A DNA stretch of 64,000 bases from Mobula hypostoma (taxonomy: Eukaryota), in contig NC_086109.1 of NCBI RefSeq assembly GCF_963921235.1, forward strand, positions 11,966,001 through 12,030,000. Direction: 5' to 3'. The position numbers were made by a program, and so were the translations under genes. The notes under the pieces are model-generated. The model did not search any database. It was not told the DNA's origin and saw nothing but the letters and a program-made list of their open reading frames with translations. Within the stretch, counting starts at the first letter, position 1. The number at the start of each line of letters is the position of its first letter. Positions 1 to 64,000 of the stretch are shown one piece after another.

Positions 1-2257
1 TGATCACAATACCATTAGTTTCAATATGGAGAAGGATAGGACTGAACGCAGAGTTGAGATTTTTGATTGGAGAAAGGTTAACTTTCAGGAGATGCGAAAG
101 GATTTAGAAGGAGTGGATTGGGACAATTTGTTTTATGGGAAGGATGTAATAGAGAAATGGAGGTCATTTAAAGGTGAAATTTTGAGGGTACGGGATCTTT
201 ATGTTCCTGTTAGGTTGAAAGGAAAGGTTAAAAGTTTGAGAGAGCCATGGTTTTCAAGGGATATAGGAAACTTGGTTTGGAAAAAGAGAGGGATTTACAA
301 TAAATATAGGCAGCTTAGAGTTAATGAGGTGCTCGAGGAGTATAGAGAATGTAAAAAGAATCATAAGAAGGAAATTAGAAAAGGTAAAAGAAGATATGAG
401 GCAGCTTTAGCAAGTAAGGTGAAAATAAATCTAAAGGGTTTCTACAATTATATAAATAGCAAAAGGATAGTGAGGGGTAAAATTGGTCCCTTAGAGAATC
501 GGAGTGGACAGCTCTGTGTGGAGCCAAAAGAGATGGGGGAGATTTCGAACAATTTCTTTTCTTCGGTATTCACTAAGGAGAAGGATATTGAATTGTGTAA
601 GGTAAAGGAAACAAGAAGGGTAGTTATGGAAAGGATGACTATTAAAGAAGAGGAAGTACTTGCACTTTTAAGGAATATAAAAGTGGATAAGTCTCTGGGT
701 CCAGACAAGATATTCCCTAGAACCTTGAGGGAAGTTAGTGTGGAAATAGCAGGGGCTCTGACAGAAATATTTCAAATGTCATTAGAAGCAGGGTTGGTGC
801 CGGGGGATTGGCGTATTGCTCATGTGGTTCCATTGTTTAAAAAGGGTTCTAAGAGCAAACCTAGCAATTATCGGCCTGTGAGTTTGACATCAGTGGTGGG
901 TAAATTGATGGAAAGTATTCTTAGAGGTGGTATATATAATTATCTGGATAGACAGGGTCTGATTAGGAACAGTCAACATGGATTTGTGCGTGGAAGGTCA
1001 GTTTGACAAATCATTGAATTTTTTGATGAGGTTACTAAGAAAGTTGAGGAGGGTAAAGTGGTGGATGTTATCTATATGGACTTCAGTAAGGCCTTTGTCA
1101 AGGTTCCACATGGAAGGTTAGTTAGGAAGGTTCCATCGTTAGGCATTAATATCGAAGTAGTAAAATGGATTCAGCAGTGGCTGGATGGGAGATGCCAGAG
1201 AGTAGTGGTGGATAACTGTGTGTCAGATTGGAGGACGGTGTGTAGCGGTGTGCCTCAGGGATCTGTACTGGGTCCAATGTTGTTTGTCATATATATTAAT
1301 GATCTGGATGATGGAGTGGTAAATTGGATTAGTAAGTATGCAGATGATACTAAAATAGGTGGTGTTGTGGATGATGAAGTAGGTTTTCAAAGCTTGCAGA
1401 GAGATTTAGGCCAGTTAGAAGAGTGGGCTGAAAGATGGCAGATGGAGTTTAATGCTGAAAAATGTGAGATGCTACATTTTGGTACGACAAATTAAAATAG
1501 GACATACATGGTAAATGGCAGGGCATTGAAGAATGCTGTAGAACAGAGGGATCTAGGAATAATGGCGCATAGTTCCCTGAAGGTGGAATCTCATGTGGAT
1601 TGGTGGTGAAGAAAGCTTATGGTATGCTGGCCTTTATCAATCAGAGCATTGAGTATAGGAGTTGGGATGTAATGTTGAAATTGTATAAGGCATTGGTAAG
1701 GCCAAATTTGGATTATTGTGCACAGTTCTGGTCACCGAATTATAGGAAAGATGTCAATGAAATTGAGGAAGTACAGAGGAGGTTTACTAAAATGTTGCCT
1801 GGGTTTCACCTCCTAAGTTACAGAGAAAGGTTGAACAAGTTAGGTCTCTATTCTTTGGAGCGTAGAAGGTTGAGAGGGGACTTGACAGAGGTGTTTAAAA
1901 TTATGAGGAGCATTGATCGAGTTGACGTGAATAGGCTTTTTCCATTGAGAGTGGGGGAAATTCAAACAAGAGGACATGAGTTGAGAGTTAAAGGGCAAAA
2001 GTTTAGGGGTAACATGAGGGGGAACTTCTTTACTCAGAGAGTGGTGGCTGTGTGGAATGATCTTCCAGCAGAAGTGGTTGAGGCAGATTTGATGTTGTCG
2101 TTTAGAGTTAAATTGGATAGATATATGGACAGGAAAGGAATGGAGGGTTATGGATCAAGTGCAGGTCGGTAGGACTGGGTGAGAGTAGGAGTTCGGCACG
2201 GACTAGAAGGGCTGAGATGGCCTGTTTCCGTGCTGTAATTGTTATATGGTTATATTA
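1..2257 (+). mobile_element. CR1-clade LINE, 5' end outside the window; ORF2 (end of endonuclease, then RT) broken into three frames
   Basis: ORFs 26-1006, 1058-1495 and 1600-2172 carry CR1 RT motifs (NYRPVSLTSVVGKLME, QHGF, YMDFSKAF, GVPQGSVLGP, YADD, LYKALVRP). The element ends in a short ttatatgg/ttatatt tail near 2240-2257. Confidence 0.95.
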
Positions 2258-3832
2258 TGACTGAGCCATTATTACAGATAGGACAATCCATAATAACAAT
2301 CCAGATGTAATATTGCAGGATAAACAAGAACAAATAAATTAGTAGGTAAAGCCATTCCGATGACAAACAGCATACATAGGTCAATAATGGAAAAACACGA
2401 GAAATATGCTGGATTAAAAGAGGAAATGGAAATTGTATGGATCGTGAACAGGATATACATTGCACCAACAGTAATATCTACACAATTAGGCAACACAGCA
2501 ATATTTATGTAAGTCTCCAGAAGTTTACAATAAAAAACATCACAAGATGTCAACCATAGATGTTGTGTCCCAGGTGTCTACATGATAAAAAAAAAGCCAG
2601 TACAATATGGAGAGCAAGCTGTTGCCCATCTAACAGGCTCCTGCTCTCTCCACAGCTGATGACTGCAAAGTAAGGGCAGAGACAGGTACAGTTTTGCACC
2701 AGTGGTATCACAGGAGTTGCCAATCAGCATTGAACTCAACGTAGGACTGCCAGAGGGACACCAGCTCCAGACAGTCCCCAGGCCTGACCCATTAGTGAGT
2801 GTAGCTACAAGGCAGCATCGGTTGGAGTCGTGGCGTCGTCCCAAGAAAGTGAGGCAGGCACAAAAGTTCCATTTAAGAAGCACTTGGATAGGAACATGGA
2901 GGGGCAAGGCTTAGAGAGCTATGGACTGAATGCAGGAAATCAGAATTAGAATTAATATCACTGCCCTATGTCGTGAAAAAGAAATGTGTGCATGTGTGTA
3001 AAATATATTAAATAACAAATGCAAAAACAGAGGAAATTGTGTGCATGGGATCGGAGTCCATTTAGATATCTGATGGTGGAGGGGAAGAAGCAGTTTCTAA
3101 AATGTTGAGTGTGTCTTCAGGCTGCTACACCTCCTTCTTGATGGTAACAATGAGGAGAGGGCATGTCCCGGGTGAAGGGGGTTCTTAATGATGGTTGTAG
3201 CCTTTTGAAGGTGTCCTCAATGCTGCATTAATACAGGACACAGCCACTTAATGGCTCCCTTGATCATATCCTGAAGCCATCGTTAAATACAATTTAACAT
3301 CAGCATTCATCTGCTGTCTCACCCAGCGAGTGGCAGTTCTGTGCATGCAATGCCTTGTTAATGAGAGAAGTTAAAGGTGCGGGAAACCAGGACTTTTTAA
3401 AAATAATACTTTTCATATGATTTGTACTTTTTAGTAAACTCATGTATTTTTCACCATATGTGCTGGCTTGTCGCCACTGACTGACAGAAAGCGGTATAGC
3501 AATTAAACTAATGGTTTATCAGCTTCCTCATTTTTCATTGGCTAAATATTAGCACATTACCCATGTGAGGTAATTGTTTTAATTAGGTAGCCTATTAGCT
3601 AGTTTATTTCTATCAAAGGAACTTTCCTTATCTTCACTATAAAAAATAATGGATTTTTCAGAGGCACCATAATTTTGTTTTCACATTCTTTGCCATTCAT
3701 TTAGCTCCTCGCACCATTTTTCAGCTCCTTATTTAGTTTGCTTAGCATTTGTATGTTTGTTTGCACTCCAGAATAAATGATCATTAGAATTAATTCTGCT
3801 CATCATTCCTGACTTCCAGAAGAACTGAACGA

Positions 3833-4069
3833 TTAGAAAATAAACAGAGGTCCATTAGAGGACAATGGTCAGACTGGTTCAAGCTGACAGGAAGGTGACA
3901 GTAACTCAAATAACCACGCATTACAACAGTGGCTGCAGAAGAACCATTCTCAGTGCACAACAGGCCAACACGCATGCTTTTAAGTATCGAGTTGCTGCCA
4001 CATGATTGGCAGATTAGGTATTTGCATTAACAAGGTGTATTGGTGTACCTAATAAAGTGGCCACTGAGT
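3833..4069 (+). mobile_element. Tc1-like non-autonomous element, right part
   Basis: Ends in aataaagtggccactgag followed by TA. The same terminus and internal sequence occur at 44190-44731 and 58079-59172. Confidence 0.65.
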
Positions 4070-4153
4070 ATAACTCTTCTGCCTTAATCAATCCACATAA
4101 TTTCTTTATCAACCTTATTCTGAGTTCTCTGCAGTAGCAGGAGAGAAAGCGTT

Positions 4154-4366
4154 CTATTTCGGCTTTGTGCATTGGGTTTGAAATTTGATATCTGTATAGG
4201 TTACATTGTCCCCATCAGTAACGGAGTGGACTGCGCTTGATTTCACTTTAAATTTCACATCTGCATACACAATACCATTTTCATTGGTAGTCGATTGGGC
4301 AACTTTATTGTTTCAAACATGGAGTAGATTTGTATAAGTGACATTTTCTTCCAACGTGGCCATTTC
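4154..4366 (-). CDS. Terminal cytoplasmic exon of an Ig-superfamily inhibitory receptor with three ITIMs; in-frame TGA at 4313-4315
   Basis: Acceptor ttttatttcag|GAA, phase 0. Translation EMATLEENVTYTNLLHV*NNKVAQSTTNENGIVYADVKFKVKSSAVHSVTDGDNVTYTDIKFQTQCTKPK*. ITIM-consensus motifs VTYTNL, IVYADV, VTYTDI. Confidence 0.85.
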
Positions 4367-5589
4367 CTGAAATAAAAAATAAATTCCATGATCTATTTTA
4401 TGACTGATGAATGTGAAGGGAGAGGGTGTGAAAGTTATTGGGAAGAAGGCAGGATAATGAGAAATGGAAAATAAATCAGCCATGATTGAAGGATGGAGCA
4501 GTCTTGATGGGCCAAATAGCCTAATTCTGCTCCTATGGTCTGAAGTTCTCGGATTATGGTCCTATGGTCATAAGTTCTTGGATTTTTTTTTTTTATTAGC
4601 CATCTTATGTGTATACCTTCAGTTCTACTCTCATCTGTAAGTGGCAACACCTTCCTTAGTCTTGCAGACATCTATCAGATCACCCTCGGTTTTCTCTCTT
4701 TAAATAAACCCTGATCAACTTGTAGAATATAATTTTCCATAATGTTTGATAACAGCTTATGGCTCAGTGGCAGGGATCCTTAGAGAGGACCCGCTACTAA
4801 ATGTACAACATTGGCATGTTGCTTTACAACACCAACACACTAAACTGGTCCTAGGTGTTTCACAGGGGTTTAGCAAGAGAAGAGGTTGAAAATGAACTTG
4901 GGAATTATTTTCACAAACTGCAATATCTTTAGGGTTTACAGTCAGAATGGTTTGTCGTAGGAGGTTAATTGATCACATGGGTGTAATTAGGTGGCTCGTG
5001 GGTCGGAAGGACCGGTTACGCTGCTGTATCTAGAACGAACAAAAGTTATGAGGATAGAATTGCAGGAGTTCATGGATTTGTGGGATTTGTCTAGTGTGTG
5101 GGTTTTGGGCAACTGAAGCTACTGACATTGGTGGTGGGATTCAGAGACTGGAAGATGCACAAGAGGAACACACAGTCCTCTGAGGGTACAGCTCTTGGAG
5201 AGAAAGTGATGCCCACAAGGGAAAATGTACGGCAGAGCAGAATCCTTTAACAATCTCCACCTTGCAGTTACCTTTGGGAAAGTGAAAGACAACTGATGAA
5301 ATTGAGAAAATAATTGAAGCTCTTTGATAATATTGACTAATTATTCAATTAGTAAAATGTTAAATCAATTGGGATGCTAATTAAGGTAATTATACACAAG
5401 CATTCCAAAATCTGTGGAAAATATCACAAAAAAGATCGTTGATAACAGAGCCAAGAGACAATAGACTATTCATACTGGTGTCAGGATTGAGGGGTAGCGT
5501 GAGAAAGTGGGTGGGTGAGGTCAGCACAGAACAGATATTTACTTATTTAGGGATACAGCATGGAAACAGGCCATTCTGGCCCAACAAGT

Positions 5590-5780
5590 CCACATCTCCT
5601 AGTTAAACTCATGTGACCAAATTAACATACTAACCTCTTTGGAATGTGGGAGGAACCTGGAGCATCTAGAGGAGACCCACATTGTCACAGGAAAAGCATA
5701 CAAGTTCTTTACAGACAACGGCGGAATTAAACCCAGTTAACTGGCTTTTTAATAGCATTCTGCTAACCGCTATGCTGCCG
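5590..5780 (-). mobile_element. HE1-like tRNA-derived SINE fragment
   Basis: Contains ctttggaatgtgggaggaacctggagca...gagacccac, the reverse complement of the SINE core seen repeatedly in this window. Confidence 0.6.
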
Positions 5781-6128
5781 TGCCTCCCCCAGTTTATTAT
5801 TCTGAATATACCTGCACTCATTTTTCTGATTTCACATCAGGGTTTGAGACTCAGAGGGAATGTAGAAAATGTAAACTGAAAAGTCATTGAACCCAAAGAC
5901 AGATTTACATAATTAGACATTCCATCAACCCAAAACTTTGACTGTACTTTTTTTCCATAGGTGCTACCTGGCCAGCTGAGTTCCTCCAGCATCTTGTGTG
6001 TGTTGCTTCGAAAGGACCAATCTCACTTTTCACCCTTCAGTAACAATAAAAAAAGATGTGGAGCCACTTTGAAGAATAGTTATGTAAGATATTATGGATA
6101 GACTTAAGGAAAAACTGGATTAAATTTT

Positions 6129-6415
6129 AAGGTATCCGTTAGTCTTGCGAGACCATGGATCTGCGCCTGGAAAGTCTTCACTCTCCAGGGTGCAGGCCTG
6201 GGCAAGTTTGTATGCTGCAAGGCTCCCCTCTCCATGCACTGATGTTGTCCAAGGGAAGGGCATTAGGACCCATACAGCTTGGCACCAGTGTTGTCACAGA
6301 GCAATGTGTGATTAAGTGCCTTGGTCAAGGACACAACACGTTGCCTCGGCTGGCGCTCGGACTCACGACCTTCAGATCATTAGTTGAATGCCTTAACTAT
6401 TTGGCCATGTGCCCA
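6129..6415 (-). mobile_element. tRNA-derived SINE
   Basis: Minus strand begins with a tRNA-like head (tggccaaatagttaaggcattcaactaatgatctgaaggtcgtgagtccgagc) followed by gtgtccttgaccaaggcacttaatc. The head is shared with 8026-8315. Confidence 0.6.
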
Positions 6416-6615
6416 AAAGCTGGATAAACCCAAGAGAAAGGGACATATAACTGGAAGGATATGCTGATGGGATTCAATGAGAGGAGTGTTCAGAGGTTTC
6501 TGTAACATATTAATACCAGACTGGATTAGTGGGGTTGGATGATCTGTAAACTCCCATGTGATCCAATTGTTAAATATTCTGAAACATTCAGACAATTTAT
6601 ACTTCATGTCCATAC

Positions 6616-6662
6616 CTGGGTATTATTATTGCCTTCTCTGTGAGATGTGTTGGGCTTCCATT
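6616..6662 (-). CDS. First cytoplasmic exon of the inhibitory receptor (47 nt, phase 1 to 0)
   Basis: Acceptor gtattttccag|AA, donor CAG|gtatgg. Reads (E)WKPNTSHREGNNNTQ. The phase fits both the TM exon upstream and the ITIM exon downstream. Confidence 0.75.
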
Positions 6663-6724
6663 CTGGAAAATACAATATTATTGAAAAAAATTTCATGTCA
6701 AGAACAGACAAACATTTATTGATC

Positions 6725-7010
6725 GATTGATACAGCAGAGTCAGCCCCAGCAGCCCTTTGAGTTTCGCCACCCCAGCAACCCCTGACAAACCAGATTAGC
6801 CCTATCCTAATCACGGGATAATTTCCATTGATCAATTCACCTACCTGGTATGTCTTTGGACTGTGGGATGAAACTGGAGGACCCAGAGTGTATCCATGCA
6901 TCCCACAGGGAGGACATACATAGACTCCTTTCAGAATGGCTCTGGAATTGAACTGCAAACTCCAGAATGCCCCAAGCTGCAATAGCTTTGCGTGAACCGC
7001 TAGGTTACCA
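6725..7010 (-). mobile_element. HE1-like SINE
   Basis: Contains gtctttggactgtgggatgaaactggaggacccagag...ctccagaatgccccaagctg, as in the copy at 9390-9607. Confidence 0.6.
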
Positions 7011-8007
7011 TGGCCCCCATACTGAATTTCAGAACCACGGGAACCCCAGCTGCAACACAGTAATGATTCTCCACACAGAGCAAACCTCTGCTCTGGTTAC
7101 CACTCAATATTTAGAAAGGATCACATTGTTTTATCCACCACCTTCTCTGCCACTGAAAACTGATGTTTTCCATCTTTGTACATTGTAATGAAGAGTTTGG
7201 ATTTGAAATTTTGTTTTTCTTTTTATTGCTACAAATTCTGTCTGATTAACCGTGCATTTTCTGTGCGTGTTTTTAGGTAATATTTCTCCTTCACAATATG
7301 ATGCAGAAGATTTCCTTACAATGTTCACACTGCCCCATGAAAATCTCACTGATCTCTCCAGGGCTCTGTGGCAGATTGCCCCTCAGGAAGAAGGAACAAA
7401 CTGTCCAAAATAAAAATCACCTCGTTTTCCAACTGACCATTAAAACCATCTTTTGAATTCAACACTGAGCTCAACAATTTCATACAGAGTCCATGTGTCC
7501 CATCCTCAATGAACAGTTTTGATGACCTTGGACAATTAGTGAAAGTTATGTCCCCCCGATATGGTTTGCTATTTTATTTTTAGCAACTAGAAATCACTGC
7601 TTACTTGTAAGTTTACAGCTGTTGTTCATTCCTTACTACTGTGTTTCTAAGCAATTGACCTTCGACATCAGGTCAGCCATTTTATAATTGCTTGATTATT
7701 TACTCATTCATTTGTCAGAAATACTTTGTTAGGACTCAAAGGGACTTTAATCAATATTTGAATCCATCTCTCATGAGAACACCTCGTTTTGCTCAGCTCC
7801 TGGCTTACTGTAATGAGTTGGTGAACAATAAAATTGCCTTAAAACTACAACTACACCTGGACTGGAGTTTACCTACCTGCCTACCTTAAGAAAACAGGGA
7901 AAACTCTTGAGTGAGGGCAGAATAGTGGATGTTGAATTGTGAACAGATTTCATTTCCCAAAGCATGGTTCCAATTTTTTTTTTATTTTTATTTTTTATTA
8001 ATAGCAG

Positions 8008-8410
8008 TTAACCATAAAAAGAGAAGTCAAAAGTTAAAGTCTGTCCCGAGCCTTATAGGTGCCTGTGCTGGTTTCCATCACGTGAAGCAACTGAAAGTAC
8101 AAGACTCCCCCCCCCCCCCCCCCACCGGATAGGATGCCAGTGTATCGCGAGGTTAACCCCCAGCATTTTGCCGGTACCCGTTTTCAGCTGGGTGGACTGG
8201 AGCATTGTGTGGTTAAGTGCCTTGCTCAAGGACACACACACTGTGCCTCGGCTGGGGCTCAAACTCACGACTTTCAGATCGCTAGTCCAACACTTTAACC
8301 ACTTGGCCATACGCCACCATAAAAAGAGAAATGTCAAAGAAAATCAAGAGCAGTACACTCTGCTACTGATGAGGATAATGTCACTGATGCAGAAATCAAA
8401 TTTCAAAGCC
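8008..8410 (+). pseudogene. Inverted, degenerate copy of the ITIM exon, interrupted by a SINE
   Basis: 8339-8408 reads RKSRAVHSATDEDNVTDAEIKFQ, about 56/70 nt identical to VKSSAVHSVTDGDNVTYTDIKFQ of exon 4154-4366 but on the opposite strand. The ITIM Tyr is GAT (Asp). A T-rich tract and cag acceptor lie at 7975-8007. Confidence 0.7.
8026..8315 (-). mobile_element. tRNA-derived SINE (V-SINE-like core) with 15-bp TSD
   Basis: TSD accataaaaagagaa at 8011-8025 and 8316-8330. tRNA-like head at the right end; core ccacccagctgaaaacgggtaccggc. Confidence 0.8.
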
Positions 8411-8779
8411 CGCCCATCTTTAAATCTTCATTTATCCTATTACCACCCACCTTTTGCCTCACACATCATCTTTCCTGACATTTTTTCTGTCTTGTACTCC
8501 CTCAGAAACCCTCTCTTTTGTGCTTCCTTCTCTACTTCCTCTGCAGCTCAAGACTTGTTATCGCTCACTTTCCAGTTCTGATGTAAGGTCATTGCCTTGA
8601 AGGATCAGCTGTTCCTTTTTCCACAGCTGCCATCTGACATGCTGAGCGTTCCTAGCACTTTTCTGCCAATATCTCGGGTATTTATCATTTAGGGAATTTC
8701 TCTTTGGAAAAGAATGCACTCCTTCTGTTCAGATCTTTGCAACAAATAAGTACTAGGAGATAATACTACGCTGAAAGTA

Positions 8780-8910
8780 NNNNNNNNNNNNNNNNNNNNN
8801 NNNNNNNNNNNNNNNNNNNNNNNNNNNNNNNNNNNNNNNNNNNNNNNNNNNNNNNNNNNNNNNNNNNNNNNNNNNNNNNNNNNNNNNNNNNNNNNNNNNN
8901 NNNNNNNNNN
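8780..8910. other. Assembly gap (131 N)
   Basis: Run of N. It lies inside the intron between the TM exon and the first cytoplasmic exon. Confidence 1.
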
Positions 8911-9141
8911 CTCGGGGAGAAGTCGAATTATTAGTTGTTATAGTATTCAACTAGTGAGTTATATTCCATCAGCCAGTGAGTTAGAGGCTGCAGCGGCTTT
9001 ATTTTCCAGTGATCAACCCCATTTCCCCATCTGATAATAACACATAGATAACCACTGTACTCGTTGTTCTCTTCACTGGTTTACGAAGTCTATTTAAGGG
9101 ACACCAGATTATTTATTTATTGATTTATGTAGTGGTACATC

Positions 9142-9347
9142 GAGCCACTTAACCATACACTGCTCCAGTCCGCCCAGCTGAAAATGGGTACCGGCAAATG
9201 CTGGGGGTTAACCTCGCGATAGACTAGCATCCTATTCGGGGTGTTGGCGGGGGGGGGTGTCTCATACTCAGTCGCTTCACGCCACGGAAACTGGCATAAG
9301 CACCGGCCTGATGGGCCACTAGGCTCGCGACAGTCTTTAACTTTAAC
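9142..9347 (+). mobile_element. 5'-truncated copy of the same SINE family as 8026-8315
   Basis: Contains cacttaaccatacactgctccagtccgcccagctgaaaatgggtaccggcaaatgctggggg...ctttaactttaac. Confidence 0.7.
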
Positions 9348-9389
9348 ATCATGGAGTAAGCCCTTCCATCCCTTTGGTCCACGCTGACG

Positions 9390-9607
9390 CAGCAACTCCG
9401 ACAAACCTGATTAACATGGGACAATTTACAATGACTAACTAACATACTGTACTCGGTGTGTCTTTGGACTGTGGGAGGAAACTGGTATACCCCGGAAAAA
9501 CCCACACGTTCAATGGGGAGCATGTGGAGGCTCCTTACAGACTGCGTCAGAATTGAACTCTGAACTCCAAAATGCCCCGAGCTGTAATATCGTCACGCTA
9601 ACCGCTA
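9390..9607 (-). mobile_element. HE1-like SINE
   Basis: Contains gtgtctttggactgtgggaggaaactgg...cacgctaaccgctac. Confidence 0.6.
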
Positions 9608-9640
9608 CATAAAAAATAATTGAAGGGAAAAGGAACCTAC

Positions 9641-9732
9641 CCCTATTCTTTCTCCTCAGGTAGCAAAGTAGACAAACGACAAGTAGTACGAGTAGAATCC
9701 CAATGACACCGAGCACAATTATGTAAGTGTGT
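9641..9732 (-). CDS. Transmembrane exon without a charged residue (92 nt, phase 2 to 1)
   Basis: Acceptor ttctttaccacag|A, donor G|gtaggt. Reads HTYIIVLGVIGILLVLLVVCLLCYLRRKNR: about 22 hydrophobic residues followed by a basic stop-transfer cluster. Confidence 0.88.
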
Positions 9733-10461
9733 CTGTGGTAAAGAATAGGAAAAGGTCAGTCCTGGTTCACCACTTATTCTTTGCCATTTGTAAAGTCTGA
9801 CATTTACACAGCATTTTTCATGAGCTCAGGATGTCTGCAGCTCAGAAAATGAACATTAGACACTTTTGACAGTGTGGGAAATTGCAGGAGCCAATCTGCT
9901 CACAGCAAGGTCTCACAAGCAGAAATGAGATCATGACCAATGATAGTGATGTTGGTTAGTGTGTAACTATTGTCCAGGCCATTTGGGAACCCTCACATGT
10001 TCTTTTACAAACATTTCATTGGAACTGTTACATTAAAGGATTGATTGGTGGTTTCTTCTCTGACAGACAGCACTGCTGACCATGTAGCCAAACCTCTTCT
10101 TTACACGGCCCCCATGGTTTTCTTTGTTTCATGGCTGTCTGGACTCTTGTTTGGCTTGGACGGGTCAGGCTGAGGAGCCTGATGTTCTAATTTTCAACAA
10201 TGACTTTCTAACTCAATACACAAGCTTCAACAGCTTTGCATAAATTATTAAATATTGAGGGTAAGAAAACTATCTTTGTTCTGAGGCTTGACCCATGTCT
10301 AGGAAAATCAGGAATACTCAGTTTCCAATACAGGATTTCATTGAAGTTAATCATGTCAAATGTGCTTAACACCGGTTAAAGAGAAACCAATTTCCCTCCC
10401 GACTGTTCTATTTGGAAGTAGTAGCAGTGAAACCACCTGTAGAGAGAACATTATACTTTAC

Positions 10462-10540
10462 ATTTTATCTGATGCAGATTCTTTCCCTTGTGCAGTTGTC
10501 ATGGATTCAGTCACAGTATTTTCACAGAAATGAATTGGCC
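10462..10540 (-). CDS. Ser/Thr-rich stalk exon (79 nt, phase 1 to 2)
   Basis: Acceptor ttttcttttaacag|GG, donor AT|gtaaag. Reads PIHFCENTVTESMTTAQGKESASDK. The phase joins a phase-1 Ig exon to the phase-2 TM exon. Confidence 0.8.
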
Positions 10541-11261
10541 CTGTTAAAAGAAAATAAAACTTAATATCATCTGCTTTGCACTTGCAAGAACAAGGGAGCA
10601 CAATTGATCGACCCATAGGCACTTGATAATGGTGGAGAAAGGTAATCTGGTACTCAATACACTTTTAATGATGAAAGATGAGATTTGTCACACATGCATC
10701 AGATCATACAGTCAAATGAATCGTTTGCAACAGCAACCAACAGAATATGTACTGGGGGCAGCCTGCAAGTGTTTCATGCTTCCAGAACCAAAATAGCTTG
10801 CCTACGAATTACTTATCCGAACCTGTGTGTCTCTGAAATGTGGGAGGAAACTGGAGCACCTGGAGGGTGCCCACACAGGGAGTATGTACAAGAAACTTGC
10901 AAACAGTGGTGGGAATTGGACCCTGATTACTGATGGCTGCAGGTGTAATGATGTTATGCTAATTGTGTACCCAATTACATTTACAGACAGTTTACATTCT
11001 TTCCCATATTCAGGCAATGGTGGTATGGAGATGCGGCTGGGGAAGTTAAAGGCCTGAGGAAAATATAATCCTATTTAAGTGTGTGTAATCTAAAGGGAAA
11101 GGCCTAGCCAGGGAGCTGGCCTCTGCCAGCATGGGAAGATCTACTTTTGGGGCCCCATCACCCTCTGCAAATGTGGTCAAAGCTGTACTTGAGTATTCAG
11201 TGAGATACTTTTTATCCAACAGGATAATGCAGGAGTTTTCCTCAATAAAAAGGCAAGCTTT

Positions 11262-11395
11262 GTTAGCACTCAACGCGCTGGAGGAACTCAGCAGGTCGGG
11301 CAGCATCAGTGGAAAAGATCGGTCGACGTTTCAGGCCAGAACCCTTCGTCCAGGAGTGTTGCTTTGACCCCAGCATCTGCAGATTATTTTGTGTT
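11262..11395 (+). repeat. Penelope-derived short interspersed repeat
   Basis: Contains gctggaggaactcagcaggtcgggcagcatc...cagcatctgcagattattttgtgtt. Related copies occur near 40.9 kb, 49.9 kb and 58.7 kb, the last attached to a GIY-YIG remnant. Confidence 0.6.
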
Positions 11396-11440
11396 CAAGC
11401 TTTGTTAAAGCAATATACAGAAAACCAATACACCATGGCT

Positions 11441-11620
11441 GCCATGGTAGCGTAGTGGTTAGAGTGACACTATTACAGCTCAGGGCTTACTGGAGTTTGG
11501 AGTTCAGTTCCAGCAGTCTCTGTATGTCCTCACCATGGTGTGGGTTTTCTCCGGGTCCTCCAGTTTCCTCCCACAGTCCATGTAGCAGGTAAGTTAATTG
11601 GTCCCTGTAATTTGTTCCAT
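11441..11620 (+). mobile_element. HE1-like SINE
   Basis: Contains ggtagcgtagtggttagagtgacactattacagctcaggg...cctccagtttcctcccacagtcca. Confidence 0.6.
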
Positions 11621-11625
11621 GATGA

Positions 11626-14140
11626 GAACATAAAAAACATAGAACATAGAAATTTACAGCACATTACAGGCCCTTCGGCCCACAATGTTGTGCCGACCAT
11701 GTAACCTACTCCAGAAACTGCCTAGAATTTCCCTAGCACATAGCCCCCTATTTTTCTAAGCTCCACGTACCTATTCAGGAGTCCTTTAAAAGACCCTGTC
11801 ATATCTGCCTCAACCACGGTCACCGGCAGCACATTCCATGCACTCACCACTCTTTGCATAAAAAAAACTTCCCTCTGACATCTTCTCTGTACCTACTTCC
11901 AAGCACCTTAAAACTGTGTCCTCTCATTTAGCCATTTCAGCCTTGGGAAAAAAGCCTCTGACTATCTGCATGATCAATGCCTCTCATCATTTTATATACC
12001 TCTATAAGGTCACCATTCATCCTCCATCATCTACAGAGAGAAGTCCATGTTCACTCAACCTATTCTCATAAGGCATGCTCCCCAATCCAGGCAACATCCT
12101 TGTAAATTTTCTCTGCACCCTTTTTATGGTTTCCACATCCTTCCTGTAGTGAGGTGACCAGAACTGAGCACAGTACTCCAAGTGGGGTCAGACCAGGGTC
12201 CTATATAGCTGTAACATTACTTCTCAGCTCTTGAACTCAATCCTACAGTTGATGAAGGCCAATACACCTTCCTAACCACACTGTCAACCTGCGCAGCAGC
12301 TTTGAGTGTCCTATGGACTCAGACTCCAAGATCCCTCTGATCCCCCACACTTCCAAGAGTCTTACCATTAATATTATATTCTGCCATCATATTTGACCTT
12401 CCAAAATGAATCATCTTTCACTTATCTGGGTTGAACTCCATCTGCCACATCTCATCCCAGATTTCCATCCAATCAATGTCCCGCTGTGATCTCTGACAGC
12501 TCTCCACACTATCCACAACACCCAAACTTTGTGTCATCAAGAAATTTACTAACCCATACCCTCTCTTTCCCATCCAGATAATTTATAAAAAAAAAATCAC
12601 GAAGAGAAGGGTTCCCAGAACAGATCCCTGAGGCACAACACTGGTCACCAATCTCCATGCAGAATACTATCTGTCTACAACCATTCTTTGCCTTCTGTGA
12701 TCAAGCCAGTTCTGGATCCACAAAGCAATTTCCCCTTGGATCCCATGCCTCCTTAATTTCTCAATAAGCCTTGCATGGGGTACTTTATCAAATGCCTTGC
12801 TGAAATCCATATACACTACATCTACAGCTCTACCTTCAACAATGTGTTTTATCACAACCTCAAAAATTTCAATCAGGCTCATAAGGCACTACCGGCCTTT
12901 GACAAAATGATGCTTAATATTCCTGATCATACTATGCCTCTCCAAATGTTCATAAATCCTGCCTCTGAGGATCTTCTCCATCAACTATCAACCACTGAAG
13001 CAAGACTCACTGGTCTATAATTTCCTGGACTATCTCTACACCTTTTCTTAAATATGGGAACAACATCTTCAGATCTCCAATCCTCTGGAACCTCTCCCAT
13101 CCTCATTGATGATGCAAAGATCATTGCCAGAGGCTTAACAATCTCCTCCCTTGCCTCCCACAGTAGCCTGGGATATATCTCGTCTAGTCCTGGTGACTTA
13201 TCCAACCTGATGCTTCCCAAAAGATCCTGAACATCCTCTTTCTTAATGTCTATAGGCCCAAGTGTTTCAGTCCCCTGTAAGAAATCTCTACAATCACCAA
13301 GATCCTTTTCTGTAGTGAATACTGAAGCGAAGTATTTATTAAGTACCTCCGCTGTCTCCTCCGGTTCCATACACACTTTTCCACTGTCACACTTGATTGG
13401 TCCCATTCTCCCACGTCTTATCCTTTTGCTCTTCACATTTGTAGAATGCCTTGGGGCTTTTCTTAATCCTGCTCACCAAGGCCTTCTCATATATCCTTCT
13501 GGCTCTCTTAATTTCATTCTTAAGTTCCTTCCTGCTAGCATTGTAATTTTCTCGATGTCTATCATTACCGATTGTAACCCTTGGTTCAGCTTGCGGCTTT
13601 ATCTTTTTTGAACCTTTCGTAAGCTTTACATTTCTTCTTAGCTAGATTTTCAACAGCCTTTCTACACCATGGTTCCTAACATCTTTTCCCTGTCTCATTG
13701 GAACATACTTAGGCAGAACTCCACACAAATATCCTCGAACGTTTGCCACATTTCTTCTGTGCATTTCCCTGAGAACATCTGCTCCCAATTTACACTTCCA
13801 AGTTCTTGCCTGATAGCCCCATATTTTCCCTTACTCCAATTAAATGCTTTCATAGCTTATCTGCTCCTATCCCTTTCCAATGCTATGGTAAAGGAGATAG
13901 AATTGTGATCACTATTTCTAAAATGCTCTCCATTGAGAGACCTGACACCCGATCAGGTTTATTTCCCAATAACAGATCAAGTACAGACTCTTCTTGTAGG
14001 CTTCTCTACATATTGTGTCAGGAAACCTTCCTGAACACACCTAACAAACTCAACCCTATCTAAACCCGTTGCCCACAGGAGTTGCCAATTAATATTGGGA
14101 AAATTAAAATCTCCCATCACGACAACCCTGTTATTTTGGT
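11626..14140 (-). mobile_element. Degenerate CR1 LINE
   Basis: Minus-strand ORF fragments 12667-12882 (YMDFSKAFDKVPH) and 12981-13436 (DKSPGLD, NYRPVSL). (ctatgtt)-type tail at the left end. Confidence 0.9.
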
Positions 14141-14272
14141 TCCGGCAAACCTGTTATTAAATCTGGGGATTGCCGGGTGGCAGGGTTCAAAGGGCTGGAA
14201 GGTTCTATTCCACGCTGTATCTGAATGAATAAGTAAATAAATAAATAGACCTATATATATCTTCAAATATTA

Positions 14273-14900
14273 GGGAGGAGAAGATGGCGACGCGATGCAG
14301 CGCGCAGTGGCCACTTCGGTGTATATCTGTTATCTGTCAAGTAGGGTGCCGTGCACAATCCTGATTTGATGGAGACAGACACGAGAGCATGGAAGAACAT
14401 CTGCTAAAACTTCTGAAATGCCTGTTTCGCTGCTGTGTGATCCAAAATCTCCGGAGGCGAAGGCCCCGAGTCCTCGGCTTTGCTTGTTGCTCGGCGGCTG
14501 GGGCGGGGTGAGAGATGGTGCTTGGTGTCAGAGGGCTGGTCGGAGGCTCGAAGTTTTTGGATGGACTTAGAGTCGGCTGCTGTCGGGTGCTTCCAATGCA
14601 TCGGCAAGTTTGTGGCGCTTGGAGGTTCATGGCAGGGAGAGTTTCTCCCTTCTACCGTCTGCGTGAGATGATGGGGCTACCGGGATTTGAGACTTTTTTT
14701 TTAAACCGTGCCCATGGTCTGTTCTTAGGGTACAGTATTGCTTTGCACTGTTGTAACTAAGTTATAATTATGTGGTTTTGTCAGTTTTAGTCTTGGTTTG
14801 TCCTGTGTTTCTGTGATATCTTTCTGGAGGAACATTATCTTTTCTTAATGCATGCATTTCTAAATGACAATAAATGAGGACTGAGTGTCCTCATAATCTA
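14273..14900 (+). repeat. Unclassified ~0.6-kb interspersed repeat; second copy at 61027-61650 on the minus strand
   Basis: Both copies start ggaggagaagatggc and end aatgcatgcatt...aaat(g/a)a(g/a)g(a/g)ggact...gtgtc(c/t)tcataatct. Confidence 0.6.
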
Positions 14901-15113
14901 AAAAAAATTGCCTGGATTGGAGTGTATTAGCTATGGTCATAAGTTGGACAGACTTGGATTGTTTTTGCTACAGCATATGAAGCTGAGGAAAGATCAGATA
15001 GAAGTTTATAAAGTTATAGAAGTCAGATTGGGAAAATAGTCAGAATTCTGTTCCCAGGGTGAAATACCAAAATAATAGTGAGCATAATTTTAAGGTGAAA
15101 AGGTTAAAGGATA

Positions 15114-15930
15114 CAGTGGAATGCAAAAGTTTGGGCACTCCAGTCAAAATTTCTGTTACTGTGAATAGTTCAGTGAGTAGAAGATGAACTGATCTCCAAA
15201 AGTCATAAATTAAAGATAAAACATTCTTTTCAACATCTTAAGTAAGATTAATGTATTATTTTGTTTTGTACAATTTTAGAGTGAAGGGAAGGAGCACCAT
15301 GCAGAAGTTTGGGCACCCCAAGAGATTTGAGCTCTCAAATAACTTTTACCAAGGTCTCAGACCTTAATTAGCTTATTAGGGCTTTGGCTTGTCAGAGTCA
15401 TCGTTAGGAAAAGCCAGGTGATGCAAATTTCAAAGCTTTATAAATACCCTGACTCCTCAAACCTTGTCCCGACAATCAGCAGCCATGGGATCCTCTAAGC
15501 AGCAGCCTAGCACTCTGAAAATTAAAATAATTGATGCCCACAAAGCAGGAGAAGGCTATAAGAAGATAGCAAAGTGCTTTCAGGTAGCTGTTTCCTCAGC
15601 TTGTAATGTAATTAAGAAATGGCAGTTAACAGGAACGGTGGAGGTCAATTTGAGGTCTGGAAGACCAAGAAAATTTTCTGAGAGAACTGCTCATAGGATT
15701 GCTAGAAAGTCAAATCTAAACCCCTGTTTGACTGCAAAAGACCTTCAGGAAGATTTAGCAGACTCTGGATCGGTAGTGCATTATTCTACTGTGCAGCAAC
15801 ACCTGCACAAATATGACCTTCATGGAAGAGTCATCAGAAGAAAACCTTTCCTGTGTCCTCACCACAAAATTCAGCATCAGAAGTTTTCAAAGGAACATCT
15901 AAACATGCCTGATGCATTTTGGAAACAAAG
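15114..15930 (+). mobile_element. Tc1/mariner transposon, left half only (TIR plus transposase N-terminus), truncated at the start of a CR1
   Basis: TA|cagtggaatgcaaaagtttgggcac terminus with an internal direct repeat near 15298. ORF from ATG 15485, MGSSKQ...GEGYKKIAK...RSGRPRK...RKKP-like (paired HTH domains). The DDE domain is absent. Confidence 0.9.
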
Positions 15931-18900
15931 AGAAATAGAATGAAGGGTGTAGAGGTAGTAAGGTAGAAGGGCTAAAGTGCGTGTACTTCAATGCAAGAAG
16001 CATCAGGAACAAAGGTGATGAACTGAGAGCTTGGATACATAGGTGGAATTATGATGTCGTGGCCATTACAGAGACTTGGCTGGCACCAGGGCAGGGATGG
16101 ATTCTCAATATTCCTGGATTTCAGTGCTTTAAAAAGGGATAGAGAGGGATGAAAAAGGGGAGGAGGGGTGGCATTACTGGTCAGGGATACTATTACAGCT
16201 ACAGAAAGGGTGGGTAATGTAGCAGGATCCTCTTTTGAGTCAATATGGGTGGAAGTCAGGAACAGGAAGGGAGCAGTTACTCTATTGGGGGTATTCTATA
16301 GGCCCCCTGGTAGCAGCAGAGATACCGAGGAACAGACTGGGAGGCAGATTTTGGAAAGGTGCAAAAATAACAGGGTTGTTATCATGGGTAACTTTAATTT
16401 CCCTATTATTGATTGGCACCTGATTAGTTCCAATGGTTTAGACGGGACAGAATTTGTTAAGTGTCCAGGACTGATTCTGTCATAGTATCGACAGGCCGAC
16501 TAGGGAGAATGCCATACTATATCTAGTATTAGGTAACGAACCAGGTCCGGTCACAGATCTCTCAGTGGGTGTGCATCTGGGGGACAATGACCACCACTCC
16601 CTGGCCTTTAGCATTATCATGGAAAAGGAGAGAGGACAGGAAAATTTTTAATTGGGGAAGGGCACATTATGAGGCTATAAGACTAGAAATTGCGGGTGTG
16701 AATTGGGATGGCTTTTGCAGGGAAATGTACTATGGACATGTGGTCGATGTTTAGGGATCTCTTGCAGGATGTTAGGGATAAATTTGTCCTGGTGAGGAAG
16801 ATAAAGAATGGTAGGGTGAAGGAACCATGGGTGACAAGTGAGGGGGAGAATCTAGTCAGGTGGAAGGCGGCAGCATATATGAGGTTTAGGAAGCAAGGAG
16901 CAGATGGGTCTATTTAAGAATATAGGGTAGCAAGAAAGGAGCTTAAGCGGCTGAGGAGAGCAAGAAGGGGGCATGAGAAGGCCTTGGCGAGTAGGGTAAA
17001 GGAAAACCCCAAGGCATTCTTCAATTATGTGAAGAAAAAAGGATGACAGGAGTGAAGGTAGGACCGATTAGAGATAAAGGTGGGAAGATGTGCCTGGAGG
17101 CTGTAGAAGTGAGTGGAGTCCTCAATGAATACTTCTTTTCAGTATTCACCAATGAGAGGGAACTTGATGACGGTGAAGACAATATGAGTGAGGTTAATGT
17201 TCTGGACCATGTTATTATTAAGGGAGAGGTGGTGTTGGAGTTATTAAAATACATTAGGATGGATAAGTTCCCAGGGCCTGACAGAATATTCCCCAGGCTG
17301 GTCCACGAGATGAGGGAAGAGGTTGCTGAGCATCTGGCTAGGATCTTTATGTCCTCGTTGTCCACAGGAATGGTACCGGAGGATTGGAGGGAGGTGAATG
17401 TTGTCCCCTTGTTCAAAAAAGGTCATAGGGATAGTCCAGGTAATTATAGACCAGTGAGCCTTACGTCTGTGGTGGGAAAGCTGTCAGAAAAGATTCTTAG
17501 AGATAGGATCTCTGGGCATTTAGAGAATCATGGTCTGATCAGGGACAGTCAGCATGGCTTTGTGAAGGGCAGATCATGTCTAACAAGCCTGATAGAGTTC
17601 TTTGAGGAGGCGACCAGCCATATAAATGAGGGTAGTGCAGTGGATGTGATCTACATGGATTTTAGTAAGGCATTTGACAAGGTTCCACACTGTAGGCTTA
17701 TTTAGAAAGTCAGAAGGCATGGGATCCAGGGAAGTTTGGCCAGGTGGATTCAGAATTGGCTTGCCTGCAGAAGGCAGAGGGTGGTGGAGGGAGTACATTC
17801 AGATTGGAGGATTGTGACTAGTGGTGTCCCACAAGAATCTGTTCCGGGACCTCTACTTTTCGTGATTTTTATTAATGACCTGGATGTGGGGGTAGAAGGG
17901 TGGGTTGGCAAGTTTGCAGACGACACAAAGGTTGGTGGTGTTGTGGATAGTGTAGAGGATTGTTGAAGATTGCAGAGAGACATTGATAGGATGCAGAAGT
18001 GGTCTGAGAAGTGGCAGATAGAGTTCAACCCAGAGAAGTGTGAGATGATACACTTTGGAAGGACGAACTCCAAGGCAGAGTACAAAGTAAATGGCAGGAT
18101 ACTTGGAAGAGTGGAAGAGCAGAGGGATCTGGGTGTACATGTCCACAGATCTCTGAAAGTTGCTCCACAGGTAAATAGGGTAGTTAAAAAAGCTTATGGA
18201 GTGTTAGCTTTCATAAGTCAAGGGATAGAGTTTAAGAGTCATGACGTAATGATGCAGCTCTATAAAACTCTGGTTAGGCCACACTTGGAGTACTGTGTCG
18301 AGTTCTGGTTGCCTCACTATAGAAGGGATGTGGAAGTATTGGAAAGGGAACAGAGGAGATTGACCTGGATGCTGCTTGGTTTAGAGTGTATGCATTATGA
18401 TCAGAGATTAAAAGAGCATGTCACAGTGGGGGCACTGGTAATGGACCCAAATGCAAGACACAGACACTGAAGTACAAGGAACAGGACTTGACAGGATTCA
18501 GGCCAGGAGCAGGGACAAGAACACAGACTTGGGCTAGGGAAAGCAGGACCAGGATTAGAAACCATGGACTAGGAAGCAACACTTCGACTCCAAGCCTGAA
18601 ACTGGACAAGGACCCAGAACCTGGGTCTTGCCTCTGGCTTGGTCCCCAGAACCAGGCAAGGACATGACATGGCTGGGGTCTAGAAGCCTGAGCTTGGAGA
18701 CAAGACGAGGCTTGGACTCCAAGCCCGAGACTGAACAGGGACCCAGAACCTAGGTCTTGCCTCGGGCTCAGACTCCAGAACCAGGCAAGGACATGACATG
18801 GCTGCAGGCTGGGGTCTTGGGTCTAGAGCTTGGAGGCTAGGGATACTCAAGGCTTGGGTTTTCGGGGCTCGGCTCAGGACCTTTGTCTTGAAATGCGGAG

Positions 18901-20131
18901 GCTGATAACTTGGAGGCTGGAGCTGAGAGACCAACTGGGAACTGAACATCAACATAGAGCCAGGACTTGTCCTTCAAAAAGCCAGGACTCATCATTAGCA
19001 CGACACCAACATGAGACAGGACAGTACATAGACAGATCTGGGACTTATACTTTGATAAACCAGGACTCAACTCCTCTGCACCAAGGTGGGACAGGTCCAA
19101 CTGTTAGGTAACAGCAGAACAGCCAGACTTATCCAACAGAGGCAAAGTCAAGACATGTCCCCTCACAGGGCAATGGCAAAACAGCCTGACTTACCCCACA
19201 GAGGCAAGGACAAGACAAGACATGACATGACCCCCCCCCCATCCCCCCACACAGCAACAGCAAAATAGCCTGACTTACTCCACAGAGGCAAGGACAAGGA
19301 GACAAACACTAAAGAATGACAGACAGTTCCATCTCTGCTCCGGGGTAGCTCCAAGTCACAGTTACAGCCAGCAACCTCTGCTGGCTACAGAAACAGCCAG
19401 ATCCCTACCTAGCTCAGAGTAGCTGGCAGCCACTCAGCTGGCCCAGGAAACAGCCAAATCCATACTGCAAAGACTACTCCAACAAGTGGTAACAAGGCTC
19501 CATGAAGCAGTGGTCCTCCAACCAGGTCAGGAGATCACAAATGGTTTCACTAGCCTTCCATCAGCAGGTTGCTCCAAGGGGGACTGACAAGACAAACCAG
19601 CAGCCCACACTCAAACCCCAAGGCTACTTATATTCCAACCCTCAAGATGGGAATCAGGTGCCTGTGATTAACTCACCCAAACGAGGGACAGCTGGAAGAC
19701 CCGGAGTTCTGAGTGCACGGACTGGACCATGACAGAGCTAGGGCTTTACTCTCTGGAGAGAAGGAGGATGAGAGGAGACATGACAGAGGTATACAAGATA
19801 TTAAGAGGAATAGATAGAGTGGACAGCCAGCGCCTCTTCCCCAGGGCACTACTGCTCAATACAAGAGGACATGGCTTTAAATTAAGGGGTGGGAAGTTCA
19901 AGGGGGATATTAGAGGAAGGTTTTTCACTCAGAGAGTGGTTGGTGCGTGGAATGCACTGCCTGAGTCAGTGGTGGAGGCAGATACACTTCTTAAATTTAA
20001 GAGACTACTAGACAGGTATATGGAGGAATTTAAGGTGGGGGTTATATGGGAGGCAGGGTTTAAGGGTTGGCACAACATTGTGGGCCGAAAGGCCTGTACT
20101 GTGCTGTACTGTTCTATGTTCTATGTTCTAT
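15931..20131 (+). mobile_element. CR1 LINE with nearly complete but disrupted ORF2, interrupted by a 1.3-kb insertion
   Basis: Endonuclease motifs (YFNARSI, AITETW, GVFYRPP), RT motifs (NYRPVSL, QHGF, FADD) and 3' domain. (ttctatg)3 tail ending near 20131. Confidence 0.93.
18419..19734. mobile_element. 1316-bp solo-LTR-like insertion inside CR1 ORF2
   Basis: Termini TGTCA...TGACA with flanks gagca/gagct (near-perfect 5-bp TSD). CR1 sequence resumes exactly after it. Internal direct repeats at about 18617/18744 and 19175/19259. No coding homology recognised. Confidence 0.7.
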
Positions 20132-20238
20132 GAGAATCCCCCAAACAAGAATATCAGTGCTTCCCTGACTCTTCCCAGGGAAAATATGAATCAGACATTT
20201 CTATCAAAACATAAAATGAATCAATGAGAAAAACCTAC

Positions 20239-20477
20239 CGTCAGATACTTGTAAATACACATCAAACACTTGATGTTTGCCAGATGTTGTAATGCCACAT
20301 CTGTAATGCCCTGTACCATTAGAGTCAAGATTCTCCATAGTAACAGTAAATATTCCCTGAGATGTGATATCTCTGATTGTCATTCTTCCACACTGCATAG
20401 TGCATAGTGACAATCGATTGTGGTCGCTCTTCCCACAACTCCTCTTACTTTATCTTCTGTCCATAAAGCACCTGAAA
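20239..20477 (-). pseudogene. Ig V-domain pseudo-exon (module A) with a net 82-nt internal deletion
   Basis: Splice sites intact. Reads VSGALWTEDKVRGVVGRATTIDCHYA, then frameshifts at a tgcatag duplication (20394-20407). The C-C'' strands are missing compared with the 24-kb V exon. Confidence 0.9.
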
Positions 20478-22295
20478 CTGAGAGAGAAGTTTCTCAGAAA
20501 ATGGACAGGTAAAACCAAATTTACACAAGTGGATTGAAGATCCTATGTTGTTTAGTGTTAGTTCCTGTACGCAGTTGTAAAGGATAATGAAAATCATTGT
20601 TACTCTGCATCTGACTTAGAAAAAAAATACAAAAGATAAAGAACACAATGATAATAAAAAAGATGTTTTATGAAAAGCTGTTGCTATGTTTTAAACAATC
20701 TGACACACTGTCGATTGGTGTGATTAAATTCCACAAAGGCAACAGCATCATCCCTCATCACGTGCTCAGAGCTCTTCACAAGTAATGATTTTTATTTGAT
20801 TGGAGTCATCATTGTCACTGCCCACTAATGTCTCAGTGTACTTCCACATTTCTGAGTCAATAGATTACTGATCCAGTCCCATTCCAGGCAGGTGAGCATA
20901 AGGTCAGTAATGGGTAACTTACTGGAGGCAATTGTCTGAGACAGAATCTACCTTGATTTTACAAATGCAAGATCTGATTTGGGATGGTGAACATGATTTT
21001 GTGCATGGGAAATTGTCTTGCAAAAAATACGACTGAGTTTTATTGAAGAGATGACCAAAGGGATTGATGAGGGCAAGGCAGTCATGTTTGGCACATGAAA
21101 TTTAGCAAGTGCTGAGACAAGATCTCACATAGGAGACTGATCTGTAATACGGTAGGCTTTGAACTTTGAACTAGGAAAGTGGCCAATGGAACAGCTGATG
21201 GAATTGAACTCAGGTAGTGTGAGGCCATGCATGTTGGGGGATTAAACAAGGGCACAACTTACACAGTGAAGAACCAGGTGCGCAACTACATAGATCCCTG
21301 AAAATGGCAACACAGGTGGACAAAATGGGGAACAAGGCAAATGCCATGCTTGCCTTCATTGGATGGAGCATTAAGTACAGCTGGGATGGCATGTTACAGC
21401 TATAAAGGACATTGATAAGATCTCATCTGGACTACTCTGTGCAGTTCCAGAGGAAGAATGTGATTAATTAGAGAAGATACAGAAAACATTCCCAAAGATG
21501 CTGCTGGGACTGAAGGGTTTGGGTTATCAATAGGCTGGGACTGTTTTCCCTGAAGTGACTGCAGCTGAGGGGTGACCTTATAGAGGTTTCAAATAAAAAG
21601 GGCCAAAGTATTGTGGATAATCATAGTCTTTATCCCAGAGTAGGGGAGTAGAAAACTAGAGGGCCTAGACTGATAGTCAGAGTGGAAAGTCCCATTTTTG
21701 TCATAATGCTTGTGCCTTCCTCAGTCTCAAATTATGCAAAATACTTATTAGTTTGGTTCTCCATTTCTTTGTCCCTCATTACAACCTCTCCAGCATTATT
21801 ATCCAGTGGTCTGATATCCACCTTTGCTTCTGTTTTACTCTTCATGCATCTGAAACTCTTTTGGAATCCTCATATTTTTGGCTAGTTTCCCTTTATATTT
21901 CATCTTTTCTCTCCTTATAATATTTTTTGGTGCCTTCTGTTGGTTTTCAAAAGTTTCCAATTCTCTAAATTCCCAATAATTTTTGCTATATTTTATGTCC
22001 TTCCTTTTGTTTTTATGAATGTCACTGTCTCACAACTCAACACCCATTCCAGCATCTTCAATGCAGAAACCAGAAGTATAAAGGGAATGTTTTCAATTTG
22101 TCAGGATGTGCAAGTCCAACTATGTTTGAGATGCTCCATGTTTTCCAGGAGGAAGAACTACCCTATTTTGGCTGCAATGTGTAGCTTCTATAAATGGAAA
22201 GAAATTCCTTACCCTCACTAGAAGCATAAGAACAGCAGTAACAGAGGAACAAAAAAGAATATTGAAATGTATCCACCCTTGAAATTAGAAATTAC

Positions 22296-22616
22296 TGGTG
22301 CCATTGATTTCTGTCACATAACTGCAGATCTCTCCATTGCTGAAGATTGTCATTTTAACTGTTCCACTGATTTCTTCTCCAAATTTATTCGAGGCACTGC
22401 AGTAATATTGATGGTACTGGTGGTCCAAGGATTGACAATGTAGAGCCAGTTCATTGGTATTTGTGATCTGTGGATGCCCAGATGAGGTTTGTTCATACCA
22501 TGTGTACTGAATGGGAAGGGATCCCTGGAGAGACTCATAGGAAACTGACCCTGAGCCCCCGAGACGTGAGACATTTGCTGGTGACAGATATCGAAGCACA
22601 GGAACAGACACAGGTT
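22296..22616 (-). CDS. Second, C2/FcR-like Ig domain exon (module B), open frame, 321 nt, phase 1 to 1
   Basis: Acceptor tttttcacag|AA, donor A|gtaatt. Reads EPVSVPVLRYLSPANVSRLGGSGSVSYESLQGSLPIQYTWYEQ...LHCQSL...QYYCSASN...EICSYVTEINGT. The B-strand Cys position holds Tyr. Confidence 0.85.
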
Positions 22617-24069
22617 CTGTGAAAAAGAATCAGTGAACATCAGAAAATCAAAAACACTAAAGATTTCATCAGATCTGTATCTCAACCAAGACCCACCAGT
22701 TTAGAATTTCAGAAGCTCATCTACCTCTCTATATCATTGTATTCTCACAGCTGCCTGAGTTTCCATGTCTGCCAGTATTCCAGAACTCAGCAGGTCTCCA
22801 GATCAGGACAGCAGTGATTAAACTGAGTACGTGTCAGAGTGAACATCAGAATTACAATCTCTCTCAGCAGCAAGGAGACACCTAACAGTATGACTTTTTA
22901 ATGGAAGCATTTGTGAGTGTCCTGGAAAACTCTCCATAATGTGAAAGCAGGAAATTGTCAGATACAGACAAAATGGTGACTTTAGGGAGAGAGTATAATT
23001 GTGATTGTTTCAGTGACCTGCAGCAGGATGGGAACCCATTCATTTTGTTATCTGTATGAAGCCAACAAGGAATCATGCGAGACTGGAGAACCAGAAAGAC
23101 CATAGACCATAAGACCATCAGACATAGGAGCAGAATGAGGCCATTCAGTCCATCGAATCTTCTCCACCATTCAAACACAGCAGATTTATTACCCTTCTTA
23201 ATAGTGAGCATATTTTTAAGGTGATAGGGGGAAAGTTTAAAGGACTTCGTGAGACAAGATTCTTTACACCCAGGGTGGTGACTGCAGGGTGAAAACAATC
23301 AGATCAGTTAGGGAAAGGGATATTATAACAATATTTAAGAGGCTTTTGGATGAGGACATGAAAAGGGAGGGAATGGAGGGATATGGACCATATGCAGGAA
23401 GGTGGAATTAGCTTAGAATGATATCATGGTCAGTGAACACATGATAGGCCAAAGAGTCTATTCTTGTGCTGGACTGGGTCCCAGGTTCTCTCAAAATCCA
23501 TTGCTCTATTTCCCAGGAATGGGCCAGATGGAGAATCTGGCTACTGTGAAGTGAGTGGTAAGTGGGTGCTGTGGGGTGGAGTAGCGGAACACATCGACAG
23601 GGACAGCGAGAAAGAGCATGGGGTATGGATGGAGTGACTGATCTATGAAGTGTGGATGGGAAGTGGGATAGCCTATGAGAACTGAACACAGTTTGTTTTG
23701 ATCTTGGATCTGATTCCCTTTTTATGATTTTCAAAGTGTTTAGACTATGAGTTACTCTTGTTTCTCATCGGCCTGTTAGTGTTATTAGTACTTGTCTGAA
23801 TGCAATCCCCTGAGAAGTCGACATTTCAAACTGTGTTAGTGTAGGAAAATGTGCTGAGCCTCCCACTGGAGACCGGTGTCCCATCGGTGGGTTAGACCCC
23901 AACCTGGGTGAGAGCAATGTGAGTGGGGTTTCCCGAATCCTGCACACTCACCGAAGGGCTCTGCATTGCAACAGAGCTTCAAAATACTGGTGCTCCCCTG
24001 ACTCTTCCAGGAGAAAATACTGATCAGACATTTTGGTGGAGACGTCAAGTCAATCAATGAGAAACCTAC

Positions 24070-24387
24070 CATCAGATACTTGTAAATACACATCAAACAC
24101 TGGATGATTGCCAGATGTAACTCCACATCTGTAAAGTCCTGTATCATTAGAGACAAGATTCTCCATAGTAACAGTAAATATTCCCTGGGATGTGTTATCT
24201 CTGATTGTCATTCTTTCATACTGCTCATTTGTCCCATTTGTATTCACTGACGATGTGCATTGGTGACCCCACATGCGGCACAAATACTTTGTGTGTGAAC
24301 GGTACATTGGTGCATAGTGACAATCGATTGTGATCGCTCTTCCCACAACTCCTCTTACTTTATCTTCTGCCCATAAAGCACCTGAAA
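24070..24387 (-). CDS. CD300/pIgR/TREM-like Ig V-domain exon (module B), intact
   Basis: Acceptor ctccctcag|TT (an alternative in-frame acceptor lies 6 nt downstream, 24381), donor G|gtaggt. Reads VSGALWAEDKVRGVVGRAITIDCHYAPMYRSHTKYLCRMWGHQCTSSVNT...RMTIRDNTSQGIFTVTMENLVSNDTGLYRCGVT...VYLQVSD. Has the canonical B-F Cys pair plus the C-C' Cys pair typical of this family. Confidence 0.92.
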
Positions 24388-26088
24388 CTGAGGGAGAAAA
24401 TCTTCAGAAAATGGACAGGTAAAAGTCAAATTTACACAAGCAGATTCAAGATTCTAGATTGTTTCATGTTGATTGCTGTACGCCGTTGTAAAGGATAATG
24501 AAATAATTGTTACTCTGTATCTGATGCAGAAAAACAACACAAAAGTAAAAGGACACAATCATAATAAAAAAGATGTTTTATTTAAAGTTGTTGCTGTGTT
24601 CTAAAGAATCTGCCCACACTGACAACTGGTATAATTGAATTCCACATTGACTGGGAAGACAACAGCATCGTCCCTCATCATATGCTCACAGCTCTTCACA
24701 AGTAATGATTTTTATTTGATTGGAGTCATCATTGTCACTGCCCACTAATGTCTCAGTGTGTTTCCACATTTCTGAGTCAATACATTACTGATCCAGTCCC
24801 ATTCCAGGCAGGTGAGCATAAGGTCAGTAATGGGTAACTTACTGGAGGCAATTGTGTGAGACAGAATCTACCTTGATTTTACAAAGCCAAGATCTGATTT
24901 AGGATGGTGAACATGATTTTGTGCATGGGAAATTGTCTTTCAAACAATACGACTGAGTTTTATTGAAGAGATGACCAAAGGGATTGATGAAGACAGGGCA
25001 GTAGCATTTGTCACATGGAGTTTAGCAAGTACTGAGACAAGATCTCACATTGTAGACTGATCTGTAATGTGATATCACATGGTTAACCAGCTGGATAGAT
25101 ACTGAATTAACTTCGTGGAAGGAGTCAGATTGTGGTCGTGGAGTGTTGGTTTTCTGACAACATCAGATTTTATCACCAGTGATGTGTCATCGGGATCAAT
25201 GCTGCTGTTAGTTAACCACTGTCATTTCTTACCTATATTGATAATTTGGAAGGATAGTTCATCCACCTCCCTCTCTTCTTGCTACTACCATCAGGCAGAA
25301 GGTGCAGGAGTCCTGGGTCCCATGTCGTCGGCTGCTGGATTGGCTTCGCTCGGCTCACTGCTGAACTGACTCCTCAACTGTGATCTCACTTTCGGGGACT
25401 CTGCAGTTCACGTTCTATGTGTTATTTGTTAACATATTTTTATAATTTGCACAAAGCCCCCTCTTTTGCTCATTGGATGTTCGTGAATCTTTTTTGCCTG
25501 CGGCTTATCATGGATTCTATTGTGTTACTTTGTTTTGCGGACATCTGCAAGGAAATGAATCTGCAGGTTGTTTATGGAACACACACTTTGAACATTGGAC
25601 AAGGAAAGTAGCCAATGCAACAGCTGATGGAATGGAACTCAGACAGAGAGAAGTGATGCATTTTAGGAGATTAAACAAGAACACAACTTAGACAGTAGAG
25701 AACTAGGTGTGCAACTACATTGGTCCCTGTAAATGGCAACACAGGTGGACAAAGTAGTGAACAAGGCATATGACATGGTTGCCTTCATTAGATTGGGTAT
25801 TAAGACAAGACCTCACCTCAACTACTCTGTGTCGTTCCGGAGAATGGTATGATTAAATTAGAGAGTACAGGAAACATTCACAAAGATGCTGCTGGATCTG
25901 GAGGATTTGGGTTATGGATAAGCTGAGACTGTTTTTCCTGAAGTGAGTGTAGCTGAGTGGTGACCTTATTGAGGTTTACAAATTAAGAAGGACAAATGTA
26001 TGGTGGATAATCACGGTATTTATCCCAGGGTAGGGACGTCAAAAATTAGAGAACCTGGATGGAAAGTGAGAGGCACAAGTCTTGGAGG

Positions 26089-26952
26089 TGTTACGTACCC
26101 CGTAACTGGGTTGCCAAACCAGCAGAAATGGATCACTCAGTTGGAGTCTGGAGTACTAGAACTAAGAAAGTTTTATTAAAGAAACAAGCAACACAGTAAT
26201 CGAAAGGATAATAAATGCAACAGTTCAGTGATGATAAACACACATGTGCACAGAATTAAGATAACAGCATCAATCAAGCTCTATCGTTGTCTAGGGGTAA
26301 ATGACCAATTTCAAAATGACTCAAAGTTCAGTCCAGTTAGTAGTTCAGTTCGCAGTAATCGTTGCCATGGCGATGGACAAGGTGGGAGAAGAGAGACAGA
26401 GAGAACAGGAACAACTGATCATTCAGACACGGCTTCACTCACAGACCAGCGAGATGGCTCACAAGCAACTTTTGGGCGGGTCCTTGGTGATGTCACCTGA
26501 GGTCACCGACTGTGACCCCTCCTCCAGATGCGGTCGATCCTCTGCAGTGAACCCGGCACCCAGGCAAGGGCGGACACACACCGGGTTCCCGCTGATCGTA
26601 CCTTTCCACCCTTGTCGTTGTCTGACACTTCTCACCCACTCGTGAGAGGCGCACCGCTTCCAGGGTCTCGTTACCTCGGGTGGCGTGTGTCCCTGTCTTA
26701 GCGAACTTGTCCTTTTTTTATCCCCCTGCTGGGGCATCGCCTGTCCATCACTTCAAACAGTTCAGGGTTCAAAGTGGGGGAGCCGCTCCAGACAGCTCTC
26801 TCTCCCACATCCCTTCATTACACATCTCCAGACGCTGCTCCATTGTTCCTTATCTCTCCTTCCCCTGAGGGCAGGTGGCAGACCAACTGCTGATGCCACT
26901 GAAGCTAGCCCAGGCCAGCAAACATCTTAATTTTATGTGTATTCTCGTAACA
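26089..26952 (-). repeat. 3' LTR
   Basis: tgttacg...cgtaaca; about 15 differences from the other LTR by manual count (~98% identity). Confidence 0.95.
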
Positions 26953-26962
26953 CTTCCCCCCT
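26953..26962 (-). promoter_or_regulatory. Polypurine tract
   Basis: Minus strand gggggggaag directly precedes the 3' LTR. Confidence 0.8.
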
Positions 26963-27124
26963 TTAAGGATTTTTACTGGGAGGTAAAAATTACAAACATG
27001 ACTACATTATCTGATACATACACAATATACATCTTTAACAGTTATTTAGCTAATACAGAGAATTTGAAGCTGTCAACACCTTGACAGACAGTCATCACAT
27101 TTTCTGTTCCTTTTACACGTGTTA

Positions 27125-30085
27125 TTAATAATCCCTTAGACCAGGCTCCAACTCAGCAAACTTCATAGTGGCCAAAAACACTGATGAATTGCGACCAATG
27201 TAACCTCTCATTTGGTTTTGTCCCGGACCACAATAACAAGGGTCGTCCCATTCCGACTCAGTTTTCTCTCGCAAGGGCTTAGTAGGAGGGGGACGGGTAT
27301 TGACCGCAGAGTTATTGCAAAACTTCCTGCAGTACCCCACCATCTCCAAAAGCCTTCTGAGGGCCCTCTTGTCTGTCGGGGTTGGGAGGTCAGCGATAGC
27401 CTGCACTGTAGCTTGCATCACTGCCAGCTGCCCCTGTGTCACCACAATTCCCAGGTAAGTGACCCTCGTGTGGCCGAATTCATTTTTTTCAAGGTTCACT
27501 ATCAAACTGGCTTCAGACAGCCGTGTTAAATTGCCAATACACACCTCTGTGTTCATCAGCCCTTTAGTCACTGAATTACTCGAAAAATATGGGTGTTGTT
27601 TACTTGGCCGCCCTATTGTAACCACAATCACCCAACGTCCCAGTTCTTTGCATTTCCTCGGGACAATCAAACACATAGGTGCGAGTCGTTTAATTACTCC
27701 TTGAAAAGATTCGCTTTGTTCGGGGATTAAGGGAGAGACCTTATCAGTAGACCTGGCCAAAACAATAGCCTTCTCCCATCTGACCGATCCCATCCTAATC
27801 TTTTCAAAATGGTTTTTTTCTCTTATCAGGGGGCCCCTAGCTTCATTGATTTCCACGCTAACACCGACTAGGTTTGTTAGCATATCAAAAGCCGGTGACC
27901 GTCTCAGTTCGCGTCGGTCATGATCAATAACATTCTTCCCCCTGGGCAGCTGGTAAATCTCTTTCATGATTCCACCAACTGTTTCCTCCAGCACCGCAAA
28001 ATGTCCACCGTGGGGTACCTCGTGGGCCATGTTAAAAACCTCATCCCCATAACTCTTTTGCACCACCCCCCATTCCTCATCTGCGGGTACTGTACTTGAT
28101 TTCCCTTTCTTCCTTAGCACTTCCTCATCCGCACAATAGCTTGTCAAGGCTGTGTCAGAGAGAGCGGTCTCGGCAAAAACCATCAGCCCCTCGTCTCGCT
28201 CCTGCGTCTGCACAAATTCTTTCCTGGCTACTGCTACGTCCGTCCCAGCTCCCTCACTACCTCTTATCTCACTACACCCTGTCTCATACAAGGTTGGCAG
28301 AAATGTTTCAGCCAAATTCACCATCGCGGGCGGGGCCTCCATGCTGGCAGGCTGACCCGTCAATCTCACGACTGGGAACACGATTCCTCCGGCGATGTCA
28401 TTACCGAGCAAGACTTCCACGTCTTTCGTCGGTAATTCGGACCTCACCCCGATCGTGACTAGTCCAGAGACCAGGTTGCTCTGTAAATGTATCTGGTGCA
28501 AAGGGACTGACTCCGTCCCTTCCCCAACACCTTTGACCTCTACCTCCCCAGTCTGGGTCTCTGAGCTAAACTCTAATACACTCTTCAGTATTAGTGACTG
28601 ACACGCTCCCGTGTCTCTCCAGATCCGCACTGGAACTGGTTTTAACCTCTCCTTCACTGACACCAGTCCGGCCGAGATAAACCTCTCGCGCCCTTCCTGG
28701 ACTTTTTCAGACCTGTCCTTCCCTAGCGGTTGGCTTAACAGCTCAATACAGCCATTCAAAATTTCCGCTTTTCCTTTCCCCGTCTCCTTCCTTGGGGCAA
28801 AGCACCTGGACGCAAAGTGTCCGACTTTCCCACAATTATAACAGACGACCCCAGGAGACTTCCTACCAGACTGCTCCCGGTCTACCTTATCCTTTTCACT
28901 AGTCCCCGGCTTACTTTCTGACTTTTCCGGTGGACTCTCCCCGCCGTCCTGACTACCCTTCTGGTAGCCTTTACTCGGGGCAACCTTCATTTTATGCGTC
29001 AACGCATACTCATCCGCTAACTTAGCAGTTGCGGCTAACGTGGCTGCCTCTTTCTCATCGAGGTAGGGTCTCATACCCTCAGGGACACAACCTTTAAACT
29101 GCTCAATCAGAATCAGCTGCAGCAGTCTGTCATAATCCCCCTCTACCCCTTTCGAGGCGCACCAACGCTCACAATATGTTTGCATCTCACGAGCAAACTC
29201 CAAATACGTGCGGTCCCACTGCTTCCTCGCATTCCGGAACCTCTGCCGGTATGCCTCCGGGACCAACTCATAAATCCTGAGGATGGCCTCCTTCACCACC
29301 TCATACTTCTGGGCATCTTCCGCGGATAAAGCTGAGTAAGCTTGTTGGGCCTTCCCTTTCAGTACACTCTGAAGTAAAACAACCCACTTATCCCTCGGCC
29401 ATTCCTGACTTAGAGCCACCTTTTCGAAGTGGAGAAAGTACTGATCCACGTCGGTATCGTCAAAAGGGGGAACCAGCCTTACCTCCTGGGTCGCCCGGAA
29501 CCCTCCACCTTGGTTCGGCACGAGCCCCTGCTCGGCCCTTATCTTTAACTTCTCCAGCTCAAATTCCCTTTCCCTCTGTTTCTCCTCTCTCTCCAACTGT
29601 CTGTCCCTCTCTCTCTCTTCTCTCTCCAACTGTCTTTCTCTCTCTTGCCTTTCTACCTCTTTCTCTTTCTCCCGCCTTTCTAACTCTCTCTCTTTCTCCC
29701 GCCTTTCTAACTCTCTCTCTTTCTCCCGCCTTTCTAACTCTCTCTCTTTCTCCCGCCTTTCTAACTCTCTCTCCTGCCTTTCTAACTGCTTCTCTTCGTG
29801 TTCTAACTGCCGTACCCGGAACTCGTGCTCGAGTCTCAGTTTTTCAAGCTGTACCTGTACCGCGTCTCCAGCAGGTTTTTCAATAGACACCACCCCCAGC
29901 TCACCTTGGGGAAACACACCTTTAGATACATAGTGCTCTACAATAGCTCTGTGTATCTCCTCTCTCCTCATTGTCGACTTCACCTTAGCAAGATTCACCC
30001 GTTTGGCCACAGCTATCAATTCCGATTTCCTGGCATCCTCTAATGCCTCCAAGGTCGGCGCCTTTATAAATTCCTCAACCTCCAT
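27125..30085 (-). CDS. Gag(SCAN, CCHC)-protease fused to remnants of integrase and RT, 986 aa
   Basis: Coiled coil; SCAN/capsid-like region (LVPPF...YFLHFEK...ELVPEAYRQRFR...LILIEQF); zinc knuckle CYNCGKVGHFASRC; protease RDTGACQS...LLGND; integrase Zn-motif remnant AHEVPHGGH; RT thumb remnant LEKNEFG...YLG...LEMVGYCRKF. The YxDD and DDE cores are absent. Confidence 0.9.
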   Translation of the reverse strand: MEVEEFIKAPTLEALEDARKSELIAVAKRVNLAKVKSTMRREEIHRAIVEHYVSKGVFPQGELGVVSIEKPAGDAVQVQLEKLRLEHEFRVRQLEHEEKQLERQERELERREKERELERREKERELERREKERELERREKEKEVERQERERQLEREERERDRQLEREEKQREREFELEKLKIRAEQGLVPNQGGGFRATQEVRLVPPFDDTDVDQYFLHFEKVALSQEWPRDKWVVLLQSVLKGKAQQAYSALSAEDAQKYEVVKEAILRIYELVPEAYRQRFRNARKQWDRTYLEFAREMQTYCERWCASKGVEGDYDRLLQLILIEQFKGCVPEGMRPYLDEKEAATLAATAKLADEYALTHKMKVAPSKGYQKGSQDGGESPPEKSESKPGTSEKDKVDREQSGRKSPGVVCYNCGKVGHFASRCFAPRKETGKGKAEILNGCIELLSQPLGKDRSEKVQEGRERFISAGLVSVKERLKPVPVRIWRDTGACQSLILKSVLEFSSETQTGEVEVKGVGEGTESVPLHQIHLQSNLVSGLVTIGVRSELPTKDVEVLLGNDIAGGIVFPVVRLTGQPASMEAPPAMVNLAETFLPTLYETGCSEIRGSEGAGTDVAVARKEFVQTQERDEGLMVFAETALSDTALTSYCADEEVLRKKGKSSTVPADEEWGVVQKSYGDEVFNMAHEVPHGGHFAVLEETVGGIMKEIYQLPRGKNVIDHDRRELRRSPAFDMLTNLVGVSVEINEARGPLIREKNHFEKIRMGSVRWEKAIVLARSTDKVSPLIPEQSESFQGVIKRLAPMCLIVPRKCKELGRWVIVVTIGRPSKQHPYFSSNSVTKGLMNTEVCIGNLTRLSEASLIVNLEKNEFGHTRVTYLGIVVTQGQLAVMQATVQAIADLPTPTDKRALRRLLEMVGYCRKFCNNSAVNTRPPPTKPLREKTESEWDDPCYCGPGQNQMRGYIGRNSSVFLATMKFAELEPGLRDY
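29667..29774. repeat. 27-nt tandem repeat, 4 copies, encoding ERELERREK in the Gag coiled coil
   Basis: Unit ttctcccgcctttctaactctctctct repeated. Confidence 0.85.
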
Positions 30086-30161
30086 TTCTGCTGTTTGTCT
30101 TTTCTTTCTTTCGGGAATTTTAACCCAATCAATTTACTCCGTCCCAAATTTAGCGTTCAAA

Positions 30162-30179
30162 ATCCCGGACGAGCCCCCA
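30162..30179 (-). promoter_or_regulatory. Primer-binding site for tRNA-Pro
   Basis: TGGGGGCTCGTCCGGGAT, 4 nt after the 5' LTR; matches the established tRNA-Pro PBS used by MLV. Confidence 0.92.
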
Positions 30180-30183
30180 CTTA

Positions 30184-31046
30184 TGTTACGTACCCCGTAA
30201 CTGGGTTGCCAAACCAGCAGAAATGGATCACTCAGTTGGAGTCTGGAGTACTAGAACTAAGAAAGTTTTATTAAAGAAACAAGCAACACAGTAATCGAAA
30301 GGATAATAAATGCAACAGTTCAGTGATGATAAACACACATGTGCACAGAATTAAGATAACAGCATCAATCAAGCTCTATCGTTGTCTAGGGGTAAATGAC
30401 CAATTTCAAAATGACTCAAAGTTCAGTCCAGTTAGTAGTTCAGTTTGCAGTAATCGTTGCCATGGCGATGGACAAGGTGGGGGAAGAGAGACAGAGAGAA
30501 CAGGAACAACTCATCATTCAGACACGGCTTCACTCACAGATCAGCGAGATTGCTCACAAGCAACTTTTGGGCGGGTCCTTGGTGATGTCACCTGAGGTCA
30601 CCGACTGTGACCCCTCCTCCAGATGCGGTCGATCCTCTGCAGTGAACCCGGCACCCAGGCAAGAGCGGACACACACCGGGTTCCCGCTGATCGTACCTTT
30701 CCACCCTTGTCGTTGTCTGGCACTTCTCACCCACTCGTGAGAGGCACACCGCTTCCAGGGTCTCGTTACCTCGGGTGGCGTGTGTCCCTGTCTTAGCGAA
30801 CCTGTCCCTTTTTATCCCCCTGCTGGGGTATCGCCTGTCCATCACTTCAAACAGTTCAGGGTTCAAAGGGGGGGAGCCGCTCCAGACAGCTCTTCCTCCC
30901 ACATCCCTTCATTACACATCTCCAGACGCTGCTCCATTGTTCCTTATCTCTCCTTCCCCTGAGGGCAGGTGGCAGACCAACTGCTGATGCCACTGAAGCT
31001 AGCCCAGGCCAGCAAACATCTTAATTTTATGTGTATTCTCGTAACA
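30184..31046 (-). repeat. 5' LTR
   Basis: Direct repeat of 26089-26952. Confidence 0.95.
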
Positions 31047-31715
31047 GAGGGCCTGGAGGATCAGTGTTTTCTACACGGAGCAGTGTGTACATGGAAAAGG
31101 CTGTCAAAGGAAGAGTTAGAGGTGGGTACAAATACACTATTTAAAATACATTTGGACAAGTTCACGTACAGGACAGCTTTAGAAGGATACAGGCCAAATA
31201 CAGGGAAATAAGAGAAGCTCAGGAAGACACTGTGACCTTGGCCTGAAGCATCTGTTTCCATAATCTATAACTCTATAACTAGGCAACATCCTCTCTAAAC
31301 TGGACCACACTTTTGAAAGGTTAAATTCAGAGTTTTGTTTTATTGCATACATGTGCCAGCTTATGGAATCACAGCCAATTAGATTACACTTCAATTTCAA
31401 AGTTCAAAATACATTTATTATCAAAGTATGTGTACTATATACAACTAATGCAGACAGCCACAAAACAAAGAAACCCAATGGAACCCATTAAATAGGAAGA
31501 CCATCAAACACCCAATGTGCAGAATAAAAAACAAATCATGCAAACAACGAATAACATTCAGAACTGAAATTCACAAAAGTGAGTCACCGCCATGAAGCTA
31601 GTCATCACTGCAGATGATTCAGGAGTCCATTAATTCCAGGCCACAGCCTCAGTTCAGCACAGGCAAGTAAACACTGTGGAGCAGCAAGCTGAACACTGGC
31701 CCATTCCTTGCCTAC

Positions 31716-31801
31716 GAATGGTATCCCTGCAGTTTTTTTTACGTGTTTTGAAGATTTATTATCCTCTTCATAATCATGAAATGCAACAGCTTTGTTCATA
31801 T
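31716..31801 (-). pseudogene. Copy of the 86-nt exon-like segment ('X') with the acceptor mutated
   Basis: Reads MNKAVAFHDYEEDNKSSKHVKKTAGIPF|gtaggc. The acceptor is ctg instead of cag. Paralog of 57490-57575. Confidence 0.45.
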
Positions 31802-34096
31802 CAGTTCATAGACCCAAATAGAAGGTACAGGTTCCCTTTTCATACCTCAAAGTGAGTGAGATATTTTAGTCAGCAACCTGAAACTCAGTTTCAGCACTCA
31901 ATAATTTACCTGGGCTTTTCAAGAAGTTTGAAAGGATGTGATGACCATAAGAAATTGAGGGCATAAGACATTAGAGCAGAATTGGACCATTCGACCGATA
32001 CGGTCAGCTCCACCATTCCTTCATGGCTGATTTATTATCTCTCTCAATCCCATTATCCTGCTTTCTCCCCATGATCTTTGATGTCTTTACTAAACAAGAA
32101 ACTATTAAGCTCTGCTTTAAATAAACCAGATGACATGGCCTCAAAAGCTGTCTATGGTATTGATTTCCACAGATTAACATCCTCTGGCAAAACAAAATCC
32201 TCCTCATCTCTGTTCTAATGTACGGAGTCTGTACATTCTCTGTGTGGAGACCGTGGGGTTTCTCTGGGTTGTCCTGTTTCTTCCCACAGTCCAAAGACAC
32301 ACCAGGAAGGTTAATTGGTCATTGTAGATTGTCCTGTGATTAGGTTAGAGTTAACTGGCTTTGTTGAGGGTCGCTGGGCCGGTGTTGCAGGAAGGGCTGG
32401 AAGGGCCTACTCTGTACTCTATCGGAGAATAAACAAAATAAAGGGACATCCTTGCGTTCTGAGGATGTGCCCTTGTGCTGCACTCCGCCACTATAGAAAA
32501 CATCCTCTCCACATTTATCCAATCCTTTCAATATTTGATAGGTTTCATTGAGATCGACTCCTTCTTCTAAACTCCAGTGAGTAAGGGCCCAGAACCACTA
32601 AATGCTCCTCAAGCATTATCCCTTTCATACATGGAATCATTCTCATGAACCTCCTATGAAAGCTCTCCAGTGGCAGCACATCTTCTTTGAGAGAAAAGGC
32701 CCAGATTTTCTCACAATACTGCAAGTGTGGTTTGACCAAAGCCTAAGAAATCCTCAGCATTACATCCTTGTTGTTATATTCAAATCCTATCAAAATGAAT
32801 GCTAACATTGTATGTGCCTTCCCTACCGCCAACTCTAGCTGCACGTTAACATTTAAGCAATCCTGCACAAGGACTGCTAAGTCCCTTTGCAGTACAGATT
32901 TCTGAATTTTCTCCCTGTTTCAAAAGTCTACACTTTTATTCCTTCTACCAAAGTGCATGCAGCCTCATATGTGGCAACTTGTCAAAGGCCTTCAAAAAAT
33001 ACAAGTAAGCAATATCCATCGACTCTCCTTTGTCCATTCCACTGGTAATTTTCTCAAAGAATTCCAACAGATTTTTCAGGCAACATTTCCTCATAAGGAA
33101 ACCATACTTTATCATGCGCCTCCATGTACCCCAAAAAACTCATCCTTAATAATGGACTCGAACATCTTCCCAAACACTGAAGGCAGGCGAACTGGTCTAT
33201 AAATCCCTTTGTTTGCTTCCACCTCTTAAAGAGTGGAGCGACATTTCCAGTTTTCCAGTCACACAGAAGCAATCCAGAATCTGGTTATTCTTTACAGATC
33301 ACACCTAATGCTGCCACAATTTCTTCAGCTCCCTCTTTCAAAACCCTGGCTGTAATTTATCTGACCCAGGTGACTTTACCTTCAGATCTTTCAGCTTCCC
33401 AAGCTCCTCCTCCTTAGTAATAGCATCTACATTCACTGCTGCCTTGTGACATCGTCGAATTTCTGTCACACTCTTTGTACCTTCCTCAGTGTGAAATGAG
33501 CAAAGTACTTAATAGGTTGGTCCTCCATTTCTTTGTCCCTCATTATGACCTCCCCAGCATCATTATCCAGTGGTCTGATATCCACTCTTGCTTCTCTTTT
33601 ACACTTTATGTATCTGAAACTCTTTTGGAATCCTCTTTTATATTATTGGTTAATTTCCCTCTATATTTCATCTTTTTTCTCCTGACAGCTTTTTTCGGTT
33701 CCTTCTATTGGTTTTTTAAAACTTCCCAATTCTCTGATTTCCCAATAATTTTCGCTGCATTATATATCCTTCCTTTTGTTTTTATGGCAGTGTCGCTGTC
33801 TCACAACCCAACACCCATTCTAGCATCCTCAATGCAGAAGGCAGAAGTATGAATGGAATACTCTCAATTTGTCTGGATGTGCAAGTCCAACTATGTTTGA
33901 GATGCTCAAAATCTTCCAAGAAGCAATGCCAGACTTAACTGTTCACTCCACTTTATTTCTACCCCATGAAGGCTGCAATGTGTATCATTTAAAAATGCAA
34001 AGAGATTCCTTACCGTCACTGGAAATTTAAGAACAGCAGTAATCGAGTAACAAAAAGAATTATTGAAATGTAACTTCCCTTAAAATTAGAACTTAC

Positions 34097-34409
34097 TGGT
34101 GCTGTTGATTTCTGTCACGTAAGTGCAGATCTCTCCATTTTTGAAGACTGTCACATTAACCATTGCACTGAATCTTGTTCCAAGCCAATTTGAGGCACTG
34201 CAGTAATATTGATGGTGCTGCCGGTTGAGGGATTGACAATGTAGAGCCAGTTCATTGGTACCTGAGATCTTTGGATGCTCAGATGAGGTTTGTTCATACC
34301 ATGTGTACTGAATGGGAAGGGATCCCTGGAGAGACTCAGAGGAAACTGACACCGAGACCCCGAGACGTGAGACATTTGCTGGTGACAGATATCGAAGCAC
34401 AGGAACAGA
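34097..34409 (-). pseudogene. C2-like Ig pseudo-exon (module C); acceptor and first codons deleted
   Basis: Reads SVPVLRYLSPANVSRLGVSVSVSSESLQGSLPIQYTWYEQ...YYCSASN...EICTYVTEINST|gtaagt. About 13 nt (cacagaacctgtg) present at 22.6 kb are missing. The upstream cag would give a stop in phase 1. Confidence 0.85.
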
Positions 34410-36368
34410 TAAAAAAGGATCAGTGAATATCTGAAAACCAAAGACAATAACGATTTTAGCAGTTCTGTATCTCAACCCAGACCCACCAGTCTTAAGAGCT
34501 CAGCTACCTCTCTGTGTGTCTGTATTCTCACAGCTGCCTGAATTTCCATGTCTTCCAGTATCCCAGAACTCAACAGGACTCCCACTTCAGGACAGCAGTG
34601 ATTGTACTGAGCATCTGTCAGAATGATAATCAGAGTTATAATCTCGCTCAGCAACAAGGAGACAGTCTAAATTGGCACCTAACAGTATGACTTTTTGATG
34701 GAAGCAATTGTGTGTGACCTGGAAATCTCTCCATAATGTGAAAGCAGGAAATTGTCAGATACATACAAAATGAATGGTGAGTTGAGGGAGAGTATAATTG
34801 TGATTGGTTTCAGTGATCTGTAGCAGGAAGGAAACCCATTAGTTTTGAGATCCATATGAAGCCAACAAGGAATTATTTGAGACTGGAGAACCAGGAAGAT
34901 CATAGACCATAGACCAGAAGATATAGGAGCAGAATTAGGCCATTCAGCCCATTGAGTCTGCTCCACCATCCAGTCATGGCTGATTTATTATCCCTCTTAA
35001 TCTATTTTCCTGCCTTCTCTCTGGAATCTTTGATTTCCTTACTAATCAAGAACCTACTTTATCAAGAACTCTGCTTTAAATATACCCAATGATTTGACCT
35101 CCACACCTGCCTTTGACAATGAATTCCACAGATTCACCAGCCTCTGGCTAAAGAAATTCCTCCTCATCTCTCTTTTAAAGGGATGTCCTTCTATTCTGAG
35201 TCTATATTTCTAATCCTAGAGGTCCACTCTGTAGGAAACATCCTCTCCACATCCACTGGCCTTGTCAATGCCTAATAGCATTCAATGAAATCCTTCCTCA
35301 TTCTTCTACAGAGCTTTCAAATGCTCCTCATACATCAGGGAAGTTTGACTTCACCTAGAATTTAATATCTGGATCCCTTTAGAATTGATGTACAGAGAGT
35401 TCTTGGGGTTCAAGTCCATTGCTCCCCGAAAGTGTCAACACAAGTGGACATAATGGTAATGAAAGCATTCAGCACATTTGCCTTCTTCATTCTACATGTT
35501 GGAGACTAAAGCCAACAAGGCATTTTGTAGCTTCATAAAAATTTGGATAGGACATTTGCAACATAATACGTAGTTCTGGTTGTAACACTATAGAAAGGAT
35601 GTTGAGGTTTAGGAGAGGGTAAAGAGGTTCACCAGCAGTGGCCCCATAGTAGTGTACTGTTTAGCACAACACTTTATCATACCAGTGACCCGGGTTCAAT
35701 TCTCATCGCTGTCTGTAAGGAGTTTTTACATTCTCCCTTTGACTGCGTGGGTTTCCTCCAGGTGCTCCAGTTTCCTCCCACATTCCAAAGACACACTGAT
35801 TGATAGGTTAAATAGTAATTGCAAATTGTCCTGTGATTAGGCAAGGATTTAATTTGGGGATTCTTGGGCAGCATAGCTCGAAGGGTCAGAAATGTTGGAA
35901 CACACAGTCAGACCTGCTGGTGGAAAGGGATATTATAACAATATTTAAGAGGTTTTTGGAGGAGGACATGAAAAGGGAGCGATTGGAAGGATATGGACCA
36001 TATGCAATACGACGGAATTAGCATAGAATGACATCATGGTCAATTCAGACATGGTGGGCCGAAGAGTCTATTCTTGTGTGGGCTGTGTCCCAAATTCTCT
36101 CTAATTCCATGCTCAATTTCTCACCAGGAATGGGCCAGATTGAGAGGCTGGCTGCCGGGAAGTGGATGGTCACTGGGTGCTGGGGGTTGATTACGAGCAC
36201 ATTGACGGGGACAGAGAGAGACTGTCCGAGGTTGGGGAGGGAGTGAATGATCCATGAAGCAGGGATGGGAATTGGGATCGCCTGCCCTAGGAGAGGTGAA
36301 CACAGTCTGTTTTGATTTAAAGCTGTTGTTGTGAACTATAGAGTCTACCCGCACGATCAATTGGTACA

Positions 36369-37145
36369 CAGTCGGCCTTCCTTATCTGCGAGTTCCGCAT
36401 GCACGAACTCAACCGACCGCAAATGGGGAAAACCGGGAAGTTCTCTCTCCAGCACACGTTGTTCGAGCATTGTTCGCCTCGTGTCTCGTTCATTCGCTAC
36501 TTTGTTTCTGTGAAAAAATGTCTCCTAAATAGTGCTGTACGATTCTATGTTCTATATTCTCTAAAGCAATTACGTGGTCAAAGCAATTCCTCAAAGGCTA
36601 AGAGCTTAAAGTGCTCTCTCTCGCTGAGAAATTAGAAATATTAGATCCTTTGAAAAGTGACATGTCGCATTCCGAAGTGAGCCATAAGGTCGGTCAGAAC
36701 GAATCGAGCATTCGCACAATAAAGCAGAAAGAAGCTGAAATTTGTGGAAGTGTTATGCTAGGGATGGCTGGCTGGCTATGTAAAGTGCTACAGACTCAAG
36801 AACTTAAAGATCACGGGAGAATCGGGATCGGCTGATGCCGAGGCAGCATCAGCGTTNNNNNNNNNNNNNNNNNNNNNNNNNNNNNNNNNNNNNNNNNNNN
36901 NNNNNNNNNNNNNNNNNNNNNNNNNNNNNNNNNNNNNNNNNNNNNNNNNNNNNNNNNNNNNNNNNNNNNNNNNNNNNNNNNNNNNAACGGAATAGAAACA
37001 CTGAAGGCGGCGGGTCCTGTGCTGCCCTGGGTCCTAAAGTCCACCCGAACTGAGACAGGTTAAGTAAGGGACTTGAGCATCCACATTTTTTGGTATCCGC
37101 GCGGGGTCTCTGAACCAATCCCCCGCAGATAAGGAGGGCCGACTG
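36369..37145 (+). mobile_element. Non-autonomous pogo/Tigger-like DNA transposon spanning an assembly gap
   Basis: TIRs cagtcggcc(t/c)tccttatctgc. HTH remnant LSLAEKLEILD...HSEVSHKVGQNESSIRTIKQKEAEI at about 36617-36740. Confidence 0.8.
36857..36985. other. Assembly gap (129 N)
   Basis: Run of N. Confidence 1.
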
Positions 37146-37350
37146 TGATTGAATTCCACATAGCCTGAGAAGACAACAGCATCGTCCCTCATCACTTGCT
37201 CACAGCTCTTCACAAGTAATGATTTTTATTTGATTGGAGTCATCATTGTCACTGCCCACATTTCTGAGTCAATAGGTTACTGATCCAGCCCCATTCCTGG
37301 CAGGTGAGTACAAGATCAGTGGTGGATAACTTAGTGAAGTGATTCTATGG

Positions 37351-38511
37351 CAGCGGTCCCCAACCACTGGGCCGCAAAGCACGTACTACCGGGCCACGAG
37401 GAAACGATATGGTTTGGCGATATGAGTCAGCTGCACCTTTCCTCATTCCCTGTCACGCACTATTGAGCTTGAACACACGCGAGGTCATTACCCACGCGTC
37501 ATCCATGTCAGAGTGGGAAGGAGATCAACTCCTCGAGCTTGCAAATGATGACGGGCTGAAAAGTATGTTTGACATAACATCTCTGCCGGCATTCTAGATC
37601 AAAGTCAAGGCTAAATATCCTGAGATAGCCACGAAAGAACTGAAAACGTTGTTTCCATTTCCAACATATCTCTGCAATGAATGCAATGAAAACTAAATTG
37701 CGGAATAGACTGGACATAAGGAACCCCCTTCGAGTATCGCTGTCTCCCATCACCCCTCGATAGGACCGTCTTGTTGCAGGAAAACAAGCCCAGGGCTCCC
37801 ACTGATTCAGCGATATTGGTGTGTTGCAATAATTTTATATGTTCATACGGAGAAAATATGTGCTGTATGTTTAATATCCAAACGTTACTTAAAATGCTAT
37901 GATGCTATTGACTTATAAGTGAGTTATATAACCATATAACAATTACAGCACGGAAACAGCCGCACGCTACTCTCAACTAGTCCCACCAACCTGCACTCAG
38001 CCCATAACCCTCCATTCCTTTCCTGTCCCTATGCGTATCCAATTTTTCTTTAAATGATAATATCAAACCTGCCTCTACAATTTCTACTGGAATTTCGTTC
38101 AGCACTTACTTCAAGCTCCCCTGTCCTCCCCTGATATTTGACTTATCACTATATTCATGCGAGGAAAATATGCTCTGTGTGTTTAATATTAAATTCGTCA
38201 GATAAACCTTTTTAGAAACGAAATTGAGTGTATTAGCCACTTATCACCTATATTCCGGTTCGTGATTAACACCACCCCCACCGAACAGAATCGCCAAAAA
38301 CGATTTGTAGAAAAAAATCGGCACGTACACGCATGCGCACTGGTGCCCGTGCAAGGCTTTATGGTCATTGTAGTCTTTGCAGGAAACACAACGTATTTGT
38401 CTTGTCCATTGGCAACCCTACCCGTTCCCCCTCCATCCCGGGTCGGCCGGTCCGCAGGAATATTATCAATAATAAACTGGTCCGCGTTGCCAGAAAGGTT
38501 GGGGACCCGTG
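37351..38511 (+). mobile_element. Non-autonomous hAT (Charlie-like) element
   Basis: TIRs cagcggtccccaacc / ggttggggacccgtg; 8-bp TSD ttctatgg/ttctatga; dimerisation-domain remnant SLPAF*IKVKAKYPEIATKELKTLFPFPTYLC. Confidence 0.85.
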
Positions 38512-39375
38512 TTCTATGAGATAGGATTTACCTGAATTTGCAAAGGCACGATCCGGTCTGGGATAAACAGTATGATTTTGTGCATGGAAATTCATCTCAA
38601 AAAGAAATTTGACTGAATTTTTTGAAGAGATGACCAAAGGGACGGATGAAGACAGGGCAGTAGCATTTGTCACATGGAGTTTAGCAAGTACTGAGACAAG
38701 GTCTCGCGTTGTAGACTGATCTGTAATGTGAGATCACATGGTTAACCAGCTGGATAGATACTGAATCAACTTGGTGGAAGCAGTCAGACTGTGATCGTGG
38801 AGTGTTGGTGTTCTGACAACGTCAGACTTTATCACCAGCGGTGCTTTGTTGAGATCAGTGCTGTTATTTGTTAGCCAATGTCATTTCTCATCAATATTAA
38901 TAATTCGTAATGAACATGTAGGTGTCATAGTTAATAGGTTGCCAATGCCACTGTAGTGCGGTGGACAGTGAAAAGAATTGTCAAAGTTTACAAAGGGATC
39001 TGGAAAATGAACCAGCGTTAAACACTATTAGTCTGTGCCAGCACGATCCACCCACCCGAGCCTGTTCCACGGCGCTACATTTGAACCATCTCCCTCTCTT
39101 CTCACTACGACCATGGATAGGAGGTGCCGGAGCCTTGGGTCCTACGCCGCCTGCTCCTGGATCGGCTTTACTCACCTCAGCCCTGAACAAACTCCGCAGC
39201 AGTAGACTCACTTTCCGGGGCTCTGCGTGTCATGTTCTATGCATTATTTGTTTATATGTTTTTATTATTTGCATGAATCAGCCTCTTTTGCACATTGAAT
39301 GTTTGTCAGTCATTGATATGTGTGGCTTTTTGTGGATTCTATTGTGTTTCTTTGTTCTGTGAGTGTCTGCTAAAA

Positions 39376-39950
39376 CAGTGGTCCCCAACCACCGGGCCGC
39401 GGACCGGTACCGGGCCACAAAGTATGTGCTACTGGGCCGCGAGGAAACGATATGATTTGGCAATATGAAACGATATGAGTCAGCGCACCTTCCCTCATTC
39501 CCTGTCATGCACTGTTGACTTGAAATAACCTACCAAATCATACCAAATAACACATAAAACCTAAAATAACACTAACATAGTAAAAGCAGGAATGATATGA
39601 TAAATACACAGCCTATGTAAAGTAGAAAAATGCATGTACAGTGTAGTTTCACTTAACAGAATGGGGAAGATTAAGCTAAAACCGATTTGTAGAAAAAAAT
39701 CGGCACGTACACTCATGTGCACGTCACGCAAGCGCACACAGGTGTCCGCGCAAGACTTCATGGTCATCGTAGTCTTTCTCGGGGTAAACACAAGTGTCCT
39801 GTATTTAACTGCTACTTTTGTCCCTTATTTGGCAGTGAGAAAGTTGGCAACCCTACTTGAACACCACCCCCCCAACCCCGGTCGGCCAGTCCGCAAGAAT
39901 ATTGTCAATATTAAACTGATCCGCAGTGCAAAAAAGGTTGGGGACCCCTG
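39376..39950 (+). mobile_element. hAT MITE of the same family
   Basis: TIRs cagtggtccccaacc / ggttggggacccctg; 8-bp TSD tgctaaaa/tgctagaa. Confidence 0.85.
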
Positions 39951-40731
39951 TGCTAGAAGATGAGTTTCTTGGTTTTATATAGCATATATATTTTGATAAT
40001 AAATTTACTTTGAACTTTGAACTAGGAAAGTGGCCAAAGGAATGGCTGATGGAATTGAACTCTCCCGTTTTAGAGGGCCTGGAGGGGCAGTGTTTTCCAC
40101 ACAGGGCAGTGTGTACGTGGAAAAGGCTGCCAGAGGAAGTGCTCGAGGTGGGTACAAATACGCTATTTAAAATTCATTTGGACAAGTTCATGTACAGGAC
40201 TGATTTAGAAGGATACGGGCCAAATGCAGGGAAATGGGAGAAGCTCAGGAAGACATTGTGGTCTTGGGCCAAAGCTCCTGTTTCCATAACCTGTAACTCT
40301 GTGACTCTGCTGCATCCTCTCTGAACTGGACCACACTTCTGAAAGGTTAAATTCAGAATTCTGTTTCATTGCATTGGTGTGATAGCTTATGGGATCACAG
40401 CCAATCAGATTGCACTTCAATTTCAAAATTCAAGGTTCAAAGTACATTTGTTATCTAAGTATCTATACTGTATACGACCTTGAGATTCACCTCCTTATAG
40501 ACAGCCAAAAAACAATAGAACTCATTAAACACCGTGGAACACCCAATGAGCAGAAAAAGAAAATCATGCAAACCAGAAAAGTAAGCAAGTTACATTCAGG
40601 ACTGAAATTCACGAAAGTGAGTCAAAGACACGAAGCCAGTCATCACTGCAGCTGATTCTTCAGGGCTGCAACCTCGGTCCAGCACACAAATAAGTAAACC
40701 TCATGGAGTAGCAAGCTGAACCCTCGCCCAT

Positions 40732-40825
40732 GACAGGCATTCCTGCAGAGCTTTACAAGTGTTTTGAAGATTTATTATCCTGTTCACAATCATGAAATGC
40801 AGCAGCCATATTGGCTTGTTCATAT
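40732..40825 (-). pseudogene. Copy of exon-like segment X, frameshifted, donor lost
   Basis: Acceptor tatgtacag intact. 94 nt instead of 86; GT replaced by AT. Confidence 0.4.
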
Positions 40826-42912
40826 CTGTACATAAACCCAAATAGAAGGAATGGGCTCCTTTCACACATCTCAAAGTGAGTAAGGTATTTTAATCCTGCC
40901 GAAGGGTTTCGGCCAAAATGTCGACTGTACTTTTTTCTATAGATGCTGCCTGGCCTGCTGAGTTCCTCCAGCATTTTGTTTGCATTGCTGGGGTTTCTAG
41001 CATCTGCAGATTTTCTCTTGTTTGTAAAATATTTTAATCAGCAACTAAAAATTCAGTTTCAGTCATCACTAATTAACCTGGACTGCTCAGGAAATTAGAA
41101 AGTTAATGATGACCATAAGACAATGGGACTGTAAGACATCGGAACAGAATTAGGCCATTTGACCCATACAGTCTTACTGCTCCACCATTCCATCATGACT
41201 GATATATCATACCTCACTATTGAAGTCTCCTGCCTTCTCCATGTAATCTTTCATGCCCTTACTAATCATCAAATTATCAAGCTCCTCTTTAAATATACTC
41301 AATGGCATATATTTAAATGAATTCCATAGATTCGCCACCCTCTGGCTAAAGAATTTCCACCTCACCTCTGTTATAATGAAAGGAGTCTGCACATCTTCCA
41401 CGTGGAATGCATGGGATTTCCCTCAGTGCTACTGTTTACTTCCACAATCCAGAGATGTACCAGGTACATTAATAACTCGTTGTAAATTGTCCTGTGATAA
41501 GGTTTGGGTGAATCACTTTTATTATGGTTTGCTGGGCCAGTGTGGCTCTAAAGGCTGGAAGGGAATACTCTGCATTCTATCGCGAAATAATTAAATTAAA
41601 GGGACGTTATTGTAATCTGAGGCTTTAACTTCTGGTCCTGGACTCCTCCACTATAGGAAACATCTTCCCCAAATCCACTCTATCTAGGCCTTTCAATATT
41701 CCATAGGTTTCATTGATATCCCACTCATTCAAAGTCAAAGTAAAAGCAAAAATGTCTTTTCGAGTACATACATGTCACCACATACCACCATGAGATTCTT
41801 TTTCTGCAGGTATACTTTTCAAATCTAATGAACAGTAGCAGTAAACAGGTCAACGAACAAGAAACTATGCAAACTTTGACTCCGAGTTTGACTTTATTAT
41901 CCCCAAACTTGGCCACAAATCCAGCAATACTGTCATGAACAGAAGCGGTTCTAACATAGACCACTACAGAACACCACGTGAAACTGACAGGGAAACAGAA
42001 GGCACCCTCTATTCACAGTCTTTGCCTCCTGCCAGTCAGCAAATCTTCTATCCACGCTAGAATCTTGCCAATAATACGAAGGCTTCTTATCTTGTTTAGC
42101 AGCCTCATGTATGGCACCATGTTAAAGGCCTTCTAAAAATCCAAGTCAACAATGTCCACTGACTCGCCTTTGTCGACTCTTCTGGTAATTTCCTTAAAGA
42201 ATTTCAACAGATTTTTCAGGCAAGGTTTCCCCATAGGAAACCATATTTTGTCATGTGCCTCCAAGTATCCTGAAACCTCATCCTTTAGAATGGACTCCAA
42301 TATCTTCCCAACCACCGAAGTCTAGCTAATTTGTCTATAATTCCCCTTCCTCTGCCTCCTTCTTAAAAAGTGGAGAGGCATTTCCAATTTGCAAGTCCTA
42401 CAAAAACATTCCAGAATCCAGTTACTCTTCAAAGATCACTATTGATGCCTCTGCAATGTCTTCCAGCTACCTTTTTCAGAACCCTGGGGTTTAGTCTATC
42501 TGGTCCTGGTGACTTATCTAACTTCAAACCCCTCAGTTTGCCAAGCTCCTTCTCTGCAGTAACAGCAAATGCACTCACTTCTACCACCTGACAAAGCATA
42601 ATTTCTGTCAAACTGCTTGCGCCTTCCTCAGTGAAAACTTTGTAAAATATTTATTGGGATGTCCTGCATCTCTTCATCTTTCATTATTACCTCTCCAGCA
42701 TCATTATCCAGTGATCTGATATCCACTCTTGCTTCGCTTTTACTCTTCATATGTGTGAAAATATTTTGGTATCCTCTTTTATATTATTGGCTTGTTTCCC
42801 TTTATACTTCAGCTTTCCTCTCCTTTTTGCTTTTCATGGAGCCTTCTGTTGACTTTTAAAAGCTTCCCATTTCTCTGACTTCCCATTAATTTTTGCTATA
42901 TTATATGCTCCA

Positions 42913-43508
42913 GGTTTCTTAGGAAGAGTGATAAATATTGTTTTTTTCATCTCTTCCGGTATTATTCCAGTCTCATATATGTCATTGAATAAATCAATAA
43001 GTTTTTCAACTCCATAATCTTCAATGGCGATAATTTGTTCTGTTACTAATTCATCAGGACCTGCTGCCTTTCCTTTCTCAGAGTACTGAAATGTTACGTT
43101 TATCCAGTTATGTTATATGGATCAGAATGTTGGACAACATCTAGTAACATGAGGAAACGAATTGATGCAGCAGAGATGTGGTTTTTGAGGAGGATGCAAA
43201 GAATATCATGGACGAAACGAATGTCATGAACAGAGCAAGCACAAAAAGAGAAAAATGCATGCGATGATGAAAAGGCAATGTAACTTCATTGGACATGTGA
43301 TTAGGAAAGAGGAGTTAGAATGCATGGTAATTATGGGAAAGATTGAAGGGAAGAAAGCAAGAGGAAGACAAAGACAAATGATGATGGAGACAGTAGCCAG
43401 AGAACTGGAAATGAATACAATGAATTGATCCACTTGACCCGAAACAGGAGTGTGTGGGCCATGGCAGTCAAAGCTCAATCTGGGCATGGCACCTGATGAT
43501 GATGATAT
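42913..43508. mobile_element. RTE-clade LINE fragment with an inverted 5' part
   Basis: 42913-43077 on minus reads GKAAGPDE...IYETGIIPEEMKKTIFITLPKK. 43098-43508 on plus reads YPVMLYGSECWT...AAEMWFLRRMQRISW and ends in a (gat)n tail. Confidence 0.8.
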
Positions 43509-43818
43509 TAGCTGCCTTCCCTTTTGTTTTATGAGAGGGCTCTGTATCACAACTCAACACTTATTCAGGCATCTTCATTACAGAAACCAAATGTATGAAT
43601 GGAATGCTCAGAATATTTCTGGATATGCAAGTCCAACTCTTCTTGAGATGCCCCACATTTTCCAGGAGAAGTGACAGACTTAACTGTTCACTGCACTTTA
43701 TTTTTACCCCATGGAGGCTTCTACAAATGCGAAGAAATTCCTTACCCTCACTCGAAGTATAAGAGCAGCAGTAACAGAGTAACAAAAAGAAATATCCTAC
43801 TTTGAAGTTAGAACTTGC

Positions 43819-44139
43819 TGGTGCCATTGATTTCCATCTCATATCTGCAGATCTCTCTATTGTTGAAGATTGTCACATTAACTGTTCTGTTGTGTTTTTC
43901 TTCATGCCAATTCAAGGCACTGCAGTAATATTGATAGGGTTAGATATCTAAGGATTGACAATGCAGACCTAGTTTACTGATGCCTGATATCTTTGGATGC
44001 CCAGATGAGGTTATTTCATACCAAGTATACTGATTGGGAAAGGATCCCTGGAAAGACTAATAGGACCCTGACGCTGAGACCCCAAGACGTGACACATTTG
44101 CTGGTGACAGATACCGAAGCACAGGAGTGGACACAGGTT
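43819..44139 (-). pseudogene. C2-like Ig pseudo-exon (module D) with two stops and a GC donor
   Basis: 321 nt. Reads EPVSTPVLRYLSPANVSRLGVSASGSY*SFQGSFPNQYTWYE...LDI*PYQYYCSA...EICRYEMEINGT. TAG at 44057-44059, TAA at 43940-43942; donor gcaagt. Confidence 0.9.
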
Positions 44140-44189
44140 CTGTGGAAAGGAATTCAACATTCAGACACAAAATGGACATTTAAAAATCA

Positions 44190-44731
44190 AATCACTTTAT
44201 TAGGTACCCCTTATTCACCCCCTCGTTAATGCGAACATCTAATTAGTCTATCATATGGCAGCAACACAGTCCATATAAGCAGGCAGACATAGTCAAGAAA
44301 TTCAGTGGGTGTTTAAGCAATCAAAATGGCGAGGAAATGTGATCTTAGTGACTTTGACCATGGAATGATAATTGATGCCAGACAGGGAGGTGTGAGTATC
44401 CCAGAAACTGTTGATATCGTAGGATTTTCACACACAACAGTCTCTAGAGTTTGCAGAGAATGGTGTCTAAAACAAAAAGCATCCAGTGAGAAGGAATTTT
44501 GTGAATAAAAATGGCTTGTTAATGAGAGAATTCAGAGGAGAATGGCCAGACTGATTGAAGCTGACAGAAAAATGGCAAGAATTCAAATAACCACACATTA
44601 TGACAGTAGTGTGCAGAAAAGCATCTGAACGCACATTGAACCGAGTTGACCACAGCAGAAGAAGGTGATGAACATGCTCAGTAGCCACTTTATGAGGTAT
44701 AGGAGGTACCTAACAAATTGGCCACTGAGTG
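44190..44731 (+). mobile_element. Tc1-like non-autonomous element
   Basis: Termini cactttattaggtac / tggccactgagtg. Transposase N-terminal remnant DLSDFDHGMII...SHTTVSRVCREW. Confidence 0.75.
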
Positions 44732-45075
44732 CTTAAAGGCCGCAATTTGTGAGATATCTGTAACATATCTTTGAGGAGAAAATGAAATTGTGACTGGGTT
44801 CAGTGATCAGCCATAGAGAGGGAAACATTTGGCATTGATATTAATGCAGAAATAGTGAGTGACAGACAGGGTCTGGACAAAGGTCAGAAGGACAAAGAGG
44901 AGAAGGAGATTGTTGTTCTTCCATGAGATGGGCGTTTCTCCATTCAGCAAGCTTAACCCTGGGATCAGCACATCGTCACTCCCCAGGACATCTAATGCAC
45001 TGACTCTTCCCAGAGGAAACATGGATGAGACATTTATTTCATTGAAAGAACAAAGTCAGTCCCTGAGAAACATAC

Positions 45076-45396
45076 CATTAGATACTTGTAGACGTATATT
45101 AAATCTCGGATCAGTATCTGGTGTTATAATTCCACAGCTGTACCATCCTGTATCTTCAGACTGAAGATCCTCCATAGTAACAGTAAATATTCTCTGTTCC
45201 AGGTTAACTGTGATTGACACTCGTCCACTCCGTTCATGTTGCCCATTTGTTTCCACTAAAACTGAATATTGGTGAGTCCATCCATGGCACCAATACTTTG
45301 TGTGTGAGCGGTACATTTCCTCATAGTGACAATCGATTGTGATCGCTCTTCCCACAACTCCTCTTACAAATTTTTCTGCCCACAATGCACCTGAAA
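45076..45396 (-). CDS. CD300/pIgR-like Ig V-domain exon (module D), open frame
   Basis: Acceptor ctccctcag|TT, donor G|gtatgt. Reads VSGALWAEKFVRGVVGRAITIDCHYEEMYRSHTKYWCHGWTHQYSVLVET...GRVSITVNLEQRIFTVTMEDLQSEDTGWYSCGII...IRLQVSN. The C' Cys is replaced by Tyr. Confidence 0.9.
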
Positions 45397-48251
45397 CTGA
45401 GGGAGGTATTTTCAGATTTGAGGGGAAAGGAACAACTTAATTCAAAAAAGATATCTTTGAACATGACATTAAAAACAGGTAAACCATGACACCACAGCCA
45501 ATGATTTTGGTCTGAGGTGCAGTCAGTGCTGTTACTGTGTCAGCTGTGTCAGTGCTCTCTCCCCTGTGTCAGTACTTTGTGGGTTCACTTCCCACTCCAG
45601 AGTCCTGAGCAGAAACCCAGGGCTTTCTCCCCAGTCTCACACCTCTCTCTCTTCTAATTACACTATCTCCCTCTCTACTCAGACTTGATGCAAAGCCTTG
45701 ACCCAAATCGTTGACAATTCCCTTCCCCCTTACAGATGCTGCTTGACCACTGAGTTCCTCTAGACTGTACTCTGAACTCCAGTTTTCAACACCTTTACTG
45801 TGTAGACGTGTTCAAGCTCCGTTCTGGCATTGGGGTACAACCCCCAAACAAACGCTGATTATGCAAATATCCAGCACAAGTTGTCACTCACTGGGTAGGA
45901 AATCAGTCAGAAGAATCAAAGTCCACAGCATTTTATTCACAGAGACCCAGCCAGGACCTGTCAGTCCTCGGAGAGAAATAACTATGAAATAAAAATGAGA
46001 AGAAGGCAGCTGGAAGTTCGATCTAAAAATGCAGTGACGCAACTGGGGTGTGGTACATAACAATCTGGAGAGCTTTCAGTTATATTTAGTAAGACAGAAA
46101 CATTTAAACAATTCCCAAAGGCTGAACAGAGGTGAGCGGTGTTGAAATATTTGACACAAGGAACAGCAAATGTTCTCATCTGAAGCAACAGTAAATGGCT
46201 GGCGGAATCCTAACGCAGAGGATTAATCTGAAACGTTGACCACCCTGCCTCTGCGGATCCCACCAGATTCCTTCAGATCTTTTCTTTTTTGCTTGATTAA
46301 AACGCCAGCTGTGGTAAGTCACTGGGGAAAGTGTTCATGGTGAAAAGTTAAAAGTGGAAAGGGAAAGAGCCCATTTTGAGTTTTGTGAGTGTGAGTAGAA
46401 AGTTACGTCACCCCTAGTCCAGCCCACAGGAACATTCGATGGCTCTAGGCTGGAGATTAGAAGGATGGAGGGGTGGGGGGAAGGTCTCATTGAAATCTGT
46501 TGAATATTGAAAGGCTAGATAAAGTGGATGTGGAGAGGATGTTTCCTGTAGTAGGGGAGTCTACAACTAAATGGCACAGTCTCAGACTACAAGGCCATTC
46601 CTTTAAAACAGAGACAAGGAAGGATTTCTTCAGACATAGGGTGATGAGTCTAAGGCCAAGTCATTAGATATATTTAAAATGGAGATTGATAGATTCTTGA
46701 TTATTGAAGGTGTCAAAGGTTATGGGGAGAAGGCAGGTGAATGGGGTTGAGAGAGCCTAATTTTACACCTTTGCCTTTTGGTCTTATGGTCCTCTAATAC
46801 AGGCACCAATCTGGTGAATCTCTTCCGCAACATGAATTCTTGAATGCTCACTGATCATCCAATGCAATAAGCCCTCTTTACCATCTCCCTTAGTTCTAAA
46901 TCTCGGGGTGTTATGGACTTGCACCCCAAGTTCCGTACATCGTTCTGGCCCTGCCTTGGTGATAACTTAATCAAACACGAGACAGGAGAAGGACATGACT
47001 TAAGACCCGATGAATGGTCTTGGCCTGAAAGGTCGACTGTTTACTGTTTTCCGTAGATTCTGCTTGGCCTTCTTAGGTCCTCTAGGTTTTTGCATGTGTT
47101 GTGATCATTCTATCAAACCTGTTTTTGGGAACTTGCTGCTGAGGAGGGAGTAAAGTGGGACATAGGTGTGATGTAGAAGGGGCTTTTCATGCAAACTCAG
47201 CATACAATTCCTTCTCCTCTCTGAAGGCTGATTCCACTATTTGAAGGAACTTTAAAGCTCACCTGTCTATATTCTGTTCCAACTGTCAGTGCAATTTCAA
47301 GAGCTCTGATAGGATTTCACTTTGCTTCAGTTAGATGTGAGGGAATTGCACATTCACAATGGGTGAAATCCACATCAGATCTGTTCTTAAACAAACCAAC
47401 TCCATTTTGACAGGAAATGGTCTGTGTGAATACACAATGCCTGTTGTTTCTATTTCCCATAGAATCATAGGGCACAGTAAATGGATAGGTCATACTTGTT
47501 CAAGGAGAACACATTTCTATCTTACCAATCTCACTGCCATGGTCTCCCTGACCCTTGACCCTGCATATCTTTGCTTATCTTTCCCATTGCTAGTTTCCCA
47601 ATATACCTGCGATCGTGGTTAGATCTTAAAACGTTCATCAAAGTGTGAATTAACCAGATTCGTGCTGTGCGATTCCCTGGGACAGATGAAGTTTGAGGAG
47701 AGCTTCAGTACAATTCCCACGTGTCACACATATTGGAGAAGTTATACAGAATCAGAATCAGAATCAGGTTTCATATCACTGGCATACTGTATGACGTGAA
47801 ATTGGCTGTAGTGGTCTGAATCCTTCACTATTCATTTCCATAGATGCTGCCTGACCTGCTGAGTTCCTCCAGTATTGTTTGTGTGTTGCTTTTGATTTCA
47901 TTGTAGTGTGAGGGTTGAGCTGATCCAAGAATGTAGCTCATTTATATTTTCCTGAATTTTTGTTGCTGACTTTGCAATTGTTTATAAACACTTCATTTCA
48001 CATTGTATATAAATAGATGAATTATAAAATAATTCAGGATACATGGACAGCTTTTGTTACTTTGGGTTTGTTACATTTGTTTTAGGGGGAAACATTGCAG
48101 CATACTAGCCATGAATGTATGTCTGCTTAAGTGTTGTACATTGTATAGTAGGAGTGCTAACTCCACTGCATCAACCACTCCTGCCATCTGTGTAACATTC
48201 ACCCTCAGCTATGGATGTGGTTAGAACTTCCATCTTCTTTACTTGACTTAC

Positions 48252-48380
48252 CAAACAGAATACAGAGAAGTACCAATGGTGGCTACACATAGCCAGATCA
48301 TTCTGGTCTCTTCCTGCATTGCCCCATCACTTCTTGGAAAACTTCTCAACAACCGTTGTTCAATATGCTGATGTGAACAA
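48252..48380 (-). other. Candidate leader-like hydrophobic exon, apparently frameshifted
   Basis: Strong acceptor tctctgcag and donor TTTG|gtaagt. MQEETRMIWLCVA.../LVLLCILF lie in two frames, 2 nt shorter than the paralog at 60375-60444. Confidence 0.35.
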
Positions 48381-48842
48381 CTGCAGAGATACAAAACATC
48401 TTTGCGCCTTATGGTCTTCTGTTCTATGAGATGAAGTAATGCAGGAAGAGGATAGAACAATGTGTTTACATGAGCCATCCATTGGTCCTTCCCTAAATTC
48501 TGTTTTGTAAGTAAAGAAAACAGAAGTTCCAACCATATCCTTTGGGAACTGCTTTTGGATGTCCTCGGAAAGGGAAAGGGTCCCTTTCAGATTCAGAATC
48601 AGATGTGAAGTTTGTTGTTTGTCAGCAGAAATAAAGAAAACAAGTTCCTTCCCTCAGGTGATTAATTATCTCAGGTATAACAGGTCCTGATTCACACGTG
48701 GAACCACTGCATCTGGAATTATCTCCAGCTATCCACACACATCAGGTAACCCTGACCCGAAGAGATCATGAGCTCCAAACAGACTCTGGTGTTATTGCTT
48801 CACATCCTCACATAGCAGGTGAAGGATATCATGTCATATTGC

Positions 48843-51190
48843 ATAAGACCATAGATACATAGAATTAGGCCATTTGGCCCATTGAGTCTGCTCCGCCATT
48901 TCATCATGGATGCTCTAAATTTCTTCTCAGCTCCAGTTTCTTGCCTTCTCCCCGTATCCCTTCATGCCCTGACCAATCAAAAACCTATCAACCTCTGCCT
49001 TAAATATACATAAAGGCTTGGCCTCCACAGTTGCCTGTGGTAAAGAATTCCACAGATTTACCACCCTCTGGCTAAAGAAATTCCTCCTTGTCTATGTTCT
49101 GAAAGGACACCCCCCTCATTCTTAGGCTGAGTCCACTGGTCATGGCCTTTCCTACCATCAGAAAATTCCTTGCCATCTCTACTCTGTCAAGGCTTTTCAC
49201 CATTCAACAGTTTTCAATTAGGACATATCTCATTCTTCTGAATTCTAATGAATATAGGCCCAGAGCCATCGGGCCCTCTTCCTATGACAAACAATTCAAT
49301 CCTGGAAATTTTGTGAACCTCCTTTGAACCCTCTCCAGTTTCAGCAAACCCGTTCTAAGGTAAGGTACTCAAAACTGCTCACAATACTCCAAGTAAGGCC
49401 TCACCAGCGCTTTATAAAGTTTCAACATTACATCCTTGTGCTTATATTCTAGTATTCTTGAAATGAAAATTAACATTGTATTTGCCTTTCTCACCAGAGA
49501 CTCAAGCTGCAAACTAACCTTTAGGGAATCCCACACAAGGACTCCCAAGTTCCTTTGTGTCTCAGATTTTTGTATTTTTTCTCCATTTAGAAAATAGTCA
49601 ACCCTTTGATTTCTTCTACCAAAGTGCATGACCATAAACTTCCTGACACTGTATTCCATCTGCCATTTCTTCACCCATTCTCCCAATCTGTCTAATTCCT
49701 TCTGTAGCCTCTCTATTTTCTCAAAACTACCTGGCCCTCCATCTATCTTCATACTGCCTGCAATCTTTGCAACAAAGACAACAATTCCATCATCCAAAAT
49801 CACTGACATATAAGGCAAAAAGTATTGGTCCCAACACCGACCCCTGTAGAACGCCATGAGCCACTGGCAGCCAACCAGAAAAGACTTCCTTTATCAACAC
49901 ATACAAAATGCTGGAGGAACTCAGCAGGCCAGGCAGAATCTATGGACAAAAGCACAGTCGACATTTCGGGCTAAAACTCTTCGGCAGGACTGGAGAAAAA
50001 ATGCTGAGGAGTATTCAGCTACTCATCTGCAGATTATCTCTTGTTTATTCCCACTCTTTGCCTCCTGTCATTCTGCCACTTTGCTAGAATGTTCTCTGAA
50101 CTACCATGGGCTCATAACTTGTTAAGCAGCTTCATGTGTGGCACCTTGTCAAAGGCCTTCTGAAAATCCACGTACACAACATCAACTGATTCTCCTTTGT
50201 CTATCCTGCTTATTATTTATCAAAAAAATTCCAACAAATTTGTCAGGCAAGAAGCCATGCTGACTATGGACTATTTTATCATGTGCCTCTAATGACCCTA
50301 AAACCACATCTTTAACAATCGACTCCAACATCGTTCCAAGCATTGAGGTCAGACTAACAAGCCTATAATTTTCTTTCTTCTGCCTCTCTCTCTTTTTGAC
50401 GAGTGGAGTGACTTTTGAAATTTCCATTCCTTCGGAACCATTTCTGAAGCAATTGATTCTTGAAAGATCACTACTTATGCCTCCACAATTTCTTCAGACA
50501 CCTCTTTCAGAGCCCTGGGGTATACCATCTGGTCCAGGTAATTTATTTACTTTCAGACCTTTCAGTTTCCCAAGAACTTTCTGCTTAGTAATGGCAACTT
50601 CACACACTTCTGCCATCTGACACACTTGAACTTCCAGCATACTGCAAGTGTCTTTCACAGTGAAGACTGATGCAAAATACTTGTTCAGTTCATCCTCCAT
50701 TTCCTTGTCACCCATTATAGCTCTCCAGCATCATTTTCCAGCAGTCCAATATCCATTTTCGCCTCTCTTTTACATTTTATGTATCTGTGGAAACTTTTGA
50801 TGTCCTCTTTAATATTGTTGGCTAGTTTACTTTTGTATTCCATCTTTATCTTCTTAATGACTTTTTTAATTGTTTTCTGCTGGATTTTGAAAGCTTCCCC
50901 ATCCTCTAAGTTCCCACTAATCTTTTCTCTTTTATATGCCCTCTGTTTGGCTTTTATGTGGGATTTGACTTCTCTTGTCCATGGTTGTGCATCTTTCCTT
51001 TAGAATACTACTTCCTCTTTGGTATGTAAATATCTTGTGCCTTCTGAATTGCTTCCAGAAATTTCACCCATTGCTGCTCTACTGCCATCCCTGCAGGTGT
51101 TCCTTTCCAATCAATACTGGCCAACTCCCCTCGCATGCCTCTGTAATTACCTTCACTATACTGTAATATTGATACATCTGACTTTAGCTT
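48843..51190 (-). mobile_element. Degenerate CR1 LINE with a nested short repeat
   Basis: Fragments LYKALVRPYLEYC (49369-49857), NYRLVSL (50182-50427) and PGPDG (50494-50715). Penelope-derived repeat at about 49897-50045. Confidence 0.85.
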
Positions 51191-52329
51191 CCCACCTGTC
51201 AATGAGACATTTCTAAGTTCAAAATTCAAATTAAGTTGATTATCAAAGTACAGTACGTACATGTCACCATATACTACTCTGAATATAATGACAACAATGT
51301 AGTTCTCATTTTCAAGACCCTTTATTGTACTTTCATGGGTTACAGTCACAGATCAGTACTGAGAAAAGATACCCCTTCTATTTGCAGGTTCACACCCTGA
51401 TGACTAATGCAAGCTGCAATAATTTGCAGCTCACTCATTTTATTCAGCAGCCAACTTTTATTTCCATTACTTGTTCTCCTTTAAGACCTCTGTACAGTGA
51501 CTGGAAATTTTCATGCTTATTTCTATATTTCAGTCCATTTCTACAAAATGTGTTATGAAAGGTCAGTAATCGTGCACCTTATCAAAGTTGAAAAAATTTA
51601 TTATCAAATTTTATTATCAAATTTATTATCAACGTTTGCGTCACCAGAAGATTCGCCTTGAGATTAATTTTCTTGCAGGCATTCAGAGTAGAACAAAGGA
51701 ATATAATAGAATCAATTAAAAACACATACAGATACGTACAAACATACAATGTGCTCAGGAAGCAAACTATGCAAATACAATAACTAAGTAAAGATATAAT
51801 ATGGAAGACATGAGTTGTAGAATCCTTGAAGGTGATTCCATAGGTTGTGTTCAGTGATCATTTTAATGTTGAGGTGACTGAAGTTATCCACCCTGGTTCA
51901 GGAACCTCATGGCTGCCCTGTTCCTGAACCTGTTAGTTTGGGACCAGAGGCTCATGTACCTCCTTCTGATCAGTAGCAGTGAGAAGAGAGCACGTCTGGA
52001 TGATGGGGTTGTTGGATGAATCCTGCTTTCTTATAGCAGTACACCTTTGTAGACGTGCTCACTGGTGGGCTGGGCTTTACCTATCAACTGATCAGATCAG
52101 TCTTAACTAATCTCCATACAGACCGTCCCTGAGTGATGAATGGGTCCATTTTTACAGATGCCTTTGAGTCAATTCTGCCTGTAATTCAGAAAACACAACA
52201 AATATCACTCAATATGGTATCCATACTTCCATGATATTATTACAAAAGGCATCAACTGCATATAAAACTGAGATGAAAGAGTAATTCTGAAAAGTAGAGA
52301 GAGAGAAAACTGGTTCTATTATTTATGGA

Positions 52330-53235
52330 AACATAGAACAGCACAGTACAGGCCCTTTGGCACAGAATATTGTGCCAATCTATACTTCTTGATCAATCTA
52401 ATCCTTCCCTCCTATACAGCACATAACCCTCTATATTCATACACATATGCATGTACATAACTAAGAGCCTCTAAATGTCCCTATTATATAAGCCTCTACC
52501 ATCTTTCCTGCAGTGTTTCCAGGGACCAACCAATCAATATAAAAAAAACTTGCCTCTTACATTTCTCCTTAACTTTTGTCCACTCACCTTAAATGGATGT
52601 CTTCTGGTGTTGGTCATTGGGAATGAGGTGCTGTCTGTCCACTCAATCTATGCCTTATACACCTCTTCTACATCACTCTACCAAGTTACCTCTCACTCTC
52701 CTTTGCTCCTAAGAGAAAAACACTGGCCCACTCAACACTTACTCCTCCTCATAATACAAGTTCTCTGATCCAGGCAGCATCTTGGTGAACCTCCTCTGCA
52801 CCCTCTCTAAAGCTTCCACAACCTTCTGACAATGAGGCAATCAGAACTGAATTAAATTCTCCAAGTCTGATTGAAGCAGAGATTTATTGAGTGTAACATT
52901 ACCTTGTGGCTCCTGAACTCAGTCCCTCATCTAGCGAAGTCCAGCACCTCAAACATCTTCTTTAACACTCTTTCAACTTACGCAGCAACTTTGAGGAATC
53001 TACGGACTTGCACCCCAATATCCCTCAGTTCCTCCACATTGCTCAGAATCCTGCCATTAACCTTGTAATCTGCCCTCAAGTTCGATCATCCAAACTGTAT
53101 CACTTCACATTTCTCAGTGTTAAACTCCACCTACCACTTCTCCACCCAGCACTGCAACCATTCGTCATCCTATTGTAACTGATGACAGGCTCTGTACCAT
53201 CCACAACACTGACAATCTTCGAGTCATGTGCAAAC
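52330..53235 (-). mobile_element. Degenerate CR1 3' fragment
   Basis: Begins catagaacagcacagtacaggccctttggc (tail) and resembles the other minus-strand CR1 3' regions in the window. Confidence 0.7.
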
Positions 53236-53238
53236 AGT

Positions 53239-53628
53239 ACTTTGCAGAAGTCAGCGGCAAACGTCAAAATATTCTGTAAAGTGAAGATGCTTTCAAAAAT
53301 AATGAAATGAGAAGTTTCTAAACATCAAATATTTACTATAAATTGCAGTAAACAGTAAAAAACAATAAATCAAGCCAATATTTGTTGAAATCTTCCTTTG
53401 CCTTTAAAACTGCATCAATCCTCTGAGTTGCACTGTTGTGCGGTTTTATAAGAAAGTTATCTGGTAGGTTGCCACAGTTCTTCTCCAGACTTTGGCTGAT
53501 GTGCTTGCCTCTGAACCTCCAGATAATCGCAAACAGCCTCACTGATGTTGAGATTAGGGCCCTGTGGAAGCCATAGCATCTGAAACTATATAAAAAATCT
53601 ACGATGCCTGCTATTTTTGCACAGTACT
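53239..53628. mobile_element. Tc1-like non-autonomous element
   Basis: Ends ...tttgcacagtactg, a Tc1-type terminus. Internal sequence resembles antisense Tc1 3' region. Confidence 0.45.
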
Positions 53629-53845
53629 GCACATTGGAGATTTGAATTCAGTAATATTACCGAGGCTCGTTCATTTGTAGAAGGGTCCATAAGTCAGGAA
53701 TTCATAACCTGGGAATGGACTTTATAGACTTTTATCCTACACGTCACTTCTCTGACTGGATCTGCTTTCTAAACTGACACTCTTCCACTCCTCAGCCAGA
53801 TCTGAGGACGGATCCCTGACATGAAACTGAGTTTGATGAAAGGTC

Positions 53846-55385
53846 CGTTATGGTTGGTGGATATAAAAGAGTAAAATAATTCAATGGAAACAAGAGAGCC
53901 AAGAAATGTGAATATTAGTTTATGTTTTTACTTTAAGTGATGTGTGCACGTGAGGCCCCATGTGCCACTTAGGCATTAAGGGGTCAGACGACGATGACAA
54001 TGTGTGTACATATCACATGGTAGTGTCATGACATATGCAAATTAAGTCTTTTATTTATAAACCGTATTTAATTATTTAAACAAACAAGAATATATGTACA
54101 ATATGATCCAAATATTACTAAAATATGCAATACACAACACTTCTCCCTGCTTGCAACTCAATATAGTATGCATCTCAACTATATACAAAGTATAATATAT
54201 CGTGCAGCTACTATTTGCAGACATCCACAGCATAGTAAATTTTAATTTGTCTCATTCAGGCCTAATGATTTAATTGCTGTGAAGGACTTCCTACTCCTGT
54301 GGGACAACATCTTTCCTGACCAGTAGGATCACTCCACCTGGCAGTTAATACCTGTGGCTGTGAAACTATCTCAGGCTCTGGGGCCTTGTCCATGGTGGTA
54401 GTAGGAGCTGACTTTAAGACTGCAGAAAGTGGTTCTGACAGCTCTGGACATTTTTCTTCTTCCCTTTTCTTTTTCTAGTTTATGTATCTTGATGCTGGGA
54501 AGGTGCAGTTAGTTAATTGTAGTATTCTCTTATTAACCCTTCTGTTTCTCCCATTACAATCTGATCTGTCCTCTTGGTTTTCTCATCCACATCATCATCT
54601 GATGAATCCTCTGCTTTTGACTCTCCATTGACTCCTTTCCTTTTGACCTTCCATTAATCCAGCTGGGCCTTGGTCATTGCATCTACTTTTACAAGCAGCT
54701 TTTTGTCTCTCACTTGAAGTTCACGCAATAAGTATAATGCACACACAGTAGATTCTGGTTCTTTATTCTCACAAAAGCCAAATGCTTGCAACTTTCCTGA
54801 AGCTCCTGGAACTGTCTTCTGTTTTAAAACCAAGCCATATTTCACAAATAACCGCCTGACTAACATGTCAGAAGCTTTCTCTGATATGTTGCCCACAAAA
54901 GCTGTTATTGTCAGACCAGTGTTTTCATCACTTTCGCACTACTGAACAGCATGGTCTTTCCTTATCCAATATGCTTTCCAACCAGAAGTACAGAGGTTGG
55001 GACCGACACCTGTTAGTCCTCCATTTAGCAGTGGTTCATGCTGTTCTGTGTAGAGACAGTTGTGGCATCATCCAGCAATGTTTTAAGTTTGTTTCCAGTT
55101 AACTTCATTGCAGGGGTATGGCATGTGAAGTAGTGAATGGATTTCCAGTCAAGTAGTAGTTGTCTCAGCCAAACATGTCCCCACGATGCTGGCCCTTCTC
55201 TTCTTACCACATACAAGCTCAATGTGGCTTCTTGTTGTTGTATTTCTCAGTTACAAATGCCATTCTCACAGGAATTACTTTTTCTCCTGGATAAGTTCTT
55301 AGTTGACTATCTGGAGGCTTCAGCTTGGAATCTTTGAAAAGCTGTGCAAACTCATTTTGTGGAACTGAAACAGCTGAATGACCTA
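53846..55385 (-). mobile_element. Old Gypsy LTR-retrotransposon remnant: protease region, integrase C-tail, PPT and 3' LTR
   Basis: 55060-55385 reads SAVSVPQNEFAQLFKDSKLKP.DSQLRTYPGEKV...WLRQLLLDWKSIH...LLDDATTV (retropepsin/RT junction). The integrase tail lies at about 54230-54450. PPT agcagggagaag at about 54140-54151; LTR about 53846-54139. Confidence 0.7.
54452..55015 (-). pseudogene. RBM25: Intronless RBM25 retrocopy fragment (pre-RRM region, RRM and following acidic/basic region)
   Basis: Reads VSVPTSVLLVGKHIG/RKDHAVQ*CESDENTGLTITAFVGNISEKASDMLVRRLFVKYGLVLKQKTVPGASGKLQAFGFCENKEPESTVCALYLLRELQVRDKKLLVKVDAMTKAQLD*WKVKRK...DEKTKRTDQIVMG...LIREY...RKRKGKKK. This is colinear with my recall of vertebrate RBM25 (VGKHLGARKDH...VFVGNISEKASDML...GASGKLQAFGFCEYKEPES...LLVKVDAKTKAQLDEWK). 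It has several stops and a frameshift. Confidence 0.88.
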
Positions 55386-56028
55386 ATCCCGCTCCTGTGC
55401 TTATGGTCTTATGATCCTGACTGCATCAGTAAAATCCAGGAACCTGAATGCGATCTGTTCGTCATGTATAAAGTTTCATTCTCAACTAAACCAACCGGTT
55501 AAATGACTTATTAACTTCAGCAGTTTATAAACAAGTATTTTAACTGACTGCTTATTAATTATTGGAAGACACAATGACCTCTGGCATTTAAATCCATAGA
55601 AAAGAGTTTAATAGAGTAAAATCGTCTTAAGCAGTTCACAGCTGTGACAGGGTTAAAAATAGTTGCTGTGGCAACAAATAAGAAGTGCCACAATATTGAG
55701 ACATGTTGGAAACAGAATGCTAAAAATAAATCACTGTCTTGAAGAATGGTAACATTATTTTTTCACCTTCATGAAGTTAACAATTTAATGACAAAAGTGG
55801 TTAGCTTCACAAATGATAAATCTCTTGCATAAAGTGGAAAGAAGTATGAATATTTTATCTTGGCGCAAAATTCCAGCAGTCCGAAGCCTTCACTTTACCT
55901 AATGGACCAGTTTCTGAGGATCTGGTACATCCTCACAAAAGGCAACGGTCAAATCATCAGACCCATCGACATTGGGAACTCTGCTTTAGAGTTGTATCTA
56001 GAGTTTTTAGACTCCCAATATATTCACA

Positions 56029-56076
56029 TCAAGCATTCTGCACACATACAGTGTGTCGACATCTTGTGAATATCAT
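56029..56076 (-). CDS. Short terminal tail exon without ITIM (phase 0)
   Basis: Acceptor actatttgcag|ATG. Reads MIFTRCRHTVCVQNA*; lies 114 nt after the TM donor. Confidence 0.5.
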   Translation of the reverse strand: MIFTRCRHTVCVQNA

Positions 56077-56190
56077 CTGCAAATAGTTTTGGATTGACTA
56101 TTGGATAAGAAAAGGTCAATGTATTTAAATGTCTCTCCTCAAATGATGAGTATATTTGAAAGCAAATTCCACCGATGTCCAGAAGCCTAC

Positions 56191-56281
56191 CTTAGTTTCC
56201 CTTGTGAACCATGTGACTGAAATAGTGCAGGTCACCAGCAGAGCGAAGAGCAGCCAACGACCAACCTTCCATATCATGAAA
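56191..56281 (-). CDS. Transmembrane exon with basic residues (activating type), 91 nt, phase 2 to 0
   Basis: Acceptor cttcccctttactcag|T, donor AAG|gtaggc. Reads FMIWKVGRWLLFALLVTCTISVTWFTRETK. Confidence 0.78.
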
Positions 56282-56350
56282 CTGAGTAAAGGGGAAGAGA
56301 TACAGAACTGATGAGACAAAACGATATGGCTTTGAGTTTGAAATATTTAC

Positions 56351-56466
56351 CTCCTGTTTCCTCTGTAATCTTGGTGGAGTGGATGAGCTAAGTAAGCAGA
56401 GCTAGAGTTCAACTGGAAGAGTCAACTGGTGTTGACTGAATGACGGGATGGGGGAAGGGGAACAAC
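56351..56466 (-). pseudogene. Pro/Ser-rich stalk-like exon carrying a stop
   Basis: Acceptor gatcacag, donor GAG|gtaaat; 116 nt. The phase 0 to 2 frame reads VVPLPPSRHSVNTS*LFQLNSSSAYLAHPLHQDYRGNR with TGA at 56422-56424. The other frames also contain stops. Confidence 0.55.
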
Positions 56467-57489
56467 CTGTGATCATCAGTTACAGGCACATAATTACTGT
56501 AACTTGGTCTCTTACAAATGAGTTCTTTGAATTAGAAACTACACAGTGAAAATGGATTCAGGAAAAATAAACATAAGAGGAAAGCAGAGCGAAATAATTT
56601 TTACTCTGGATCTGGTGCAGCAAAAAAGTACTGAAAAGATAAAGAACACAGTAATGAAGTGAACACAGCTGAGGGGTGACCTGATAGAGGGTTAAAAATT
56701 AAGAGGGACAGAACTATGGTGGATGGTCGCAGTCTTTATCCCAGGGCAAGGGAGTCAATAATCCGAGAGCCTTGGCTTGAGGCGAGAGGGGAAGTCTTAG
56801 AGGGTCTGGAGGGGCAGTGTTTTCCACACAGAGCAGTGTGTACATGGAAAAGGCTGCCAGAGGAAGTGCTGGAAGTGGTTACAAATACACTATTTAAAAT
56901 ACATTCGGACAAGTTCTTGTACAAAACAGCTTCAGAAGGATACCAGCCAAATGCAGGGAAATGGGAGAAGCTCAGGAAGACACTGTGGTCAGCATGGATG
57001 ATTTGGGGTGAAGCTCCTGTATCCACAACTAATAACTCTGCAGCATCCTCTCTAAACTGGAACACATTTCTGAAAAGTTAAATTCAGAATTCTATTTCAT
57101 TGCATAGATGAGTCAGATTATGGAATCACAGCCAATCAGATTGAACTTCAATTTAAAAATTCAAACTACATTTATTATCAAAGTATATATATTATATACA
57201 ACCTTGAGATTTGTCTCTTTATAGGCAGCCACAAAACAAAAAAAATGAAATAGAACTCAGTAAAAAAGACCGTCAAACACAAATGTGCAGAAAAAAACCA
57301 TGCAAACCATAAAAGTAAGCAAATTACATTCAGAACTTAAATTCGCAAAGGTGAGTCACAGACACAAAAACAGTCATCACCGCAACCCATTCAGGAGCCC
57401 ATTAGTTGCAGGCCACGACCTCGATTCAGCACAGAAATGAGTAAGGCTCATGGAGTAGCAAGCTGAACACTGGCCTGTTCCTCACTTAC

Positions 57490-57575
57490 GACAGGCATTC
57501 CTGCAGTGTTTTCCATGGATTTTGAAGATTTGTTATCCTGTACACAATCATGAAATGCAGCAGCCTTGATCATTC
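57490..57575 (-). CDS. Exon-like segment X with intact splice sites (86 nt, phase 1 to 0)
   Basis: Acceptor ctatgttcag|GA, donor GTC|gtaagt. Reads MIKAAAFHDCVQDNKSSKSMENTAGMPV. Confidence 0.45.
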
Positions 57576-58078
57576 CTGAACATAGATGCAATGAGAAGCA
57601 ATGGATTCCTTTCTCATATCTCAGAGTGAATGAGGTATTTTAATCAGCAACCAGAAACTCGAGTTTCAGCTGTTTCTAATATACAAGGTCTGCCCAGGAA
57701 ATCCTAAAGCTAATGATGACCATAAGACAAAGGGACCATAATACAGGAGGGCAGAATTAGACCATTCAACCCTTAGAGTCTGCTCCGCCATTCCATCATG
57801 CAATCCCAACACATGCAGAACACCACGAGTCGCTGACAGTCAAACAGAAAGGTTCTCTTTATTACCAGTCTTTGCTGCCTGACAGTCAGCCATAGTCTTT
57901 CCAGCAATAACATGGGTTCTTACCTTTTAAGCAGCCTCACGTGTGGCACCTTTGTCAAAGGCCTTCACAACATTCAAATAAACATTATCCACTGACTCTC
58001 CTTTGTCTGTCCTGCCTTGAATTTCCTCAAAAAATTCCAACAGGTTTTTCAGGCAATATTTCCTTAGTGACAAACAGT

Positions 58079-59172
58079 TCATAAAAGCATGCAGACATAG
58101 TCAAGAGGTTCAGTTGTTGCTCGGGCCAAACAAAGGAAATGAGGAGGAAATCGGTGAAACCCGACGCAGATTTGGGGACCGCTTCATCAAGCACCTCCGC
58201 CAAAACAGACAGGATCTCTCAGTAGCCACCCACTTCAACTCTGCTTCCCACTCCCATTCAGATATATCCATACATGGCCTCTTCTACTGCCATGATGAGG
58301 CTAAACTCAGGTTGGAGGAACAAAACCTCATATACCATCTAGGTAGTCTCCAGCCCCTTTGTATGAACATAGAATTCTCCAACTTCCGGTAATTCCCTCC
58401 CCCTCCCTTCCCCTATCCCTATGTCACTCTGCCCCTCTCCCAGCTGCCTATCACCTCTCTCATGGTTCCGCCTCCTTCTACTACCCATTGTGTTTTCCCC
58501 TATTCTTTCTGCACCTTTCCTGCCTATCACCTCCCTGCCTCCCCTCCCCCACCCCTTTATCTTTCCCCTTACTGGTTTTTCACCTGGAACCTAACAGCCT
58601 TCTCCTTCCCACCCTCCCCCCACCTTCTTTAAAGGGCCTCTGCCCCTTCCCTCTACAGTCCTGATGAAGGGTTCCGGCCTGAAACATTGACCGATCTTTT
58701 CCACGGATGCTGCCCGACCTGCTGAGTTCCTCCAGCGTGTTGTGAGTTTTGCTTTGACCCCAGCATCTGCAGATTATTTTGTGTTAAATGTGACCTTAGT
58801 AACTTTGATCGTAGAATGATAATTGGTACGAGAAGGGGAGGTTTGAGTATCTCAAAAACTGTTGATCTCCTGGGATTTTCATGCACAACAGTCCCTCGAG
58901 TTTACAGACAATGGTGCGATAAACAAAAAAAGTATCTAGTGAGCAGAAATTCTGAGAGCAAAAATGCCTTGTTAACGAGGCAAGTCAGAGAAGAATGGCC
59001 TGGCTGGTGCAAGCTGACAGAAATATGACAGGAGTTCAAATAATCAGTGTTGTACTGAAAAACAAGTCAAACCTTGAACTGAATGGGCCACGGCAGCAGA
59101 AGACCATGGACATACACTCAGTGGCCACTTTATGAGGTATGGGAGGTAGCTAATAAAGTGGCCACTTAGTGT
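58079..59172 (+). mobile_element. Tc1-like non-autonomous element interrupted by a Penelope fragment
   Basis: Homologous to 44280-44731 on both sides of the 58146-58787 insertion. Confidence 0.65.
58146..58787 (+). mobile_element. Penelope-like element 3' fragment (GIY-YIG endonuclease C-terminus plus 3' repeat)
   Basis: Reads IGETRRRFGDRFIKHLR...VATHFNSASHS...RLEEQNLIYHLGSLQP..MNIEFSNFR*, followed by a C/T-rich tract and the gctgagttcctccagc repeat. Confidence 0.8.
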
Positions 59173-60374
59173 TTAAAGGCAACATCTTGAGAGATGCCCA
59201 TCACATGTTCAGTGGCTTTCAGGGGTAAATGAAATTGTGAATGGGTTCAGTGACCAGCAGTAGAGAGGAAAACTTTTGGCACTGATATTAATGCAGAGTT
59301 ATTTGGGGATAGGCAAGGTCTGCATAAAGATCTTGCAATCTGTTCTGAGGCTGAGCAAGACGAGTAGGAGATTGCTGTTCTTCAGACACATCAACGAGAT
59401 GAGTATTTCTATATTCAGCAAGCTTATCCCCGAGACAAGCATGCCATCACTCCCCAGGACATCTAATGCATGAACCCTTCCCTGAGGAAATATGGATGAG
59501 ACAGGAATCTCTCATCCCTATCCACCAAGGTTTACATTTGACTTCAGATCGAGTCATGTTCATTACTCATTGGTCCACTGAAATGGCCCAGGGAAGACAT
59601 TGATTTTAAGACTATAATGTTACTTGTCATAGTGATCCGTGCAGAATAATATCACATTGCAGCAATGGTAGTCCTGATGTTTCAGCTTAACAGCCTCCAG
59701 ATTTCTCCACCTGGACTTATTCACCCCTCCACCAGGCTCCACACTATTCCCCTTTTCTCCTTATCTGCTTCCACCTCTCACTCACCTCTAAACCCCACCC
59801 CTTTTCCATCCCATTCCATTTGCCTGCTGTGCTTCAGCCTTGAAATCCGTCCAATGTTTCCATATCCTTCCTGCTATGTGGCAAACACAACTGCACACCA
59901 TACCCAACTGTTGCCAAACCATATTTTTATACATTTGCAACATGAATTGCTGAATGCTGTTTGCTGCCGCAATGTCATAAGCTCTCTTTCCAACTACTTT
60001 ACTATCTCCCTCTGTTCCAAATTTCAGGGAGATATGGACTTACACTCCAAGATTTGGACATCATTCTGGATCTTGCCTTGATGATAATTCAGTCAAACGT
60101 GTTCTGGGGAACTTGCTACTGAGGAAGGAGTGATGTAGAAGGGCTTATCATACACATTCAGCATACAGTACTTCTATTCAATTCCATAGCTTCTGCCCGA
60201 CCTGCTGAATTCCTCCAGCATTTTGAATGTGTTGCTTTTGGTTTCATTGTAGTGCAAGGGTTGAGGTGATTCAAGAACATGCATTGTATAGTATGCGTGC
60301 AGAGTCTATTGCTTCAGGCACTGCTGTCATCTGTGTCAGGATGTGGTTAGAACCTCTGTTTTCTAACATCTTAC

Positions 60375-60444
60375 CAAGCAAAATATAGGGAAGTACCATA
60401 TACAATACTATATATTGACAAATTATTTTGGTCTCTTCCTGCAT
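60375..60444 (-). other. Candidate leader-like exon, paralog of 48252-48380
   Basis: ATG to phase-1 donor: MQEETKIICQYIVLYMVLPYILL-G|gtaaga. The upstream acceptor is mutated (ctgcac). Confidence 0.3.
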
Positions 60445-62682
60445 TGCACCATCGCTTCTTGGAAAACTTCACCATAATCATGGTGAAATATGCTGATGAG
60501 AACAAGTGCAGAGATCAAAACATTTCAGCAAAGCATTTTATATCAGCAACTAGATCACTGAAAAACAATAACAATTTGATAAAGAAAAGTGAAAATCCAT
60601 TTAACCATTGTGTTTAGACCTCATCCCAATCATGTGCACACCAGCAAATATAACGGTGAGATTGTAAAACTTTTTTCCATTCTGTTGTTGTGAAGTTATC
60701 CAACGACTGCAGCTTTATAAGATATTGGTCAGACGGCACTTGGAATATGATAAACAGTTTTGACCCCCTCATCTTCGAAAGGATGGGCTGTAATTGTAGA
60801 GGGACCAGAGGAGTTTCCTGAGAACAATCCCAGAATCAAAAGGTTAATGTATGAAGCATGTTTGGACCGGTACTCACTGGAGTTGAGAAGAATGGTGAGG
60901 AGGGAAGGATTCTCATTCAACCATCTTGAATAGTGAAGAGTCAAGGACCTAATTGGAGTGTATGTGGAGAGGATGTTTCCTATGGTGAGAGAGTCCCTGA
61001 CCAACAGGTGCAGAATCTGTGGAATTAGATTAGATTATGAAGACACGTAGTCCCCTTTTATTGTCATTTAGTAATGCATGCATTAAGAAATGATACATTA
61101 TTTCCTCCGGTGTGATATCACAAAACACAGGACAAACCAAGACTGAAAAAACTGACAAAACCACATAATTATACATATAGTTACAAACAGTGTAACAATA
61201 CCATAACTTGATGAAGAAAGTCTGTGAGCACCGTAAAGTTCAAAGTTTCTCAAATGTCCCACATCTCTCGCAGACGGGAGAAGGAAGAAAAACTCTCCCT
61301 GCCATGCCGACCACAATCCGACTCTGAGTTATCCGAAAACTTTGAGCTCTGATCAGCTCTCCGACACTGAGTACTGAGCGGCATCTCTGCCAAACGATTC
61401 GATCTCCTTCTCAGTCGCCAAAAGCAAGCAAGGCCGGGGATTTTGAGGCCTACCCTCCGAAAGATTCCCAACCACACAGTAACGACAGCAGTGGATGGGC
61501 GTTTCAGAGATTTCTCCAGATGTTCCTCTGTGCTTTCATGTCCATTCTCCATCAAAACAGAATTGTCCACGGCCCCTATTTAACAGATGCGATACCATTT
61601 TTCGCCTGACAGCTGCGCAAGCACGTCGCGCTGCCATCTTCTCCTCCCGCCGATTCATTGTCACATACGACTGTGGAGGCAAAAACATTGGGGTATATTT
61701 AAAACGGAGTTCGACAGGCTTTTGATTAGAAAGGGTGTCTGAGGTTACAGTGAGATTAGGGTTGAGAGGGATAAATCAGCCATTATAGAATGAGGAACAG
61801 GCTCAATGGGCTGAATGGCCTAATTCTCACCCTATGTCTTATGGTGTGAAGTGATTGGGCAATGCTGGGAGAAAATAGAGCAGGTTGCTTATGTGAAGCA
61901 TCCATTGGTACTTCCCTAAATTCTGCTTTGTAAGACAAGTAAAGAGCACTAAAATTCTTAACTATACCCTTTGAGAATTGCTTTGAGGTTGCCTGGTACA
62001 GGGAAAGGTTCTCTTTCAGAATCAGAATCAGGTTTATTTTCACTGTCTTCAGATGTGAAATTTGTTGTTTTGCAGTGGATAAAAACAAAGCAAGTTCCTT
62101 CCTTCAGGCTATCAATGAGCTCAGGTTTAACAGGTCCAGGTTCACAAGTGGAACCACTGCATCTGGAATTATCTGCAGTTGATCAACACCCATCACATAA
62201 CCCTGTCCTAAAGAGGTCAAGAGCTCCAAACAGACTCTGGTGTTTTTGGTTCACATCCTCACAAAGCAGGTGAGGGATGTAATGTGATTCTCCTCCTTCT
62301 CAGTGGGGCATTTCAAAGTTCAAAATTCAAATTAAATTTATTATCGAAGTACATATATATCACCAACTACTAACTGAATTATAATTGCAAAAATGCAGTT
62401 CATCTTCTCATTTTCCGTGAACATTTATTATCCATTCATGGGTTACAGTAACAGATCAGTACTGAGAAAAGTTACATCTTGTATTTGCAGATTCACACCC
62501 TGATGACCAAAGCAAGCTGCAATAATTTGCAGCTCACTCATTTTATTCAGCACCCAACTTTTATTTCCATTGCTCGTTCTTCTTTAAGAACTTTGTAGAG
62601 TGACTGGAAATTTTCATGCTGTGTCTTTTTCTCACTCCATTTCTGCAAAACGTGTTATGAAAGGTCAGTAATCATGCACCTT

Positions 62683-63591
62683 GCCTTGCCTTGCCTTGTG
62701 CCCTTAACTCCTGGTGGAGTCGTCGGGGCGCTGTCACGCCAAGCTTTGCACCAATCTGTTCCATCTGTCGCGGTTGTGTGCCAGAGCCTGGGTCACCGCA
62801 GATGTTTTCCCTGTCCATTCTTTAATGTTGTCCATCCATCTTTTCCTCTGTCTACCTCTCGTTCTTTTCCCCTCCACAGTTCCTTGTAGAACGGTCTTTG
62901 CAAGGCCGCTGGATCTTGTTACGTGGCCGTACCATCTCAGTTTTATTTTCTTCACTGTTGTGAGAAGGTCTTCATGGGCGCTAACGTGGTGCTGGATGGT
63001 CTTGCTGACCTGCTCGTTTGTGATAAGGTCCAAGTACGAGATGCCCAAGATGTTGCGATAGCATCTCATTTCCAATGCCTGGATCATCCTCTGTAGCTCT
63101 GCTGTGAGAGTCCATGTCTCGCATGCGTACAGGAAGATGGAGAATACCGATGCACGCAGGAGTCTGATCTTGTACTTCATGGTGATGTTGCTGTCCCTCC
63201 ATATTGTTTTGAGTTTGGGTAGTGCAGTCATTGTCTGTGTGGTTCTTGCCAGGACTTCTGGTCTTGATCCTTCATCACTGATGATTGCCCCCAGGTATTT
63301 GAACTGCTGCACTGTTCAAATCTCTCACGTGTTGGCTCTAAGTGCCATACTCTGGTAAACCGCTTCAGCTGGCGGGCTAAACCACATGAGGGGGTGGTGT
63401 TAACATGGCACCACTGGGCGAATGACTTCCATAATGAAGTCACTGGCCGGGACGGTAAGGTTCTCAGGTGAACTCTAACGGCCACGTTTTCGTGACCAAG
63501 GTGAGCCACCTTGTTGGAGGAAATCGGCTGTGGTCAAACCTGGAGAGGGACGTACTCCACCAGGTTTCAGATGCCCAAAACACGCCGCATG
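62683..63591 (-). mobile_element. RTE-clade LINE, 5'-truncated, 9-bp TSD
   Basis: ORF 62734-63312 reads FKYLGAII...KIRLLRASVFSIFLYACETWTL...EMRCYRNILGISY...LRWYGHVTR...RGRQRKRW. (aaggc)n tail; TSD atgcacctt at 62674-62682 and 63592-63600. Confidence 0.9.
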
Positions 63592-64000
63592 ATGCACCTT
63601 ATCAAAGTTGAAAAACTTCATGGCAAATTTATTATCAAAGTATGTCTGTGTCACCATATACTATCCTGAGTTAAATTTCCTTACAGGTATTCACAGCGGA
63701 AGAAAGAAATGCAATAGAATCAATGTAAACTACACACAAAGACTGACAAACTACCAATCTGCAAAGGAAGGCAAACATTGCAAGGGCAATCAAAGTTAAA
63801 GACATAAGTAAATAAATAAGACCAAGATATGAGTTCTGGAGACCTTTAAAGTGAGGCCGTAGGTTGTGTTCAGTGAGTAGTTGAGTGTTGAGTTGAGTTA
63901 AGTTATCCACTCTGATTCTGGAATTGGATTGCTGAACTGTTTCTGAACATGGCCCGTTATTCAGCTCCATGCAGTAACGTAAGAAGGACAAATGCTCTAT

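Follow-up and report, generated by a model that had tools for sequence, protein, structure and literature searches.

The minus-strand locus that runs from ~45.9 to ~4.1 kb of the window (the whole 64,000-nucleotide stretch of Mobula hypostoma DNA that was analysed) is, judging by its sequence, an inhibitory-type member of the elasmobranch MDIR (modular domain immune-type receptor) family. It is probably degenerating (we put this at roughly 0.58), being a pseudogene or becoming one, and is less likely a working receptor. Its combination of V, C2 and ITIM parts is not a new kind of receptor; it is that of an ordinary member of the MDIR family, which was described by Cannon et al. in 2006 (Immunogenetics 58:362), as cited in PMC3031540.

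An earlier note on this DNA had proposed a six-exon receptor gene between 24.4 and 4.1 kb, with V, C2, stalk and transmembrane (TM) parts, a tail with three ITIMs, and no leader. Its observations stand as to exons, phases and domains, and its interpretation as to the receptor type and the guess of MDIR. What did not hold up was the intact three-ITIM tail and the missing leader in the former, and the intactness and the 5' end in the latter. The gene spans ~42 kb and is larger than the six-exon finding, because the only leader sits at 45931-45892 and is followed by another V exon. The exon types are ordered as leader, V_A, duplicated V/C2 cassettes, stalk, TM, cyt1 and cyt2 (the last four at 10.5-4.1 kb); the stretch between the gene ends also contains transposons, two assembly gaps and three dead exons, two of C2 and one of V. 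The features are as follows, with P numbers denoting related proteins.

45892..45931, minus strand: leader exon; ATG, 13 codons plus 1 nt (MLWTLILLTDFLP), GTGAGT donor, ends in phase 1
45076..45396, minus strand: V_A exon, N-terminal V type; open frame, AG/GT sites, phase 1-1
43819..44139, minus strand: C2_A pseudo-exon; two in-frame stops, GC instead of GT donor
36857..36985, no strand: assembly gap, around the expected site of the second cassette's V exon
34097..34418, minus strand: C2_B pseudo-exon; acceptor removed by an 11-nt deletion
24070..24387, minus strand: V_C exon (the V of the earlier note); intact, pIgR/CD300-type, both disulfides, internal V type
22296..22616, minus strand: C2_C exon (the C2 of the earlier note); open, FCRL-like, B-strand Cys replaced by Tyr
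20239..20477, minus strand: dead V exon; tandem copy of V_C and its upstream flank, 82-nt deletion
12017..19900, no strand: transposons filling the 11.7-kb intron; ORFs for LINE endonuclease/RT, and part of a transposase of the Tc1/Sleeping-Beauty type
10462..10540, minus strand: stalk exon (RPIHFCENTVTES...); phase 1-2, aligns with P0004, P0005, P0206, P0208 and P0244
9641..9732, minus strand: TM exon; uncharged, RRKNR stop-transfer, phase 2-1
8780..8910, no strand: assembly gap, inside the TM-to-cyt1 intron
8328..8410, plus strand: inverted tail-exon fragment; 79.5% identical to 4174-4256, old, ITIM decayed
6616..6662, minus strand: cyt1 exon; phase 1-0
4154..4366, minus strand: cyt2 exon; ITIM 1 VTYTNL, TGA 4315-4313, ITIM 2 IVYADV, ITIM 3 VTYTDI, TAG

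Searched against 1.84 billion proteins, the C2 exon gave 81 with E<=1e-10. The relatives come from RefSeq, as models of rays, sharks and one chimaera, and from UniRef, as clearnose skate MDIR 2, 3 and 5; these skate proteins were returned by a search seeded with a skate homologue, which bears out the likeness to MDIRs that the earlier note had suggested. Against the skate MDIRs (P0169, P0159 and P0173), E-values ran from 1e-36 to 1e-41 for V_C and from 1e-29 to 1e-37 for C2_C (1e-29 to 1e-41 for the two together), and from 1e-22 to 1e-27 for the tail, with identities of 56-62% for V and 51-58% for C2. The window model aligns colinearly, junction by junction, with the cloned skate MDIR2 and with predicted ray proteins. 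The modular combination of V and C2 domains that defines MDIRs is present in the form of three V and three C2 exon copies, and the five copies that have both splice boundaries are all phase 1-1 or derived from a phase 1-1 exon.

The individual domains were likewise of the MDIR kind. Of the V domains, which are pIgR/CD300/TREM-like and have an additional Cys pair, V_C is complete, and V_A lacks one Cys, with Tyr in place of the second Cys of that pair. V_C matches the Pfam V-set at 1.5e-11 and, in the PDB, both CD300LF (E 1.3e-14) and pIgR D1 (1.6e-9), which share its domain type including the second disulfide; both cysteines of the extra pair, which the earlier note had pointed out, align with theirs. 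V_A matches the V-set at 3.5e-12, and its full-length identity to the first V domains of ray proteins is 79-81%. The FcR-like character claimed for the C2 domain is also borne out, in that C2_C aligns to the repeated C2 domains of FCRL5 (PDB 9loc) with the common pattern PVSxPVL...GSLPI.Y...YYC. An uncharged TM segment and an ITIM tail complete what was rightly taken for an inhibitory type I receptor of the Ig superfamily, with only ITIM 1 preceding the TGA.

These parts are arranged differently in the better-known receptors. Mammalian CD300 has a single V, a mucin-like stalk and no C2, whereas the window has a C2 exon between V and stalk, a difference that the earlier note had pointed out correctly. 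The ectodomain of pIgR consists of V-type domains only and its transcytosis (sorting) tail has no ITIMs, whereas the window has both an FCRL-like C2 and an ITIM tail. FCRLs have C2-only ectodomains and no pIgR-type V, in contrast to the pIgR/CD300-type V-set domains found here, and C2_C for its part lacks the B-strand Cys. The part order of the window is instead that of clearnose skate MDIR2 (UniRef 'Modular domain immune-type receptor 2', P0169, 416 aa), which has a leader, a pIgR/CD300-type V, a C2, a Ser/Thr stalk with Cys, an uncharged TM and a tyrosine-motif tail. Identity to MDIR2 is 56% for V_C, 52% for C2_C and 35% for the tail. MDIR2 differs from the window in that it keeps the C2 cysteine, has Arg at the TGA site and has a longer stalk and tail; moreover, its V is of the N-terminal type, whereas V_C is of the internal type. 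The closest sequences are Mobula hypostoma P0244 (948 aa, 'pIgR-like') and P0194 (479 aa) and Hemitrygon akajei XP_072886821.1 (P0004, 597 aa), in which the series V, C2, V, C2 is followed by the same stalk, TM and tail with three ITIMs, the exon-type order of the window. Over the stalk-TM-tail portion, the window shares 75% of residues with P0244 and 70% with P0004. Unlike the window copy, these proteins are intact and encode all three ITIMs, and their last, membrane-proximal C2 is usually of a subtype that seven queries, run at E values up to 20, did not find in the window.

The six minus-strand exons of the earlier note have polypyrimidine-AG acceptors and GT donors precisely at the junctions it gave, and their phases, recomputed, are 1-1, 1-1, 1-2, 2-1, 1-0 and 0, as claimed. 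Its inferred join of C2 to the stalk across the 11.7-kb intron is supported by Hemitrygon akajei P0206 and P0208 (376 and 379 aa, 'uncharacterized protein'), in which the window's C2 subtype is joined directly to the stalk and which read ...NGT-RPIHFCENTV... over the identical junction. These two proteins differ from the window in having the N-terminal V type, the C2 Cys and a Gln at the stop position. The idea that the C2_C subtype never joins a stalk directly was ruled out by P0206, P0207 and P0208 and by 26 joins tallied. The dead V exon that had been placed in the same intron is there as well, at 20477-20239, and with its 82-nt internal deletion it measures 239 nt, so that the frame is broken.

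Given exons, phases and domain identities as claimed, and the existence of two-domain V-C2 MDIRs (skate MDIR2; P0206 and P0208), these six exons might be taken as a self-contained, intact V-C2-stalk-TM-three-ITIM gene whose leader was overlooked near 24.4 kb. We find this scarcely credible, since the TGA precedes ITIMs 2 and 3 in frame, the region from 24.4 to 34 kb is without a family-type leader, and V_C is of the internal type whereas two-domain relatives use the N-terminal type. Domains of the V_C type are preceded by C2 in 39 of the 49 cases among relatives, which marks the type as internal. A search of 24.4-34 kb, and then of the whole window, gave no family-type leader near this V. The sole such leader in the window is that at 45931-45892 (score 47; next best 33), which matches the leaders of P0207 and P0012. 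Thus the leader reported as not found is present outside the original finding, and the 5' end consists of this leader and another V, at 45.9-45.1 kb, rather than of V_C as the first domain.

From this 5' end, the degenerating gene would comprise the leader (45.93 kb) and a first V (45.4 kb), then phase 1-1 V/C2 cassettes, then the stalk-TM-tail portion. Its decay, as we reconstruct it, would include the death of two C2 cassettes and one V cassette, the loss of the core disulfide cysteine from the surviving C2 and of one cysteine of the second disulfide from the first V, and the change of an Arg or Gln codon in the tail to TGA, at the cost of two of the three ITIMs.

The gene of the earlier note is not an intact three-ITIM receptor, because a stop follows ITIM 1 and a C2 cysteine is missing. 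Three [IV]xYxx[ILV] motifs do lie in one frame, but the in-frame TGA at 4315-4313 comes straight after the first (VTYTNL-LHV-stop) and only one is encoded. At this site the aligned relatives carry Arg, with Gln in four further ray models. ITIMs 2 and 3, past the TGA, are fully preserved, so the stop is recent, polymorphic or a base-call error. In C2_C, TAT (Tyr) is found at 22539-22537 in place of the B-strand Cys, which is kept in 179 of the 180 family C2 domains fetched; all contigs of four public runs compared have TGT there. C2_C therefore lacks the canonical B-F disulfide, which is invariant in MDIR members, and we read this loss as probable damage to an MDIR member, not as a sign of non-membership. 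C2_C is 78% identical to its best relative, as against 91.5% for V_C (to residues 229-334 of P0194). Of the dead exons, C2_B has Ser at the B-strand Cys, and the cryptic AG adjacent to its lost acceptor is out of phase. For paralogous whole-exon pairs of the window dN/dS was 0.55-1.25, a range that does not discriminate between the readings; values near 1 are also shown by diversifying immune receptors.

Several points nevertheless count against a pseudogene. The exons for signal peptide, V, V, C2, stalk, TM and one ITIM are all open with good splice sites, and leader, V_A, V_C, C2_C, stalk, TM and tail can be joined by canonical sites only into a frame that stays open for 423 codons between the ATG at 45931 and the TGA. 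Ig domains can fold without a core disulfide, a transcript whose stop lies in its final exon would escape nonsense-mediated decay, and a single ITIM can be enough, as is established for FcgammaRIIB. It is possible, though doubtful, that the gene is live, the dead cassettes being skipped, and that it makes a shortened MDIR composed of signal peptide, V_A, V_C, Cys-less C2, stalk and TM, whose one membrane-proximal ITIM is still inhibitory. The Ig exons are all phase 1-1, so any subset keeps the frame; relatives show many domain combinations, for example V-C2-V-stalk in P0194 and V-V-C2 in skate MDIR3; and V_C is well preserved. Against this, two conserved cysteines are gone, the leader has Thr-Asp where relatives carry Ile-Gly, the alleles of the copy are in no contig of the runs compared, and neither of two protein searches had a window-encoded protein among its matches. 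That the locus is alive and shows birth and death of cassettes within one gene, with an unusual V-V-C2 product, a disulfide-less C2 and a tail recently shortened to one ITIM, seems unlikely to us.

Spliced contigs were found for near relatives of the window copy. In RNA-like contigs of runs X1 and X2, C2 is spliced to V_C at 24387, and V_C to C2 at 24070/22616, a junction named in the earlier note. The copy is distinguished by TAT at 22539-22537, TGA at 4315-4313 and the lack of a 3-nt insert at 24115, and no contig with these variants was present in the four runs compared, which seem to represent other copies or other species; the spliced contigs are without its alleles. In searches of sequencing runs, the best run held <=24% of the words of the C2 exon, and runs with the same species label almost none. 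Absence from four runs is not evidence that the window copy is silent.

An assembly artefact would offer a different account, in which the 42 kb are a mosaic of tandem MDIR paralogues, mis-joined or collapsed at 8780-8910 and 36857-36985, with exons from different genes. The two gaps within the locus, the inverted tail-exon fragment 370 bp from the first of them, and the highly repetitive nature of the MDIR family, clustered on one chromosome per species, are in keeping with such an origin. We regard it as very unlikely, however, since the TM, cyt1 and cyt2 exons on either side of the first gap have their best matches in the same relatives and are correctly ordered and on the correct strand, the inverted fragment is old and no fresh duplicate, and the lesions of the dead exons are real and not of a kind that a mis-join creates. 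The earlier note had itself named a mis-join at 8780-8910 as a danger. The flanking exons hit consecutive residues of the same relatives with none missing, which supports order and strand while not proving continuity, and the reading frame is not at issue because the gap lies inside the TM-to-cyt1 intron. Further copies of the stalk, TM and tail exons were sought, and only the inverted 83-nt fragment at 8328-8410 was found.

The ITIM motifs, together with what is known of mammalian ITIM receptors, suggest how intact MDIRs may work. Their pIgR/CD300-like V domains would bind a ligand, Src-family kinases would phosphorylate the ITIM tyrosines, and SHP-1, SHP-2 or SHIP would be recruited, damping the signals of activating relatives that have a Lys or Arg in the TM segment. 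CD300A/LF, too, exist in pairs of an ITIM form and a charged-TM form. MDIRs combine either an ITIM tail with an uncharged TM or a short tail with a charged one; an exon encoding a charged TM, part of a neighbouring gene, is found at 56286-56191 (~56.2 kb) of the window and is an example of the activating type.

The value of the locus as a discovery is small, the skate MDIR design having been known since 2006 and being predicted in RefSeq for many sharks and rays. There the family goes under pIgR-like, FCRL5-like, CMRF35-like and CXADR-like labels; ray models under such misleading names should read MDIR, and annotation ought to mark the window copy as probably a pseudogene or a truncated allele. 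If the gene were live after all, it would offer a natural test of how inhibitory strength is tuned inside an MDIR cluster. The locus illustrates how MDIR clusters evolve, as phase 1-1 V/C2 cassettes duplicate and decay.

All six minus-strand exons that the earlier note assigned to a receptor with a V domain, a C2 domain, a stalk, a transmembrane (TM) segment and a tail are present (6/6) in the window, which is TE-rich vertebrate DNA with a G+C content of about 40-45%. Each exon is preceded by a polypyrimidine tract and AG, and followed by GT, at exactly the junctions proposed, and the phases computed on the joined exons are likewise those claimed (1-1, 1-1, 1-2, 2-1, 1-0, 0).

Exons of the proposed receptor
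24387-24070, minus strand, V exon (V_C), 318 nt
22616-22296, minus strand, C2 exon (C2_C), 321 nt
10540-10462, minus strand, stalk exon, 79 nt
9732-9641, minus strand, TM exon, 92 nt
6662-6616, minus strand, first tail exon (cyt1), 47 nt
4366-4154, minus strand, last tail exon (cyt2), 213 nt

The domain types, a CD300/pIgR-type V and an FcR-like C2, were upheld by Pfam and PDB matches. V_C matched the Pfam V-set (1.5e-11) and, in the PDB, pIgR (all five domains) and CD300LF (1.3e-14), with both cysteines of its extra C-C' pair aligned, and the C2_C exon aligned with the repeated C2 domains of FCRL5. Agreement of this kind is far beyond chance. C2_C by itself retrieves 81 proteins at E<=1e-10 from a set of 1.84 billion. 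The six exons are real, and their gene is a larger one than proposed and a damaged member of a described family.

The best matches of the C2_C exon were predicted ray and shark proteins, and the nearest relatives of the window exons were Mobula proteins. A family search seeded with P0029, a skate-like two-domain member, returned 110 relatives from Hemitrygon, Hypanus, Mobula, Pristis, Amblyraja, Leucoraja, Rhinoraja, many sharks and Callorhinchus, under names that include 'polymeric immunoglobulin receptor-like', 'Fc receptor-like protein 5', 'CMRF35-like molecule' and 'CXADR-like'. Also among them were the UniRef entries 'Modular domain immune-type receptor 2, 3 and 5' (MDIR; clearnose skate), to which V_C was 56-62% identical (E 1e-36 to 1e-41), C2_C 52-58% (E 1e-29 to 1e-37) and the stalk-TM-tail 35-38% (E 1e-22 to 1e-27). 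The window model aligned colinearly with MDIR2 across every exon junction. On these matches and this colinearity the gene is classed as an MDIR, so that what had been offered as an aside, a resemblance to MDIRs, was the correct classification; MDIR2 has the same V+C2 design. PMC3031540 describes the MDIRs of skate and zebrafish as multigene families that comprise both activating and inhibitory receptors.

The join of C2_C to the stalk, previously inferred, is a real family junction: in the Hemitrygon akajei proteins P0206 and P0208 it has the sequence NGT-RPIHFCENTV, exactly as in the window. In relatives, a stalk and TM come next after the C2_C subtype in 26 instances; the membrane-proximal C2 subtype, which precedes the stalk in most relatives, was not found in the window. 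The 11.7-kb intron between C2_C and the stalk is filled by LINE and Tc1-type elements.

Elements in the C2-to-stalk intron
15464-18470, plus strand, Tc1/Sleeping-Beauty-type transposase HTH fragment (Pfam 2.4e-16), then LINE endonuclease and RT ORFs
12017-13436, minus strand, second LINE-like ORF set, opposite in strand, filling the intron together with the first

Upstream, the gene extends further than had been drawn. The window holds three V-exon and three C2-exon copies, which arose by segmental duplication of cassettes plus flanks; the stalk, TM and tail exons occur there just once. No leader exon had been reported; a scan of the window with family leader peptides gave one good match, 500 bp upstream of the first V (V_A).

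Leader and cassette exons
45931-45892, minus strand, leader exon: ATG, 13 codons plus one base, GTGAGT donor
45396-45076, minus strand, V copy (V_A), open
44139-43819, minus strand, C2 copy (C2_A), two stops and a GC donor
34418-34097, minus strand, C2 copy (C2_B), acceptor lost to an 11-nt deletion, a cryptic AG close by but out of phase
24387-24070, minus strand, V copy (V_C), open
22616-22296, minus strand, C2 copy (C2_C), the C2 originally proposed
20477-20239, minus strand, V copy with an 82-nt deletion

V_C belongs to an internal V subtype, 39 of whose 49 domains in relatives directly follow a C2 and two of which are N-terminal. Contigs from the public sequencing runs X1 and X2 contain the predicted 24070/22616 V-to-C2 junction and also a C2 exon spliced onto 24387. 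Given the sole good leader, the V_C subtype and these C2-to-24387 joints, the gene most likely spans 45.93 kb to 4.15 kb; that it is the six-exon, three-ITIM receptor of the earlier note as written is highly improbable. Its exon types run V, C2, (gap), C2, V, C2, V, then stalk, an order resembling that of the Mobula hypostoma proteins P0244 (V-C2-V-C2-V-C2-stalk) and P0243. A second assembly gap (36857-36985), absent from the earlier note, lies about where the V exon of the middle (second) cassette is expected. Over window positions 19900-25899 the X1 and X2 contigs, with spliced C2-V-C2 joints, are 96-98% identical to V_C and C2_C and carry a 3-nt insert at 24115 and Cys at a codon that is Tyr in the window; a closely related multi-cassette MDIR is thus transcribed in 'organism A'.

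The tail does hold three ITIMs in one frame, but an in-frame TGA (4315-4313) precedes the second and third. It is the only interruption in the six joined exons and falls three codons past the first ITIM (VTYTNL-LHV-stop), with IVYADV and VTYTDI downstream in the same frame. The site is Arg in all six aligned relatives (skate MDIR2 and five others) and Gln in four further ray models, and its GTT-TGA-AAC context would agree with a CGA having become TGA at a CpG. The final TAG of cyt2 comes 16 codons short of the end of the Hemitrygon akajei relative P0004. In C2_C the B-strand cysteine position is Tyr (TAT, 22539-22537); 179 of 180 C2 domains from the family proteins retrieved have Cys there, and every contig covering the codon in four public runs reads TGT.

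We consider the window copy to be a decaying MDIR, with a probability of about 0.58. Counted towards decay were the TGA, the lost C2_C cysteine, loss of one second-disulfide cysteine of V_A, a leader with Thr-Asp versus Ile-Gly in relatives, three dead cassette exons, an identity to the best relative of only 78% for C2_C versus 91.5% for V_C, and a dN/dS of 0.55-1.25 between whole paralogous exons of the window. Two protein searches returned no window-encoded protein among their matches, and no contigs with the copy's own alleles were seen in the four public runs; both were counted likewise. A live, truncated receptor is a possible but doubtful alternative: with the dead cassettes skipped, 423 codons stay open from ATG to TGA, encoding a signal peptide, V, V, C2, stalk, TM and one ITIM. 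The TGA lies in the last exon; as the ITIMs downstream of it remain flawless, it is either recent or polymorphic, or else an error in the base call.

It is unlikely that the locus is instead an assembly mosaic. The gap at 8780-8910 falls within the TM-to-cyt1 intron, so the reading frame is not at issue, and its flanking exons correspond to consecutive residues of the same relatives, none being skipped (...CYLRRKNR / EWKPN...), an agreement that supports the order and strand of the exons around it and does not itself prove continuity. Nearby lies an old inverted fragment.

8328-8410, plus strand, decayed remnant of cyt2 that no longer has its ITIM, matching 4174-4256 at 79.5% identity; distance to the gap, 370 bp

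Sequences related to P0006, a Mobula hypostoma protein, lie upstream of the leader exon.

56286-56191, minus strand, activating-type TM exon (FMIWKVGRWLLFALLVTCTISVTWFTRETK) containing Lys and Arg, 84% identity with the P0006 TM
51447-51542 and 62550-62633, minus strand, two short-ORF copies matching the C-terminal 30 residues of the RefSeq model P0006 (62-64% identity)

The short ORFs are probably a repeat into which the P0006 gene model reads, not receptor sequence. The TM exon is probably the 3' end of the next upstream, activating MDIR gene, with its Ig exons past 57 kb or outside the window. By analogy with other ITIM receptors, intact inhibitory MDIRs would bind ligand through their V domains, become phosphorylated on ITIM tyrosines and recruit SHP-1, SHP-2 or SHIP, and may thereby oppose activating relatives whose TM Lys or Arg lets them pair with signalling adaptors.

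Follow-up and report, generated by a model that had tools for sequence, protein, structure and literature searches.

The modular domain immune-type receptors, or MDIRs, are relatives of CD300 and pIgR, and RefSeq labels them 'pIgR-like'. In the clearnose skate they reportedly consist of CD300/pIgR-like V domains alternating with C2-type domains in variable number, from one to six or more Ig domains in all, and they are said to form a large, clustered multigene family with both inhibitory (ITIM) and activating-type (charged TM) members. Mammalian CD300, pIgR and TREM have in common with the family studied here a V-set domain (Pfam V-set, E 1e-11) with an extra disulfide and the pairing of ITIM with charged-TM forms, but they are not orthologous to it, and in the ray proteins C2 domains are interleaved. 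The RefSeq label does not imply that the ray proteins transport polymeric Ig. In PMC3031540 the family name is taken from the modular domain make-up and Cannon et al. (2006, Immunogenetics 58:362) is cited for the clearnose skate family. The locus described below is an ordinary member of this known family of rays and skates.

The window, a stretch of 64 000 nucleotides from contig NC_086109.1 of the myliobatiform ray Mobula hypostoma, was compared with itself by BLASTN. The dot-plot revealed five paralogous modules (A to E) on the minus strand with 73–89 % identity. Module A (20157–21661) matched B (23990–26051) at 81–89 %, B (21694–25534) matched C (33459–39356) at 75–95 %, and D (44335–51929) matched E (58786–63948) at 73–85 %; sections of C (31046–33765), D (40072–42906) and E (56799–58064) matched one another at about 77 %. 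Both the count of five modules and the split into two intron subfamilies (A/B/C and D/E) given by a first-pass annotation were thus borne out. So was its assignment of phase 1-1 to the Ig exons, which are collinear on a single strand, and exon-by-exon checking found the exon states that it gave nearly all correct. Duplication by the assembler was ruled out, since the modules are 11–27 % diverged; the array is thus not the collapsed or expanded assembly which that annotation had named as the finding that would overturn it.

The region is probably one long, partly broken inhibitory-type MDIR gene that occupies about 42 kb of the minus strand (45.9 to 4.1 kb). The modules are read as consecutive exons of this gene because there is one leader and one inhibitory 3′ end, and because ray homologues, the skate proteins MDIR2, MDIR3 and MDIR5 among them, hold the same domain order (V–C2–V–C2–V–C2–stalk) in single proteins. 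Its parts, in the direction of transcription, are as follows.

45892–45931, minus strand: leader exon of the inhibitory gene, MLWTLILLTDFLP, ATG at 45931, phase-1 GT donor
45076–45396, minus strand: V_D exon, 321 nt, phase 1-1, open, canonical splice sites
43819–44139, minus strand: C2_D pseudo-exon, two in-frame stops, donor GT changed to GC, acceptor intact
36366–37148, no strand: 780-bp insertion confined to module C, absent from B and unrelated to the V exon
36308–36316, minus strand: V_C deletion junction, where the counterpart of B 23702–24574 (V exon) is missing
34097–34411, minus strand: C2_C exon remnant, ORF open, 3′ splice acceptor taken by an 11-nt deletion
24070–24387, minus strand: V_B exon, 318 nt, phase 1-1, intact, canonical AG/GT
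22296–22616, minus strand: C2_B exon, 321 nt, phase 1-1, intact, canonical AG/GT
20239–20477, minus strand: V_A pseudo-exon, 239 nt long after an 82-nt internal deletion, splice sites intact
10462–10540, minus strand: stalk exon, GPIHFCENTVTESMTTAQGKESASDK, 78–85 % identity to homologues
9641–9732, minus strand: transmembrane exon, HTYIIVLGVIGILLVLLVVCLLCYLRRKNR, uncharged
6616–6662, minus strand: cytoplasmic exon 1, EWKPNTSHREGNNNTQ
4118–4366, minus strand: last cytoplasmic exon, ITIM VTYTNL followed by a premature TGA at 4313–4315

The original layout would have been leader–V_D–C2_D–V_C–C2_C–V_B–C2_B–V_A–stalk–TM–ITIM tail, and it would have arisen as V/C2 exon pairs underwent segmental duplication within the gene, in the same way as in six-Ig paralogues that are intact. 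Decay since then has deleted V_C, removed the C2_C acceptor, placed stops in C2_D, shifted the frame of V_A and stopped the tail after its first ITIM. Four of the seven original Ig exons (V_C, C2_C, C2_D and V_A) are dead or deleted: the 239 nt left in V_A are frameshifted by the 82-nt deletion, and the closest AG upstream of C2_C is out of phase. The possibility that V_C was hidden by an assembly gap (N, 36857–36985) was ruled out by mapping the deletion junction: the gap lies elsewhere, within the 780-bp insertion and about 540 bp from the junction, so the deletion call is unaffected. Homologues have Arg at the site of the premature TGA, past which the frame is still open and encodes the Tyr motifs IVYADV and VTYTDI; the tail lesion is therefore recent.

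The remainder that could be spliced in frame would comprise the leader, V_D, V_B, C2_B, stalk, TM and one ITIM (about 420 aa), with V_D spliced to V_B over 20 kb, past two C2 remnants; a stingray homologue has this architecture. The stalk, TM and cytoplasmic exons form a single set whose splice sites are canonical and whose phases agree, and no leader exon besides that at 45931 was detected by BLASTN and a pattern scan of the minus strand from 20 to 64 kb. The sequence thus lends support to the proposal of the first-pass annotation that the open Ig exons would need splicing onto a single ITIM-bearing 3′ end, which is the normal structure in MDIR homologues. The 3′ exons of the ITIM gene, at 10.5, 9.7, 6.6 and 4.3 kb, lie outside the range covered by that annotation (20239–62300). 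With their good splice sites retained, C2_D and V_A would serve as poison exons, and the gene is therefore either a low-output receptor or a young pseudogene, the two being about equally likely.

An exhaustive HMMER search with V_B retrieved multi-V proteins, and the domains of these homologues, which possess two to 11 Ig-type domains each, map onto the window exons in genomic order. V_D is the equivalent of their domain 1 and V_B that of domain 3, the latter with at most 90.7 % amino acid identity to a Mobula hypostoma protein. P0009 consists of V_D-type/C2/V_B-type/C2/stalk/tail, P0152 of V_D-type/C2/V_B-type/C2/V_B-type/C2′/stalk/TM/tail and P0183 of V/C2/V_B-type (90.7 %)/stalk, whilst P0011 (V/V/C2/stalk) has the architecture that would follow from the 45076/24387 junction predicted by the first-pass annotation. 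Three Rostroraja eglanteria proteins named in UniRef as MDIR3 (P0176), MDIR5 (P0202) and MDIR2 (P0233) belong to the same HMMER family as the closest homologue of the window, and by tblastn they matched its V and C2 exons with E values of 1e-22 to 1e-46 and 52–71 % identity, so that similarity to named members extends across the ectodomain.

V_B is a CD300/pIgR-like V domain with both Cys of the second (CDR1–C′) pair present (YLCRMWGHQC). V_D keeps its Pfam V-set match, and Tyr takes the place of the partner Cys, which 208 of 217 homologous V motifs have. Ectodomain subfamilies occur in variable number, with two V subtypes (D-type and B/A-type) and one C2 subtype arranged serially, and the signalling ends comprise the ITIM VTYTNL and a K/R-bearing TM at 56191–56281. 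The clearnose skate MDIRs belong to another batoid lineage, and in comparison with them the window copy is partly decayed, with a tail cut short and four Ig exons that are dead or deleted.

RefSeq models named 'polymeric immunoglobulin receptor-like' or 'Fc receptor-like protein 5' (P0152, P0151, P0183, P0009 and P0011, from Mobula, Hemitrygon and Hypanus) agree with the window locus in the types and order of their domains and also in the stalk, TM and ITIM tail. Identity to these models was 78–91 % for V_B, 77–81 % for V_D, 78–79 % for C2_B, 78–85 % for the stalk and 63–70 % for the tail. The models are intact, and none matches the window locus above 91 %; the locus is therefore an unmodelled paralogue or a pseudogene. 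No protein encoded by it was found among the 111 family matches, consistent with a locus that is not modelled as coding. The genes of the Mobula and Hemitrygon homologues span 23–24 kb.

Four runs guessed to be RNA were compared, and these behaved in an RNA-like manner, with matches at the paralogue or allele level only. Their contigs end at predicted exon edges and are spliced from V to C2 and from C2 to V where this was predicted (joints 24070→22616, GT..AG, and C2-end→24387); being 90–98 % alike, they speak for the paralogue or allele level alone. Identity to the variable core of V_B was 97.7–98.6 %, all of the contigs differ from the window at the fixed sites 24216, 24249 and 24253, and their C2-end letters are unlike all three window C2 exons. 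Amongst runs recorded as RNA, a fraction of 0.07 of the C2_B exon words was present in one run, and the 3.9 kb stretch was found in none. Almost none of the searched words were present in runs with the same species label.

The damage described above might also mean that the whole locus is dead, a ruined seven-Ig MDIR gene with no productive mRNA or protein, and we take this to be a serious possibility, with a little less than even confidence. A pseudogene of this kind would account for the four disabled Ig exons out of seven, for the usable splice sites of C2_D and V_A, which would poison transcripts, for the premature stop in the last exon and for a V_D that has lost a widely conserved Cys; the lack of its own protein among the family matches and the scarcity of matching words in the same-species-label runs point the same way. 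However, the leader, V_D, V_B, C2_B, stalk and TM exons and the two cytoplasmic ones all have an open frame and canonical splice sites, the frame runs on past a stop that is therefore recent, the truncated tail still holds one ITIM, and contigs 97.7–98.6 % identical to the V_B variable core are expressed. The dN/dS values among paralogous exons (0.6–1.3) fit relaxed constraint and diversifying selection alike. That the modules are instead separate single-module genes in a tandem cluster is hardly credible. D and E were indeed duplicated as whole-gene units, both carrying the C-terminal exon of the preceding gene and intergenic DNA, but leader, stalk and TM are all absent from A, B and C, whose flanks are intron-like and run on into each other, and the homologous proteins hold these domain types serially; a tblastn search of modules B–D found no TM or stalk remnants.

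The first-pass annotation had put forward, as a hypothesis, a different role for the array, in which V_D, V_B and C2_B would be joined in various combinations to one ITIM-bearing TM, or the cassettes would act as a donor bank for gene conversion; we consider this unlikely. With all Ig exons in phase 1-1 any subset would be in frame, RefSeq isoform pairs of related rays lie one Ig-sized cassette apart (P0186/P0205, with residues 230–334 skipped, and P0001/P0159), and the family name, as found in UniRef and in PMC3031540, denotes a modular domain make-up. Against this, the three usable Ig exons allow few combinations, the dead exons resemble plain decay, and no locus-specific isoforms were seen in the RNA-like contigs, whose splice joints are at family level only, which leaves combinatorial use at this locus unsupported. 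Nor was the proposed conversion reservoir upheld: no tracts were detected, exon identity between A and B and between B and C is no higher than intron identity, and the similarity of V_B to V_D is limited to the exon (pS 0.19–0.35), with unalignable introns and no extended run of identity other than about 30 nt in framework 1. Dscam, the clustered protocadherins and the chicken Ig pseudo-V banks likewise have tandem phase-compatible Ig copies upstream of a single constant 3′ end, but the window locus gives no sign of regulated alternative choice, and most of its copies are broken. It is very unlikely that V_D, V_B and C2_B, perhaps with C2_C via a cryptic acceptor, are spliced variously onto the ITIM end with the dead exons as regulated poison exons; were this the case, variable splicing would yield a small ectodomain repertoire from one locus, and the poison exons would tune its output.

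Read as one decaying MDIR gene, the locus is a genomic snapshot of the birth and death of modular MDIR ectodomains at the exon level, in which exon pairs duplicate within a gene and then vanish singly via small deletions, stops and splice-site loss. It reveals neither a new receptor type nor a new diversification mechanism. Caution is called for in the annotation of such arrays, which hold poison pseudo-exons with good splice sites.

Mobile element sequences lie at the module boundaries.

21157–21681, plus strand: CR1 remnant of module A, truncated at the A/B junction (21681/21694)
25585–26088, plus strand: CR1 remnant of module B, split by an LTR element and resuming at 31046
26089–31045, minus strand: young LTR retrotransposon, inserted between modules B and C into the CR1 remnant
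40008–40300, plus strand: CR1 remnant of module D, about 450 bp of the 5′ part deleted, left flank retained
56655–57050, plus strand: CR1 ORF2 C-terminal remnant of module E, the most complete copy, with the LTR insertion site seen empty

The CR1 ORF2 C-terminal remnants noted earlier at these boundaries are real. The unequal crossover that they were thought to have mediated was not supported: the sole mappable junction (A/B) is non-homologous, and elsewhere the CR1 flanks are conserved on both sides. At 21681/21694 a plus-strand CR1 ORF2 C-terminal piece abuts a minus-strand LINE ORF2 N-terminal piece; as these are different LINE parts on opposite strands, homologous exchange is impossible there, and the same-orientation CR1 copies at homologous positions expected of CR1-mediated NAHR were not found. 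Since its flanks are conserved on both sides in several modules, the CR1 remnant is an old internal passenger of the repeat unit and not a demonstrated crossover site. The left flank of the module D copy (40008–40062) is 94.5 % identical to A 21157–21211, and the 55-bp flank at the D/C boundary, common to A and B, indicates a simple deletion of about 450 bp. An LTR remnant as the source of this boundary was ruled out, there being no similarity to the LTR element. The LTR retrotransposon itself has 864-bp LTRs that are 98.3 % identical, a target-site duplication (GGAGG/AGAGG) and an intact 1002-aa Gag-like ORF (27128–30133).

Upstream of the inhibitory gene, three exons of activating type were identified.

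51444–51540, minus strand: C-terminal exon of an activating-type relic, with stop and AATAAA
56191–56281, minus strand: orphan activating-type TM exon, FMIWKVGRWLLFALLVTCTISVTWFTRETK, K/R-bearing, splice sites intact
62547–62642, minus strand: second copy of the activating-type C-terminal exon

The first-pass annotation had placed only one TM gene at each end of the array. Modules A–C indeed contain no stalk, TM or leader, but the TM picture is fuller than that annotation gave it, with the C-terminal exons at 51444–51540 and 62547–62642 in addition to the TM at 56.2 kb. Module E has neither V nor C2, and no leader, Ig or stalk exon was found within the window upstream of the TM at 56.2 kb. Together with this TM and the 51.5 kb C-terminal exon, module E is what is left of a gutted activating-type paralogue upstream, whilst the exon at 62547–62642 is probably the 3′ end of another gene that starts outside the window.

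The window had a GC content of 38–52 %, as vertebrate DNA, carried abundant CR1-like LINE fragments on both strands and contained two assembly gaps (8780–8910 and 36857–36985). All of its Ig-type exons were on the minus strand, and the proteins closest to these exons came from the myliobatiform rays Mobula, Hemitrygon and Hypanus, with identities of at most 91 %. A self dot-plot (self-BLASTN) recovered five paralogous blocks of V and C2 exons (modules A–E) where the first-pass annotation had placed them, and its observation as a whole proved accurate and careful.

Identity between modules (self-BLASTN)
A 20157–21661 with B 23990–26051: 81–89 %
B 21694–25534 with C 33459–39356: 75–95 %
C 31046–33765, D 40072–42906 and E 56799–58064: about 77 %
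D 44335–51929 with E 58786–63948: 73–85 %

These alignments were collinear over kilobases, so that they represent segmental duplications rather than transposon similarity arising by chance; a divergence of 11–27 % ruled out assembly duplication as the source of the modules. Module C also held two copies of an element absent from B (37351–38516 and 39376–39955, 80–92 % identical), at separate insertion sites upstream. An insertion of about 600 bp found only in module D (42911–43515), between a LINE fragment and the C2 exon, contained ORFs resembling pieces of another retroelement.

With the two open exons as tblastn queries, three V and three C2 copies were found in the window, and their states were established from nucleotide alignments and coordinates.

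Ig exons, named by type and module
45076–45396, minus: V_D, 321 nt, open, AG/GT splice sites
43819–44139, minus: C2_D, two stops, GC donor in place of GT
34097–34411, minus: C2_C, open ORF, acceptor lost by an 11-nt deletion, next upstream AG out of phase
24070–24387, minus: V_B, 318 nt, intact
22296–22616, minus: C2_B, 321 nt, intact
20239–20477, minus: V_A, 239 nt after an 82-nt deletion, frameshift, splice sites intact

Pfam V-set was matched by the V exons at E about 1e-11; the matches of the C2 exons, to Ig_3/Ig_C17orf99, were weak. The first-pass reading of these exons (V_A internally deleted; V_B, C2_B and V_D open; stops in C2_D; acceptor lost in C2_C) was confirmed, as were the 1-1 phase, present in every intact Ig exon, and the lack of both V and C2 in module E, where neither was found. 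At 45220–45260, V_D read ...YWCHGWTHQYSV..., in which Tyr replaces the partner Cys of the extra (second) disulfide; this Cys was kept in 208 of 217 homologous motifs, and the same Cys-to-Tyr change occurred in one Pristis protein (P0165).

The V exon of module C had likewise been described as deleted, and the bearing of the assembly gap on this claim was examined by a sensitive B-versus-C alignment, which mapped the deletion junction.

Corresponding segments of modules B and C
B 23295–23702: C 35904–36316
B 24574–24631: C 36308–36366
B 24634–24847: C 37148–37339

From C, 872 bp of B including V_B had been deleted at about 36308–36316, and the gap sits within a 780-bp insertion (36366–37148) absent from B. 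As the deletion falls outside the gap-bearing insertion, the loss of V from module C holds whatever the gap contains.

An exhaustive HMMER search with V_B gave 2189 relatives, many with 2–18 V-like stretches per protein, and mapping the best relatives back revealed that the exon types of the window occur serially within single proteins, in the same order as in the genome.

Homologous proteins
P0009, Hemitrygon: V (D-type, 71 %) - C2 (78.5 % to C2_B) - V (B-type, 79 %) - C2' - stalk - TM - tail
P0152, Mobula hypostoma, 948 aa: V (D-type) - C2 - V (B-type) - C2 - V (B-type) - C2' - stalk - TM - tail
P0183, Mobula hypostoma: V - C2 - V (B-type, 90.7 %) - stalk - TM - tail
P0011, Hypanus, 420 aa: V (D-type) - V (B/A-type) - C2 - stalk

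In a word-indexed search, these homologues were labelled ‘polymeric immunoglobulin receptor-like’ or ‘Fc receptor-like 5’, and the modular domain immune-type receptors MDIR3, MDIR5 and MDIR2 of Rostroraja eglanteria, to which the window exons were 52–71 % identical, belonged to the same family. The locus is a partly decayed member of this known receptor family. RefSeq isoform pairs of relatives (e.g. P0186/P0205) differed by exactly one Ig-sized cassette, so that cassette skipping is already modelled within the family.

Further exons of the inhibitory-type locus
ATG 45931 to phase-1 donor 45891, minus: leader exon, encoding MLWTLILLTDFLP
10462–10540, minus: stalk exon, canonical splice sites
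9641–9732, minus: TM exon, uncharged, canonical splice sites
6616–6662, minus: cytoplasmic exon, canonical splice sites
4118–4366, minus: last exon, canonical splice sites

From 20 to 64 kb, the minus strand contained no other leader exon, and the phases of the 3' exons were mutually consistent. Modules B and C had been said to lack a stalk and TM of their own; indeed, no leader, stalk or TM was found in modules A–C. The simplest reading is a single gene of about 42 kb, with an original layout that would have been L - V_D - C2_D - V_C - C2_C - V_B - C2_B - V_A - stalk - TM - tail. The ancestral gene would thus have carried seven Ig exons and been related to the intact paralogues with six. Four of these Ig exons are now dead or missing. 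The in-frame path remaining, L - V_D - V_B - C2_B - stalk - TM - ITIM, would encode about 420 aa with the same architecture as P0011. C2_D and V_A, with splice sites that are still good, would behave as poison exons, spoiling any transcript that included them.

The last exon read EMATLEENVTYTNLLHV and then a premature TGA (4313–4315) where homologues have Arg, leaving one ITIM in the truncated tail. The reading frame after the TGA was undisturbed and covered two additional Tyr motifs (IVYADV and VTYTDI), which indicates that the truncation is recent; the TGA is possibly polymorphic. In view of the decay, the poison exons and the Cys loss in V_D, a functioning receptor was rated about as likely as a young pseudogene. 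Beside the gap at 8780–8910, an inverted copy of part of the cytoplasmic tail exon (8329–8415, plus strand, KCQRKSRAVHSATDEDNVTDAEIKFQSPP), its motif Tyr changed to Asp, was found amid local inverted repeats (8058–8222 versus 9143–9304).

Remains of an activating-type gene were present upstream.

Activating-type exons
56191–56281, minus: TM exon, FMIWKVGRWLLFALL..., K/R-bearing, 82–87 % identical to activating-type homologues
51444–51540, minus: C-terminal exon, copy 1, with stop and AATAAA
62547–62642, minus: C-terminal exon, copy 2, with stop and AATAAA

The double occurrence of the C-terminal exon indicates that D and E were duplicated as whole-gene units, each taking in the preceding gene's 3' end. 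As leader, V and C2 were deleted in module E, and no activating-type stalk exon was found, the TM exon at 56.2 kb is an orphan unless fed by exons past 64 kb.

The remnant at the module boundaries was a genuine plus-strand CR1 ORF2 C-terminal piece, unbroken in module E. In module D its left flank (40008–40062, 94.5 % identical to A 21157–21211) and right part were kept and about 450 bp between them lost; in B/C it was interrupted by a young LTR retrotransposon. CR1-mediated unequal crossover had been proposed to explain its recurrence, and was not supported: both flanks were conserved among modules, marking the remnant as an old insertion copied along with the unit, and at the only mappable junction, the A/B boundary (21681|21694), a plus-strand CR1 3' piece abutted a minus-strand LINE ORF2 N-terminal fragment. 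A junction of this kind cannot have come from homologous CR1–CR1 exchange. The proposal that the array serves as a gene-conversion reservoir fared no better. Exon similarity was not above intron similarity for A/B and B/C (self-BLASTN), V_B and V_D were similar in the exon only (pS 0.19–0.35; introns unalignable), and no conversion tract was seen in these exon/intron comparisons. Between paralogous exons, dN/dS was 0.6–1.3.

The LTR element (26089–31045) had 864-bp LTRs, 98.3 % identical, a 5-bp target-site duplication (GGAGG/AGAGG), a tandem repeat (29.56–29.80 kb) and one uninterrupted ORF of 1002 aa (27128–30133, minus strand) with SCAN (capsid-like) and zf-CCHC domains. The element had no recognisable pol and may be either of a non-autonomous, Gag-only type or a gag undergoing domestication.

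No run recorded as RNA contained the 3.9 kb stretch, and 0.07 of the words of the C2_B exon were present in one such run. Four runs of one study, presumed to be RNA and with a coded organism label differing from the ‘same species’ rows, were compared with 20200–26100, and showed zero depth across most intron bins, as for RNA. Contig pieces in them ended at 24387, 24070–72, 22616–19 and 22295. A joint 24070->22616 with GT..AG ends linked a V_B-type donor to a C2 acceptor, and in each of the four runs the end of a C2-type exon was joined to 24387. This is a C2-to-V joint, as cassettes that are serial exons would be expected to give. The contigs were only 90–98 % alike; the best V_B pieces always differed from the window at 24216, 24249 and 24253, and the C2-end letters were TA or TCA, not CA, unlike any of the three C2 exons in the window. 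They are therefore evidence on splicing in the family, not at the window locus.

The RNA-like paralogue contigs also carried a segment of about 44 nt (25360–25403) between C2 end and V start, and expressed features about 100–140 bp upstream of V_B and V_A (24490–24530 and 20631–20658), all of which may be micro-exons or UTR pieces of related genes. Within the V_B–C2_B intron, contig depth at 22958–23154 reached 3500–9900 in all four runs, with CR1 tail-like matches nearby (23140–23402); this stretch probably belongs to a repeat family with high expression.
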